A DNA stretch of 60,414 nt, counting the filler, from Perkinsus olseni (lineage: Eukaryota), in the NCBI GenBank assembly GCA_013115125.1. It is 2 parts of 2 records of this genome, joined end to end, with 100 filler letters (N's around TTAATTAATTAA, not from the genome) between each part and the next. Parts side by side here need not be neighbours in the genome. Positions count along the whole stretch, not along the records: positions 30,286 to 60,414 come from JABANN010000426.1; 1 more part is not named here. The stretch is one strand, 5' to 3'. The notes under the pieces are model-generated. The model was not told the DNA's origin, searched no databases, and saw only the letters and a list, made by a program, of their open reading frames with translations. The translations under genes and the position numbers were made by a program. Shown one piece after another: positions 1-60,414 of the stretch (positions within the stretch are counted from its first letter, which is position 1; each line of letters opens with the position of its first letter).

Positions 1-207
1 TTTCGTAACTCGTCCCAGTTGGAGCTGGCGGCGAGAAAAACACGATATTCCAAATTTATTTGGAGGGCTGTATATATCAAGTGCCGCGTGGTTATCACAC
101 CATGCGGACGATTCGGCAACGACGCCCGGATCACTCCTGACCAGAATGGCGCTGATGAGCACGACGAACAGGCTCAGGACTGAGAACATGTTTGACTTGG
201 AAAACAT
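1..207 (-). CDS. 5' end of a putative secreted protein, running off the window start
   Basis: Manual translation from ATG at 207 gives MFSKSNMFSVLSLFVVLISAILVRSDPGVVAESSAWCD..., open to base 1. The hydrophobic N-terminus looks like a signal peptide. Confidence 0.55.
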   Translation of the reverse strand, partial: MFSKSNMFSVLSLFVVLISAILVRSDPGVVAESSAWCDNHAALDIYSPPNKFGISCFSRRQLQLGRVTK

Positions 208-1192
208 ATGGAATTGAAAAATGAGAAACTGGAAAGAAGACTCAAACAACCAGATACTCCTATCTAAAGCTCAAATAAGGTTAACTTTCACTACGAGAGT
301 TACGATGGACCGTAGCGCAACCTTTAACATCTATAGCGTAGCCATTCTGTGAAATGTCTTGGCGCCTGGTTCTTTTAGTGAGCTGAGGGAGGGGCACGTG
401 CTGCACAAAAGATGTCTCCCTACTAGAAACTCCCATAGGCTCCGAGCCTATTTAGACAGTTACGGTGTAGGCACCGCTCAAGGGGGCGAGCAAGACGCTA
501 GAACAACCGTTGTTGTACGGGATCTCCATATATATCTGAAGCCTTCTCCCGAAACGAAACAAGAGTGCGCAGAGACGCTTGCACGTAGCTACTACATCAT
601 CCTACTTAACTGGAGCAGCTAGAAGCGAGACTGGCTGCTCGCTTCTACTGCTACTTCCACTGCTGTCGCTCAGTATATCGCCACGGTGAAACCTCCGAGC
701 CTACTCACTGAGTAGTACTCACTACGCCGCGCCAGGTTGCGCTGCGACCGTGCGCGTCGGGAGGTTGGTGCATTGATGTCTCCACCGCCTGCCATCGAGT
801 GGATAAGCGATATCATACCATTCTAGCGAGAATCAGTTTCACGGCGGAGAAGGTGTCTACTCACCGACGAGTAGTAACTTGAGAAAGTGACTACGAACTA
901 CGACGGAACCTTAGCGTCCCCTTGGTGCTGGTGGTATCATCGGCACCCATACGAAAAATTCTCAAAAATGCCGCCGCAGTCGCTCCGGCGTCTCGCAATC
1001 CTTCCCGCGGTCGCTCGTCGAAAAACCGGAGCCTCTTATCCCTCTACGGCCAGCTCCACGATCCCCTACCGACTATGTGTCGTCGCGTTAGGTTGTGTCG
1101 CGGAAATTGCGCATGCGGCGCGTTGACTGTCACACAATACACCAAGTCGTAGAAACTACCGCATTTAAGCCGAGGGACGACAGCACAGGAAA

Positions 1193-4100
1193 TCATGCGA
1201 TGACGTGTACCGTACCGGAGGGAGAGTCAACCATAGAGATCGTGTGAACCATCATCGAGGACGGGATAGCTTCCAGTTGGCCTCCCCCAGTACAATTCCA
1301 TAGCATGGTCATGTTCAGAGGAGGGGTTTCTCCCTCGATCGAATACATTGCGACGAGCTCGTAGAAACGGGCAGCAGTAAAATCAACTGGAACAACAGAG
1401 CTGGCACTTAGAGGCCGAGAAGTGTTATCCACTGGCTTATAGTTCACGAGGATTTGACCGTCCACAATCATGGTAAGAGAAGAACCTCGTTGCATTAATG
1501 GGATGAAATGACAAGCAGATAGATCGGTGGGGACCTTGATCCAAGTGCGGAAAACAACAGCATCATAGCTCAATCCCGAAGTAGAGAACGAAGGGTGAAT
1601 GAATATGCTGACCGGATCACCGCGGAACTGTGGATTGTCGAAACCTCGAACTTCGACCCCGGTGACATCGCGATGGGCGCATTGAAAATCAACCTTTCCA
1701 AGAGGATACCTAGAGGGCGTCAACCATGCTCCTGAAGCCGCATTAGCATCTGGATTGTATGAGCAAACCGCCACCGGTTCGCCGACAATACGCGTGAAAC
1801 CTTCCTCGCAGTTAAAGGTAGCTACCGTGCCCAGCGACAGCGTGTTGTTACTGTACGTGACGTTGGCGTTGCTAGAAACATTGAGAGGAGGGCACCAGGA
1901 AGCTGTAGTGCCGCAACTCAGCGGAACATTCGACCAGCTTCCATTAGATGTACAGGACGCTACACTAGAGCCCCCAAGCTGAACGAACCCGGGAAGGCAC
2001 GCAAGGTGAGCTTGAGAACCAAGCCGCACAGTATCGGTATATGAGATAACCCGCGAACCTGCAGAGCTTAGCGGTGGACAGAATCGCTCCTCGGCGGCAC
2101 ATATCAGATATTCAGGAGAGGATCCGACCGGGTCCCACACTATTTGGTTTGTCACTGGAAGTCTGTAAGCTCCACCAGAACCGCAAACCATAGAAGGCCA
2201 ACCGTGATATCCCTGTGAGCCAACATCGCAAGAAAGAGAGATTATTTCCGAAAAGTTGGCAGAGCGACTCAGAGTTGCCGTACCGCGAGTAACCGTAACG
2301 GCAGGGCAGAAAGCAGAGACTGGGTAGCACTCCAAAAAGCTGATTACGTGATTGCCGGAGATTACGTCTCGCCACAGTCGATCAACACCGCATTCCAAAG
2401 TCTGGGAACTCTGGCCAGCAGCATCCTCGTAGCCTTCTTCACACCGAATAGTGATGCTATCTCCCAGGGAAAGCCGCCCGCCATGAACGACGAATCTCTG
2501 TCCAGGCGCCAGTCTCGGCTCGGCACACCAATTCTGAACTTTAGCACACCTCAACGGCTGGGCAACCACCTCGCTACTGGTATCGTTCCGGACCCAGAAG
2601 CCGCGTTGGCTGCAGCGCATCAGTGTATCTCCATAAACTGGCTGGAAGCCTGGAGCGCAGCTCAAATGTACAGTAGCACCGAACGAATACTCGCCAGGAG
2701 ACGACAGATTCACGACCACGCTCCGATTGTCGATACCAAAGTTTGCGCTGCAGTGTTCAGGGTCTTTACTGCATCGTAATGGGATTTGCGGGCCGCCGAA
2801 GGGACTCAACCTAAGGTGACAGAAAGACGTAGCCGCATGCGAGTGAATCCCATCGAGGTGTTTGCAAGGATCCATTATGGGGATAACCAATGCTCGCAAG
2901 TGGAATGAGGCTTGAAAAACAGTGCCCCGGTTATCGATAGTAGCTCACCATTCTCCTTTGGCTGAAGCGTTGCTTCCACAGACTACAGAGGAATCTCCAG
3001 ACTCATATATATACCCCTGGTTGCAAGCTAGCCATGCTATACTGCCGAGGCGCCTGTTCTCGGAAAAATTGACAACTCTAGCGAATGGAGGGATCGACGG
3101 CATCTCAGGGCACCAGTCATCGGTTGGAACACATCGGAGTCGTTCCCCATGGGCGATGGGGGTCATACTGCCAGCCTGGAGCCATGCCCCGCCCTCTCCT
3201 GCGAGACCAGCATCAAAACGAATTAGGGGCGTTGATGCTCTCTCACCCGACTGATTATAACCGCATAAAGGATAGGAAACATCGACGCCGACAACTGCTG
3301 TGTATCCAAGCTCACACTCAACCTTAGCTGACGGGAAGCATCGATCAGGAAAAGCCGATCAGGTGCGGGCAGAGCAGCGTTACTCACCTCGAGCGCCTAG
3401 ACTGCTGACCGTGGGGCTCTCAGGCGCAACTATAGATGGCAGGCAATTAAGCGGCTCGCGATTCCATATACCGAACTCCCCACAGGAGCTCGTACACGTC
3501 AGCTGAGAGTAGCCTGCATTGGAGCATCCACCGTGACTGGACATGAGTAGTTCTTGCTGGTCACCCGTGTATGGCACGTAGCCATGCCTGCACTGCATTA
3601 TTAAACTACTTCCAATCTTCAGGCCCTCCGTCGATTCGACAACTTCGCTAAAATTACCCGATGGCGGCGCGCAGAAGTCTTCCCGCTGAAGAGTCATGGA
3701 CGAGACCGGCCCAAGGCAGGGCGATATAGCCCAACTCTTTCCTACCTTGACACATCGCAAAGGGCCCTGCGGATCTTTCCATGACCATCCCGGGCCGCTG
3801 GGGTCGCATTGCAGCGTCGAGGGGTGCAATCGCAAATCATCAGCCTCATAGCCTGCGCTACACGCCACGAAGATCTCAGCTCCCGAAAATTCGTTGATGT
3901 TCGTGGAGACTTGTGCGGGGTCCATATCTGAATAATCATGCCAGTGAAGCAAGACAAGAAAGCCCCGGCGGTCAGCACCTATGCCACAGGACATCGCCGT
4001 ACTCGCCAGCTGTCCTGGCGAACCGCACGTAGCAGACAGCTCGGGGAGCGAGTAGTTGACGATCTGCCAAAGTGATTATAGCCACGGGGCGACTGGTACA

Positions 4101-7100
4101 CAAGCCCACTCTGGCGTTGGCTGGAATGGAGGCAACTAAATTATTCCTGCAGGTCAAGCTCAGCTCGGATTCACCGTAGCAGCAGTCAGGGGAAGGGCGG
4201 CTCCAGTTCCCGCTTGCAAGGCACGTCGCGTTGACTGTGCTCGTCAGTACTCCTCTCTCATCTAGAGAGGGAGAAGCCACATCGGTAAAGGTTACTCACC
4301 GAAGCAGAAACCTACCGCGCTGAGACCAGCCATCTATGCAACCAATCGTTACCCTAGCCCCCGGAGCCGTCGTGTCGAGAGGATGAACTCCCGGAGTGCT
4401 CGAATTAGCAGCAAAACCCGTGATCGACGCATATTCGGACTCGATACTCGACAAGGAACAAGTTGCCGTCGCCGTGAGGTTCGTTGCTGCAAGGAAATAC
4501 TCGCTGATGACTGCTCGTGCTTGATGGTCCTGCTCAGGCGAGCTGATCTTCACCCACCATTTCCGCAAGCCGGCCGCGACTGATGCAAATGGTCGCGTAT
4601 TTGACTCGCATTCGCACTCGCACGCGTCAGGAGACTCAGAGATGACCATGGTGGGTGGACTTCCACGGAGCTGTTGATCAAGGTCTGGTTCGCCCAAAAA
4701 GTCGCCGCCATCGCCGGGTGGCCGTTGAGATACAGCGCTGCAAGGCAACGAATCCAAGCATTCGAGCGACTTCCCAGACCATTTGCCAGCTGCCCTACTT
4801 GCGTTGTATTCTGAGATGTTCCTCAGCGCGGTGTTGTTTCCGTGGGTCGTCACGTTCGCTTCCATCACTCTCAGAGACTCAACGACAAGTCCTATGTGTA
4901 CCCAGGGTAGCGAGGCGAGAGCGTGAACGATGGTCAAAGGGCGGAACTGTACCAACCCGCTTGTGATGTTAGCCTCCTGACCCCGTAGTTCCTACATATT
5001 AGTCAAGGAGAGGGACGAAAAGTCTAGAAAATACCGCGACGTCAACTCACCAGGGATCCTCGCGAATAATTGTGGACCACTCTGGCTACGCTCGTGTGAA
5101 GTATCGTTGAGCTTGCATTAGCCTGGCACGAAGAGATAACAAGGTAACGAGAAACCGTTAGGGATACTCAGGTTAACGAATCGACGGTATCCATGCAACG
5201 GACATGAAAAAAGGCCTCAAGGGACGGCGCTCGAAAATAGGAAAGCGATCGGGAGCGACTCAGGACTGAACCGTCCCGAATCATCACGTCGGGCAGCGCT
5301 CACTTGGTGTGCTGATAAGCTCCGCCAGAAAATGAGTGAGAAATCAGTGCTATTCGCAGTCAGTAAGATGCTCTTGTTGGAGCAGTCGTCTCCACTCGAA
5401 TGTACTTCGCCAGGCAGCGCTGCTGGACGGTAGCAAAGCAAAGGTGAGCCCGCCAGAGACGCTTTCCACGTTCGGTTCAGGGAGCAGGTGAATCTGGGGG
5501 ATCCATACGCCCGCCGGTACCCCTGACACGGCAAAAGGTACCTCATTTACGATAAGCTAAGGATCGCGATAAGCATTCATACCTCGGGACACTCGACCTC
5601 TATATCCGCTCCCAAGGATCGATTGGAGCTCAGTGGAATGGTATAGTTGAACCATCGAGCGGTGAAGGGAGCAGTAGAGTCTGCCATCCTTCCTTGAGCC
5701 GTTTTCGGGCAGTATCTATCAGGGGAAAATAACGGCAGCGTCAGACATAAAGCAGTTTTGAAAGTTCGGAAAATTGGTGTACAGGAAAACGATGTATTGG
5801 TGCCTACTCGACGTCTCTCGAGCAGTGAGCTATGGGTGACGACCAGGTGCTATCGTTTCGGCAAGTAATGTTGACCCTCGTGTGGCCGCCGTCCAACTTG
5901 AAACCAGGGGCACACGAGAGCTGTAGTAGAGAATCAATGGCTCGTGAGACCTCCTGCGGAGGAGTCAGTAACTGAACGCCGGGGCACTCTAAGCGCATTG
6001 AGAGAAGCATTTCACTACGATGGTGGAGGTTGGATCAAGGACTTCCCAGGGGCTAGAACACATGTCTGCCCGCGGCGAACAGTTGAGAGTTGGAGCGGCA
6101 CCATTGTAACGGAGCCAATGCCCCGCGAGAGACCCTGTCTTTCTGCAGTACCTAGAGAGACTCTCGTACGTTCCGGCGCAGCCAAACGAGCGTCGGTACG
6201 GATGTAGACCGAGCGGGGACTTACAGAGCGTGCGAGATACCTTCCTCGTTTCGATAACCCGTGTTACAGTCGACAAACCCTACGTCTTGGGAGTAGTTGG
6301 ACCTAAGCGCAACGGCGTGCATTGCACTGCAGCGACCGGTTACCGGGTCGGTGATTGGATGAGTCCAGAGTGGCATCGTTAGCCTTCACAACGAAGATTG
6401 GTTTGCGAGGACCCCTTACTGAATGAGGCTTACACGACGAACCGTCCGTTGGTGATATTGAGCGGAGTCGGGCAATTTGGCAGGCTGGGGACCGATGCAT
6501 CCTGCCGAGAAAGGATGGACCAAAATACACTTGGGGAAAGTGTGTTAATGGTGCGTAATCAGGCTCTATCCGAAGGGACAGACGAGACTGACGTGTACTG
6601 AGCCCAAACCGAGTTAGCGGAGCGAAGCGATCGACCCTACTGGTTCTGAGGAGCACGACACGGGCAGTGTGTTGTTCAGTTGGACAACTCTCTCGGACGG
6701 TGTATCCAGAGATGGGCACCAGTCTCTGAGCGCGAGAGCGTGGTGCTCCGGTACGAAGGCCAAGACTATACCGTTCAAGATCGCAGCATTTCAGCGGCTC
6801 CGCTGCGCTACTGGTATCATTGAAGGGGACCCAGGAGGCGTTCGACTTCACCCACGAAACATGCTCGACTATGGTCCAGTTTGTTACTGTCACGGGCGTA
6901 CCGTTGACGGAACCGGTGGTGAACGTGTTGGTCACGTTTTCGAGCCGGGAGACCCTCAACGGCCGGGACATGTTGCATAGCATGTGAGTATCGCCGCTGG
7001 ATTGAGTATATCTAAACCGAATGAGCCACTTCATCATTGACTTGATCTGATCCAGGCCTCCAGAGGCTTCCAACAGTTTCCCGCGAGATTCATTTCAATG

Positions 7101-10100
7101 CCGTCACCCTGGTATGCAGCCGTAATGAGCCCAGTTGCCACCCATCCGCCAGTGCAATGGAAACCTAGTCTCGTTCGACACTGCGCTGCCGTACCTGTGA
7201 CCGTAGTGGGCTCAACGGAGTCGGAGATAAGCGCGCCACTGGGACTCCCCCCTACGCTATCGATCTGGTGTTCACCATGCTCGAGCTAATGTCGGGACAG
7301 TCGTCGTGAGCGTAGGAGCACGAGGGGCGCTCGGAAGACATAAGGCTGGCTACTTCGCTAGCATTCAACCGTCGCGAATACATGCGGACCTGAGATTGAC
7401 CAGAACGGATTGTGCGCTGAATCCTTGCGGATAATGACGACTTCCATGATGTGGTCCGGCCACGGGCGGCCAACCAGCATGAGTGACGTTATGGATTCCT
7501 ACTGTGAGTGGGCCCCACTCACCCCTGCAATGGCGAGTCCCGATATTGGATGGGTCCCGTTCATCGACCAGTTACCATCTCCGAATGCTAGCTCGGCCCC
7601 CGCGTAATCAGCTGCGGTCATGAGATTATCGAAGCAGAATCCGGACACACGGTGACTGCAATCACCTTGGTGTGATACTCGCCACGTGGTCGTAGAACTG
7701 GCCTACCTGTAGCTGACTCCGGTCCTTCGCCCGTTGACGTAGACCTCCATGTTAGAGCCAGGGGCCAGAGCATCCCAGGCCAGAGCAATGTGCATCCAAT
7801 CCAAACACTGACCGCTGAGGGATATGTGGTCAGGCGACCTGAGGCGTACCACTCGCAGGCCGACCAACCCCAGTTCTGACGGGGTCGGGTATACCCTGAA
7901 TCCTACCCGGCCACTCCCGTGATCTCGCCACATCCTCCGCCCACCACGGCCTCCAGAGTGTTGTTCGTAGTGATTTTCAGACTCACAGATTCCGTGTGGG
8001 ATGCTTGGCCAGACCATACCACTCCAGTTCGGTTATAAATCGGTGACACGCCGCTCGCTCTCAGCCTCACCAAGTACTGTGCAGTACCGTATGCTGGAAC
8101 TCGGCACCCAGTCTTCACCCACATCGCAATGGTGGTGTTTCTCCCAACGACTGCTCCCGAAGTGAGACGCCCAGGATACATAGGCAAGTCACCGTCGTCG
8201 GATTCAGCGCATCCGTGAGAAAACGCGTTGAAAATCGAACCTCCAACAATAGGAAGCGAATTGTAACAAAATAAAGGCTCCGCAGGCGCGCCCGTCGCCA
8301 GAGATTTCCATTGCCCCAGACCATCAGGGCCGAGCCCACAAATCAGCTCTCTGTCGCCCCCCGCGTAGTGGTAGTCCTGCTCACCACACGCTATGGTGAG
8401 CCTTCCGCCTCGAACTGCATGGGGGCGGGTGACCTGGATGTAGACAGGACCTCGAGTAGTGTTAACCGGCACCACACGGAGGCTGCCATTATATGCTGAG
8501 TATACCGGAGGCGCAAATGGACAAAAGTTCACTTCGCGCTCGCACTGAAGGGCGTAGGGGTTGGAGAAGTTTGTCGAGCTCGGCTCCCAGGTACCGCCCT
8601 CGGCGCAAACCACCCTGTCGGTGAAATTGGCAGCCTTCGATGCGGTGACGTTAACAATCTCCCAGTACGTGGAGTTACTGCCATCGGTCAAGTTGAGCCG
8701 CGTCACATTCTGACTCACTACATAGCTGGCATTACTCGCAGTTTTCCAACCCACATCGCATCCCAGCCGAGCAACCGTACCCAAACCCAGCCCCTGGCTC
8801 GTGTAATGACGGACACGCACACCAACTGCAGGCACGTATCCACGACATTGACTCAGGCGTGGCCAGCAGTGAAGTGCAGAAATGTTTCCGGATGAGCTGA
8901 GATCCACGATCGACACCCACTGGCCATCAGATGCACACTTGAATGTATTCGTAGGGGCCACCGACGTCAGGTTTGACCTCAAGTAATACGCGTCTCCGCA
9001 CGAGATTTTGATGACGCTATCCAGTGTTGCGTTAGCTCCCTGCAGGTAAGTTACATTGAAACTAGCCGAGTGTGGGATTGCTGGACAGTAACCACCAAGT
9101 CGGCGACACTGTAGAGTGTCCATCAGACCTGAGAGGGAAAAAGGAACTTTCGGAGGGCTGGGTGCGAGTACAACGGCAAGCGCTTTAACAAAGCAACGGA
9201 AGGAGCAGAATTGACTTACTTCCGGAGGGAAGGCCGAACCACACTCCGCGAGAGCTATTGCTCGGATCAGGAGCACACGAGTAGGTCTCGTCGCCGGATG
9301 TTCTCTCATAGCCAGGAGCGCATACTGTTCCTGAAAGGCAGAGCCTGTACGACCCAACAGAGAGACAGGAAAAGGCGATACCGACCAGCAGTTGCGTTCA
9401 CCGCGTTGGCCATCGATAGGTCGTCAAGTGCAACTTCTCGTCTGAATGTGCTGATATTCGCGTCGATGCCGTGCGGTGGACAGAAGTCTTGCACGATTTG
9501 ACAGTCGAGCAGCATGCTTGGCGTGACAGGAGATAGCCCCTGAATGACACAGCGGATCCGTCATCACGGGCGGTAACGACAGAAAAGAACTCACACTGGG
9601 GCTGTCGGGGTCGAACCACTGTCCTGCAGCACCACACCGGATGCGCTCCAGTCCCCTTACAGGAAAGCTCCCGGTGACACATCCCAGATCAACAACATCA
9701 CCAATGTAACTACCCAGACCCGTTGCAGTCCAGTTGATGGCTTTTGTGTAGGGCCCAAGGGACAATGTGGCGCAAAACCCACTACGGCGAGCGCACTTCA
9801 ACGGAACTGCGGGGACCGGCTCCCCACTCGCGTCAAAGGCAGAAGACATCCATAAGCCGGTCACCTCCGTGGAGCCGTTGGAAAATGTGGTCTCCTTCGC
9901 GCCACAGTACGCGGTGCTGTTACCATCTACTGCAACGTGACCCTCGAGACACTTCAAGCTAGCGATAGAGCCGTGCATTCTCTGCTTGCTGAGCGAAGCC
10001 AGATAAGAGCCGTTCAAACCAGAGCGCAAGTCTGGACACAAGTCAGCCTTCTCAAAGCACTTCAACAGAATTGCCGGAGCTGAGTCTGCCCTGCGTCGCC

Positions 10101-13100
10101 AGTGTCCAGATCCCCCACACGTGAGCTCCGAGTCGCCGAGCAGTGGCAAAAATCCCGGCGCACACTCAAGGGTCCCCATAGCGCCTACGTCCATAGTCCA
10201 GCTTGAGAGGAACTCCAGGCGCACACCGGGATTGGCCTCAACATGAGCATTGAGGTCCGGACACAAGTCGAGGACCCTCCCACACGCGAGTGGTTTCTGA
10301 GGCTCGAGGTTGCGTGTCCTCCAAAGACCGTCCTCACCACATATGAGAATGTCGGAGCCGCCCACAGGAGTATATCCCTCCAAGCACTGCATATAAGCCA
10401 CCGACCCTGCAGCGCGTAAGTTGGTCAGCTCCCGGACATAGGCGTTAGACGGGAGTGGCGTCGGGCACTTGACGACAGTGGTGTCTCGAACAACCAGACC
10501 GAACCTGCTCTGCCACGTACTGGAGGGTAGGAAAGAATGGGGAGCAAAGGTCACATTGTAGTTGCCGTCCCCAACGTAGCTAACAGTATCAGGAAACACC
10601 CGAGGACTGGAGCCATTGCCGATAGCCGTCGGGCCCTCGAAGTACACGTACCACGTGTCAGAGCCGTCTTTTACCACATTGCCGTACCTGTCATGGGCAG
10701 TAATGTTGTATGTGAGAGTTTGGTTGTGCAGCAGGTCCATCGACGAGGGAAGACTTGATGTAGCACAGCACGGATGAGAAGGGCCAGGCGAGATAGTGTA
10801 GTTCGCACCATCCAACCAGATCGTCTTGTTGACTCGAGGGTAATAGACGAAACCCTGCACGCCCCAGAGGCCCGCCTCGGTAGGTTGAAATTGGAATCCG
10901 GTGCTCGCCTGGCCCTCAACCACCTTTGCGTGGGTCGATCCGCGACCACCGTTGGGAGTGAAGAAATCGACGTCAACCAATACTGGGCCGAGTTCATTGG
11001 TACGGGACAGTTCCGAGTCAACGGAGGCCACTGGAATCTCGTTGCCGGCGACGTCACGAAGGATTATGGTGCACTCAATGAGCGTATTGGCCGGTTGGGG
11101 CGAGAGGGGAGTGCAGATTAACTCTGAAGTTGTCCGGTCGACGAAGTTTGACCATACCTGACCAATCGAAGCAGATCAAAATCTTCACAAAGAGCCTCCC
11201 AATGCGACTCCTGTTAATGCCCAAAAATCGTTCTAGGAAAATCCACGCACATGAAGATGGCGTAGACGACGAAGCGCTACCACGCCCTAGTGTTTTTCAC
11301 TACCTTGAAAGACGTTGAAATCCTACTGGCCGGGTTGTTGTACAGCTGAACGGCGACCAACTGCACTTGCGTCGCCCTGTTAGGGTAGACATCGATCCGA
11401 TATCTCGGTCCTGTACTGGGAACCACTGACCACTGCCAGTCTAAAAGTTCGGGGTCCCCGCCAGACACCTCAACGAATGCCTGGACATCTCGAGTCTCCA
11501 GGAAATTCCCGTAGGCATCGCGAGTGTCCACGTATAAGCTCACGTTATCACCAGCCCGACCCTCAGTAGGATTTTCATCCGCCCAACTGAGCACACTTGC
11601 CTGGCTCGCCGGCCTGACTGTGCGATTGAAACCTTCTCTCAGTGGCTCTTCCCACGCCAACCAACTCGCTGGCACCGGCTGCCAGAAGTACTCGTCATCG
11701 TCGCCGAGCCACCACTCAAAGAAAGCCTCCGAGAGCTGTCTTATATCGACACAGCTGAGCTCAATTCTCACCTCGTACAAACCAGGAGATAATTGTATCC
11801 CACCCAACGTGGTTGTGCCTTCTCGGACGCTATCTTGATTCGATATAACGAAAGGTTGCACCATGTGCAGTCGACACCGCGTCTTGAGAGTCACCGTCAA
11901 ATCATCAGATTCTTTAGGGAAATTGACATGTCCAACCAATCTCACCGAAAAACGACGGTCGGTGAGCCCGCAAGGGAGGAGGCTCGCCCAGCTTGCCGAC
12001 CACCAGTCGCGGTTCAGTGGCCCGGGTATGACTGTCGTGCACACCATGTTCTCGGCTCGCATGTAGGACCCCAAGAACCACTGGGCTGCCAGCCCGCCAG
12101 GTCGCAGGACTGTTGCTTGTCCCAGGTTCAGTCCCGAACTAAGCAGCCTTACGCTAAACTCGTATGTTCCGTCCACAGGATCGCCGAGGAGCAGTCCGTG
12201 TGGCACCACATACGGCGAGTATAAGCAAGAAGGAATACCTTCCTGTGGAATGCTCCTCAGTGGGCTGGCCTCACATGTGGCCGTGTTTGAGTCGAACGCA
12301 CAACCAGGAAGCCCGAGGCACTGGCCGAGGGTTACCATGGATCGACATCGGGTATTGCAGTGCACACCATCCAGCCAGAATCCGACCGATAGACTGATGT
12401 TGTGTTCGAATATCACATCAGACCACAGATCTCTAGCCTGAATCCTGACCGTGGCTTCCTCTCCAGCAGTCACTGTCGTCACCCCCGGGACCTCACCGAT
12501 TGCTGAAGTGTGATTGGACGCCCCAACGTACTCCAACAAGAATGGTTGAGTGAAGTACTCGTGTGGCTCATCAGGTAACTCTAGCGTATGGACGACTGTG
12601 AAAACAAGCGGGCTTCCTGCGCACGCGCCCGTCAGGCGGTGGCCGCAAAGTGCCGTGTAATTGCCGCTGTGCCGAGGTATGAATGGTATATCAATGCTGG
12701 ACTCTCTCACTATCGCTTGGTCAGTCATGGGCAACGCGGAACCGTCTAGAGACCTCACGAGAGTAATGTTCCAATCGTCGAGAATAGGAGGGTCATCGAG
12801 TGCATTCCCACAGCCGTCCCGAACCTCAACGAGTAGCCTAGCTCCAATACCCATACCGATCACACCGTCCATTATTCCCGAGACCCTCAGAGGAGAATTC
12901 CGCGCATTCGCGCGTCCCGGAAGCACAGTTAGCTGGAAAGGTGACCCCAGGACATGCTGCCACGATGCTGTCGTGCCATCAATGGCCTCGGTGGACGCGC
13001 GCACGCTGACTGTGGTTTCTCCCGCCGTGCATATAGCGAAGGACACACTGATCGTACCGTCACCGATGTTAACAAGTTGGCTGAAATCGCCAGCAGAAGG

Positions 13101-16100
13101 GTTGTACAAGGGCCCTAGGTCGAGCGTAAGGTTCAAGTCAGAACCCTGGAAATAAGGCTGGCCGTACCTGTAGATCAGACACTCGAAGCTACGCCAGTCC
13201 CTGTGCGGCTACTTGTCAATTGCATTGACTCCAATGTTCACCACTTCACCGGCGACAGCCACCGAAGTCAGGTTAGTAATGGTAGAGCTTGAAGGGTCAA
13301 TCGTGCCTGAAAGTATACCGAGTCAGCGGGAAACGACGCAGCCCATGCGGATGTTGGTTCACGCGCTCACCCAATATATTTATCGCGAACGGAGACCCAG
13401 GAATCGAAATACCGCCAAGCGTCACGTCCAGATCATAGACCCCTGGATCCATCAGCTGGAAGCAGACTCTGAAAAACACAAATTATTACGTTCCGTCCAA
13501 TTCAGGAGAGTGACTCTCGTTGAAAAGCATTCCTATCCCGGGAAATCACCGACACGGTGTCACGCCGTGTGAAGACAGAGTCTACCAAGATTCGCATGAC
13601 GTAGCTCAAATCCTGAGTTGTCATATCAGGTGCACCATATGGACTAATCTATCCCTATTTAACAGTCTACTAAGAGCACTAAACTGCTAAAAGCTGTCCA
13701 CTCATCTCCACTGGCCTTCCCCCACCCGTATGTCCCATCTCCATTGTCTAAAATAGTCTCAATTGGCATCGATGGCCTAGGCGAGTGTCGTGGGCCAACA
13801 GCAACTGCCTTGTACTGGTCGCCTCCCGCTGTCCTGGCATTTCCTCCAGAGTCAAAAGAAAGTATAGAGAAGCATGTCGGTTCATTTGCTTCGATCTGAG
13901 GTAATCATAAACAATCACATTAAAATTCATCCCGAGTGCCCAGCCAAGATGAGTTTTAGAGTGTACATGAGTGAAAGCGCCAACTTCGCTGGAAATGTTA
14001 CGCGCATAACCACCAGCTAGGTCACACTGATTGGGGCGGTCTGGTCCTTGGCCGCGATGCCCCCTTTTAACGTGGCTACTCACCTCAGAGAAGTTTCCCA
14101 CGACTTGAGCTTTGGATATGTCGGATGCTGCTGCTTGCACAACCACTGGGATTGGACTGCCGATGTACTGACCAGACAAAGTAGCGACCATGACCGTTGT
14201 GACCTCCGGGGTGCCTGTGAAAGGTAGTTCGAGCTCCTCAAGGTCTCAAGCAGCGATCTACTACTCACCCGACGGCAGCGCGATCGCCGCTAAATAGAAG
14301 GCTCCAGAAGGAACCCATTCGACGGTTCCTAGTAGCGCCGGGCTAGCTAACTGCACGGCAATATCCGGGCCAAAAGACGCGTCTATGACGATATTCTGCT
14401 GGGCATCTCGCAGCACGATTTCGGCTGTGATGACCTCTGTCGCGATGGCTCTTATAATGCCATCCACGGTCGATTCAGCTGGCCGGAGCAGAGAAACGTT
14501 AGCTGCGGGGACGCCAGCGCGCACCCACATCCCCTCCAACGGGCTGCCCTCTATGTCCACGCCCGCTGCCAGGCAGGCCTTGGGAACTTCAACCCATCCC
14601 GGGCCGATACTGGCCAGACTATGGTTCGAGGGAGGCAGGTACATGACCAGAGATATGCCAACAGGGCGATCCATGGAGTCTGCAGAATGTGCCGGTCTGT
14701 ACTCGACGATGAAGGGATAAGCCACGTCAACCTCCACGGAGTTGCCAAGAGCTCTCGTAGCGGATACGAACTCGTTTGCCACACTAGGCTGAGAAGGACA
14801 ACCGGGCTCGAAGAGGAGGAGCTACTGTGTGCCACCCCAATCAAGGCGAGAAGACTAGATGCCCCCGGAATCGATCTGAGTGATCATGTTATCTCAACCA
14901 CGGTACTACGTTGAGCGCGCACAAACACGAAGAGATAAGGCGACCTAGATTCAGGAACCTCCCAGGGCGGATTAGCTCATGATCCTGGAACAGCTATATA
15001 AGCTAAAACCGGTACTTCCTGTAGGTGAGTCCTGAGGCCCTCGGCAAATTACCTCTCCGCCAGCGATCGCAAAGCAGTAGATTCCATCCCTCCTTTCCCC
15101 AGGAGTGCATCCCTCCCTCTGAACATCACTAATGTTGGCTCTACCCCAACCAGCATTGGTCATCCACGAGTGCCCAGCTCTGTATTCCTCCAGCACGACT
15201 CCCAAGTTTTTCCAAGTCACTCTAACCCAGCTCTGGGCGGAAACCGTTACCCCCAGGAGAGTTGGCACCATGCTCCCCAGCCTGTCATAGCGATTCCGCA
15301 AACAATCCCACTGCAGGTATCCGGTCCAGCGGACATATCTTGGAGAATCTCGACCGGAACGCCAGTCATGAGTGAGGCTATGGTCGACCCTGATTATGTC
15401 AGGAAGTTGATACGCTGCGGGTTCCGGGGACCAAGAGTAATACATTGCCGTTACGCCAGGGAGCGACCGCTGAACATAAACTCGAAAAGGACCGGCAACG
15501 AAGGGAACGGAGTAGCTCCTGTATAGACCGGTCAGAGTGACGGCTTTTCTTGCATACAGGACGTCACCAAGCATGTGCTCTGAGCTTCCCTTCGTCGTCG
15601 GCTCGGTGACCACGATGAAACGCGCAACATCGTTCGCAGTATCCACTGGGCCAAGCTGATCGCAACCATTGGCACCCTCTAACACGCACTTCTGTGCCAC
15701 GAAATCTACGTTGATTATCGTTCCGACTTGAGGTCCTGTTCGAAAGATCTCGCCTGTGGCAATCGGCGAATCTGGCCTCAGAATGGTGTTGGACGCAGAT
15801 GCCGTGTCGCTCCTGTCCCATATGTAAACCTTCGTCTCATCCAGCTGAGCACGCTGACTCAAGGCCCTGGGAACGGCTGTGACATCATCTCGTTCGAAAT
15901 GGGGAAGGAACGGGGTCATGGGCATGATCGATCCGGCGGTCGTTTCAGATTCCACGAGAAGCCTGACTGTGAAGAACTTCTCTTTTTCATCATATATCCC
16001 ATTATCGAAGATAGGTATCTTAACCGAGTGCCGCAATGTGACCGCTTGTAATGCTTCACTGCGCCACGAAACCCCAGAGTAGAAATCGCCGCTTGAGGTC

Positions 16101-19010
16101 ACCAAGTTGCCACTCGAGTTGGTGAAGTTGAGTAGATGCGCAAATGCATTGTGGCCAAAGGCGTCTGCCGAAGCATTAGATACTATACCAAACTCTACGG
16201 TCTGCATGGTTGACTCGAAGTCGGCCAACTTCTGCTTCGCTCCGCTCACGCTGGACGCTGTCCTGCTGTCAATAGCTTGAACGACAACGACGGGCGTGTG
16301 CGACCTATCACTGAGGACCCAGTCAAAGTCGACGGTATCGAATGATCGTATGATCTCGACCACTACGAACTGTTCGTCCGAGAACACGTGGTACGCGGGC
16401 GAAGAGAACTCAATGATACCCTCAGAAATGCAGTGGCCCTCTCTCATGACGAAGAGCGGGTCGCAGGACAAGCACCTCTCCGCTGAGCAGGATCGGCACC
16501 GCCGCCACCGCAGATTGCACTGATGACACCTTCCTGTCTGCGATGTTGCAGTCGAGTTGCCACCAACGGGAGGCGACACAAGGAAAAATCCAGGCTCGCA
16601 AGTGAGACATCGACCGGTGACTGGTTCGCACGTCGCGCAATGCCTGAAAAAGAATATATCCACGAGTGTCTGCACCATGGTCCTCGGGAAGCCGATGAAG
16701 GAAGTTACCCATCGCTGATGATCTTGCAGTTGACAGGCATGTCGCACTTGAAAGCGTTATATCGGTCAAACTGATAGTCGGTCTCGGAGTTCTGTACAAA
16801 TCTTGTGTCGCCGTAGACGAATTCACTCGGAGAGATCTCTGCTGAGCCAGAGCGACCTCGCCACCTAAGAACAGTAACCATCAACTTTTCGAGAAGCGAA
16901 GATGTCACACAGCCGAGCCAATGCATTCATTGCCGCAGAGACCCGACCCACCAGAACGGCAACTCATCAATGCCATCCTGACCCTTAGTTACGAGGTGAG
17001 TCCAGCCTGGGTCGCAAACACATCTGTTAGGAGACTCGCAGTAGCCATGACCGCAATCAGATGAGGGTTCTGGCCAGTGCTGGCAGAGAGGATAGTCGCA
17101 GATACGACCTCCCCAGCCAGGCTTGCATTTACAGACGTCTGGACAGATCGCCTCGCCGTTCACACAAGGGGGATAGGAGACCGGAACCTGCGGGAAAAGG
17201 CAGCATGGTGCCCCAGGGCGTCGCGTTCGTATTGAGGATGGTTGGTACTTCACAGGACGTGCCGCTCCATCCATAGAAGCATTCACATCTATCTGGCCAT
17301 GCACAGACGCCCTGACCAGCCTGAAGCAGCAGCATGCTTCCTTAATTGGAGGTGGTGACTGTGACCCACCTTGCAGGGCGGGTCGCAGAACGCGATCTCG
17401 CACGACGGACCCGACCAGCCCTCGTCGCAGTGGCAGACGTTCGGAGCAACGCAGGCTCCATGTCGACACTTGGGCCAACACAGAGGCTGGTCACAGTTGG
17501 CGCCATACCTTCTCACGAACGACGGTCAACAAGATTCCCCAACAACATGGGAGGCGTGATCTACCATTTGTCCGACTCGCACATACAGCAGCCGCCTGTG
17601 CAAGCCTTATTGAGTCTAACGCACTCGCTCATAGCAGGCATGCAGGTTGGGAAGCTCTCGCAACGGCGCACCAGATCGCAGAGGCTGGGTAGAACACGAA
17701 CCTGAGGCCATGAAGGCCAGTTAAATCCCGCACAGAGGAATGAGATGAGTTTGCAGTACTGCACGATTGTAACCGACGTTAAAGCAATATCAGTCTATAG
17801 TACGACGATAATGCCGCCCGTTGGATGCTCTCACATTGGGATCGATCCACCCCATCTCAATTGCCATAGTGCAACAAGCTTCCCTGGTGCACTGCTTGGG
17901 GTGAAGATGGCACCCATGAGACTGGTCCAGTGCTTGGTCTAGCGTACACTGCTGAGTTTGATTGCCACACTCGTAACTTGAGGTCAGCATGTTCCCATGA
18001 CTCTTGTCATTCATTATGCACTGCCTGACCAAAACAGCAGCGAATCGCCGGACAGAATGGGCGCGGAAACCCTATCAACGATGGTGATCATATCATGAAG
18101 CGAATACTAGTAGGTAAATGCTCCTCCGGGCCGCACCTGAGGGCCTCAGCAATATCAACCTTAGTGCTATAGCACTTGGACATCTCTCTGGGCTGCCCTC
18201 TGGTCGTCTGACACCACGAGGTGTACCTCGTCACCACATCCTCGACGGGTGAGAGATCTCGACCAGTATTAGCTGGCTTACGCGATGCCTTTATCAGTAT
18301 AGTCGTCGGAAAGACACAGGTACGGGCAATTGGTTACAGCACCGAGCGGACTACCACACATAAATGCGCACTCTCCGGCTCGACCACTAGGATTTCGGTA
18401 GGGAAGGTCAACAAGGTTGTGATCCGACTGAAACGACCTTCACATTCAGGGAGGCGCGCGGACTATCTTGCGTCTATGACGCGCTTATAGCGAGCAGTAA
18501 CAGCATCTTGCTGACCTCTTGTTGCCGAGCCATGCAGTTAGCTATGCACGTTGTGAGACAACAGTCTCCGCCATCGTAATCGCACTGATTCTCGTTCATG
18601 TTGTTGGTGAAGTCACACCTGCAAACGTCGCGAGTGATGTCAAAGACGCTGTCCAACGATTGGAGACATCTCTTATTCTACAAGCCTGATCCACGCACAA
18701 GGGAACCGCTCCCAAACTGCCCCCACAGGTTCCCTCGGGGGGAACCTGTACAGTGCGCAAGGTCCTCAGCCCACCTTCCATCGCCCCGTAAGGCTTTGTC
18801 GCAGGTGACGACACTCGAGCCTCTGAGCTTGTCCCGCCAGGCCGTCAGATTCCATGCGGTATCCGTGATCGACGTGGCCTAGCGAGGATCGAACGAATCC
18901 AGCTATAGAGGCCTTGCAGACCTACTGACCTCACAGGCCGGATCAACTACCAACTGCTGAGCTAGTACGGAAACACGAGGCGCCCACAAGAGAACGAACA
19001 CGGGATACAT
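1193..19010 (-). CDS. Giant multi-exon secreted modular protein: LNR-like, EGF, furin-like, Calx-beta, PA14-like, filamin/Ig repeats, many sushi/CCP repeats, LamG/pentraxin-like
   Basis: Start MYPVFVLLWAPRVSVLAQ at 19010 (signal-like). Motifs: CDFTNNMNENQCDYDGGDCC (LNR-like, ~18.6k); CWPKCRHGACVAPNVCHCDEGWSGPSC (EGF, ~17.4k); IEFSSPAYHV..VKIPIFDNGIYDEKEKFFTVRL (Calx-beta, ~16k); YVRWTGYL and FSVRLVGHV (PA14-like); DNGDGTY, IPGSPFAINI, VLGSPFQLTV (filamin); repeated C-P...G....C..GF......C...G.W......C (sushi) from ~10.5k to ~1.7k; WMHIALAWD..EVYVNG..VRMYSRRLNASEV (LamG, 7.3-8.2k). ORF pieces are joined by short GT-AG introns. A single gene is inferred; a split into 2 genes cannot be excluded. 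Confidence 0.75.
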
Positions 19011-19450
19011 GGTCAAAAAGTCAACTGATAACTCAACTGCTTCATGCTGCCACGGAGCGCGGCTATGAAGCGCCACCTTGGGGAGGCCGCCAAATTCTGC
19101 TTAGAGTATTACCGACGGGGATTGCCGCAAACGATTCCATTTCCAACCACAACAGCGTTCGAAGAGACGCGTAGCCTTGCCCGGCCGAGCCGACCCATTG
19201 ACTGTGACCGACACAAGACACTGAGCCTGCGTCGAAACCCGTAAGCAAAGCAGCCGGAAGACGTTTCGTAATGGCCGGAAGACACAAAGTGGGAGACCTC
19301 ATGGTGGAATCCGATTGCAATGAATAGAAACTCCCGTTACGACTGTCAAAACTCAGTTGTAGCGATGCTCCCTCACTGGAACTGCATACTAGCAATACAG
19401 AGAGCTGGGGCGACTATCGAATCCTTCCTCCGCCACCTATCACGCCTCCG

Positions 19451-21796
19451 TCAAGCTGGATCCGGGTTAGCCAGATCTGCTTCCGATTCACTGAAGCTCT
19501 GCCCTTCTGACAGGTTCGACTCAGCCCGCACGAAAACGGTTCTCTTCTCCTCAGCCACGTCAGGCTGAATATTTCTCTGTCGCATAGCGATGGGTTTGTA
19601 GCAGCCGTTCCACGAAACATTACCGGTTCCACCGGTGGACACTGCACGTTGGCGATCGATGTCGACGAAAACCTTAGCTGGCAGAGATGAAGCCACCACA
19701 AAATGGCGAACTTCTAGGTAACTCCAGAAAATAATCGTACCAATAAGCAACGGCAACATCAAAGGAGATACCACCGCTGCTTCCTTGATCGCCAGCACGC
19801 CCATTACTGTGAACTCTGCGGCGACCGCGCAGCCCAATATGACTCTGACCGCTCGGGTCCACAACTGACCGCCGGTATCGTTACTCGGATCGTAAACCGA
19901 CGCAAACTGATTCTTGTATACCACTGAGAAGCAGGAAAAACCGAAGGCCATGACAAGGCAGGTGATTGGCGACATTACAGAGTACACGAATAGTATCATG
20001 AAAAACAGCATAACGGTAGAGAGCACTCTCGGTAGCTCAAGTTGGATTGGCGCTTCCAGCGGTTCCAGGCCCAGCCATATTCTGCTGCGCTCCTTCTCCG
20101 ATAGGCCCGGGCCCAAGCATCTCCTGAGTAAAGCCAAGGCCGCTGGAACAAGTCGAATAAGTTCAATTCCCAAGCCGAGGCCAACCCTGACGAAGACAAA
20201 AGATATGAAGTAGTTGGCTTGCTGCGGCAGATTGGTCGACAAAATCTTCTGCAACGTCTTCAGTGGAGTGGAGACGAGATCACGGATCCCCGATAACACG
20301 CTTCCCGCGATAGCACTCACGAAAAATGTCTGCACGATGTACAAGAGCGCCAGCTTGCCAAAAAGTGAGGCGTCCAGAGTTGCTAAAGATATGTGGCCCT
20401 CCCACTTGGAGAAAAAAGTCAAGATAAACGGTAGGAGTTCGTTCAATAGTGCAAGCGCGATGGGAGACAAGAGCTGCAGCAGAGTGTCTAGGGGTGGCCA
20501 CGTCTCTGATGCGCTTTGCAGAAAAGGAAGCTCGTGCTTCAAGTACGACACTTTCGAGATAGATACAACAAATGTTACAGGAATGGTCCAAAAGATGCAC
20601 AGCGCGACGGTAGCCGCTAGGGACATAACTATTCCCAAGAACTGATGGAAATGCGGCATACCAACATTGCTCCAATACACTTCATCAGGTAGCGGCGCGG
20701 ACTTGATACAGAGCGCGTAAGGCTCGTCGTGGAGATGCACCCGCTGAGCAATCACGGTCGCTTGTAAAGACCGGAACGTGACGAACCCATCCGATAGGAC
20801 TCGAAAGCTCTTCGATGGCACAATCTTCTTCAACGGAACCAACGGCACCATCTTCGCGACTTCCGAGAGCTCTGGCAGTTTCCGCTGGGAGAGTTGCTCG
20901 CCCGTCGTGTCTTGGAAGGACTCGGCATCATCTATATCCGTCTCGATGGACTGATTTAATTCAGCGAGTCTATTTTCGAGTGCTGTGATAGTATCCACTT
21001 TCTCTCTAGAAAACAAGCTTGGACGCATTCGAGGCCGATACCCTTTCTGTTGCCACACGTTGTACGCGTGCTCCAGATCGAGAACAACATCTTCACGTTC
21101 TTTGACCTTCTTACTGAGTTTTCCCATATCCAAAGCCACTTGAACGTCAGCAACTCCTCCGGGGATGAACTCCTCGAAAAACTCATGTAGTCCTCGATTC
21201 GAACGCAGAGCTACAGGTATGTGTCGCACAAACACGCTGTAGTTTGCAACGTTCTCACGACACATGAAGGCGTGCCGTTTTGCCGTGTACCACGCAAACT
21301 CACGGTACACCATGAGCAGTGTGAAACAGAAAATGATGTAAGATGCAAACAAAGTGGCCAGCAGGGAAGGGCTACGAGAAGGCAGATGGCCCAAGCTCCA
21401 GCGAGCAAGTTCGTCCGCTGTAGCCAAGTCGGAGCCTTGGTATTTGTAAACCGGGATCAAGTAGATGGCGTTCAAGCAGCCGACGAGGGCTACCCTGGCA
21501 CCGAGTCTCAACAACCGGATGAATGCCACCGCATCGAGGCCAGCATCGGCGAAGAGCTCATCGTCAGTGATTCGCATGGCGCCGGGTATCCAGCTGCCGA
21601 ACATAGCATAGACTCTAGATGACAGGGAGCAACGCAATGCTTCAATGCATTGACGGGGCTGATAGAGCCTGGGAAACCTGAGCCGCAGGCCGCTATATGC
21701 GACGACGGTTGCGGCAAAGATCCCGCCAAAGATACCAAAGGACAGCAGTACGGCGTTCTGATCGAGCTGGCCAGTTCCGATAGGTGCAGCTGACAT
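19451..21796 (-). CDS. OSCA/TMEM63 (CSC1-like) mechanosensitive/osmosensitive cation channel, intronless
   Basis: 781 aa ORF with N-terminal TM, GLDAVAFIRLL, YSVFVRHIP, GFVTF, APLPDEVYWSN, the RSN1_7TM-like region (NLPQQANYFISFV) and YKNQFASVY...DTGGQLW. Confidence 0.92.
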   Translation of the reverse strand: MSAAPIGTGQLDQNAVLLSFGIFGGIFAATVVAYSGLRLRFPRLYQPRQCIEALRCSLSSRVYAMFGSWIPGAMRITDDELFADAGLDAVAFIRLLRLGARVALVGCLNAIYLIPVYKYQGSDLATADELARWSLGHLPSRSPSLLATLFASYIIFCFTLLMVYREFAWYTAKRHAFMCRENVANYSVFVRHIPVALRSNRGLHEFFEEFIPGGVADVQVALDMGKLSKKVKEREDVVLDLEHAYNVWQQKGYRPRMRPSLFSREKVDTITALENRLAELNQSIETDIDDAESFQDTTGEQLSQRKLPELSEVAKMVPLVPLKKIVPSKSFRVLSDGFVTFRSLQATVIAQRVHLHDEPYALCIKSAPLPDEVYWSNVGMPHFHQFLGIVMSLAATVALCIFWTIPVTFVVSISKVSYLKHELPFLQSASETWPPLDTLLQLLSPIALALLNELLPFILTFFSKWEGHISLATLDASLFGKLALLYIVQTFFVSAIAGSVLSGIRDLVSTPLKTLQKILSTNLPQQANYFISFVFVRVGLGLGIELIRLVPAALALLRRCLGPGLSEKERSRIWLGLEPLEAPIQLELPRVLSTVMLFFMILFVYSVMSPITCLVMAFGFSCFSVVYKNQFASVYDPSNDTGGQLWTRAVRVILGCAVAAEFTVMGVLAIKEAAVVSPLMLPLLIGTIIFWSYLEVRHFVVASSLPAKVFVDIDRQRAVSTGGTGNVSWNGCYKPIAMRQRNIQPDVAEEKRTVFVRAESNLSEGQSFSESEADLANPDPA

Positions 21797-22139
21797 ATGG
21801 GCTCACAAAGCAAGCAATTGCACTGAGACAAATCTCTGAGGACATCCACATCTCATGTGCGATAGCATCGACAACCAAGAGCCGAATACCTCATCACAGT
21901 TTCAGCTCGAAATACATGAGTTGAAGGATCGACTGACCGAAAAGGAACGAGAGCGTGCATGATTGGCGGTCTTCTAGCGGAAGCGGTATGAAGTGACATC
22001 AGCGATGTACCGCGAGTTCGAGCTACGTCACTGCTCGGCCAACGTGCGTGAAGTCAAAAATGCGAACTCCCGGGATTGAAATTACCACTGTTGTCACGAA
22101 AACGTCAATCAATCCAGAAACTAGTCAGAATCATGCAGG

Positions 22140-24110
22140 TCACAGAAACGCATCCTCAACCAAATGGCGGACATACCGATGGGCTTCTTCTCTCCCACCT
22201 GTTATGTAATGCTTACTGAAGTCGGCGATGCTCACTCGCACAACTTTTGCGCTGAGGAGGCGGCCAACAGTTTCCCCCTTCCAAAGCGTTCGGCCGTTCA
22301 AGCGCCGAGTGTCTCGACCACGGGCTGATCGTAGGAAATGCGAAGGACCATCTGCCTCGACAACAACACGGCGGCCGTCGCAGCTAGAAACCAGAGCGTC
22401 CACCGGGCCGACCACAGTCTCGAATTCTTGCTTGACATTGACATTCCTAGGTAGTGCTCTCAGTGCTTCGTAGACTTGAAGCTGGAAGTGGCTGGGAGTG
22501 GGCGACGGCCAGGTGATGCCGTCCGGGATCGCTTGCCCAGCGTAAACGGCGCAGCTGGCCCGTGCCTGAGCAACCTGCGAAGCGCCTGCTTCTGACAAAG
22601 TCTGCAACATTTCGCCAGGGATGGCACGAAGGCACTCAGTTGCCAAGTCGCACCTCCGTAGAACTGCAAAGGATCCCGCTAGCTGGGCCAACTCCTCAAT
22701 CCCACATAAGGGTATGATAGTGCCCAAATACACGAATAGCGCATCTGTACTATCCACAGCAGACAACGCTGGGCTGAGCTGGGACCAAGCCCACACAATG
22801 GATGCATACTGCTTCGGAGTGAGCGCCCGGTCGAGCTTCACTGTCTTCACTAATCTTGCGACGAGGGCATCGTCGTAATATCGCGCATCAACTAGAGCCC
22901 ATAGACACTTGGACACCTGGGCTGCACAGCACGGGCTTCTCCGCTCCAGCCAGTCACACAAAACCCCAACCTCCTCTCGAGACAAGACGCCTATCGCTGA
23001 CCAGAAGAGCGTAGGATAGTCCTTAGCAGAGAGCTCAGGCACGCGCTCAATCGCGGCCCGAGCCAGTTCACGAAGCAGTCGATCTTCCTCCTTGGCGTAG
23101 CACCAACACAATGCAACTGTAGTAGTGGGGTCCATCGTCGGGATCTGCGGGCGCAAGACTGGAGCTAGCGCATTCAGCAGCCTGGCATAGAGGCGAGCAA
23201 GGGTATGGTCGCGGGCAGCCCAGATGCCCACGCCCCAGAGGCAGTTAGCAATGGCCCTAGGCTCGACTTCTGGGAAGCGTGCTGACAGATCAGCGCCGAG
23301 TCTTACAACTGTTTCGAGGAAAGATGAATCCAGCCAGTCACTCGGCGTCTTCCCGAACGCCCATAACACATTTGCTAAACCTTGAGATGAGAGAGTGGTT
23401 CGCAGGGCGGGAACCGAAAGCCAGCTCGAACAGACCGTGTTAAAGATAGCGCGACTCCCGTCAGGGCATTCCAGAGCCGCAAGAGCCCAGAGAACATTCG
23501 AAATATGCCGGCTCTCATAGTCCAGCGCGTTGACCTCGATATGCCGACCGACAGAGGACAGTGCAGAATGAGTTATGCGGTACCCGACCTTGCCGTATGC
23601 CCACATGATGTTGGCGACCGACTGAGCGCTGAAGCCGTCAAGATCCATGAGGCACCCGAGCGCAGTCTCCATCACCCGCGCTACTTCTTCCGATGAAAAT
23701 CGTTCTTGATACTTGGCGAGAGTATATAGAGCAGACGATAAGGCTTGCGGTGACATGCTAAGGGCGTTGCCTTCCACCAGTACCAAGAGGTGAGAAAGCG
23801 TCCCCCTGTCAACCGCGTTCTTGCTCAGCTTGCCGACAGACCAAAGGAGCATTCCGAGCTGGTCAGGCTGATAAAGGTGCAGTTTCCCCCGATCAAGCGC
23901 TGTGCGAACTAAGCACCGAACGAAAGGGAGATCTGAGCGCTCGGCCACTTTGGCCAACCGTTGTAAGGCTGCAGTGAAATGCATCGGGTGCCAGTCCTTG
24001 AACTTGAGGCCCTCTGCTTCGGTACCCAGCAGGATCAGCTCTCTCCGAGACGCTCGGGAAATCCGATCGAGCAGCCGCGGTAAGGCGATAGACAAGCGAC
24101 GTTCCGACAT
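22140..24110 (-). CDS. RAP-domain protein with HPR/OPR-like helical repeats (organellar RNA-binding)
   Basis: Repeats spaced roughly 37-43 aa apart (FSAQSVANIMWAYGK, YESRHISNVLWALAA, LSSQGLANVLWAFGK, VEPRAIANCLWGVG). C-terminal RAP signature SHFQLQVYEAL..VDAL..VVVEADGPSHF..LNGRTLWK..VVRVS. First in-frame ATG is at 24110. Confidence 0.85.
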   Translation of the reverse strand: MSERRLSIALPRLLDRISRASRRELILLGTEAEGLKFKDWHPMHFTAALQRLAKVAERSDLPFVRCLVRTALDRGKLHLYQPDQLGMLLWSVGKLSKNAVDRGTLSHLLVLVEGNALSMSPQALSSALYTLAKYQERFSSEEVARVMETALGCLMDLDGFSAQSVANIMWAYGKVGYRITHSALSSVGRHIEVNALDYESRHISNVLWALAALECPDGSRAIFNTVCSSWLSVPALRTTLSSQGLANVLWAFGKTPSDWLDSSFLETVVRLGADLSARFPEVEPRAIANCLWGVGIWAARDHTLARLYARLLNALAPVLRPQIPTMDPTTTVALCWCYAKEEDRLLRELARAAIERVPELSAKDYPTLFWSAIGVLSREEVGVLCDWLERRSPCCAAQVSKCLWALVDARYYDDALVARLVKTVKLDRALTPKQYASIVWAWSQLSPALSAVDSTDALFVYLGTIIPLCGIEELAQLAGSFAVLRRCDLATECLRAIPGEMLQTLSEAGASQVAQARASCAVYAGQAIPDGITWPSPTPSHFQLQVYEALRALPRNVNVKQEFETVVGPVDALVSSCDGRRVVVEADGPSHFLRSARGRDTRRLNGRTLWKGETVGRLLSAKVVRVSIADFSKHYITGGREEAHRYVRHLVEDAFL

Positions 24111-24566
24111 CGAACTCAATCACATGCTCGCAGCAGTATGTGCCTAGATACCATGAAGCCTCTGTTCTACTTCGTATCTAGCCTCCTTGACTAATCTTAC
24201 TTTTCCTCCACGCACCCGCACTCATCACAACACTAACCTGGATATTACAAATCGTTTTAGATTATAATAGAACTATGGTACAGTGCAAAAGCAGTGATAG
24301 TAGTGGCATCAGCAGGAAGAGTAGGAACACGCTCATTCCGAACTCGACTGGACGACAGCGGTAGGTACAACAAGTGATAGGTCGCAGTACCACAGGAACT
24401 AACTCAGTGGACATAGTGAGGTAGCGATCGAATCAGAGTAACGTGACTTGTCATGGCGCTGCTGCAGGTGCTCAAGGGGGGCTCCATAGCCTCTGTGATT
24501 CTATTACTAGGACTGCACTTGATACTGTAATTCAGGTGAAATGGTACATTCAAGACTTAGCAGGAT

Positions 24567-26072
24567 TTAGGTTTCATGACTATCATCGTCCGCATCAGCC
24601 GTGCCGGGCTCGTCCACAGTCCCTCGTTCTCGGATCCCGAGGAAAGGCAGCTCCTCTGAGGCAGTGCTGTCTCCTTGCAGTGAGCCTCCGCAAGCTCGCC
24701 TCAACCCTTCTACAAGTCCCTTGTCGTCAGCATCAGCCGCGTTGAAAAGTCTCCTCGCGGCGAAGGCGAAAGTCTGTGCAGCGACGCCCATCTCGGGTGG
24801 CCGTGCCTCCATGTTATTGACTACAGCCGTTTGCCCGAGCCGGAGCAGTTCGGACTGCCAGTACTGCAGAGCGTGGTACCTCTGGATGTCGATCAGATTA
24901 GGGCCCGGGAATGCTAGTTTCGCCTTCGCCTTAGGCTTCGGTTTCGCCTTGGGCTTCTTCACCGATTTAGAGTCATTTCTGGGGGGAACTACTCGCAACG
25001 TCGCCGACTTCAGTGTGGGGGCATGACCAGCATATTTGAATGGCAACTGGGTCGGCGACGCCGTCATATGCCCCTGGGCAGCTGGCAAACTCGAGAACGG
25101 AGCAGAACTCGCTCCCTGAATAGGTATCGCCTGCCTCATCATCGGCACCTGCGCCTTGCCCGACTGGGGCGGGAATGGCCCAGCAGGGCTTCCGTAGTCG
25201 AGCGGCCTGATGGCAGCTTGAACTCTGAATCGTATGTCCGAGTAGCTCTCATGGGAGGGCACAGAAACCGAGTTGGTTCCAGCGGAGCGATGCTGTCTCC
25301 ACAACTCTCGTAGCCGCGAGCCAGCAGCTTGGGCACAGGCGATCACATGGCCATTACTACCCAAAACCGACCCATAGAGCCCGAACTGCTGCCCCGTCCG
25401 TTGCGCCGGTCTCTCCATTACTACGAGCCCGATCGAGCTGCGGTAGTGATGCGGAGAGAAGTCAGACACGACAAGTTGGACGTCCTCGGGAGACAGACAT
25501 ACTCCAGTTCCTCCCGCAAGCCTCCCGGCGATACTAGCGAAGTCCACCGGGCCGACCGAGCCAGCGGCTTTGACCTCGTTGTCGAACTCAGTGATAATCT
25601 GTTTCACAGTCGATAAGTGTAGCTTCAATAAATGAGGATCGCGTTGCCGAATCTCTCGGTCGACGAGCTGCAACTCCGGAGCTTCTAGCCCAACTCTCGC
25701 TCTTTTGGCGGCCTGACGCTGCAAGTTGCCACCGCGGCGCTTTCGTGGCTTAGGCTCCTCGAACTGAGTGGTGCGTGGCCGCCGTTGCTTCATCCGAGAG
25801 TCAGAGTTCACAACATCCACGGCGGTCCCCGACACAGAATACTGGGCGCGGCCTGTGCCGAGCTGAATGAGTAAGAAATAGTAGGACTGGCAAAGTACTT
25901 GGAAACTTATTACTTCACTCGGCGCGTCGGAAACTTTGCTTTTCAACCAAGTTCCCTTCGGGTCAGCGAAATCGCCCGCAGATGCAGATGCAGTCGTCGA
26001 AGCTACCGTGCTGCTCGAATCCAAAAACGCGAAGCTCGGTGGGGACGAAGTTTGAGGGCGGTGATGATTCAT
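24567..26072 (-). CDS. Hypothetical protein, basic/low-complexity, possible NLS
   Basis: Long ORF (536 codons in the track). Likely ATG at 26072 and a probable in-frame intron near 25.86-25.91k. Basic patches KPRKRR and KKPKAKPKPKAKAK. No family recognised. Confidence 0.6.
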   Translation of the reverse strand: MNHHRPQTSSPPSFAFLDSSSTVASTTASASAGDFADPKGTWLKSKVSDAPSEVISFQVLCQSYYFLLIQLGTGRAQYSVSGTAVDVVNSDSRMKQRRPRTTQFEEPKPRKRRGGNLQRQAAKRARVGLEAPELQLVDREIRQRDPHLLKLHLSTVKQIITEFDNEVKAAGSVGPVDFASIAGRLAGGTGVCLSPEDVQLVVSDFSPHHYRSSIGLVVMERPAQRTGQQFGLYGSVLGSNGHVIACAQAAGSRLRELWRQHRSAGTNSVSVPSHESYSDIRFRVQAAIRPLDYGSPAGPFPPQSGKAQVPMMRQAIPIQGASSAPFSSLPAAQGHMTASPTQLPFKYAGHAPTLKSATLRVVPPRNDSKSVKKPKAKPKPKAKAKLAFPGPNLIDIQRYHALQYWQSELLRLGQTAVVNNMEARPPEMGVAAQTFAFAARRLFNAADADDKGLVEGLRRACGGSLQGDSTASEELPFLGIRERGTVDEPGTADADDDSHET

Positions 26073-26178
26073 AAATGGTTTCAACAGCACGATGTGAGAC
26101 CCTGGAAATTCGAGTTTGCGGAAGTGGGATGAGCAACGATCCATAAAGCAGGAGGTAGTAGCAGGCCGCCCTACCACG

Positions 26179-26251
26179 GGCCTCGTGGCCTAACGGATAA
26201 GGTGTTGATATTCTGAACCAAAAATTGGGGGTTCGAGTCGCACCGAGAGCA
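26179..26251 (+). pseudogene. Degenerate tRNA-Arg(TCT)-like sequence
   Basis: 73 nt: GGCCTCG TG GCCT AACGGATA AGGT G TTGAT ATTCTGA ACCAA AAATT GGGGG TTCGAGT CGCAC CGAGAGC A. Canonical cloverleaf spacing, A box TGGCCTAACGG and near-consensus B box, but 2 mismatches in the acceptor stem, 1 in the anticodon stem and 2 in the T stem. Confidence 0.75.
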
Positions 26252-26758
26252 CGTATTCGTTCTCGCAATAAGTGGTGTAATGCACTTCATGTAAGATCGG
26301 GAAGTAAGAGTCGGGCGAAACTCAAGATTATTAAATCATACGATAATAATCCGAGTCCACCAAGCTACGCGAGACACGCAACCTGTAAGCAGTTAATCGA
26401 TCGTACATCCACAAATCTCCCCAGTTGGCCTCCACATGAGAATACCTTGCTCGGTAACCAGATGAAACCGTACGTGATTGAAGAGGTACAGTTCGTAGGA
26501 GCACCAAGCGTAGCGATGGACAACCTCGCTAACGCCACGCGAAGCCCCCTTGTAAGACACACAAGAAATAGGCCGGCAGTGAGAGAAACGTACTGTGGAG
26601 AACAACGTCAGTGACTGTGGTCGAGTGTACTATACTACAGGGAAGTAGTTAGCAGGTACGTAGAACGTAGAGCAAGTAAATGTAGAATCAGCAACGGGCA
26701 TACGAGTCCCAGCCTAACCGAGATGGGACCGTCGTATCGACTCCTGCCAAAGAGCTAT

Positions 26759-28582
26759 TCAATCTCCATTCATTTGAACATCATCATCGCTGATCCCTTG
26801 TTTTTGCTTCCGTTTATCGAGCTCTGTAGCAAGGTGTTGGAGCGGCTCTGTCCACTGGGCGTCTTCAGGCTGTCTCCGGATCAAGTCCAAAGCATGAGTC
26901 ACGCACTCAGAGGCTATGCGGAGAGGCTCAGTCCGATCTAAAAGACAGACTCAAGATCTACCCACTCCCGCAACAGTTAACGGCAATCATCGCTTCTCGT
27001 GATAGAAGAAAAGGACACGACTAGCAGCCGCAGTACGAGAAGAGCCATGTCCGCGCTTCGCACCTATCGCTTCAGCATCTCGCCTGTCTGTCTTGGCTGC
27101 TGCAGCCGCGGTCATGTGAGCACAAGCTAATACGTACCAAACCTCAACTTCATTTTCGTCCTCATCGAGTAATTGATGGAGCACCTACAGCACAGTCGCC
27201 GTGTCGAGGCCAAACATCCGCCAAGTCGGCGTTGAAAGCTCTCAAGTGCACACGACGGACAAATCCCACCTCAATGGCTTCGTCCGAGGCGTCAATGTCG
27301 GTTAAGGTCTTAGCTAACTGCAATCTGATGGGCATGGGAGGTAGCGCCTCGGGATCTTCTTCACCAATACTCCCTGCAAGTCAGTATTAGCGGGCCCGGT
27401 TGCCCCGTGTGAGAGCCCCGTAATACGTGTAACCTCGAGTGCTCTTTTGCACAGTTCCTTGGCCTTATCGAATTCTTGTATAACCTTGTAATACACGGCC
27501 AGACCAGAGAGAGCCTCCACGGATTGCGGCGCACGTGAGACGACCTACGGAAGAATAATGTTTGCCCAGCGATAGAACACACGAGATTTGCAGCAACGCC
27601 CTTCACTACCCCCTCTAAATACTTCTTGCACATTTCTTCGGCGTCGGGCTCGTCGCACATATCGGTCATGTAAAGCTCACCAATAGCGCACATGGCTGAT
27701 ATGAGCCTGCAATGAAGTCCCCGGGCGCCTCAACCCGAGAAGAGAGCCTACCTGGATTCGACCACGCTCCGAACTTCCTCCCCTTCCACTTCCGCATCCT
27801 GAAGTTCATTCTCCAGGATCTGCGCAGCTTTCGTGAAATACTGCAAGGATTCATTCCCCTCCGACAGCTGTCCCAAATAGAAATATCTACCGAAGCAGGC
27901 GACACTGAACTACGAAGCTCTCAAGTTCAAACAACAGAAAGTGAAATTTCACCCTGGAACAGGCTGCACGGAGCGCCAAGCACGCGAGCAGGCCGAGGCA
28001 CGATTACGATTCATATTCTCTCGAAAATTTCGCTCCCGTTGCACTACTTGCTCCCATTGTAATTAGGTGCCAACTCGACACTCCGTTTGAACAGCTCTAC
28101 CGCTTTCTCCACGTCCTCGTTAGAGTACTCCAGTAGTACCTGAGACTTAGCCGATGCGGAAGGAGGGTCGATATTCCTACTACTACCTCGCCGTAGAAGT
28201 CAAGGACGTCTGGGTTGTTGGGTTCGATTTGAAACGCTTTGTCCATATACCTACATGCCCAAGATCTCATCGACCGCCGAGTCTTGTAGAATATCAGAAC
28301 GCTATCCCCCCAAAAACACGTCAGCGAGCAGATTCCATTCCCACCCAGTCCAATAAATGGACCCCTGGAAGTATACTCTGGCCTACAACATCGAGTCCGG
28401 CAGTTCTCCGGCCTCGTGTATGATCAAAACGACCCCAAAATTCCCAGTTCAAGCACTACGCTACCCTTCTACCGTAAGGCCATCTCTCCCTCCGGTGGGA
28501 ATCTTCCCAGACACTCGCTGGCCCGGGATATAAGATCTTGGGCGGTAACGTCCGTCGGAGTCGGGGACCGCCTAGAGGGCAT
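26759..28582 (-). CDS. TPR protein, probable Acl4-like assembly chaperone of ribosomal protein L4 (multi-exon)
   Basis: Spliced by eye: MPSRRSPTPTDVTAQDLISRA..EMALRYMDKAFQIEPNNPDVLDFYGE (TPR), CAIGELYMTDMCDEPDAEEMCKKYL, LLDEDENEVEVWYVLA, acidic tail ...ISDDDVQMNGD*. The ELYMTD.C.E.DAE motif is typical of Acl4-family proteins. Confidence 0.7.
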
Positions 28583-29679
28583 TATTCGTTAACTGTGAGA
28601 GCAGACATCGTCTCCCTCATCCGAGCCTCCTCCATGGTGCATGGAGGCTTCTGGAATCTACGGTCGAGCCATCGTTCTGGCGAGTTCTCCCCTCGCATGG
28701 CCCGATGCATCGGTGCAGGCTCGGCGGAATGGCGAGCGAGAAATGGTCTCGTAAGAGCGCGCGTCTCTTAAAAATCGGGGTGCATGTAAGTCCACCATGG
28801 TCCATGAGTTGAGGTGAATTAGAAGCTCGTATTCAGAGTTCCACCAGTCCTGTGACCTTCTGGTGCTTCGTAAAGTCGCAGCGTTCGGCCCCTGGACATT
28901 GAGATTTAATTTCATGTGTATCCTGGTCGGAGTACACGCACCATCGTGGGTCACCCGTGGGCCAAGGTGACCCGGTCACGGGAGACCTGGGACCTGAGGT
29001 CCCTAGGTGCGCAATTTTTCAATGACCGACCTTTTATACCTCTCGCTCTCGTTGGCGTGGCGCGCAGTTTCAGGCTCTGACCAAGAGATTGTCTCACTTC
29101 TCGGCGTGTGGCTGGAGACAAAAGGCTGAGCAGTGGCTGGTCTTTCTAGGTCACTGCGTATTCTGAGTTTCTTAGCGTTGATGAGTAACCTATCAATTTC
29201 TGGAGCTTACGCGTGTACTGAGGAATGTGTGCGAAAGACCTGTATACCGGCCGTACGTTGAAAAGTCTAGTAGATGTGTGCCTGTTAGATGAACTTGCAG
29301 GAATCCTGAGCTGCGCAGGTGGCATGAGGGCCTTTCGAAGGTTCGACGTTCAGGCGAGGCCATAGGGCTACGAAACCCGGGTGCTACTGAAACTAGTGGT
29401 CTGAAAAGTGGTACGCCATGCTCACACGCGCTTAAGTTTTCCACCTTGGATTTTGCCTCAAGCGAATACCGCTTTGGTCTTGAATACGCACCCACTTTAC
29501 TAAGTATATCATACAGCAGTCCGATCAGGCCAAATTGAGGTACCTGGTCCCGTCGTCAAGATGTCTTTTGTAGCCTGTCAGACCAGAAGGGCGGCTCTTG
29601 CGTGCCATAGTAGAGCATTCTTTCTGTCGTGGTGTTTTGTCGGTTAATGTTGCTTTTGAATTCAGTATTCTTTGTGTAA

Positions 29680-30150
29680 ATGAGTCTCCAATATAGAGGA
29701 ACTAAGTCAGGCTCCTCTGAGGAGGATAACGGAGGCCATCGTCATCATCATCGGCGGACTCCGAGCAGTTGGAAGCAGGAACAGGTCGTAGGGGAGAGAG
29801 CGGAGGAGACTTCGGAAGGGCAGACTACGTCGGACGGGGGTAGCCTTTCGGTGGTGGAAAGGTTGCGTGCCGAGAAGCTCAAGTTGGAGAAAGATATGCT
29901 ACGCCTGGAGAAGCAAAATCGGCAGCTTTTGGATGAGAACAAGAAATTGAAGGTGCAGAAGCAGGTTGTGGTACACAGCGAGGAGGGCCTCAGAAGAGTC
30001 CTCGATCAAGATCCACTTGTCAATATGTCATGTTTTGGGCATAACAACTACAAGAACGTTTCTGACTTGTACTTCGAGCTGCAGCATGAAATCTGCTGGC
30101 TGGAGCGAGACGACCTAGCAACACTCGCAGCTGAGCTGCTAGAAGTGTAA
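29680..30150 (+). CDS. Hypothetical coiled-coil protein (possibly truncated by the gap, or TE-derived)
   Basis: 156 aa ORF after a T-rich leader, with heptad-like segment LRAEKLKLEKDMLRLEKQNRQLLDENKKLKV. It ends 35 bp before the assembly spacer. Confidence 0.4.
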   Translation: MSLQYRGTKSGSSEEDNGGHRHHHRRTPSSWKQEQVVGERAEETSEGQTTSDGGSLSVVERLRAEKLKLEKDMLRLEKQNRQLLDENKKLKVQKQVVVHSEEGLRRVLDQDPLVNMSCFGHNNYKNVSDLYFELQHEICWLERDDLATLAAELLEV

Positions 30151-30185
30151 CACAAGATCCGGAGATATTGGGCTGCGATGGAGAG

Positions 30186-30285
30186 NNNNNNNNNNNNNNN
30201 NNNNNNNNNNNNNNNNNNNNNNNNNNNNNTTAATTAATTAANNNNNNNNNNNNNNNNNNNNNNNNNNNNNNNNNNNNNNNNNNNN
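30186..30285. other. Artificial assembly spacer (N44-TTAATTAATTAA-N44)
   Basis: Exactly 100 bp. The central TTAATTAATTAA (30230-30241) puts stop codons in all six frames, a standard contig-joining linker. Confidence 0.97.
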
Positions 30286-31583
30286 CCGCGAGACCTTCGA
30301 TGATGCCGAGGACCAGTAGCAGACGGATCATGTTGAGGATAACCACACTTGTTCAACAGACTTCAGTGCGGTTCGGAACGACGCGCGTGCTGCGTTCCTC
30401 CGAAACCGCCCGAGGCGCGCGCAAATACACCTAGTAATCGTAAGGGTCCCCTCGGCCGGGTTGGAGCCCTTTGCGCCAGCTGAACTCGCTCCAGGCGAAG
30501 CCTTGCTAATTTTACTTACGTGATAAAAGCTTACAGATGAAACAGGGTTCAGTAATTTCGACCAACAAAATGCACGCATGCTCATGTGTTGATGCGTAGG
30601 GGACAGCTCTCTTGCGACAAGACTGTGAGGACGGCGCAGAGCTGTGCGGTACCAACGTATGAACCCCCGAAAGGGGCTCCTTCTGGAACCACAGTCACTA
30701 GTGTCGCAGAAACTCTCAAGGGAGTGGGCCGGGACCGGTCGAAACCCGACAGGGCAACCAGAAACCCGAACTGTTATCCAAGGCTAAGCTGCTCACAAGC
30801 GAGCCAGAAATCCGAGCTGTTAGGTGGGTGAAGGCGGGAGTACAAATTTGGGGCAAGGGGTACAAAGAAAAGAGGCACGCACTAAAAAAGTTTTGACATC
30901 GCGAACAAAAATGTTGCCTTCGGCAACACTTTTCCCTTCGACAAGTTCTCCAGTGGAGAATCTCCACCCGAGTTCTATCCGCACACAGCGCGTTTCTCCG
31001 AATTTACGTGCAACTGCAATAAAAGCGCGTTATCGAGGAAGGTCCGATCTTGGAGCAAGTTCAATGAATGAGAGGTTGGGGGCGCGGTGGCGAGCGCGGC
31101 TGCCCGGGCGAGCGCGTGTGTCGTGGAGGAAATGCCGGTCGTCGGTCGAGCGGGTGTGGTCGAGACCTCGAAATTTTTTGGTTTGCGTCATTTGATTGGA
31201 TTGTTTGCGCATGGCAATAAGATCCCAGTTCTTTCAGACCACAAAGGCCGCAGGTTAAGCAGAGAGTAATATCAAGTTGTGTATAATAAAGGGTGTTTCA
31301 CTGCGGTGTGAGTGACTTTGATCGTGGTCCCACTGGCGAGAAATGAGTGTTTGGCGATGAAAATTGGGCCAGAGGGGCTCAATATCATAGAAAGTGCGAC
31401 GCCGGAGTTTGATAGATCCACGAGGTGCGCAGCCAGAATTACAACGCGAAAGGACCTCCAAGGAGCCCCTCCGCTCAGCCGCGTTTTTCTGTCCGACTGT
31501 CCAGCTCCCCTTGCATAGGCATGGCGGCCTTGTGACCCCCCACCCTTTGAAATCGACCCTTCGTGAACAGCTACAGCTGGGCT

Positions 31584-31808
31584 ACACCTCGGAGTTGGAG
31601 ATAATGACCTCGAGCCACGGAACAGTCACGTTGTCCAATGCAGCAGGGTTCTTCCAATGCAGCAGGGTTCTTCACGGTGACAGGGTTCACAAGGACCCAA
31701 ACAGTCGTAGGGCAACACCTCGGAGTTGGAGATAATGACCTCGAGCCACGGAACAGTCACGTTGTCCAATGCAGCAGGGTTCTTCACGGTGACAGGGTTC
31801 ACAAGGAC
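31584..31808. repeat. Near-tandem direct duplication of a 94-bp unit
   Basis: 31584-31696 and 31715-31808 are identical except that copy 1 carries an internal 19-bp duplication (ccaatgcagcagggttctt). Confidence 0.9.
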
Positions 31809-32379
31809 ATATAATGTACCTCACAGGATATAGGAGTAGCACTGAGCAGGCAATATTTCACCACTCCCCCGTAACGGTAACGCTTCCGACGGATAAGGAG
31901 GGAAAATGGTTTAGGGGCGGAGAAAGAGTTTTAGGGGCTGTTGAGAAATGAGTGTTTGATGTGACCCTTATAGTTAACGCAAGCCATCGTACGTAGTCAT
32001 AGGTCTCAGTAGTTCTTCACAGTAAGAGTTCCAAAGACGTCTGAATCATATTGAGCTAACATTGAGACTTCTTCCATCCTATTCTTCCTATGTTTATGCG
32101 TGCTGCTATCATCGAAAGTATTGCAAGTTTCCAAGTTTTAGCAACGAGTTGCAACAGGGGCGGCCGAAGTATTTTAGGGGCGCGCGGAAGTGCAGGCCGA
32201 AAAAAGACCCTGCCGCAACCCTTCTCTCTTGTAACTACGGTCTCCTATTATTGGCCTTATAGTATCTTCGAGCCGCCTGTCAGACAGTCCCTGTTCGGGC
32301 TCATCAACCTTTCCCTCCTTCAAGCGCCCTTTTCTATTGTCCCCTTACAATAAACCGTAAAGGGATACTTTAGTTTTCA

Positions 32380-35300
32380 ATGGCTTCCTCGGTGCCAAGT
32401 GATAGCAAGTCCAATACTGCAACGACCGACTCGCCTTCGACCAGATCGAAAGAGGCCACTGAGGGCAGCTCTATCGCCCCTGAGAGGTCGTCGCCGTCCG
32501 CAGCCCCTCCACCGACGACGACAACAGCCCAGATCGATACCAACTTCGACGCGGTAGAATTTTTCAAGGAGGAGTTGCAGAACGAAGACGCTTGTGAAAG
32601 AGCGAAGTGTGCCAGACGAGTGCATCTCATTGCTAGCCACATAGGACCACAGAGGACGGTGTCCGTGCTGGTAGGCGAGGCATGCTACCGCTAGGAGGAG
32701 TAGCGGTCGTGGATCAGATACCAGTCATTTCGGAAGCCATCCAAAAGGGAGGGGTGTGCTGTGATGATGATGAGGTAGTAGTGGTGGGGAGAGATGATGA
32801 AAGAATGCAGAAATGCAGTTTTTACTCACTTTCGATTCTAGAAATATTGAGAAGTCTGTATTCTTTACGGATTTGCTACTGTAGTAGTAGTTCGGAGAGC
32901 ACGTCGCCCAATCTATTGACAGCCTCGTCATAGATGCTGACAGCGTCGATGTTATAGTAAATTCGCGTTGACCGTATCACCATTCATGCGGATCTAGTAC
33001 GAACTGGTCCATAACCTTGATAGTACTACTACTACTGTAGTTCACAGTCTTCGACGCCCTTTAGGTTCTCTACGCGTTGGCATTGAGCCTCCCGAATCTA
33101 ACTAAGCACGTCGATGGCCGGTATGAGGTAGTGCCTTCAGCGGGTTTACAGTCCTGGTTTCAATGCCATCACCGCCAGGCGCTGGTCCCCCCTCTGGAGT
33201 GCCTCGCGAGACAGGACGAAACAGTCATCAGAAATGCGGCGGTCGATGGTCTGGTCAAAATCGCCGAGACCAGCGAGGCCATCTGTCAGCAGTACTGCTT
33301 TCCGGCCTTGGTGAGGTAGTAGTACCACACCATTCGACACTCGTAACTTCGCGTATCGTCCACAGGTTAGCAGCAGGGGAATGGTTCACGACAAGAGTCA
33401 GCGCATGCTGTTTGGCCCCCGGTAAGATTTCCCCGTCGCCATCTCCCCCCTCATCGCCCGCCAAGGTTTGTACTGCCACTGTACTGAGCAGCAACAAGCT
33501 GAGGTTAGGAGGTTGTTCGCTTGCCTTGCCAATGACGATACTCCCATGGTCAAGAGGGCAGCTGCCCAGCAGACTAGGTTGGCTTCTCGGCTTGCTATCG
33601 ACTTGACGAGGAACGACCTCTCCAGGTACTTATTCGAAGTAGTTGATAAATCGTCTATTATATCAGAGTTATTGGGCATCCATCGTTCGCAGGCAACTGA
33701 TGAGGTTCAGGATGCTATACGGTAGTACTTCGTTCGAGGGGAACTAGAGATGACTACGGTTGGTGGCAAATGAACTGTGCTTGCCTCGGAGCAATCAGGC
33801 CCAAAGTATACGTGGCTGCATGCTGACATTCGGTCACTATCAGTTCATATCACGATATGGTAGATTTGTGGTATTTGAGTAGTTTTATTGGCATACATGA
33901 GCCTCTCCCGAGTTCGAGGAGTGCGCCCAAGAGCGTTTTGCGTGTCAAGTCCCCTTCTGGGAGCGCTACTGTGGCTCAGGAGAGGCTTACGCAACACCCT
34001 CACCACTGCACCAGTAACCAACCGTTGCAAAGTTGTTACCCTAGGGGTGTCAGTATTATCAGCCTCGCGGAAATATTCTGAGAAATTGTCTTCCATGCGC
34101 CGTGCTGACTAAATAGACGGTAGAGGTCGATTATTAGAGCAGTAGCTGGATACTGGAGTTAGTTCTGGCTGGCTACCCTGACGCCCTCTTTCTTGCAGGG
34201 AAGCATGCGTTCATTCCACAATGGTGATGGCTGAGAAGTTAACTGAGGATGATAATAGGTGAGGTCCAAAGACAGGCTCTTATGTCGCCTGTTAGAGAAT
34301 GAATCCACCTACGGTCGGGGTCGTCCAGATCGCCTCATGGCGTGCATTCTGACGAGTGTTTCATAATGACTGTTCCGAATAGTTTCATACCACTCCTTTC
34401 GCTATTCTCAGGCAATACACTGTCTGGGCATTGACATCATTCTTCACGGACCGATCGTGGAGAGTCAGGCTCAGTATGGCTAAGTATTTTGACAGGCTCT
34501 GCAAGGCATTGGGGTAATGGTGATAACATGAACTCTGAGGGGCGGCCCATCCCTCCCTTGCAGGCCAGATTTGACGACATCAGACCTGCTGCAGCCCTTC
34601 ACTGGTCTTCTTAACGACCCCGAGCAGGACGTCCGTATCGCAGCTGTCGAGGCGGTGCAAAAATGTGTGTCTGTCTTGTCGGTACGTTCCCAATCGTGGC
34701 CAAGGAGTCGTTACTAAGGCCGCGGTTCTCCGATCAGGTGGATCAGCTTCAGTCCTTCATAATTCCGCAGTTCTCTAAACTTGCCCTGGACCAAGCTCAG
34801 CCGGTCAGAGCAGCCCTGGCCGATATCATAGGAGGGGTTGCGGAGGCCCTCGGTAGTGAGGGGTGGATTTGACGATTTTGGCGGCGGAGCGAAGCGGCCT
34901 CAGGTCGGGATGCAACACAAAAGACTCTCCTGAATTTGATATTGGATCTCATGAAAGACGAACATCACACGGTTCGGCTGAACATGGTCTCCCAGGCGGC
35001 CACCATATGCGGGGTAAGCGAACCCTTCTAGCGGTAGGAGGAGGGAGTCTGAGCCGACTCTTAGGTGCTGGGCCTCGACACTATGGTCGGATCCGTGCTG
35101 GGAACAGTCCAATCGCTGATCATGGATAACCAGTGGAGGATACGTCTTGCTGTTATACAGCAGATGCCCAAGTGACGAGATACCCCTTCCCGAGGCTGCT
35201 GTATGGTGCTTGCTCTGCTCAGACTGGCCCAGCTTTTCGGTCCAGAGTTGTTTCAGCAGAAATTAGAGGGCCTCTTCTTGAGCAGCCTGAATGACAGCGT

Positions 35301-35984
35301 CTACAGTGTCAGGGAGGCGGTCATCGCTAATATTCAAGTAGCAAGCCGCATACCAAATTTCGACCAACTTAGCGTTCTCTCCTGGTCAGCCCATATCTGA
35401 GGTTTTCGGCTCCCAGTGGACTGAGGAGCACCTCTTGCCCAAAATAGTAGAACAATACAAGCAAGTTCAAGGCCAGGGTTACAGCGGCCGTCTAACGACT
35501 CTGCAGGCGGTAAGGCGTCTCTAGGAGTATCTCTTTCATTGTGTGAGGTGTCAGCTACCTCGACTGACCTTCGTGATGAACTCGGAGCAAGTCGAGCAGC
35601 ATATCATGCCTGTGCTGGTGAAGGCCACTAAGGACCCCGTGCCCAACGTCAGGTATGCCTGGGAGGGGGTTGGGGTCATAGCAGGCTAGCTAGGGTACTG
35701 GAGTTTCGCCCGTTATACGTGAAATGCTCTTTTTCGTGAAGCTCTAGTGTGCTCAGGTTCGCGGCCTGCGAGTGTCTGATTTGGATGCTGGAAAATCATA
35801 AGTTGGAGAACCCGATGATGGTGACACAGTCTTTGGAGCCCACCGTAAAGGATGTCTTGTCGAACGAGCAAGACGCTGATGTGAAGTGAGAATTGTCCAG
35901 GGCAGGGATCGAACCGGGGACCTTTCGCTTGCTAACAGGTATATTGCACAGAAGGCCTTGGATGTCTGTATTAAAGTGACATAA
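32380..35984 (+). CDS. PPP2R1A: Protein phosphatase 2A 65 kDa scaffold (A) subunit, HEAT repeats, about 17 introns
   Basis: FFKEELQNED, IASHIGPQRT, LECLARQDETVIRNAAV, LAAGEWFTTRVSAC, DDTPMVKRAAA, DRSWRVR, DNQWRIRLAV, LNDSVYSVRE, DPVPNVRF, DADVKYIAQKAL. Stop TAA at 35982-35984. Confidence 0.93.
35894..35935 (-). pseudogene. tRNA 3'-half-like fragment (AGC/Ala-type anticodon loop) antisense inside the last PP2A-A intron
   Basis: Minus strand reads TTAGCAA GCGAA AGGTC CCCGG TTCGATC CCTGC CCTGGAC A, the exact spacing of anticodon loop, 3' stem, variable loop, T arm, acceptor strand and discriminator. B box GGTTCGATCCC; T stem only 3/5 paired. Lies within intron 35886-35938. Confidence 0.55.
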
Positions 35985-36338
35985 CAATAGCAGCCTTCGG
36001 AGTCACTTGTAGGAGCTGACCAATTGAATCTGCGCCTCCTGCTGCTGCCTGCCTTTTCACGTTTCTGACACCTCTAGCTAACACTCAGTACAAGCTGCTG
36101 TCACGGCCCGACTGTATATATAAAATTTTCACCATTATCATTGCCGCGGATGCGGAGGAGATCTGCCATGGGGGGCGGGGAGGTTGACCGCGTATCATCA
36201 GATGCCGCTGACTTATCTTGTGACTTGGTCGTGTTGAGAAACTGCAAGATTTCAAGATTTCATAAGAAGCCTTGCGTTGGTGGAATCAGCGCCCACCCGG
36301 GTTACCTCAATCATCAGCCACTGGTTTTTCCGGTCCGC

Positions 36339-39222
36339 ATGAGCAATATAAAGCACTACGGTGACGTCAGCGAAGCGGTCCTACGCGAGGAGGCCGCCTC
36401 TGGCGGCCACCATCCATCGACCAGTACCATACCTTCCCCAACTCCTGAGGGCCCCAGGAGGGAGTCTGAGGTACTATTGGACGGTATTTCACGTATGTCT
36501 GGGTGGTTCCGAAGACCTGTTGTTCGGAGAGGGGTGGGATGGCCAAGATCGTGAGAAAATGAATTTCCGAAGTGCACGAATTTTTGTGGCGCGCGACGGG
36601 AGTTCCAACGCAAGACGACGATCTTGAGATCACCGCCAAACGCTCACTCTGTGGCCAAGAACGCGCTCTCGGAATCACCGTTCCTAAAGCCCTGTCTAGC
36701 AGCAGGAGTAGTAAAAGGAGAGTGGCTTCTGTGACGAATGGAGTCAGGTGCTCCAAAGGGCCAAGCAAAAGGCAGATGACTTGCACAAAGCCTTTGAGGA
36801 AGTTAGGAAGACCAAAGGGGACCTCAGCGCAGCCGTGCCCGGGTCTGACAGGGAGGTCAAGAACAAGCTCAGGCTTATCGGTGAGCCGATTTGCCTTTTC
36901 GGAGAGGATGCCGCTGATCGGAGAGGTCGACTGAAGTTGCTCTTGTCAAAGGGAAAGTATCAGGAGCTCCTGAAGCCCGCAGCGAAGGAAGCTGCTAGAG
37001 GTGAGAACGAAAGTTGCGGTTGGTGTGGTATTGGAAAATTTAGGAGACGATAAGAAGGGCAAGGTCGAGCAGGAGTTGTTCTTCACTATTGGTAGTGAGA
37101 ATTTGAAGGCGAAGCGAAGGAAGCTTTGGGAAATTAGTCGGCAGAAGTCGAAGAAAGTAATTACGGAGTTTATGGTATGGCCCAGAGGCTTCTAGTTGAG
37201 CGTCGTGGTCTCTCAAGAGTGGTGGTCTCTCAAGAACGGCTCCAAGGAACAAAATAGAATAGCTCGGCTCCTCCTCAGCCGATTCGAAGCTGCTTCGGAG
37301 CTGCCGTTGTGTCTTGCTGTTGAATATCCTGGTTGTTCTGGTAGGCTCTGGAGGCGGAGCGAGCTGACTTCCACAAGACCATCGATTACGACTATAACAG
37401 ACGCTTTACGGTCCTTGCCGACGCCCTCAGGTGACCACCTGCCTTGTACGGCCTGTGACGCCACTGCAACCTGCCTCAGATCTGCTCATTCTATTGAGGA
37501 GTTCACCGGAGCTGGCTCGGAGAGTCGTCCGCTGTCACATATCCGATTGTCGAGGGCTGCCAGAGGGGCCGATGCCACCTCGCAGGCTGGCCGGGTCGCT
37601 GTGGCGAGCTGGAGCGGCTATATAGGGGTAGGGTTGGTATCTTAGGTTGAAGCTAGGAAGATATGTGTGTGGTAGATATGGACGGCGGATGAGTCGATGA
37701 AACGCTTGTACACCCTCGGCACGGACGGTCATGGGCACTCCGACAGGTAATTATGACCACTCCCTCAACTCATCTGTTCGAGTGCCTCTCGTGGGAACTA
37801 AGGGTGTCCTCCCTGTACTTTGTATAAGATTGGGGTTGGAAATACTATAACGGAGAATATAGTCATACCATTCATCGCCGACATCGTATCAATGGCCGTA
37901 GTGACACGTCGGCTGAGGTTCTTTCGAAGGGCAATGCCCTGACCTCGCTTGCATATCTTGACACCATGCTGATACCATTTTTCTTGGCACGGGCGGGACT
38001 GAGCCAAAATTGATTTTATTTGTTTCAAGGTTCGACCTAAGATATGCTCTACTTTCTGCTCAGGTGCCAGGCTGTGGCGTGGAACCCTAACGGGCGCCAG
38101 CTAGCAAGTGCCGGTGCTGATCATAACGTAGGCTTGCTGCTGTTCCCTCCTGCAGTACACCATATGGCAGATCTGTATTTGGGACCTGCCGACAGCCGAT
38201 GCTGACGCCAGCATCGACGACCCGGTTTCCCTCCAGCCAGCGGCTGTCCTCGAGGGCCACGAGCTGCGAGTCAACAACGTGGAGTATGTTCCGGTAAATT
38301 GATCTCAAAAAAACTTAGCGGAGCGAAGCTAGGATTGGTGATCAGGTCTACCCGCAGTTGGTAGCATCTACATCACATGATGATACCTGGCGACTTTGGG
38401 ATATCGAGAAGCAGGAGGAGATCTTGCTTCAGGAAGGCCACAACCATCCCGTACTATCCCTCGCCACGGGGACCTTTTCCCATCTTTTCCGGCAGGTTTT
38501 TGGTCTCGCTATTCACCCCTGTGGGTCGCTGATAGCCACCTCTGACATGAGCGGTGTGGTGAGGGTGTGGGACCTCCGTACCGGTCGGACAGTCCTCCCC
38601 CTCACCTACGAAGACGGGGGCCACTGCAAGGGTACGCCGAGCCAAACTCATTTCTCTTGATACATCAGTGCTGGTCTGACTAAGCCGGTCTTCGGCGTTG
38701 GACTTCAAATTCGCGCACACGACGATTCTGACCCACCAATTTTTAGGTGTGCTGGCGGTGGACTTCTCGCCGAACGGTTTCCAGCTGGCCACTGGCGGTA
38801 TGGACAACAGTGTCAAACTGTGGGACCTTCGGAAGCGTCGTAGACTCGAAAATCTGTAAGGTCACGAGTTGCTGAATTTTTGGTATCTTAGCTTGACTTC
38901 AGCCCTGCTCATGAGAAGTTGATTTCGGATGTCCGATTCTCCCCTGACGGTCGACTACTGCTCACAGCCGGCTACGACGGTGTGGCTAAGTTGTGGAACA
39001 CACTGGATTGGACGGACGTTCGCAACCTTCCTGTTGCCTGCAACAAGGTTGGAATTAGTATGTGTGTCGCGGGAGAAGTATTGGTCCGTCCAGGTTATGT
39101 CGGCTGATATTGACGGGTCTGTTGTTGCCACTGCGGGCTTCGACCGTCAGTTTAAGATATGGAAACTGCCTAGTGAGGAGGTGAAGGACGACGATGATGA
39201 TGTTGAGATGAAAACGCAGTAG
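36339..39222 (+). CDS. PRPF4: U4/U6 snRNP protein Prp4 (PRP4 motif + WD40 repeats), multi-exon
   Basis: [34 protein letters not shown] (PRP4/SFM motif), [13 protein letters not shown] repeats [70 protein letters not shown]. Confidence 0.92.
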
Positions 39223-39340
39223 ATTGAGGATGAATCATTTCTAACGTAGTTGTATCATTGTTGCGTCGAGAAGAGTAGTCAAAGAGATTTATCGAGGGTT
39301 TTCGGTTAATGAGCGAGCGAGTGAAAAAGAGCAAAATAAC

Positions 39341-41537
39341 TTAAACAATTTGAACATCATCTGTGGAAGAAGCCTTCTTCAAGAAGGGATCTATGGGCGG
39401 GGTACTCTTGCCAGGGATAGGTCGCAAAGGCCAGCCCAGCACTGGAAGCTGGAGTGAAGTCTCCACAACCTTTCCTGTCTTTGGTTTCAAGGGTGTGAGG
39501 CTTTAGTGTTTTATGCTTTCGACAAGTACAAGGTGAACGGACTGGGAGTTTTATAGCTGCTCGTGGACATGAGCGAGCGAAAATTGAGAGGGAGGATGAA
39601 CCGCTTCATTTCAATTCGGCAGATTTCTCTGCGATTGAATTGGAGCGCTGCTGTTCCTCCGCCTCCCCCACTCGCATACTGTAACTCCACGCTGTGTTTC
39701 GGCAGTGGCCCCGAGTGGCCTCCGCCAGACAGCTGCAATACCCGCCCTCTCGAAGCACTTCCTCCCAATTCCCCGTGGCTGGGCTTTCATGCACTCCAAC
39801 GCTAGACGTAAAAAAGTGGCACATCGAAGACGACAATTGGCATCGGCATCACAGCGACATCAACTTTCATGAGAACAACTGGGAATTCAAAAGGGGAGCA
39901 ACAGGGAATGAATTAACTTCGGAAGGAGGAGGTATGATTATCCTTCCTTCTCAAGTGAAGCAGTACTTTATAAATGTTTTCGCCAGAGATGAAAGACGAA
40001 ATGAAAGAAGTGAGGGGCGAAATAAAAGAAATGAGGGAAGACACGAGAGGCGGGAATTGTCCGTACACCGCAGGAAGCGGTCGTATATAAAAAGGGACGG
40101 ATCCGTTTTTCCCAGAATGCGAACTTCATGCCACCATCCGTCAGCCAGTGGAAAATATGAGTGATATGGGTTGGTCCCTGGCCTCCATAGATTCTTACCA
40201 TTCTGTCATAGTTCAACGGCCAGGTATCAACCGCAGCGTTATCGCCAGGAGGCGAGATGTAGTTACTGTAGGCCTCCAGTTGCCTAGCGGCGATTTCTGT
40301 GGCACTTTCCGCGGACGAGTCAGCTGACTCGGGGGTGACTTGCTCGCTACGAGACAGCAATTCACGTAACTTGTCCGCGTTGAACTTGGGCGTGACAACC
40401 CTGCGAAGAAACAAGGTTCCGTAACCGGGACTCAGCGGGAAGATGGAATACTTCGCTTGTGCAATCAGTACAGTAGAAACGGCAGCGACGCATTGTTGAT
40501 TATCGCGCTCACTGGTAGGCCAAAAGTGAGTTCAGTGACTGCGAGCGGCGCTCGATCTTCCACGCCGCGGCCATCGTAAGCTACGCGAATCATTCCGTTA
40601 CACAAAATCAGCAAGTATTGGCGACATCGTTTCCGAACAGGGTTAAATAAATTTAGAAAAGACATTCAAGTTGGATATTGTTCTATCATTCGACCTACCA
40701 CCATTCCTCCTCAATATTGGTTACCAGTTCGGCCTTCAGGGCAGTGAGCTTGAAGCTCTGGTCAACACTTGGCCTGCGCAAGTAAATCTGGTAACGGATT
40801 ATCAGCTGAAAATTTGGCAAGAAATCGACGCTCATCCCCGCTCGCTATGGCCCTACCAAGCGGTTCGAGGGAATCATTGAGTGCGCAAGTTCAACGTCCT
40901 GAACTCTGGTGGCGTACAGGTCCCCGTTGGCGGCCCCACGCTTGAAGTGCTAAGCATATTTCAATAAGAGCCCCCAGCCGAAGCTGTGCATCAGCTGCGT
41001 CTTAAGTGAAGCCGGTGTGGACTGTGGGATCTTCTCAACAGATTTCTTGTTCGGTAAATAACTGTAGTCTTTCAATACATCCTCATCCGCCACCACTGAA
41101 AATCTGACGTTACCATTGTGCCTGAGGAGGGGGAGGTGTGGTAGGCTCCTTCCAGAGGCCTTACCCCTTCGGATACTCCACATGGGTGACATCCATAAAG
41201 CGGGTTCTTTCTTTTACCGGCTCTGCAATGATTCCGACAACAGTCTGCAATAGTGACAGTACGCAAGGGGCCATGTGGTGACACCCAGTGAGACTGTCTT
41301 GCTCCGTGTCACCACACGGCGTCTTGTCGAAAATCATTCCAATACGATTACAATGAGAGAACCTTACAGCGAGGTCCTCACCTTGGACATCGTAGCTTTC
41401 TCATCTGTAAGGACTATGGTTGTGCTCGTCGGAGCATCGGGGGTGACACTTGTCAAGCGGACGGCTGCTGGATGGGATAATGGTGTCGATAAGGCGGCAA
41501 GGGTCAGGAAGCGCGACAGGGCAGTCTGTCGGGCCAT
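39341..41537 (-). CDS. Hypothetical multi-exon protein with signal-peptide-like N-terminus
   Basis: Start MARQTALSRFLTLAALSTPLSHPAAVRL at 41537 followed by a GTGAG donor. Coding-like blocks at ~40.9-41.3k, 40.07-40.38k and 39.5-39.9k; plausible end ...FLKKASSTDDVQIV* at 39341. The exon structure is uncertain. Confidence 0.45.
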
Positions 41538-42531
41538 GGGGAGGTTGGAGACGACTGACCAGTGAACCCTTCATCACGATAGAGGGAGTACGGATTGGCT
41601 GTCTACAGGCAGGCACAAACGCAAACGCCTATCAAACGCATGCCATCGCTTCGACGGGGGTGCGTTCTCTTGCTGCACGAAATCTCGCATAGAACCTTGC
41701 TTCGGTCAATTGTCAACAGACAATGAACAACTCAATGCCCGAGCCACGGTAGGACTCGGCTGAGACCCAATCGAGAAAACTTTCCAAGCTCTCCTGGAAA
41801 ATCTGAATAGCACTTTAACGAGTCAGTTTCTAGGGTGATTGTAATCGTCGACGGTGTTCCGTTTCGGAAGCATCAAAAAGTCATCAGGAGCGGGTAGTGT
41901 CGGCTCACCCTCCTTACAGATTCCATCGAACTGCAGCACTCTCAGTCAGCGCAGAATGAGTTACGGATACTCGTACGCTCGAAGTTGCATTCCGCAACGA
42001 GTCTTGGGAAGGGTGATGTCGGCCTTCGTTCACTTTACGGCCGGCTTTTCGTTCTGTATCTCTTCGTGTGTGTGTGAGTTTAAAGTCCAACGCCGACAGT
42101 ACGGCTTAGTTAGACTAGCATCACCGACGTACCTTTCTGAGGGCGATTGGTTCAGCCTGTTAAATAGGCTCTGATCGTCAAGCCAAAGAACGTCGCTCTC
42201 AGAGCATCGAGGTCATCGTCAGCTGAGGTATCTCTTTGCAGCGGAACAGGGTAACAGGATACGTTTGTGTGGTCAGTAGTAGAGCATACAATGGGGGTGT
42301 CACTCGTGTGGTACACTCTTATTGACTGTATTTGAAGTCTCTCATAGCTGCATCATCGAAAAGTACTATTCCGTATGACGAGCGATTCACTCAAAGCCTT
42401 GCTTTTGTTTATATTTTGGACATCCGGATACCCCATCGCACACTGAGTTCACACTATCGTCATGGCTGACACTGGACAACCCAAGGGCATGGGTGATCAC
42501 TATGGAAGCACTGCTGGACACGCGCATGCGG

Positions 42532-43945
42532 TTAGATTTCGGCGTCAACCAAGTCATAGTCATCATCGTCATCTTCATCATCGTCTGCTTCCTCCGCTTC
42601 CTTATCCCAATCCACGTCCACCTAATTACCGCAGCATGGCTGCTAGCGAAGACCGACAGTCTTACATGCGTCTCAGCGGCCGACACGACAACTCGGCCGT
42701 CCTCGTCAACTTGTGGCTCGCCGGCATTACGGATGACGGTCCCTGAGCAAGGCAAGACTCATACCGAGGAGTCCAACAAATTCGGTTATTCCCCTTAATG
42801 AGCTCCGATCTGATCGAGTTGCGGTACAGAACGAGAGAGGGAACAATTCGCTGACGAGCTCCCCAGGGCCTCTTGTTACGGGACCGTCGACGAGCGATAG
42901 TGGAGCACCGATACTCCGATGAAATTTGAAGAAGCCTTCGTTCGACACCTTCCTTGTGACCTTCCTACTGGAAGCCTCTTCCTCGACATCACTATCATCA
43001 TCCATCGCTTCCAGTTCAGCATGTAAAGCAGCAGCCGCTCTCTCAGCCCGTCTTCGTTCGGCAACCTACGATCTACCGCGGCACGCTCACCCACGACCGC
43101 CTGATGGTACCTTGGCCTGGGCCATGGCCTGCGGTGCTATGAGGGTGAGGATGTCCGGATTGCGAGTGAGCAGCTCGCAGTTGAGCCCAGTGGACGTGGC
43201 GTCCTGTGAAGACCGACGCTCCGTCATTAACGCCCGCAACTAACTCACGTTGAATTTCACTTTGCCAGAGCTCAAGAGTACTTGAACGGTCTTTGCATGC
43301 CTCTTGTGCGGTCCAGCACATGCTCGATGGAGAGGCTGCAGACCGTCCCTATGCTCATGACGAGGACTCACGCCCGAGTCCAGGAGGGCCTCCATCACTT
43401 TGTACCGACCTGAGCGTAACCACCCCTCCTCGAGACGCAAACCTTCGGCCAGTCAGGCCCGTCGCCACCTTGAAAGGCGGCGGCGTCGATCGGCGTGTAG
43501 CCTTGAGGGTCCGCGATGGCGGGATCGGCGCCCTGCTGCAACAGGAATCTGACCGCCCACGGCTGTCCTGACAGAACCCATGATGAGTCAAAGGATGGGA
43601 GACTGGCTGCTGGTGCCCACCCGCGATGGTGGCGGCCATGAGGGGCGTGTGGCCCATGCCGCCCTTCTCATTGATGCTCTTCTGGGCGGAAGAGTCCTTG
43701 AACAGCTGCCGCAACTGCATGATGTCCCCTTTACGAGACAGGGCCACGAGGGGGGTGTCCCCTGCAGAACAGGGTTACAAAATTCTGCCGAGCCCCGAGG
43801 TCTCACCTTCGACGGTGTGCAGCCTATCAGCCATCGCGTACGGGTCATCCTCTGGAATCTCCCCAGGGGCAGACGCTTCGGTGATGACGACAGCTCGGAG
43901 GGTGGTGAGGAGGGCGGTGACTTTGCACGTGGCCAGCAAAAGCAT
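42532..43945 (-). CDS. Ankyrin-repeat protein with acidic C-terminus, multi-exon
   Basis: GDTPLVALSRKG, GHTPLMAATIAG, FLLQQGADPAIADPQGYTPIDAAA, GLQPLHRAC. Tail ..EEADDDEDDDDDYDLVDAEI*. Confidence 0.75.
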
Positions 43946-44546
43946 TTGAGAAAAGGAGCTAGAGGTGTCAGAAAGAAGAGCGACGGAGTGACGCTGCACG
44001 CAACTCCTCGGCGACGCACGTGATGGAAAAGAGCTGGCGGGATGGAATGAGGCGGATACTATCAGGCGAACGTGCGTGGAGCACAGGTTCTATCCCGGCA
44101 GGCCGGCTTTTTCCGAAATATTTACTCTATTACTGCTATTACCAGACTTAGAAATTAGGGTACTACTAAGGACTACTAGGACGACGACCGCAGCAGCGGC
44201 AGCAGCAGCACCCACTGCCGACAACAGAAAGAAGCGCGAACAGCGAATTGGCGATGATGACCAGCGCCCTCGGTGTGACCGAGGTGATACTGATACAAAA
44301 AAGGGGAAACAAAAGATGAGGCAGCAGCAGACGACGATTAGCGGCCATTGGCCGAGACTCCGTTAGAGTTCTTCAAGTCTGCTCAAGAATTCAAGATTGG
44401 CGAGAAGAAGAAAAAGAGTGGAACGAATGTGTTCTCGAGAAGTACTATAAGAAAAGCGACGCTGGCGAGAACAGGGATAAACTTCATACTGTTACTAGAC
44501 TTCACTGGGGTGGTGGTGTTGTCGGTAGCTGGGAGGGGCGTGAGGC

Positions 44547-46665
44547 TCAGTCCTCATACAGGATACCGGGATGGGTGTTGCCAAAGTGATGCGATCCATC
44601 AACTAGCTGAGGCCCTCCGCCATTGCCGCCGCTGGTAGTGTTGTCGTAAACTGGGGAGCTGGCGAATGGGTAGGAAGACACGCCATTGCCGCCGCTGGTA
44701 GTGTTGTCGTAAACTGGGGAGCTGGCGAATGGGTAGGAAGACACTCCATAGTGGTGATGGGCAGGATAGGTCTCATTATACTGCTGCTGGTGTTGGTGTT
44801 GGTGGTTATTAGCGTATCCCTCACTCCGAGGGCTGAATCCCGTCCCAAAGGGGGTCTCATTCGGGCCTACAGTCCGGCCACTCGAGGACCTGGTGCAGTA
44901 ACTCTCCGCACCACCGCCACCGCCACCAAAGTGAACAGAGGTTTGGATAGGAGGCTTGGCAAGGATGGAGGGGCCCCCGCCTACTGCTACTCCCGATTGT
45001 TGGGACTCCTCGAAGTAGGATGGCGATTCACTGCTCGGGTTTGTGCTGGCGCCGTTGACTACGCTGGGCCAGTAGGCTCCACCGCTCTGTGCCGCCGCGG
45101 CCGCAGCAACCTGACATTGGAAATCGCCCCGTTTCACGCGACCGTACTCTTACCGCAGCAGCAGCCATCTGGTGCATCTGATGGCTTCTGATGGCGGCTG
45201 CAGTGGCCATCGCTCTGTGCATGGCCATGGCAGGATCGTCCGTCGGCGGAGGGTTGAGTAGGGCGCCAGGGTGGTGTTGATGAGTGTCCCCTTGGGGAGG
45301 AGGCAGTTGACTATAATAGTACCTGAAGGTCAATCGGCCGTTAAAATTCTGACTCGACTCACGAAATCTTGCGCGTGCGCGGATTCCAGAGCCGCAGAGA
45401 TTGAGATTTTACGTACTGCATGTCTACTTGACTGGGAGCATGACGAAACTAACCCTGTACCACGGTTTGGCAACTCACCCAGGGTAAGCAGCATGAGCAG
45501 CAGGTAGTCCCTCCTGTTGCTGATGGTAGTTCATTACCATCATCGGATGGTGATGATGATGATGCGCAGCATAATGATGATGATGTCCTTGCACGCTCGA
45601 AGTCGACGAGTGTAGGGTCGGTGCCACCACAGTACTCGGGCTACCTGCGTTGTTCCTGTTGCCAGCAGCAACCGCCGGCCCCGGGTAGGAGCCCGGAGGC
45701 ATCAGCAAGCTGGGATGCTGTAGAAGCGGATGTGCGGCATACTGATGATGATGTCCACTCTGGCTCCCCCCTTGTGGCCCTTCATACCGCGCTCCTGGGA
45801 GGGCATTGCCTCTCTGCTGTTCCGTCCAGGACTGCCGACGCCGTCTGCTACCACTCCCAGCAGACCTAGAACTACTCTCTGTCGGAATTGCGATGCTGGT
45901 GCTCCTCGGTCGATTGCCTCTGGTCTTCTCCCGAGTCACCGCTGCCTTACCAGCAACCTTAGACTGCTGTGCCGCCGCCGCCGCTGCCGTCGACGGTTGC
46001 TGCTGCTGCTGCTGTTGCTGATTTTTCATAACCTCCAAGCGCTTGGGCGGATTCCTTTGGTCACCATTATCCTTCCTTGGCCGCTGGCCCGGGTACATCT
46101 CCCTCAGCTTCCGATCCACGCTGTTATCCAGATTATAGCAATAGCGTCTCATGCCAGTTTTCATCTCCTCCTCAGTGTGAGCGAATCGACAATTATCCCC
46201 AGCTCGACACCTGATACCATACTTACACGCACCCTCCATCAGCCTCCGCGGGACGAAGTGGATGTCCTCCACGCCGTGACCATAGAGGCACTGCCCCTCG
46301 GCGAATCTCTGGCAATGCCCATGGGCTTCATATTCCGGACACGCATATGACTTCGGGTCCTTGAGCTCCTCCGGGCAGTGAGCGTAGGGGCAATCGTCAC
46401 CGGCCGAGCATCCTCCTTGCCGCGTGAGAAAGTAGATACAAAGTTTTGAACGGTGGTAGTAATCAACATAGTCGGGACGAGACCGACTTTGACCGAAGTC
46501 CTTCGATTTCTCGGGATCTTCACCAGCTTCTAGTCTGGAGGAGCTGGAAGCCGGATTTCCAGTCCTCGGTGAACCTCCAACAGTCAGACCGTCGCCACTG
46601 TTATTAACCTCTTCCCTGCCGAGCGACTCTGAGTGGTTCACCGCACGATCAGGAGATACGGTCAT
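44547..46665 (-). CDS. CCCH zinc-finger RNA-binding protein with Q/H/S-rich disordered tail
   Basis: CIYFLTRQGGCSAGDDCPYAH, CPEYEAHGHC..QCLYGH, CKYGIRCRAGDNCRFAH, followed by polyQ and polyH tracts. ATG (MTVSPDR) at 46665; one intron inferred near 45.33-45.48k. Confidence 0.8.
44619..44744. repeat. Perfect 63-bp in-frame tandem duplication
   Basis: Two identical copies (44619-44681, 44682-44744) encoding VSSYPFASSPVYDNTTSGGNG. Confidence 0.95.
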
Positions 46666-46789
46666 AGTGAAGGAAGGCTGCCAGCGGTGACCTCCCAGAT
46701 TAACCAAATACAACAACCATCCGAGAGGCTAAGAAACCAGCAGCGGCTGTGGGAGCTGCTGTCCTCATTTACGTTCAGGGAGCCTTTTC

Positions 46790-49700
46790 TCAGCCGGAGT
46801 GCTCCAGACTGGTTAAGGTCCTACAAACCCGGATGAGGCAACGCCGGATCCCGAGGCCTCGTCTACCTGTGGAGATCGTTGGTCTGCTCCGTAATGTGCT
46901 CCAACGACCTCTGGTGGATGTTCAGAATCTTCACCAGACTCTGCAACGCTGTGGGCTCCGTGGCATCGCTAGCATCTCCGGCGTAGGTAGAGCCCGCGAG
47001 CTGATCATGTTTGTATCACGCTTCAACCTAAGATTCCCATCCTACGGATTTGGTGGTAGCCATGAGCTCCTCTAATTGCCGCTCCATGTCGTCCAGCTGC
47101 CCAGACACGGCCACCGCTCTGTCACCAACTAAAGAGACCATAATAATGCCCACGCCAGGATTCGAACCCGGGATCTCCAGCTTACCACTCGCTGCCTCAT
47201 TTTTCCCGCGTTGTACTCCTGATAGCAGCGTAGAGGCCGAGCCGCCACTACTGACAGAGAGAGCGGTCCTTGGCCTTCGCCAGGAGCCCCGAGCACTCAC
47301 TTTGCGCCCCCGGCCACGCCGCCGCCAGCGCCCTGCATCTCCTTCATAACAGCCTGCTGGACATCCTCCAACAGCTCACCAAGGGACTGCTGTTGACCCG
47401 CTATTGATGCCAGGGCCGAGTCCACCTGCCGACGCCGTACCATAACTTTCCCAAATTCCAGATTATCACTGCGAATGAGCGGAGTATGCTATTGTTTCAC
47501 TAGGCTCCGTTGGATCAGCTACAGAATCCACAGAGACTCGAGCGAGTATCAACTGCCATAGCGATCAAGGCCTCCCTTGTTGCCCCATGCCATCGCCCAA
47601 CATCAGTTAGAGAATACTACCATCTGCGCCGTGTTCTTCAGTTGCACATGCTGAGCATCGAGAGCCCTGAGCTCCCTGGTCGCCTGGATCAGCTTGGAGT
47701 CCACAGCGAGGACCTCTGACCCGTACTGGTTGAACTGATTGGCTTGCATAGACAACCTGAATCAACACTTCGTCCCACTTTTCGACCTACTCCTGCGGAT
47801 AAAGCACAGAACTTGCGTCCATTGCGATCTGAGGTCAGGGGTTTTCGACGTTGCTGAATTCGACGGAACAGTCGGCGTGTCGAAGTTCGCTATCCTCGCC
47901 GAGGCCCGCCCGTTCGCAATCTTTTCACTGCACACGGTGGCGACTAACCAACATTTATCGTATCAACGGGACCCCAAAAAAGGACCATCCCAGTAGCTGC
48001 ACATAAGCACTGCGTGAAATGATCTCGCCGCGGCAGCCGATTACAGTCAGCGGATCTCAGATCGGACTGCACGCAAATTTCACCCTTGACAGCGGGACGC
48101 CCTGTTCTACCGCTACTACCTTTGGTCCCATAAAGTAAGGACATCCGTAAGCTTCCTATGCTCCAATACTCCCACACGGGCGCCGCCGGTGGCGGTCGAG
48201 GACGACGAAGAAGCCGGCGCAGCTGAGAGGCCCAGTCGTACTCATTCGGTGTCCAATTCCATCCGACCGCTCACCTCCGAAGAGCCCACCGCCTCCGCTG
48301 CTGCTGCCAGTGGTGGCAGACCCGAAGAGGCCCCCACCACCCGAGGAAGATGAGGTGGAAGAAGATGATGAAGCTGGAGCCGCGCCGAACAGGCCACCTC
48401 CTGCAGCCGACGACGATGACGGAGCAGCACCGAAGAGGCCGCCACTGGAGCTGCTGCTGCTGCCGCCGCCTGTGCTGGCCGGAGCCGCACCGAAAAGGCC
48501 GCCAACAGACGATGATGAGGCAGGCGCAGCTGAGAGATTCTGATCAACGGACGCGATGGTGTATGCCCACCTACCACCAAAGAGTCCACCGCCGCCCGCA
48601 CTGCTGCTAGCAGGAGCGCTCCCGAAAAGCCCACCACCAGCAGCGGACGAGGAAGATGAAGCCGGGGCCGCGCCGAAGAGGCCTCCCCCTCCAGAGCTGC
48701 TACTGGCGGGTGCCGCACCAAACAGGCCACCACCACTGGAGCTGCTTGCGCCGGCCGGGGCTGAGCCGAACAGGCCGCCACCACCGGAGCTGCTGCTGCC
48801 TGTGCTGGCCGGAGCAGCACCGAAGAGGCCACCGGCAGTTGACGAGGAGGAAGCGGACGCTGGAGCTACAGACGGATCAACTTAACGGAATTCCGTGCCT
48901 TCGACGTTCTTACCGCCGAAGAGGCCACCAGCGCTGGAGCTACTGCTGCCGGTAGTGGACGCACCGAAGAGGCCACCTGTACCGCTAGAAGACGTGGCAG
49001 CTGGGGCACCTGAGAGCTCACAATACGTACTGAGGGGCCCACATGGCACAACAGCATAAGAATAATTACGGACGAGTGGCGAGAGAACCAGAAGCAGTGA
49101 AAGGGGACCCGCCAATTCGACCGCGATCGGGGATGATTCTGTTGAGCTTCGGTCCCTCCCGGGCGCCATGACGAAGCGAAGTTCCTAGACTGAATGGATC
49201 CTTCTAACATGCTATTGATGGTCCCACAGAGGACTTGGAGCTCTTTGCCGTCGAGCGAAGTATTAAGGGCCTTCCTGCTCTTACCGCCGAAAAGGCCGCC
49301 TCCGCTGCTGCTACTGCCTGTCCCGAAGAGTCCACCGCCGGAAGAGCTCGAACCCGAGGCAGCTCCTGAAGGGTGGCGCACTATCGAAAAGAGCCTTGCT
49401 GCGATGTCGTGAGACCTACCGAACAGGCCACTACTAGCGGCTGACGAAGACGCCGGAGCCGATCCGAAAAGGCCACCTCCCGCCGCGGACGATGCTGGGG
49501 CAGCACCGAAAAGGCCGCCGCTGGCAGATGACGCTTGGGCTCCCCCGAAGAGACCGCCACCACCAGCTGAGGACGAGGCTGGGGCTGCACCGAAGAGACC
49601 ACCGCCGCTGGCAGCAGACGAGGCCGGCGCTGCACCAAAGAGACCACCACTAGCAGCAGATGCCGGGGTGGCACCGAAAAGGCCGCCACCGCCGGCTGCA

Positions 49701-49831
49701 GACGACGCTGGGGCTGCGCCGAAGAGACCACCACCAGAAGCCGGAGCACCTGACGAAGGTGATCAACGGCCGTCTCGAAGGCCAGTACTACCGAAAAGGC
49801 TTCCGCCGCTACTCGAACCTCCGCCGAACAT
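46790..49831 (-). CDS. NUP62: FG-repeat nucleoporin of the Nup62/Nsp1 type, multi-exon
   Basis: Starts MFGGGSSSGGSLF with many GGLFG repeats (48.2-49.8k). C-terminal coiled coils include QLDDMERQLEELM and ALQSLVKILNIHQRSLEHI, matching the Nsp1/Nup62 C-terminal L.KILN.H..SL motif. Ends ...TLTSLEHSG*. Confidence 0.8.
47147..47185 (-). pseudogene. tRNA-Thr-like 3' half forming the 5' part of a Nup62 intron
   Basis: Minus strand reads GTAA GCTGG AGATC CCGGG TTCGAAT CCTGG CGTGGGC A. T stem fully paired (one G-U), perfect B box GGTTCGAATCC, GGGCA end as in many tRNA-Thr. It starts at the GT of an NGT anticodon. Confidence 0.7.
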
Positions 49832-49987
49832 TATTGTAGAAGAGGAGGCTCCGTAGTTGGACAACACACAATTCTGGCAAGAGGATAGCAAAGGCCACCC
49901 CAACACTACAAAGAGGTGGCAGAAATGTGGTATTCAATCGTTAGACAAATTACACAGGCAATCCCGCAAGCAACTTCCAGGGTACAA

Positions 49988-50960
49988 TCATAGTGCATTA
50001 AGCCGCCGCTCCAACTCGGCCTCCTCGGATGCCTGACAGACCGCGACCAGCTGAACGGAACCAAGCACCACCTGGTGACACATACCTGCTGCGCCGACAG
50101 CTTGACCTTGCCAGAGGGGACTTTCTGACCAGCCGGAAGAGCTCCATGGGCCGCAGAGGGGACCTGCAGAAAGGATACTACAGACTACTGAAAAGGCAAG
50201 GGCGTGATGCTACTACGTTAGCTATGGTGTCCACGGCAAGCTCCTCGAGGACCTTATTAACCTCCTGGTCCGTGGCCTCGTCAATGTCCACATCCTAACA
50301 ACATGGTATAGACAACAGCGCTCTACCTTCCCTCTACTACATCAACTGCATCCAGAGTGTCGGTCATGACTCCCTCGATGACGCCCAAGTTCTCCATCTC
50401 CTTCGCCATACCCTCCATGGTCTCCATCAACTCAGGTAGCTTGATCAGAGACGACATAGCCTGCATTATCTACCACCACACCGCCATCAAGAACGACTCC
50501 ACCGTCACCGTCCGACCTGCGTCGAGCCCGCCACTGCCTCCCCCATCTTCATAGTCATCGCCGCCTGCTGCAGCTGCATGCTGATGCTGTTCATCTGCGC
50601 CTTTGCCGTCAACATCCGGTCTCGCGTCTTCCTCGTCCGTACAATCTAGTGATACCATCGCACCTCCGGGACGATCCCCAAAGGACTGCTACCTCCTTCG
50701 CCAGTATCCTCACGCTGGTGACTTCCTTCTTCTTAGCCAAGCCCTTGATCTCCAGCTCAACCTTCTTTTCTTCTCGCTCCATCTTGCCGCATTCTCGGTC
50801 GATTTTCCTCATCTCTGACCGCAAGCTGCGCTGCCACGCCCTGGGGTTACCGGCGGTCCTCTCGAGAATAGTTGAAAGTGTGGTACTACCGTGCCTGCTC
50901 TTTGCTCATCGCCTGCTGCTGGGGCTTTGTCGTGCGGGTGCCGAAGAAGTTGAACTTCAT
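49988..50960 (-). CDS. VPS24: ESCRT-III subunit Vps24/CHMP3 (Snf7 family), multi-exon
   Basis: WQRSLRSEMRKIDRE..EEKKVELEIKGLAKK..VRILAKE, KAQMNSISMQL, MSSLIKLPELMETMEGMAKEM, EVNKVLEEL, MIM1-like end ELERRLNAL*. Confidence 0.88.
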
Positions 50961-51078
50961 TCTCGCCCAATAGAAACTGAATCGGCACCCCCACTGTGAG
51001 GAGAAGCCGAGAATTGGCTCCACAGATACCGCGAGCGCCTACACATTGATCTGAACTAGAACACAACAAAACGGGCCG

Positions 51079-51846
51079 ATGGAAGCATTGCCAGAGTGCA
51101 TCATGACCCGTATGAAGAGTCCGGTGACAAGAGGCATCCGGGAGGGAAGTTCGACGCCACGTCACGTCCGGCAAGAACGGCAGTGCTACCGAGGAACACC
51201 GATTCGACCGCCCTCTCAGAAAGACAAAAGGGTCCTACAGCGGAGCAGAACGACGAGCATGGAATTTGAAGCTGAGGCTTTTGGCAGACTTGTCACAAAA
51301 GTAGGAAGCCTCGTTGAACTGCCTCGTTGTTCGCCCCAAGTGCACCAAACGCCAACACCTCGCGAGCTGGTACGAAAGCGCGGACCACTAGTATGCAGTA
51401 TTGGCGTGATGACAGCCGGCGACGCCCTCTGTGCCGTGAGACGTGGCGATTATACCAGGTACAGCACGATGTATAGAAAAGCGTCCATTTTTACGCTAGG
51501 TGTGAAGAGTACTGTACGACTAAGTCGGGGTATGGAGAGAGTAGGCTCCCTTCTCAAGAAGAGCACTCCCACTCTCCGATCTGATACTGGAGGACAGGCT
51601 GCAATGCAGCCGTGGTCGGTTGACACGCCCAACTCGTCGGACACATCCCAGATTTCCCTCGAGCTGCGCGACAGATCTCTGAACACACCAAGCGACCACC
51701 AACTTCCTGCATGCCAGCGCCCATTTGAGTATACCAAAACTTACTCTCCTAGAGGTATCAACGATGGTCTAGCGGAGAGGCAAAGCAACCCTACTGTGAG
51801 CACCACGATACTGCCGACAGCCGCTGACTCGCCAGCGGCTCCCTAA
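51079..51846 (+). CDS. Hypothetical protein
   Basis: 255 aa ATG-initiated ORF, head-to-head with VPS24 (118 bp between the start codons). No recognisable domain. Confidence 0.45.
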   Translation: MEALPECIMTRMKSPVTRGIREGSSTPRHVRQERQCYRGTPIRPPSQKDKRVLQRSRTTSMEFEAEAFGRLVTKVGSLVELPRCSPQVHQTPTPRELVRKRGPLVCSIGVMTAGDALCAVRRGDYTRYSTMYRKASIFTLGVKSTVRLSRGMERVGSLLKKSTPTLRSDTGGQAAMQPWSVDTPNSSDTSQISLELRDRSLNTPSDHQLPACQRPFEYTKTYSPRGINDGLAERQSNPTVSTTILPTAADSPAAP

Positions 51847-52513
51847 TACTACCCTTACCGGCCCGTTCACGGACTACAGGAACCCTGAAAGATCTTCGGC
51901 AGCTCCAATTAACCTTCCCCGCATCTTGCAACGGCTGAATGGTGATCTGACCTAACGACACTAACAAGTTCAACCGCGTTACGCGCTAAAACCCTACACG
52001 TCAACTTCCTCGCCGTTACGTTCTAGGATGATACGGCAAAACCAGCGAGCTCTCGAAAGGGATGACCAGAGACAAAGAGGCTATCACAGCCACTCGGCAA
52101 TCCTGGGTAAGAGAACACCGACGTTGGTTGCTTTCATAATACAGACCAGTCCTTGTGTGAGAAACTCCATCTCTCAATTGATAAAAACAGGTGCGGCGGG
52201 GGCTACCCACACCGAGACAAAAAACAGTACAATTATCCTTAACGTTAACAGCTACGTCGAGTTAGCATAAGAGCATAAGATTGAACTAATGTTACATATA
52301 GTTCACGTTGGTAAGGTAAAACAATCTGCCCGCCCCAACCACATAAGACAACCTGAAGATACCTCCAAGTTTTCAGGTATCCTGCCGGCGACAGCACAGA
52401 AGTAGTGGCTTTGTGACAGGACAAGGGAGATGTCGCCATGGAGATTAGTGAGGGAAGCCTAGGGCGACCAACGGCTGATTCAGATGGCTAATAACAGCGA
52501 CGTACCACAAGCT

Positions 52514-53884
52514 TCATTTACAAACGACTGTTATGCCGGCTCTCAACCTCCTCCTATTGAAATTATACAGGAAGGCCCATAGAGTAAAAATGACAGTAAA
52601 AGTAGCAACAACAGCCCAGAGGCCCTTGTACATAACAGTAATCCTCAACCTCAACAGTGTGAGGCCGATGAACGTTAATAAGGCCTGAAGTCCGTAGCAG
52701 AAGATGTTGTTGATCATGCACAACATGGCATACAGGTTTTCGCCGCCATTTTCGACCGTAGTATCCTTCATAACACGGCCGTTTTCTGCCTGGACAAAGG
52801 CATTGACGAAATAGTAAGTAGTAAAGTAGATAACAAATGAGCTGCACATGGGTATGATCTTCTCCCACCAAGCCATCACGGTTACTGCGATCAATGAGAA
52901 CCAAGCAAACACTCCCACTGTCAAATGAGGATGCTTTTCTGCCCAGTTCGAGAGACGCTTGTACGAGGCGACCAAGGCCGAGCATGTGCCGAAGACTTGG
53001 GAAATAGCGACTACCGTACCGTTGTAGTTGGGCACGCCATCACGCGTAGCAATGACATCATAGAGGGAGGTCTCGTAGCCATAGAGGATACCGTAACAGG
53101 CTGCTGCTCCGATCCACCATATGATGATGATCAGATACGGTATGTGACCATAAGACAACTTCAACGTCTTCTTCACCTCAGAAGGACGAGGCGCCTTAGG
53201 CCTGTCGACAGCCGTTAAGAAGAAGACCACCACGGCCGAGGCACAGAGAGAGGCCATAGACACATACAGTAGAACATCGTAACTCAGGCCCCACTGGTTC
53301 AACATCAGGTCACCGAGAACTCCTGAGGAGCCGTGAGAGCTCACGTGGCAGGCTAAGGTATAGGAAGCTATCCTCTGATAATCCTTCTTGGCGACCAAGT
53401 GAAAGATGTAACCATAGAAGATAACCTCGGCAGCAGACCCGCAGGCGTAACATGCTTGGCAAAGTTGCATTTGCCAAACCTCGGTACCAAACAACAGCAG
53501 CAGTCTCGTAGCCACTCTCCCGAGTGACCCGCAGAAAAGGACAATTCGACAACCGAGGAACTCCGCAATAAAACCCGAAATGAAAATGAGGACCAATGAC
53601 GAGTAAGTCCAAACAGGAAAGATCTCGTTGTTGATCTGGGCTTCGGTGAATCCCTTCACCTGCCTCAGGAACGCTGGTAGATGAGGCTCAGGGGGTTTGA
53701 ACTCCAACAAAAATATGTACAGGCAGACCTTAAACGCCTCTTTCTTGAAACGCTGGCTGAGACGTATGTCTTTCACGGACTCAACGGACTCGTCCACCTC
53801 GACTTCATTGGTATCATCACCGCTGTCGACCTCGGAATCGGATACCGTAGCCACCTTCAGACGATTGTGATGTGCCATGCCCAT
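52514..53884 (-). CDS. SLC19 family reduced-folate/thiamine carrier (MFS), intronless
   Basis: EFKPPEPHLPAFL..FTEAQINNEIFPVWTYS is the SLC19 N-terminal signature. Also EVIFYGYIFHLV..YQRIASY and NYNGTVVA, with about 12 hydrophobic segments. Confidence 0.9.
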   Translation of the reverse strand: MGMAHHNRLKVATVSDSEVDSGDDTNEVEVDESVESVKDIRLSQRFKKEAFKVCLYIFLLEFKPPEPHLPAFLRQVKGFTEAQINNEIFPVWTYSSLVLIFISGFIAEFLGCRIVLFCGSLGRVATRLLLLFGTEVWQMQLCQACYACGSAAEVIFYGYIFHLVAKKDYQRIASYTLACHVSSHGSSGVLGDLMLNQWGLSYDVLLYVSMASLCASAVVVFFLTAVDRPKAPRPSEVKKTLKLSYGHIPYLIIIIWWIGAAACYGILYGYETSLYDVIATRDGVPNYNGTVVAISQVFGTCSALVASYKRLSNWAEKHPHLTVGVFAWFSLIAVTVMAWWEKIIPMCSSFVIYFTTYYFVNAFVQAENGRVMKDTTVENGGENLYAMLCMINNIFCYGLQALLTFIGLTLLRLRITVMYKGLWAVVATFTVIFTLWAFLYNFNRRRLRAGITVVCK

Positions 53885-54998
53885 TACAATTCAACAACGT
53901 GATTGACGAGGAAGAGAGTGATGGTAATAGTCAAAGAGTCTGTATCAGAGCCTCGAGTGCTCTGTCTAACCTCTAGCATTTACTTGTGTGCGCTAGTGCA
54001 GAGTTATGCGTCACTGCGACAGCAAGAGGTTGGGGGGAATGCCAGAGAGCAAGCCCCTAACTCAGGGTTTGAGAGAAGGTCTCGCAAGAGAGCAAATTCA
54101 AGCAAGTGCGCGAATGATGGAAGAATGGGTGTGTTCCGGTACCGCAACCGCATTGTACCGGCGTACCAGGGCTTCCATAGTCATAGAGCGTGACAAGTCT
54201 CACTGCGATTGCTGACTTGGCACTGTTCCGAATAAGGAAACGGGCCTCGATCGGTCTTAAATCGTCAAACTTGTGATGATCGGGTCTGATTCCCCGGATA
54301 TTTGCGCCCTCCTTCCCCGCAACAGTTCGACGTTGGGCAGTGCAATTACGAGTGGCTCTGCCCGAGGGATTCTGTGATAGAGATGACGACACAAGACTTG
54401 ATGGGTTTCTTCCTCAGTATTAGTCCGAAACCTTAACGCTTAAGATAAGATTCCTCTCAAACGAGGCTTTCGCTCTGAGGCGACGTCGGACGCGCTGTCC
54501 GGTAGCGAAATCCCCACACCATTCTGTTAGCAGATACGGGAACTTCTCATAGCCACTATCTTAAGGGCGTGAGAAGGGTACGAGGATCTTGTATAGAAAC
54601 TTCCTATGGAATGGGCCTCAACACAGAGGCGTGTGTACGTGTATGGCAGGTTTGGCCTATATGTTGTACCGGAGAGCTCGCCCGCCCCTCAGCGACGATG
54701 ATGCCTACAGACCCAGAGGTACTCGGCCGCCTCAAACATATGACGGGAATTTCCGTTCGAAGATTCTGAACTTCAGAACTCGTGGCATCTCAGTCTCCAA
54801 GAGGGTCCAGAATCTGAAGTGAATTCTTCCGGCCGTGAAGAGCGGTTTCGCAAGAGCGTGGAACCACGATTAACAAGTTTTCGGCGCCCGAAATAGTTTT
54901 AGTTCGCTCCACGACTTTGACGACCTGGCGGAGCAGATAAGAGGAAAACTCGGCATACACAACTACTTCCCCAGAAAATCCACGTCTGCCGAGTTACA

Positions 54999-55462
54999 GG
55001 GTCTATTTCAAAAGTCTCCTTAAACGAGGCCTTCTTGAACCTCTTGGGCCTATTTCAAAAGTCTCCTTAAAGAGGACTTCTTGAAGTTCTTAAGCGTGAA
55101 ACGGCTGGATTTTTCTTAATCCGAGTTCACAAGACCGCCTCAATAACCTAAAGAAGGCTTCCTTTATCCATCTGCTTCCTACGAGCTAAGAAGCACTCCC
55201 TTAAGAACGCTTCATGAGGCAAAAAAGCACCACCTTCTTTCCCAGTTCAATGAAATTCAATGCCTCAATGAATTAGCGCGGGTTTCAACGCGGGTTCAAT
55301 CAGGACACCTATTTCTTGATGAGTTTTATGGCTTGAGAAGCTGAATAAGGCTTCTTAAGGTATAAGAAGTCAGCATTGACGAAGGAAAATCTTTTGAAAC
55401 AGGCTGTGCTTCTTTCTCATACCTCAAGAAGTGCTTCTTGAGCGAGACTTTGCAATAGGCCC
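54999..55462. mobile_element. Non-autonomous DNA transposon (MITE), PIF/Harbinger-like
   Basis: Left end GGGTCTATTTCAAAAGTCTC (repeated at 55046 as GGGCCTATTTCAAAAGTCTC). Right end reverse-complements to GGGCCTATTGCAAAGTCTC, with similarity extending about 40 bp. Both ends are flanked by ACA (54996-54998, 55463-55465), a 3-bp TSD. No coding capacity. Confidence 0.75.
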
Positions 55463-56004
55463 ACAAGCTGGAACGCATCCGCATCGCAGTGAATAGATCG
55501 ATTTGCCGCGCGCAGCAACTTGAGTCACGCGCCACAAAATTCCCAGAAGCGACTGAATTTCGACGCGGCGTATCTTTGACAAGTAAGGGTCAGTGCAGGG
55601 TTCTCAATGCGAATGCCAGTGACTGTCCGTAAAATCTTATGACAATACGTAACATAATCTAAATCTTTTTGATAATTCAATGGTACAGATCGCGTGTTAA
55701 TGCGTATTGAGCGATGTAGAAGATAGCACGTCAAACCCCCTTACGTTCACCGCTCGCATGTTGGTATAAAAACTGCACTGAATAAAGACCACCACTCCTT
55801 AGGATCCAATGGGCGGTGCCTTTCAAAGAGTTGATAGCGACCCATGATTTACTGGGTGTGTGGTATAACCTCATGGCGTACCTGGCGTTGTGGCTTATGT
55901 CACTCGTACCGTTTCGACAGCCGCTGATCTGTTGAACGCTTTCAGTTCATACTTCAGTAGTCCTTCCGTCCCGCACAGTTTCTCTCTCGGCCGAGGAAGA
56001 CCGA

Positions 56005-57261
56005 ATGACCACCAATGAATTAGTCAGCGTGGAGAAGTCGTCGTACCGCCTCGTCAATGCTCCTTCGGGCACAGTCTTCACTTGCTGGACGGCCCTGTCC
56101 AAAACCATGATAGGCACGGGTATGCTTGCTCTTGCCTACGGCTTCTCAAAGTGCGGTTGGGTGTTGGGCTTCGTTCTCCTGATTCTTTCCGGAGTCGGTG
56201 CTTGCTTCACTTTACATCTGCTCAACATACTGGCGATGAGATCATCAACCCGTCATGTCTCATTTTTTACGATTGCCGAGTCTTGTGCTCCCTGGTCCCG
56301 ATGGATCGTAGACGTCGCCATCGCTGTGAAGTGCATAGGGGTCGGCATATCTTACACTCAAGTGTCTGGTGACACAATCTCACATGTCATTGGTGTCTGG
56401 TCCAACCACGCCCCCGACGACACCCTTCGACGTGCAATGGTCGTCCTCGCAGTGCTCGCGCTGGCATCACCCGTATGCTTCGCTCGGAGCATCTCCAAAA
56501 CCGTCATCGTCAATGTCTTGGGCTTACTGGCTATCACCTATGTAGTCGTCCTTGCGGTCGCACTCACCGACTACAACAGCGGTGCCGTCACCCGCTGGGA
56601 TCTACCACCTACTGCTTCCTTCTCGTCTGTCTTGTCCGTTGTTCCAACATTTATATTTGCTTTTACGTGTCATCAGAATATACTTCTTTGCGCTGAAGAC
56701 ATGAAGGATCATTCTCAACGCAAGTTGGATGTCGTTGCCTTCGCGTCCGAAGCGGCAGCTCTTGTACTATTTATACCGGCTATAATTTTCCCCTACCTTG
56801 ACTTCGGTGAAAACACCAGGTCCAACGTTGTTCTGGATTACGATGTGGAGCACAATATCGCTGTGCAAGTGGGCTACCTGTTCTTGGGAATCGCTGAGGC
56901 GGCTGCCTACCCTCTGCAGCTTTTCCCTGCCCGCAAGTCTCTCTTAGTTTTGTTGACACGAGCACAACCCATCAGCCCGAAGGCGGAGTTTAGATTCAGA
57001 ATTATTCTCACAACCTTTATTCTCATTTTGACAGCTGGAATCGCCGTGTCGGTCCGAAGTCTCGGGGTAACTTTATCGTTTGTTGGTATCATCGGCTCCA
57101 ACACCATCTGCTTTATCATGCCGACTTTCTTCTACTGCATCACGATGCACAAAGCAGACGCGAAGAAGGGGCTCAAATGGATTTTATCGGCTGTCGTTTT
57201 CCTTACGACTGTGGCTTTACTGCCGATCTGTCTCTCGGCTGTCATCATCAGTCTTCTCTAG
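56005..57261 (+). CDS. Amino acid/auxin permease (AAAP/SLC38-like) transporter, copy 1, intronless
   Basis: KTMIGTGMLALAYGFSKCGW, FIFAFTCHQN, YPLQLFPARKS, ICFIMPTFFY; about 11 TM segments. Confidence 0.92.
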   Translation: MTTNELVSVEKSSYRLVNAPSGTVFTCWTALSKTMIGTGMLALAYGFSKCGWVLGFVLLILSGVGACFTLHLLNILAMRSSTRHVSFFTIAESCAPWSRWIVDVAIAVKCIGVGISYTQVSGDTISHVIGVWSNHAPDDTLRRAMVVLAVLALASPVCFARSISKTVIVNVLGLLAITYVVVLAVALTDYNSGAVTRWDLPPTASFSSVLSVVPTFIFAFTCHQNILLCAEDMKDHSQRKLDVVAFASEAAALVLFIPAIIFPYLDFGENTRSNVVLDYDVEHNIAVQVGYLFLGIAEAAAYPLQLFPARKSLLVLLTRAQPISPKAEFRFRIILTTFILILTAGIAVSVRSLGVTLSFVGIIGSNTICFIMPTFFYCITMHKADAKKGLKWILSAVVFLTTVALLPICLSAVIISLL

Positions 57262-57795
57262 CCTCGCACGGAGGTGGAATTTTTTATAAGGACCTTTCCG
57301 TCTGTCCAGCTGTCGGTGTTTTCTTGTTTCATGAGGGACGTAACTGTAACTCTTGATCTTATCAGAATTCTTATCTGCCCGATCGATGCGTGTTTGGTTT
57401 GACTCGAGGGAGGTATGGGGATGTCGAGGGGGCATCTCACTCTGCCGGACTCGAGTGTAGATGGATCACTGCTGGGAACTGTCTTCGATGCCTTGCAGGT
57501 GTGTGTGAGTGAGCACTCAGTGGGGCGCTTGTTAACGAGGAGAATGTATGCTCATGTGTATCCCGCAGTCCAGAGTAGTTGACAAGTATTGAACTGTTGC
57601 AGTTCAATACTGGTAAGGGACGGTCTAGTTGTGTCTCCATCTGATTTCGAACCTTAGCGTGCTGCTTTGGGCATGCGTGCACTTTTTCTTGGTTATCCCC
57701 CTTCTTGAGTTGGTCCATTGGCGTGCGGTCTTACCCTAGGTCAATATTGGAAACACTTGCCTTCCTTCTTAGTCTTTCGTCCCTTCAGAGTTGCA

Positions 57796-59079
57796 ATGGA
57801 CGTTAAAGAAGATGTCAGCACGGTTGAAGGCCAACCCGACCTGATCAACATTCGAGACTCGACTTACCGTCTTTCGAAGCCTCCTACAGGAAATGTGTTT
57901 ACCTGCTGGACAGTCCTAGCAAAGACCATGATAGGCACCGGCATGCTAACGCTGGCCTACGGCTTCTCGAAGTGTGGTTGGGTGCTGGGCTTCGTGCTAC
58001 TCGCCTTTGCCGCAGCAGGCGCGGTCTTCACTCTGCATCTCCTGGGCTGCTTGGCTATGCGTTCCCCCACACGCCACGTCACTTTCTATACAATCGCCGA
58101 AGACTGTGCTCCCTGGTCTCGATGGATCGTCGACTTGGCCATCGCTGTCAAGTGCATTGGAGTCGGAATATCGTATATTCAAGTCTCGGCTGACACAATT
58201 TCATTAACCATAAACACATGGGCTAAGCACACGCTTAATCAGACTTCATTACGAGATGTCACTGTAGTACTGCTGGTCCTTCTTGTCTCCCCAATATGTC
58301 TCTCAAAGAGCATCTCACGCACCGTCGTCGTCAACGTCCTCGGCCTTGTCTCGGTTTGTTATGTTGTGATACTCAGTATTTGCATGACCAAAGTGGATGC
58401 TCCAACTCACGCGTCGGTGCCATCGTCTTCTGGATTCATGAATGTTTTGTCTGTCTTTCCTACCTTTATCTTTGCTTTTACGTGTCACCAAAACATGTTC
58501 TTATGTGCTGAGGACCTCAAGGACAGGACTCAGAGGAAACTGGATATCGTTGCTTTTGGATCGGAGGCCGCCGCCCTCTCTCTTTATATACCAGCAATTG
58601 TGTTCCCTTATTTGACATTTGGTAACACAATCTCCTCCAATTTCCTCCTGTCATACGATGCCGACAACTCAGCCGTCATGGTCGCTTATCTACTACTCGG
58701 GATAGCAGAAACGTGTGCCTTTCCTCTGCAGGCTCTTCCGGCAAGGAAGTCCCTCATAGTGCTCGCCCTGCGAGGGAAAGGCTTGTCACCGAAAGCCGAG
58801 TTGTACTCCCGTCTAGGGGTCGGAACGGCTATACTTTTGTTGACCATCGCGGTTGCCCTCAGCGTACATAGCTTGGGTGTCACTCTGTCGTTTGTTGGGG
58901 CAGTGGGCTCTAACACTATAACCTTCATAATGCCGTGCTTCCTCTACTGCATGACCATTCACAAGGCTGGATTGCCGAAGGGCGTCAAATGGGTGCTCGC
59001 TGCTGGGCTTTGTGTTATCGGTCTGATAATACTACCTCTATGCCTGTCATCGCTGATTTATGAGGTGGTTAACAAATGA
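57796..59079 (+). CDS. Amino acid/auxin permease (AAAP/SLC38-like) transporter, copy 2, intronless
   Basis: Same motifs as copy 1 (KTMIGTGMLTLAYGFSKCGW, FIFAFTCHQN, FPLQALPARKS). First ATG (MDVKED) at 57796. Confidence 0.92.
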   Translation: MDVKEDVSTVEGQPDLINIRDSTYRLSKPPTGNVFTCWTVLAKTMIGTGMLTLAYGFSKCGWVLGFVLLAFAAAGAVFTLHLLGCLAMRSPTRHVTFYTIAEDCAPWSRWIVDLAIAVKCIGVGISYIQVSADTISLTINTWAKHTLNQTSLRDVTVVLLVLLVSPICLSKSISRTVVVNVLGLVSVCYVVILSICMTKVDAPTHASVPSSSGFMNVLSVFPTFIFAFTCHQNMFLCAEDLKDRTQRKLDIVAFGSEAAALSLYIPAIVFPYLTFGNTISSNFLLSYDADNSAVMVAYLLLGIAETCAFPLQALPARKSLIVLALRGKGLSPKAELYSRLGVGTAILLLTIAVALSVHSLGVTLSFVGAVGSNTITFIMPCFLYCMTIHKAGLPKGVKWVLAAGLCVIGLIILPLCLSSLIYEVVNK

Positions 59080-59326
59080 ACAGATTCCTGTCAGTAGTCA
59101 CTGTAGCTACCATAGTAGTCTTTTCGGTCTTGTGACCTTCACATTCGTCGCTGCTGTGAGGTCACGTTCTTTTTGACACCTAGTCTCCATCGCCATTTGT
59201 CTTGTGTTGAGGTTTGATAAGTCGAACTCAAAGGGAACGCAAGATAGATGGAATAGCATTAGAAACATGCTCCGGCGTCAAGGCTTTATTTCTTGTACAA
59301 CTGGCCGTAATCGCTGAAGTCGATCG

Positions 59327-60414
59327 TCATGCCATGACACTGAAAGTAACCTCATCCACACTCATCGCTTTTATGAACTCACCTGTTCCATAAAGGATGC
59401 GACGCCGCCGAGATCCTCCTCCAGTTTCTCCAGCATCATCTTCCTCGCGTCGGAGTCCGTAGTGTCCTGAGATCGACGCTATCAAGAAGGTGAACTTCTC
59501 GTACTTATTCACCCTGAGTGTATCCTTGGAAGTCAAATCGGTTGGATCAGTGTATTCAAATAACCGCCTCAAGTCTATCTCCGAGAAATATCTGGCAAAG
59601 ATCAAGATCTTTGTGCGCGTGAGTTCTAAGCCCAGCGCCAAGAGCCGACTTAGACTGGCACCGATGTATCTAGTTTTCGATCGTAGAGAAATGCGGACAT
59701 ATCGTAGATATTGCCCGCCTTGCCCCAGCTGAGTTGGGGTGGCAGGTTTTCTGACTGCCTGCCTTCCTCGCGTTTCTCTCTGAAGGCCAGCCGGCGCAGT
59801 TTTGGGCATCCAAAGATTCTCGTGATGGTTTTCTGTATTCTCTTGCGGAGAGGATAGGCGAGGTGATTGACTTTTACGGGAGGCAGGTCAGGTGGTGGTC
59901 AAGCGTGGTGCTATGCCCATCTGGATTCGGTGCATAGCCTTCATGGAGTGATCGAGCTTGTGTTCATGTTGGTAGGGTTTGCACGAGGGTGCCTACTAGG
60001 CTCAATCACACAGGCTAGTCAATCACACACCAGCTGGTTCAACAACCTTTGTTGCAAAGATCCGTGACTGGAAAGTCTTTGAAGGTATAGGGCGTTGTAG
60101 TGTATAGCGGCTGTGGCAGTGGCTACGTGGTAGTCCGTGATTTGGCATGCGAGATGAGAAGTGTCTGTTGAGCATGGTGTTCGACGCCGAGTCGAGTCGA
60201 CTAGGCTTAATGAGGTCTGTTTGGCTGATCGGGTCGTAACCTCGTGGCGGTCGTTAACAGCGAGCAAGCGTTCACTGGTGTCGGAGTAGCCAGTCGGAGA
60301 GGTTTCTTCCTTTTGTACGACGCTAGAGTTTCTACGAGGTGGGGGGACCCGGAGTGGCTCGGGGTTTTGGAGTTTGATGGTCTTGACGTAATCTCCTTAC
60401 CCTAGCTACTCCCG
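59327..60414 (-). CDS. 3' part of a hypothetical multi-exon gene entering from beyond the window
   Basis: Coding-like block ASLSRLLALGLELTRTKILIFARYFSEIDLRRLFEY.. with candidate GT donors nearby. Boundaries are uncertain and no family is recognised. Confidence 0.35.

Follow-up and report, generated by a model that had tools for sequence, protein, structure and literature searches.

The origin of new spliceosomal introns is a long-standing question, and recognisable sources, such as transposons and mitochondrial DNA, are rare. Repair of chromosome breaks with captured DNA is treated as an accepted route of intron gain in a 2012 review (PMC3443670), and 43% of the intron gains in Daphnia are reported to have flanking direct repeats (PMC4202315). 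Neither the review nor the Daphnia paper contains the word tRNA. Introner elements, described in Micromonas, Aureococcus, dinoflagellates and Amoebophrya, are repeated sequences. The Perkinsus lineage is near Amoebophrya, and a literature search found no report of introners in Perkinsus.

In the same organism group, P. marinus carries more than 500 copies of five tRNA types (Kojima and Jurka 2013, PMC3706591), so that tRNA gene copies and broken copies should be common in Perkinsus. The same study described Dada transposons, which insert at tRNA genes. In fish, the cut made by Dada-tA falls within the anticodon loop of tRNA-Ala; in P. marinus, the families insert at genes for Ile, Leu, Gly and Tyr tRNAs, mostly at the A box.

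Here we describe a window (the whole stretch of DNA that was analysed, 60,414 nucleotides, filler included) of Perkinsus olseni in which three sites appear to be leftovers of tRNA genes, in a genome of a group with unusually many of them. Two of the three lie in short introns. As in the gains attributed to break repair, a short foreign piece would have entered a coding exon and been spliced out, with an abundant cellular DNA as its source; here the donor would be a tRNA gene fragment, and the flanking direct repeats of the Daphnia gains are not seen at either intron. The likeness to introner elements would lie in short introns with a body made wholly of an inserted repeated sequence. In contrast to introners, the two intronic relics differ from each other in sequence and orientation, and no family of near-identical copies, no inverted repeats and no target duplications were seen. 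The relics read as Arg, Ala-like and Thr-like, and the intronic ones are abutted by exons, with no transposon. A tRNA gene split by Dada is an unlikely source for them: RNA-verified exons abut both introns, and the triplets at the anticodon position, AGC and GGT, are outside the P. marinus targets.

tRNA-like relics in the window

The three relics are as follows.

26179-26252, plus strand: relic 1, decayed full-length tRNA-Arg(TCT)-like gene relic, intergenic (Rfam, ARAGORN, R1, R2)
35894-35935, minus strand: relic 2, tRNA 3'-half-like, antisense to the PP2A-A gene, from the anticodon-loop position to the discriminator
47146-47188, minus strand: relic 3, tRNA 3'-half-like, on the Nup62-like gene's own strand

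They were compared with a tRNA 3'-half model, R1 (positions 32-73, with the T arm), which was derived from 56 unrelated prokaryotic tRNAs, and with a 5'-half model, R2. A search of the window with R1 gave 16 matches. The first three ranks were occupied by the three relics, at the places given in a preliminary description of this DNA, and the fourth match had 10.3 bits. The relics also lie on both sides of the assembly gap, as had been described, since the runs of N (30186-30229 and 30242-30285) separate relic 1 from the two 3' halves.

Relic 1 matched the Rfam tRNA model over positions 1-71 with 26.5 bits, short of the gathering score (29). When Rfam was run on the entire window, with E up to 10 allowed, it was the sole match. 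ARAGORN gave no tRNA call anywhere in the window with default settings; at the 95% and 90% thresholds its sole call was relic 1, as tRNA-Arg(tct). Sub-threshold in Rfam RF00005 and missed by the default ARAGORN search, relic 1 does not have the status of a full tRNA gene, which demands a complete cloverleaf and is thus beyond the two halves as well. The Rfam alignment places its mismatches in the acceptor, anticodon and T stems, and its B box has one mismatch. Its 3' half (26211-26252, plus strand) was second of the 16 R1 matches (15.0 bits, E 0.18), and it was the top match of R2 in the window (11.4 bits), followed by an exon of the PP2A-A gene. Its sequence marks relic 1 as a full-length tRNA-Arg(TCT) relic that lies close to the threshold. 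tRNA-derived SINEs and tRNA pseudogenes are likewise dispersed tRNA-like sequences with internal promoter boxes, and relic 1 fits an ordinary tRNA pseudogene. SINE heads retain the 5' part and the A box, whereas the intronic relics have only the 3' part and no tail.

Relic 3 was the first of the 16 R1 matches and a significant one (38.6 bits, E 4.2e-7, model positions 1-43). All five pairs of its T arm are retained, one of them as G-U. The Rfam matches in 47100-47300 were all local and weak, one to tRNA (13.3 bits for relic 3) and one to mascRNA. Relic 2 was the third R1 match (12.3 bits, E 0.78) with three of five T-stem pairs retained, and Rfam over 35840-36000 gave nothing for it. On this evidence relic 2 by itself appears to be a borderline or weak case. 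Eight contigs of the DNA run have 22-23 nt of it (35905 onward) in common, as genuine tRNA genes also would. None of the eight R2 matches at E up to 10 fell in or beside either relic-bearing intron, suggesting that relics 2 and 3 are 3' halves only, with no adjoining 5' half.

Both halves contain an exact copy of a 19-nt pattern that covers the variable loop and the B box, AGRTCNNNGGTTCGANNCC. The window contains this pattern twice, whereas 100 shuffles gave a mean of 0.00 matches; in prokaryotic genomes 100 of its 119 matches (115 loci) were inside ARAGORN tRNAs, and none of the tRNAs used to train R1 contain it. The plain B box, GGTTCGANNCC, had three matches in the window against 0.44 expected. 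Two of them, GGTTCGATCCC and GGTTCGAATCC, 11 nt each, are in relics 2 and 3, so that both halves do retain a consensus B box as first described. The third, at 9607 on the minus strand, is in coding sequence that is not tRNA-like. Among the 28 supported introns (3,070 nt), two contain an exact B box, against 0.022 expected. Both intronic relics were originally noticed through this box.

GC-rich intron sequence could resemble a T arm by chance, and this would agree with the R1 and Rfam results for relic 2 and with the low Rfam score of relic 3. Such an explanation has to contend with the E-value of relic 3 under R1, with the shuffles of the 19-nt pattern and with the excess of B boxes in introns; we consider it highly improbable overall, and for relic 3 close to refuted.

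The different isotypes claimed for the three relics stand for relic 1, which is called as Arg(TCT), and are uncertain for the other two. The triplets at the anticodon position, AGC in relic 2 and GGT in relic 3, would suggest Ala and Thr, but they coincide with splice signals, which makes these assignments unsure. A threonine gene with GGT would be unusual for a eukaryote, and the acceptor strand of relic 2 does not have the U70 expected of tRNA-Ala.

Relics fill most of two short introns

The host genes and the two introns are as follows.

32363-36244, plus strand: PP2A-A gene (PR65/A, HEAT-repeat scaffold subunit), 17 introns, stop codon ends at 35984
35886-35938, plus strand: last intron of the PP2A-A gene, 53 nt, GTGAGA...CTAACAG, from RNA contig ends and homology
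46790-49762, minus strand: Nup62/Nsp1-like FG-repeat nucleoporin gene, stop codon 46790-46792, upstream end approximate
47129-47185, minus strand: intron of the Nup62/Nsp1-like gene, 57 nt, RNA joint 47128>47186, GT..AG

The P. chesapeaki protein P0014 served to define the PP2A-A gene by tblastn and splice mapping, and the gene is spanned by RNA contigs of 2209 and 2247 nt. For its last intron, RNA contigs from two runs resume at 35939 and so fix the acceptor, and the donor is set by homology and the reading frame. The spliced junction DADVK|YIAQKALDVCIKVT (DADVK|YIAQ) is identical to that of P0014. When metagenomes were searched with the PP2A-A protein of P. chesapeaki, three loci of 42-47% identity were found, all contiguous, intron-less and transcript-like, and therefore uninformative on intron positions.

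The Nup62-like gene has six RNA-supported introns in its 3' part and was assigned from its spliced frame, its FG-repeat ORFs and Pfam PF05064 in the protein P0013; searches with its exon protein gave a near-identical 188-aa protein as the sole match. The gene includes a mini-exon of 21 aa. The joint 47128>47186, which removes the 57-nt intron, was present in all three RNA runs and in no contig of the DNA run, as was a second joint, 47250>47301 (50 nt). P0013 is without exactly the 19 codons of intron 47129-47185. No intron-less DNA contig was seen for either locus in the DNA run. Both relic-bearing introns are spliceosomal GT-AG introns, and the two halves do lie, as had been proposed, in real short introns of housekeeping genes. 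The contigs of the RNA runs used left parts of 39414-42017 uncovered.

Relic 2 makes up 42 of the 53 bases of its intron. Relic 3 makes up 39 of 57, the last 18 being a T-rich trailer and TAG, and the donor cuts between its G34 and G35. Of the supported introns, 19 are 43-57 nt long; by length, the 53-nt and 57-nt introns are 17th and 19th within this class, that is, its third-longest and longest members. Their description as minimal-length introns is roughly right. Predictions of an ab initio short-intron predictor (72 clusters on the plus strand and 103 on the minus strand) were mostly false and enter none of these counts.

The sequence after the discriminator is ATT in relic 2 and TTA in relic 3, and CCA follows in neither. 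The longest word common to the two junctions is 4 nt in both introns; it is 2-6 nt in all 28, so there is nothing unusual in these two. Neither relic 2 nor relic 3 has a second copy in the window.

Origin of the two introns

The reading that we favour, with a probability of roughly 45%, is that pieces of tRNA genes were inserted into coding exons and could be spliced from the start, giving two new short introns. Both 3' halves would be DNA-level pieces of tRNA genes. Each would start near the anticodon loop, take in the T arm and the acceptor strand, and end in the 3' flank of the gene, without CCA. They most likely landed in coding exons, perhaps as filler DNA when chromosome breaks were repaired, and each insertion, being spliceable at once, would have been a new short intron.

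The splice signals may come largely from the fragment itself. In the sense copy (relic 3), the donor would be the anticodon-loop G|GTAAG, and the acceptor would come from the T-rich 3' flank and TAG. In the antisense copy (relic 2), the reversed 3' flank would give the GTGAGA donor, and the reversed anticodon loop a CTAAC-type branch site followed by CAG. The break at the anticodon loop that had been claimed agrees with relic 3, where the R1 alignment starts at position 32, but cannot be proven, since the 'anticodon' letters double as splice signals.

We infer an insertion event and intron gain, rather than a passenger in an older intron, from the amount of sequence left when the relics are subtracted: 11 nt in the 53-nt intron and 18 nt in the 57-nt intron, where all 28 supported introns have at least 43 nt. 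The absence of CCA after the discriminator in either relic points to an origin at the DNA level. For the same reason the suggested retroposition of mature tRNA halves is disfavoured, and the junction repeats expected of such retrocopies are not seen either. Intron gain from tRNA fragments, as first suggested, is therefore in keeping with the anatomy of the two introns, while the junctions offer no unusual repeats in its support.

Alternatively, tRNA fragments might land anywhere and survive as neutral debris in old introns, with those in exons purged and later deletions shrinking the introns to about 50 nt. The published tRNA family of P. marinus (PMC3706591) would supply such debris, as the preliminary description had it, and the eight DNA contigs with the T-arm piece of relic 2 are in line with this. 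The intergenic position of relic 1, the lack of junction repeats and the tight grouping of short introns at 43-57 nt, a hint that intron length is under pressure, also agree with it. Against it, nearly the whole of each old intron would have to be deleted and the insert kept, leaving just the small remainders above, and the relic ends would have to fall at both splice sites in both cases. We regard this alternative as unlikely.

Slightly less probable still is a copy-and-insert element that seeded introns repeatedly, such as an introner-like element carrying a module derived from tRNA, or retrocopies of precursor tRNA truncated at the 5' end. Truncated precursor copies would leave just what is seen, a 3' part that has its 3' flank and lacks CCA. 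Intron sequence families do exist in this DNA, where two unrelated introns, at 37628 and 47001, are identical at 23 of their first 26 bases; some DNA contigs join a T-arm piece to the shared-head motif (joint 35927>37637); and introner elements are reported in the related parasite Amoebophrya (PMC7789003). This explanation is weakened by the origin of relics 2 and 3 from different tRNAs, in opposite orientations relative to their host genes, by the lack of a second copy of either and by the absence of terminal repeats, poly(A) and target duplications. The head of the T-arm intron is also only weakly like the shared-head family, with a score of 6 (mean 2.5, sd 1.7).

Some further candidates were set aside. 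The DNA-contig joints 35923>45543 and 35927>37637 were not accepted as extra tRNA fragments; their sides have just 22 nt, and one ends in an ATG-repeat stretch. A shared 15-mer was considered as an antisense tRNA-Leu(AAG) anticodon arm, and rejected for the lack of consistent stems or register, and as a spliced-leader relic, with stems and register again inconsistent. Rfam gave nothing meaningful on the region of the shared-head intron motif or on the hyper-expressed region.

A selected function is less likely than either neutral debris or a copy-and-insert element. The B boxes or T-arm hairpins might be kept for TFIIIC without polymerase III, or for intron RNA structure, and in both halves the 11-nt B box is perfect even though the adjoining T stem of relic 2 has decayed. 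Extra-TFIIIC (ETC) sites of yeasts and animals are a known class (PMC3395662), and they too are consensus B boxes that stand alone, apart from any transcribed tRNA gene. What defines an ETC site is occupancy and not sequence, whereas the B boxes here are known from sequence alone. Their integrity is an ascertainment effect, because the relics were found by the B box, and the box of the full-length relic 1 has a mismatch.

A possible route of intron birth in Perkinsus

The preliminary description had spoken of a system, for which one pseudogene and two introns (n=2) are insufficient. The two cases give a hint that stray pieces of tRNA genes can become introns. A wider reading would be that introns arise, or once arose, repeatedly in Perkinsus from the insertion into coding exons of 3' pieces of its hugely amplified tRNA genes, flank included. 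Such pieces would be spliced at once, because the anticodon loop and the T-rich flank mimic splice signals in either orientation. Polymerase III genes would then be the source of an introner-like class of introns, and candidate TFIIIC-binding B boxes might be left inside polymerase II genes. The introns that share a 26-nt head would come from the same intron-copying activity. We hold this reading, with its parts taken together, to be doubtful.

The expanded tRNA family was already known, and introns derived from tRNA fragments are the part that would be new. If the pattern fails genome-wide, the finding is one of ordinary tRNA debris tolerated in introns. Here, the bodies of two RNA-verified short introns can still be recognised as fragments of tRNA genes. 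Their genome carries extra tRNA genes in the hundreds and belongs to a lineage, the Perkinsea (sister to dinoflagellates), where intron turnover has been little studied. If the reading is true, tRNA-gene fragments would be a new class of donor for intron gain.

tRNA relics in the window

The observation of three tRNA relics, with the halves lying in introns, was confirmed.

Relics and their matches to R1, a model of tRNA positions 32 to the 3' end
26179-26252, plus strand: relic 1, a decayed full-length tRNA-Arg(TCT)-like sequence between genes; 3' part (26211-26252) ranked second, 15.0 bits, E 0.18
35894-35935, minus strand: relic 2, a tRNA 3' half in the last intron of the PP2A scaffold-subunit (PP2A-A) gene; ranked third, 12.3 bits, E 0.78
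47146-47188, minus strand: relic 3, a tRNA 3' half in an intron of a Nup62/Nsp1-like nucleoporin gene; ranked first, 38.6 bits, E 4.2e-7

The window is eukaryotic, with a G+C content of ~53%, and two N runs (30186-30229 and 30242-30285) flank a TTAATTAATTAA linker. A 783-aa exon product from it had a fully identical database match, followed by P. olseni and P. chesapeaki proteins at 63-64% identity, and among named P. marinus proteins only a paralogue matched (49%). P. marinus is thus the most likely source of the window. ARAGORN with default settings found no tRNA in the whole window. Relic 1 was the sole call, as tRNA-Arg(tct), at thresholds of 95% or 90%, and the 12 calls at 85% were for the most part noise. 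A permissive Rfam search gave a single tRNA-like match (26179-26251; 26.5 bits versus a gathering score of 29). Relic 1 was matched over its full length, and its acceptor, anticodon and T stems contain non-pairs.

The B box GGTTCGANNCC had three matches in the window versus 0.44 expected, a number reached in none of 100 shuffles. The third, at 9607 on the minus strand, was rejected as a tRNA relic: it is coding sequence immediately preceding an intron, without further tRNA features. Relics 2 and 3 were the two window matches of a 19-nt pattern joining variable loop and B box (mean of 0.00 in 100 shuffles). Allowing up to two mismatches gave three matches (0.87 expected), a count that 5 of 100 shuffles attained. 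This pattern was scanned across a prokaryote genome collection, where it occurred at 115 loci at least. Among the matches listed, 100 of 119 fell within ARAGORN-called tRNAs on the same strand, as did the exact relic 2 word in 5 of 6 cases and the exact relic 3 word in 4 of 4. The pattern-bearing tRNAs among these matches were of various isotypes; therefore the T arm is not diagnostic of isotype.

From the 178 ARAGORN tRNAs at prokaryote loci among the matches listed, we kept 56 that were unique, had a short variable arm and were without the 19-nt pattern, and dropped 122. These gave R1 and R2, the latter a model of positions 1-38. R1, searched on both strands with filters off and E up to 10, had 16 matches in the window. 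Each of the top three covered the whole model, the fourth scoring 10.3 bits, and the match of relic 3 took in U33, A37-A38 and the anticodon stem's 3' strand. R2 had eight matches. The strongest (11.4 bits) fell on relic 1, in its 5' half, and none in the whole window adjoined relic 2 or relic 3. These independent models thus recovered exactly the inventory of the preliminary description, a single full-length relic plus a pair of 3' halves. Taken alone, relic 2 is borderline, with 3 of 5 T-stem pairs and no Rfam match. As an overall explanation, chance is very improbable. The second R2 match, a D-arm-like hairpin in a PP2A-A coding exon (34795-34814, plus strand; 11.2 bits), was taken as chance.

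Host introns

Three RNA runs and a DNA run supplied the contigs that were aligned to 30300-49800; DNA runs of one organism contain 0.99-1.00 of the window's sampled words. Two GT..AG introns on the minus strand, 47129-47185 (57 nt) and 47251-47300 (50 nt), were skipped by all three RNA runs and by no DNA contig, and these joints bear out the 65-nt exon modelled between them. The spliced frame runs on through a Nup62/Nsp1-type C-terminal domain, and P0013, a 188-aa database protein (Pfam PF05064), is near-identical to this product and is without precisely the 19 codons that make up the 57-nt intron.

The length of the 57-nt intron is divisible by three, and no stop codon lies in frame; its retention would lengthen the nucleoporin by 19 residues without truncating it. 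P0013 is labelled Perkinsus olseni, bears the name "charged multivesicular body protein 3" and derives from a contig of 1,194 nt. It is near-identical to 47046-47756 (minus strand), the Nup62-like C-terminus, other P. olseni orthologues being ~64% identical. Either the label or the name of P0013 is probably mistaken.

PP2A-A is a plus-strand gene; RNA contigs 2209 and 2247 nt long run from 32326/32363 to 36244/36245 and pick up again at 35939. The homologous P. chesapeaki protein, P0014, ends in ...DADVKYIAQKALDVCIKVT, which places the intron at 35886-35938 (53 nt). Both halves are therefore intronic as claimed, on RNA joints for relic 3 and on RNA contigs and P0014 homology for relic 2. With respect to the host genes, relic 2 lies in antisense and relic 3 in sense orientation.

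We compared 28 introns (3,070 nt in total): 17 of PP2A-A from P0014 mapping, two of them with uncertain borders, and 11 in two other genes from RNA joints. A short class of 43-57 nt (median 50) held 19 of the 28; within it, the relic introns were the third-longest (53 nt) and the longest (57 nt). Exact B boxes occurred in 2 of the 28, with 0.022 expected from intron base composition. Selection on the B boxes, as might apply to extra-TFIIIC (ETC) sites (PMC3395662), is an improbable explanation. The relics take up 42 of 53 and 39 of 57 bases, leaving 11 and 18, far under the shortest supported intron. That tRNA debris came to lie within old introns is unlikely.

Other repeats and motifs

Two RNA-verified introns of unrelated genes (37628-37653, plus strand; 47020-47045, minus strand) have 26-base heads that agree at 23 positions, among them an exact 15-mer. 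Of 378 intron-head pairs, this one ranked first, scoring 15 (mean 2.5, sd 1.7); partial copies of the core lie nearby at 38029-38043 (minus strand) and 38880-38896 (plus strand), and the motif had no Rfam match. It may be an intron sequence family or a common motif. The second-best pair (score 13), PP2A-A introns 32671-32717 and 35014-35064 (both plus strand), shares a stretch with TAGGAGGAG.

The region 31602-32252 had an RNA contig depth of ~1.4e5 in RNA run X7, a DNA depth of ~28x single copy, many variants, adapter-tagged RNA ends at 32067/32068, and no Rfam match with E values up to 1. In appearance it is a small RNA or repeat that is strongly expressed and present in multiple copies. A short repeat at 42057-42120 (DNA depth ~20x single copy, many loose contig ends) recurs in inverted orientation at 38692-38720 and 14908-14937 and could be the end of a small mobile element or a common regulatory motif. 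A possible intron-like stretch of 52-56 nt at ~38000-38055 (minus strand) ends in ATTTTGGCTCAG, which may resemble the 3'-terminal part of the spliced leader of dinoflagellates and perkinsids.

Origin of the relics

CCA was absent after both relic 2 and relic 3 in tRNA orientation. Relic 3 continues into a T-rich stretch closing with the acceptor TAG, and relic 2 into the donor GTGAGA, read as its reverse complement. These ends agree with a tRNA-gene fragment that includes the 3' flank, or with a precursor, and not with a copied mature tRNA half. The anticodon-position triplets coincide with splice signals, AGC of relic 2 with a CTAAC-type branch site on the opposite strand and GGT of relic 3 with the donor G/GTAAG, so isotype calls for both are unsafe. 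Among eukaryotes a threonine gene with GGT is uncommon, and the U70 of alanine tRNAs is absent from relic 2.

No special direct repeats were found at the intron junctions, with 4 nt each and a range of 2-6 nt over the 28 introns. Eight DNA-run contigs align from 35905 on, with unrelated sequence ahead, and three stop at 35923-35927; a T-arm and variable-loop piece of ~22 nt therefore recurs at other loci, as would be expected of real tRNA genes. DNA depth in that bin of relic 2 was 529.8 versus 205.8 in adjoining bins, an excess that might correspond to roughly tens of copies. Spread of the relics as a mobile or retrocopied family is rather doubtful, slightly more so than debris in old introns.

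The accessible text of Kojima and Jurka (2013, PMC3706591) gives 349 tRNA-Leu, 116 Gly, 46+9 Ile and 23 Tyr genes for P. marinus, and five Dada transposon families inserting within tRNA genes; the supposed expansion of tRNA genes was thus already in print for that species. Among the papers listed in our search of the literature on intron gain, introners and tRNA-derived introns, none described either tRNA-derived spliceosomal introns or introners in Perkinsus, and the word "tRNA" does not occur in the accessible parts of a 2012 intron-gain review (PMC3443670) and a Daphnia study (PMC4202315). Introner elements are described in Amoebophrya, related to Perkinsus (PMC7789003), and break repair is discussed with intron density (PMC3020277). 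The best reading, held tentatively at a probability of about 0.45, is that fragments of tRNA genes would have been inserted into exons and turned into introns at once.

Follow-up and report, generated by a model that had tools for sequence, protein, structure and literature searches.

Introduction

In most introns the source of the sequence has long been erased, and only rarely can one still put a name to it; the sources given in the review texts considered here are mitochondrial DNA, transposons, and internal duplications. One described route is the gain of introns from filler DNA during double-strand-break repair, exemplified by the Daphnia gains and by an intron of mitochondrial-DNA origin (PMC3443670, PMC3296678), where, as these texts present it, a short foreign piece of an abundant cellular DNA enters a once-continuous exon and is spliced at once via chance splice signals; the main text of each of these two reviews has no occurrence of the term tRNA. 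Introners and other transposon-derived introns, known in the sister lineages of Perkinsus, namely Amoebophrya and the dinoflagellates (PMC11282704, PMC7789003), are recognisably derived from another genomic element and, in the families described there, are present as numerous near-identical copies, which often have terminal repeats, and target duplications that build a splice site. In the genus itself, the Dada DNA transposons of P. marinus (Kojima and Jurka 2013, PMC3706591) break tRNA genes, which are very numerous there; the described families, 4.7-11 kb long, enter the D arm in genes for Ile, Leu, Gly, and Tyr. Given these tRNA-cutting transposons and the more than 500 copies that the same paper reports for five types of tRNA gene in P. 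marinus, tRNA-gene fragments should be plentiful in Perkinsus.

Here, we describe a 57-nt intron in a nucleoporin gene of Perkinsus olseni, the first 39 nt of which resemble the 3′ half of a tRNA. By “the window” we mean the whole stretch of DNA that was analysed, 60,414 nt in length. Perkinsus is a shellfish parasite. Similar to tRNA pseudogenes and tRNA-derived SINEs, in which the B box of the internal promoter and the T arm stand isolated from any working cloverleaf, this locus has the B box and T arm alone; unlike them, it has the 3′ half only, lies in the sense orientation inside a protein gene, and makes up a whole 57-nt intron. If our reading is correct, the intron would resemble the filler-DNA gains in being a short foreign piece of abundant cellular DNA in a once-continuous exon. 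It would differ from them in its source, a nuclear tRNA gene fragment instead of mitochondrial DNA, and in its donor, for which a motif of defined function, the Thr anticodon loop, would be the source; it also has no flanking short direct repeats, and the gain would be old, being shared by two lineages, and not caught as a polymorphism. Unlike the introners, the 39-mer has one copy in the window and two partial matches in the DNA run X1, without end repeats, and, in contrast to the tRNA genes occupied by Dada, there is no transposon remnant at the intron locus. A full-text literature search for strings from the 57-nt intron and the neighbouring 45-nt intron gave no match.

The host gene and the splicing of the intron

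Judged by its predicted domains, the host gene is an Nsp1/Nup62-like FG nucleoporin of Perkinsus. The Pfam family Nucleoporin_FG matches at 48156-48881 (2.8e-14), and Nsp1_C matches the spliced product, the Perkinsus olseni protein record P0001 (2.4e-9; 37.4 bits against a cut-off of 24.1), the FG-repeat region coming first and the Nsp1_C coiled-coil domain after it, which is the order in Nsp1/Nup62. In the direction of transcription, the parts of the gene are as follows:

48156..49762, minus strand: FG-repeat (GGLFG) exons of the same nucleoporin gene, from the Pfam match and open reading frames
47757..48119, minus strand: 363-nt intron, deduced from a loose contig end, with no listed joint
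47426..47620, minus strand: 195-nt intron, GT..AG, from an RNA joint read with the cut at +2
47251..47300, minus strand: 50-nt intron, GT..AG, from an RNA joint
47186..47250, minus strand: upstream exon of 65 nt, from contig pieces
47129..47185, minus strand: 57-nt GT-AG spliceosomal intron, donor GTAAGC, acceptor TTTAG, from an RNA joint and a protein gap
47046..47128, minus strand: downstream exon of 83 nt, in which the conserved helix DRAVAVSGQLDDMERQLEEL begins, from contig pieces and alignment
47001..47045, minus strand: neighbouring 45-nt intron, from an RNA joint; its first 26 nt are a repeated intron motif
46821..46866, minus strand: 46-nt intron, GT..AG, from an RNA joint read with the cut at +1

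The segment 47129-47185 is a real GT-AG intron of the ordinary U2 type. On the minus strand, 47185..47129 reads GTAAGCTGG...CTTTAG, which is 57 nt long, in frame, and stop-free, exactly as described in the first-pass annotation, where splicing had to be deduced from the sequence; it is now documented, with exact borders, by the RNA-contig joint 47128|47186, present in one contig per run in all three RNA-type runs (X7, X8, and X19, from three studies, with RNA on record for X19 only) and in 0 contigs of the DNA run X1. The 57 skipped nucleotides have CT..AC ends on the plus strand, that is, GT..AG on the gene strand, and the record P0001 lacks exactly these 19 codons, leaving a 19-residue gap. 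None of the contigs of the RNA-type runs keeps the intron; contigs lose rare variants, and this count does not address occasional retention. The alignment and the Nsp1_C match on P0001 also bear out the earlier placement of the intron in the C-terminal coiled-coil part of an Nsp1/Nup62-like nucleoporin.

A length of 57 nt is typical of this gene, its other introns having 45, 46, 50, 195, and 363 nt, all of them GT..AG. In the case of the 363-nt intron, a loose end at 47758 runs on, in three runs, into the exon ending at 48120; a reading of “VEKWDEVLIQ” (47757-47786) and the upstream “EDSELRH...” as exons with a frameshift was rejected, since the RNA contigs put both inside this intron. The first 26 nt of the neighbouring 45-nt intron match another GT-starting site at 37628 in 23 of 26 positions, and the same motif is found in two more X1 contigs. 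A search for longer homologues of P0001 passed 0 of 5341 candidates, and gave no full-length orthologue from another named Perkinsus species.

Within the 57-mer there is no clear CTRAY-like branch-point motif, and its fold is not more stable than that of shuffled sequences (z = +0.56), which is neutral as to origin and counts against a selected structure. No target-site duplication or direct repeat flanks the intron beyond one ambiguous base, and no terminal inverted repeats were found at it.

The tRNA likeness of the first 39 nucleotides

Three parts of the intron are needed for the comparison with tRNA:

47147..47185, minus strand: stretch resembling a tRNA 3′ half, positions 35-73 by geometry, from Rfam RF00005 with the stretch as 5′-truncated
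47158..47168, minus strand: exact B-box consensus 11-mer, inside the 17-nt T arm 47155-47171
47129..47146, minus strand: T-rich 18-nt tail after the discriminator, without CCA, ending in the acceptor AG, from the sequence

The covariance model agrees with the earlier description of the first 39 nt as tRNA-like. When a 53-nt piece was searched against all 4227 Rfam families, with the stretch given as 5′-truncated, the tRNA family RF00005 matched with 25.5 bits (E 4.4e-4; model positions 32-71), a score lower than the gathering score of 29, which is set for whole tRNAs; the match is not listed in the 2.5-kb or whole-window Rfam searches and appears only when the sequence is cut at the 5′ end of the fragment. 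The Infernal alignment reaches two bases into the end of the exon (47186-47187, aligned to positions 33-34), and the bases that match the model are U33, A37, A38, A44, G45, C48, the whole T arm, C72, and A73. The T arm has a 5-bp stem, including one G-U pair, together with the invariants G53, T54, T55, C56, R57, A58, and C61, and its hairpin is kept in both the minimum-free-energy and centroid folds; 5 nt stand at the place of the variable loop, and 7 nt plus A at the place of the acceptor 3′ strand and discriminator. Simulated 60-kb windows are expected to contain 0.05 exact B boxes and 0.14 relaxed T arms each, against one in the real window. The neighbouring intron, taken as a control through the identical Rfam search, gave no tRNA match; the whole window has only one other tRNA-like match, at 26179, and the 39-mer is single-copy in it at up to three mismatches.

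On this evidence the tRNA likeness appears to be real, but it is carried mostly by the T arm, the only part for which structure can be tested; to call other parts the “anticodon stem 3′ strand” or the “acceptor 3′ strand” would need a 5′ half. As had been noted from the sequence at the outset, no such half lies upstream, and no CCA follows the discriminator: ARAGORN at default settings finds 0 genes, 46700-48200 is free of A-box-like motifs, nothing in it upstream of the fragment complements the acceptor strand (the single match with one mismatch, at 46956, is downstream), and 47129-47185 neither gives a full-length Rfam match nor forms a complete cloverleaf, for which a 5′ acceptor strand, a D arm, and an A box would be required. 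A “tRNA-Phe(aaa)” call at 47147-47235, obtained by lowering the ARAGORN thresholds, was dismissed as noise, the window giving 12 calls at 85% and 121 at 75%.

As for the identity of the tRNA, geometry and the Infernal alignment place G-G-T at 34-36, with U33 and A37-A38, but G34 and U33 are exon bases. An NGU anticodon at 34-36 points to threonine, and the variable-loop form seen here would be one that eukaryotic tRNA-Thr genes share. In metagenome scans, the exact 30-mer was found at 0 loci, and a degenerate 22-mer pattern of T arm plus acceptor at 19 loci (11 tRNA-Arg, 2 tRNA-Glu, and 6 without a tRNA call), among which there were 0 Thr and no similarity upstream of the T arm; these loci are of the prokaryote type and uninformative for a protist. 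The source may have been a tRNA-Thr, and the homology may reach up to the GT.

Related sequences in the same organism and in a close relative

Only two other contigs of the DNA run X1 touch the 39-mer, over 19-26 nt. One of them, X1 record 2, matches 47145-47170 in 24 of 26 bases, with 2 mismatches, a stretch that takes in the T arm for the most part, together with the acceptor 3′ strand and discriminator and 2 more nucleotides (about positions 50-73), and then continues on the gene strand into a run of T's, like a Pol III terminator or the end of a tRNA gene. The other, X1 record 3, has an identical T arm (19/19, the G-U pair included) with a different acceptor strand. The record 2 match ends at the T stem, with positions 35-49 outside it, and therefore record 2 would be a different tRNA or one diverged in that part, and the match does not extend the homology to the donor. 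The tail of the intron agrees with the flank of record 2 in 12 of 18 positions, with TAG closing both at an equal offset (hand count), compared with 3 of 14 for the adjoining exon; this is weak evidence, at about p = 0.04 allowing for composition. A same-organism locus that shares T arm, acceptor 3′ strand, and discriminator and then runs into T's favours a genomic tRNA-gene relative, in line with the preference expressed in the first-pass annotation for a tRNA gene over a mature tRNA.

In a close relative, represented by the read-through open reading frame P0004, a 51-nt intron of 17 codons and homologous sequence occupies the same site. By codon-level inference, as opposed to base-level alignment, P0004 keeps the residues coded by G52-G53, U55-C56, A58, C61-C62, G64-G65, G70-G71, and A73, and the T-arm codons being kept, the tRNA-like core would already have been present in the common ancestor. 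The T-arm changes implied are C49 to T and A59 to T, which leave pairing and the invariant loop bases intact; by hand count, 2 of about 12 readable positions differ inside the T arm, against 4 of about 15 plus indels outside it, and the T-arm divergence is similar to that of the neighbouring intron. Hence, as far as this comparison of predicted products goes, the intron is not recent and is orthologous in the relative. The expectation that the orthologous site of a sister species might be without the intron was not borne out; the sequence there is nevertheless related, and not the unrelated intron that had been named as evidence to the contrary.

Origin of the intron

We lean, by a small margin over an even chance, towards the capture of a tRNA-gene 3′ fragment into an exon in an ancestor of both lineages, with the anticodon loop giving the donor. 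The more specific version falls somewhat short of an even chance and is put forward tentatively: the 3′ portion of a tRNA-Thr gene, captured together with its T-rich flank into a coding exon, would have created the intron in one step, with a donor ready-made in the anticodon loop (NGUAA plus G39), while the Pol III terminator region would have served for both pyrimidine tract and acceptor. In this scheme, the intron sequence would go back to a nuclear tRNA gene, namely to its 3′ part between anticodon loop and discriminator, both included, and about 18 nt of the T-rich 3′ flank of that gene probably came along. The fragment would have entered an exon until then uninterrupted, with filler DNA in double-strand break repair as the simplest route, in or before the common ancestor of the host organism and the P0004 relative. 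G35-U36-A37-A38 plus G39 would make up the GTAAG that is now the 5′ splice site, and the T-rich flank would give the pyrimidine tract and the AG. The length of the insert, a multiple of three, its lack of stops, and its place in a little-conserved linker that directly precedes the last helix would have made it tolerable even at a time of inefficient splicing. We infer the capture itself, and that the insertion created the intron instead of landing in an older one; since the relative has the intron too, neither an allele nor a sister species without it documents the gain.

Another reading is that the stretch came from a tRNA-derived repeated element (a SINE, a MITE, an introner-like family, or a transposon-borne piece of a tRNA gene) or landed in an existing intron, in place of one direct, intron-creating capture. 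The genome does have intron sequence families, as the 26-nt motif shared with 37628 and two X1 contigs indicates; record 2 ends in ...TAG 18 nt past the discriminator, as this intron does, and could be an intron copy instead of a tRNA gene; transposons sit in the tRNA genes of P. marinus (PMC3706591), and introner elements occur in Amoebophrya and the dinoflagellates (PMC7789003, PMC11282704). [quoted passage not shown] Less probable is a chance resemblance, in which an ordinary old intron would by accident have a 5-bp hairpin with the B-box consensus, the other tRNA labels being read into it. It draws on the T arm as the one structurally testable part, with a relaxed T arm expected 0.14 times per random window, on an Rfam score below gathering reached through a hand-set truncation, on the 12 noise calls of ARAGORN at 85%, one of them here and labelled Phe, and on the scale of the survey, where a few scores like 25.5 bits, and hence some chance cases, are expected among about 250,000 windows. 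Against it, the 24/26 match in the same organism goes 13 nt past the generic T loop, through acceptor strand and discriminator, an extension that, given a shared T arm, we estimate (by our own reckoning, not as a tool result) at about 1e-5 per tRNA gene; moreover, consensus bases outside the T arm match too (U33, A37, A38, A44, G45, C48, and A73). Should the likeness nonetheless be due to chance, the locus would be merely an ordinary short intron of a nucleoporin gene.

tRNA halves are cut in the anticodon loop, where this fragment also begins, and the short T-rich tail without CCA might represent a trailer that had escaped processing and that ended in a T run. What was captured could thus have been a reverse-transcribed copy of the 3′ half of a pre-tRNA, severed in that loop and with its 3′ trailer attached. 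We regard such an RNA copy as quite improbable, given that there is no reverse-transcription signature (no poly-A, no target duplication) and that an 18-nt tail with internal non-T bases fits a genomic flank equally well; the observations at this locus suit an RNA copy and DNA capture alike. We give hardly any credence to a tRNA-like element kept by function, such as a TFIIIC-binding B box or a pre-mRNA processing signal: the T-arm codons are kept in both lineages, and the changes C49 to T and A59 to T spare pairing and the invariant loop bases, but the divergence of the T arm is not clearly below that outside it and resembles that of the neighbouring intron, the fold has no extra stability, and small-RNA support is absent.

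Meaning for intron gain in Perkinsus

If the capture of a tRNA-gene 3′ fragment is the true origin, a fragment whose anticodon loop serves as the splice donor would stand for a class of intron source DNA that is both new and very abundant, and the Perkinsus case would be a new variant of the filler-DNA intron gain. The case would also explain the survival of the insert, which is in frame and stop-free in a loosely conserved linker. tRNA-Thr genes would then be latent intron seeds, and more such introns would be expected in genomes that have hundreds of tRNA genes and tRNA-cutting transposons, such as that of Perkinsus, with Thr-type 3′ halves enriched at the 5′ ends of introns in tRNA-gene-rich genomes.

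Splicing of the Intron and Its Host Gene

The gene surrounding positions 47129-47185 encodes an Nsp1/Nup62-type FG nucleoporin according to its Pfam domains, with Nucleoporin_FG on 48156-48881 (2.8e-14) and Nsp1_C (2.4e-9, 37.4 bits against a cut-off of 24.1) on the P. olseni protein record KAF4744152.1, here P0001. This 188-aa record corresponds, except at a few residues, to what the 3' exons encode once spliced (96% identity of exon residues over the aligned part). Its NCBI title reads "Charged multivesicular body protein 3 [Perkinsus olseni]", and because Nsp1_C is its sole significant Pfam domain, the sequence suggests that this product name is an annotation error; the FG-repeat exons are also missing from its gene model. 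The downstream neighbour at 45475-46728 (minus strand) consists of one long ORF encoding CCCH zinc fingers (Pfam zf_CCCH_4, zf-CCCH_2, and zf-CCCH).

Splicing was examined by aligning contigs of four public runs to 46750-47950, namely the DNA run X1 and the RNA-type runs X7, X8, and X19, the latter from three studies, with X19 alone recorded as RNA. One contig in each RNA-type run (3/3) carries the 47128-47186 joint, and the 57 skipped nt are bounded by GT..AG as read on the gene strand, equivalent to CT..AC on the plus strand; the DNA run covers the whole stretch 46750-47950 in one piece without this or any of the joints of the introns listed here:

47185..47129, minus strand: 57-nt intron, reading GTAAGCTGGAGATCCCGGGTTCGAATCCTGGCGTGGGCATTATTATGGTCTCTTTAG
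46821-46866, minus strand: further intron, skipped by the same spliced contigs
47001-47045, minus strand: further intron (45 nt), skipped by the same spliced contigs
47251-47300, minus strand: further intron, skipped by the same spliced contigs
47426-47620, minus strand: further intron, skipped by the same spliced contigs

P0001 shows one clean 19-residue gap against the read-through translation, and the 19 residues have no counterpart in an alignment of four more distant homologues. Thus, 47129-47185 is an intron with exactly the borders proposed in the first-pass annotation, and its being in frame with the exons on both sides and stop-free, also remarked there as the reason for treating splicing as inferred, is confirmed, with the caveat itself settled by the splicing data.

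A loose end at 47758, running on into an exon ending at 48120, points to a sixth intron, 363 nt long. Inside it, at 47757-47890 (minus strand), two in-frame stretches give Nup62-helix-like peptides ("...EDSELRH..." and "...KWDEVLI..."); the RNA contigs rule them out as exons, and they are either remnants of an older exon or coincidental. Low-depth X7 contigs lying wholly within the two long introns (47451-47601 and 47776-47950, with depths of 16.4 and 7.9, the spliced contig having 438.7) represent either unspliced RNA or a small amount of DNA in that library.

Resemblance of the Intron to tRNA

With a 5'-truncated match allowed, Infernal aligned the tRNA-like fragment to RF00005 at 25.5 bits (E 4.4e-4, model positions 32-71 of 71), a score that requires the stretch to be cut at the fragment's 5' end and refers to a search of 53 nt over 4227 families; the consensus bases matched are U33, A37, A38, A44, G45, C48, the full T arm, C72, and A73. 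The same truncated search left the neighbouring intron without a tRNA match, and neither the 2.5-kb nor the whole-window Rfam search gave one at 47129-47185. The exact B box in the fragment is the one copy in the window, while 300 simulated windows gave expectations per window of 0.05 for an exact B box and 0.14 for a relaxed T arm. We regard this likeness as significant for the window and borderline for the genome, a large-scale scan being expected to yield a few such scores by chance. The T arm is the sole part testable as structure; the "exact tRNA geometry" originally claimed is, for the anticodon-stem and acceptor strands, unfalsifiable without a 5' half. The absence of that half upstream was borne out: ARAGORN at default settings found no tRNA genes in the window, and within 46700-48200 there is no A box and, upstream of the fragment, no complement to the acceptor strand.

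Elsewhere in the window, 26179-26251 (plus strand) resembles a tRNA over its full length, though in degenerate form (Rfam tRNA 26.5 bits vs. a cut-off of 29), and is called Arg(tct) by ARAGORN only at 95% thresholds. Its acceptor and T stems are mismatched, no T run lies behind it, and it stands directly upstream of the long ORF 24567-26189 (minus strand); it is probably a tRNA pseudogene.

The strongest evidence for homology of the fragment to a real tRNA-like locus is its match elsewhere in the same genome, to an X1 contig (record 2), with 2 mismatches in 26 against 47145-47170. This match takes in the T arm for the most part, the acceptor 3' strand in full, the discriminator, and another two bases, and it does not reach 5' of the T stem. 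Past its 3' end, record 2 runs into T's on the gene strand, resembling the terminus of a Pol III gene. Given the shared T arm, we put the chance of at least 11 of the next 13 bases agreeing at around 1e-5 for each tRNA gene, an estimate of our own made with no tool. Record 2 is a candidate tRNA gene, not assignable to the isotype Thr. Another X1 contig (record 3) has an identical T arm (19/19, G-U pair included), followed by a different acceptor strand. By hand comparison, the 18-nt intron tail is identical to the 3' flank of record 2 at 12/18 positions (roughly p = 0.04, composition allowed for), both ending in TAG at the same offset, and the adjoining exon agrees at 3/14; this is a weak hint that a tRNA-gene flank came along with the fragment or that record 2 itself is a related intron.

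Age of the Intron

A search of P0001 against 1.84 billion representative proteins led to P0004, a 90-aa ORF call on a 5759-nt Logan contig of a related lineage that reads through introns and whose exon residues differ very little from those of the window. It carries 17 codons from ...EAAS to VGDRAV... vs. 19 in the window, both versions being multiples of three and stop-free, and it keeps the residues coded by G52-G53, U55-C56, A58, C61-C62, G64-G65, G70-G71, and A73. These matches make the intron orthologous between two lineages whose introns are otherwise strongly diverged, and their common ancestor already had the tRNA-like core. Judging from the codons, the minimum changes would be A38->T, C40->A, A46->G, C49->T (wobble pair kept), A59->T, and G67->A, with a 3-nt insertion and a tail 9 nt shorter in the P0004 version.

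Origin of the Intron

The first 26 nt of the neighbouring 45-nt intron (47020-47045, minus strand) recur with 23/26 matches at a GT-starting site at 37628-37653 (plus strand), in two further X1 contigs through exact matches of 22 and 18 nt, and as looser copies with a CTTAG..GAAGC core at 38030-38043, 38311-38335, and 6613-6628; this 26-mer may mark a family of introner-like introns in this genome or else an extended motif for splicing. A perfect 63-nt tandem duplication and 44-76-nt direct repeats (99-100% identical, 112-131 nt apart) are also present at 44618-44743 and 31579-31808 (families D9, D8, and D11).

The record 2 match and the T arm make descent of the fragment from a tRNA-like sequence likely, and chance resemblance, for which the borderline genome-wide score leaves some room, unlikely. 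The recurrence of the 26-mer means that intron sequence families exist in this genome, which lends weight to the reading that the fragment came from a tRNA-derived repeat or was inserted into an older intron, as would record 2 being itself a related intron, the other account of the 12/18 tail match; we consider this a minority possibility. Entry as the cDNA of a pre-tRNA half seems quite improbable, and a selected function for the fragment scarcely credible, given that the codon comparison with P0004 gives no sign of selection on the T arm, where divergence is not clearly lower than outside.

In the origin that we propose as the most economical, the 3' part of a tRNA gene, lacking CCA and probably accompanied by its flank, would have been captured into an exon during break repair. 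By tRNA geometry, G35-U36-A37-A38-G39 would have provided a GTAAG donor, which fits the sister-intron donors (GTAGAC, GTAGGA, GTGAGT, and twice GTAGTA), and the T-rich flank the acceptor, with the in-frame, stop-free insert tolerated in a weakly conserved linker before splicing became efficient. An NGU anticodon specifies threonine by the genetic code, and this form of variable loop is probably shared by the cytosolic tRNA-Thr genes that other eukaryotes carry. The original proposal of a captured tRNA-Thr fragment holds in part: tRNA-like descent is likely, and creation of the intron by one-step capture of such a fragment is plausible, with roughly even chances.

As far as full-text literature searches reach, no description was found of a tRNA half giving rise to a spliceosomal intron, and the word tRNA is absent from the main text of the intron-gain reviews and surveys PMC3443670 and PMC3296678. 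According to PMC3706591, five types of tRNA gene are present in P. marinus at >500 copies, alongside Dada transposons, which cut such genes, so tRNA-gene fragments are plentiful in the genus. The present case would be a variant of filler-DNA intron gain with a tRNA gene as its source.
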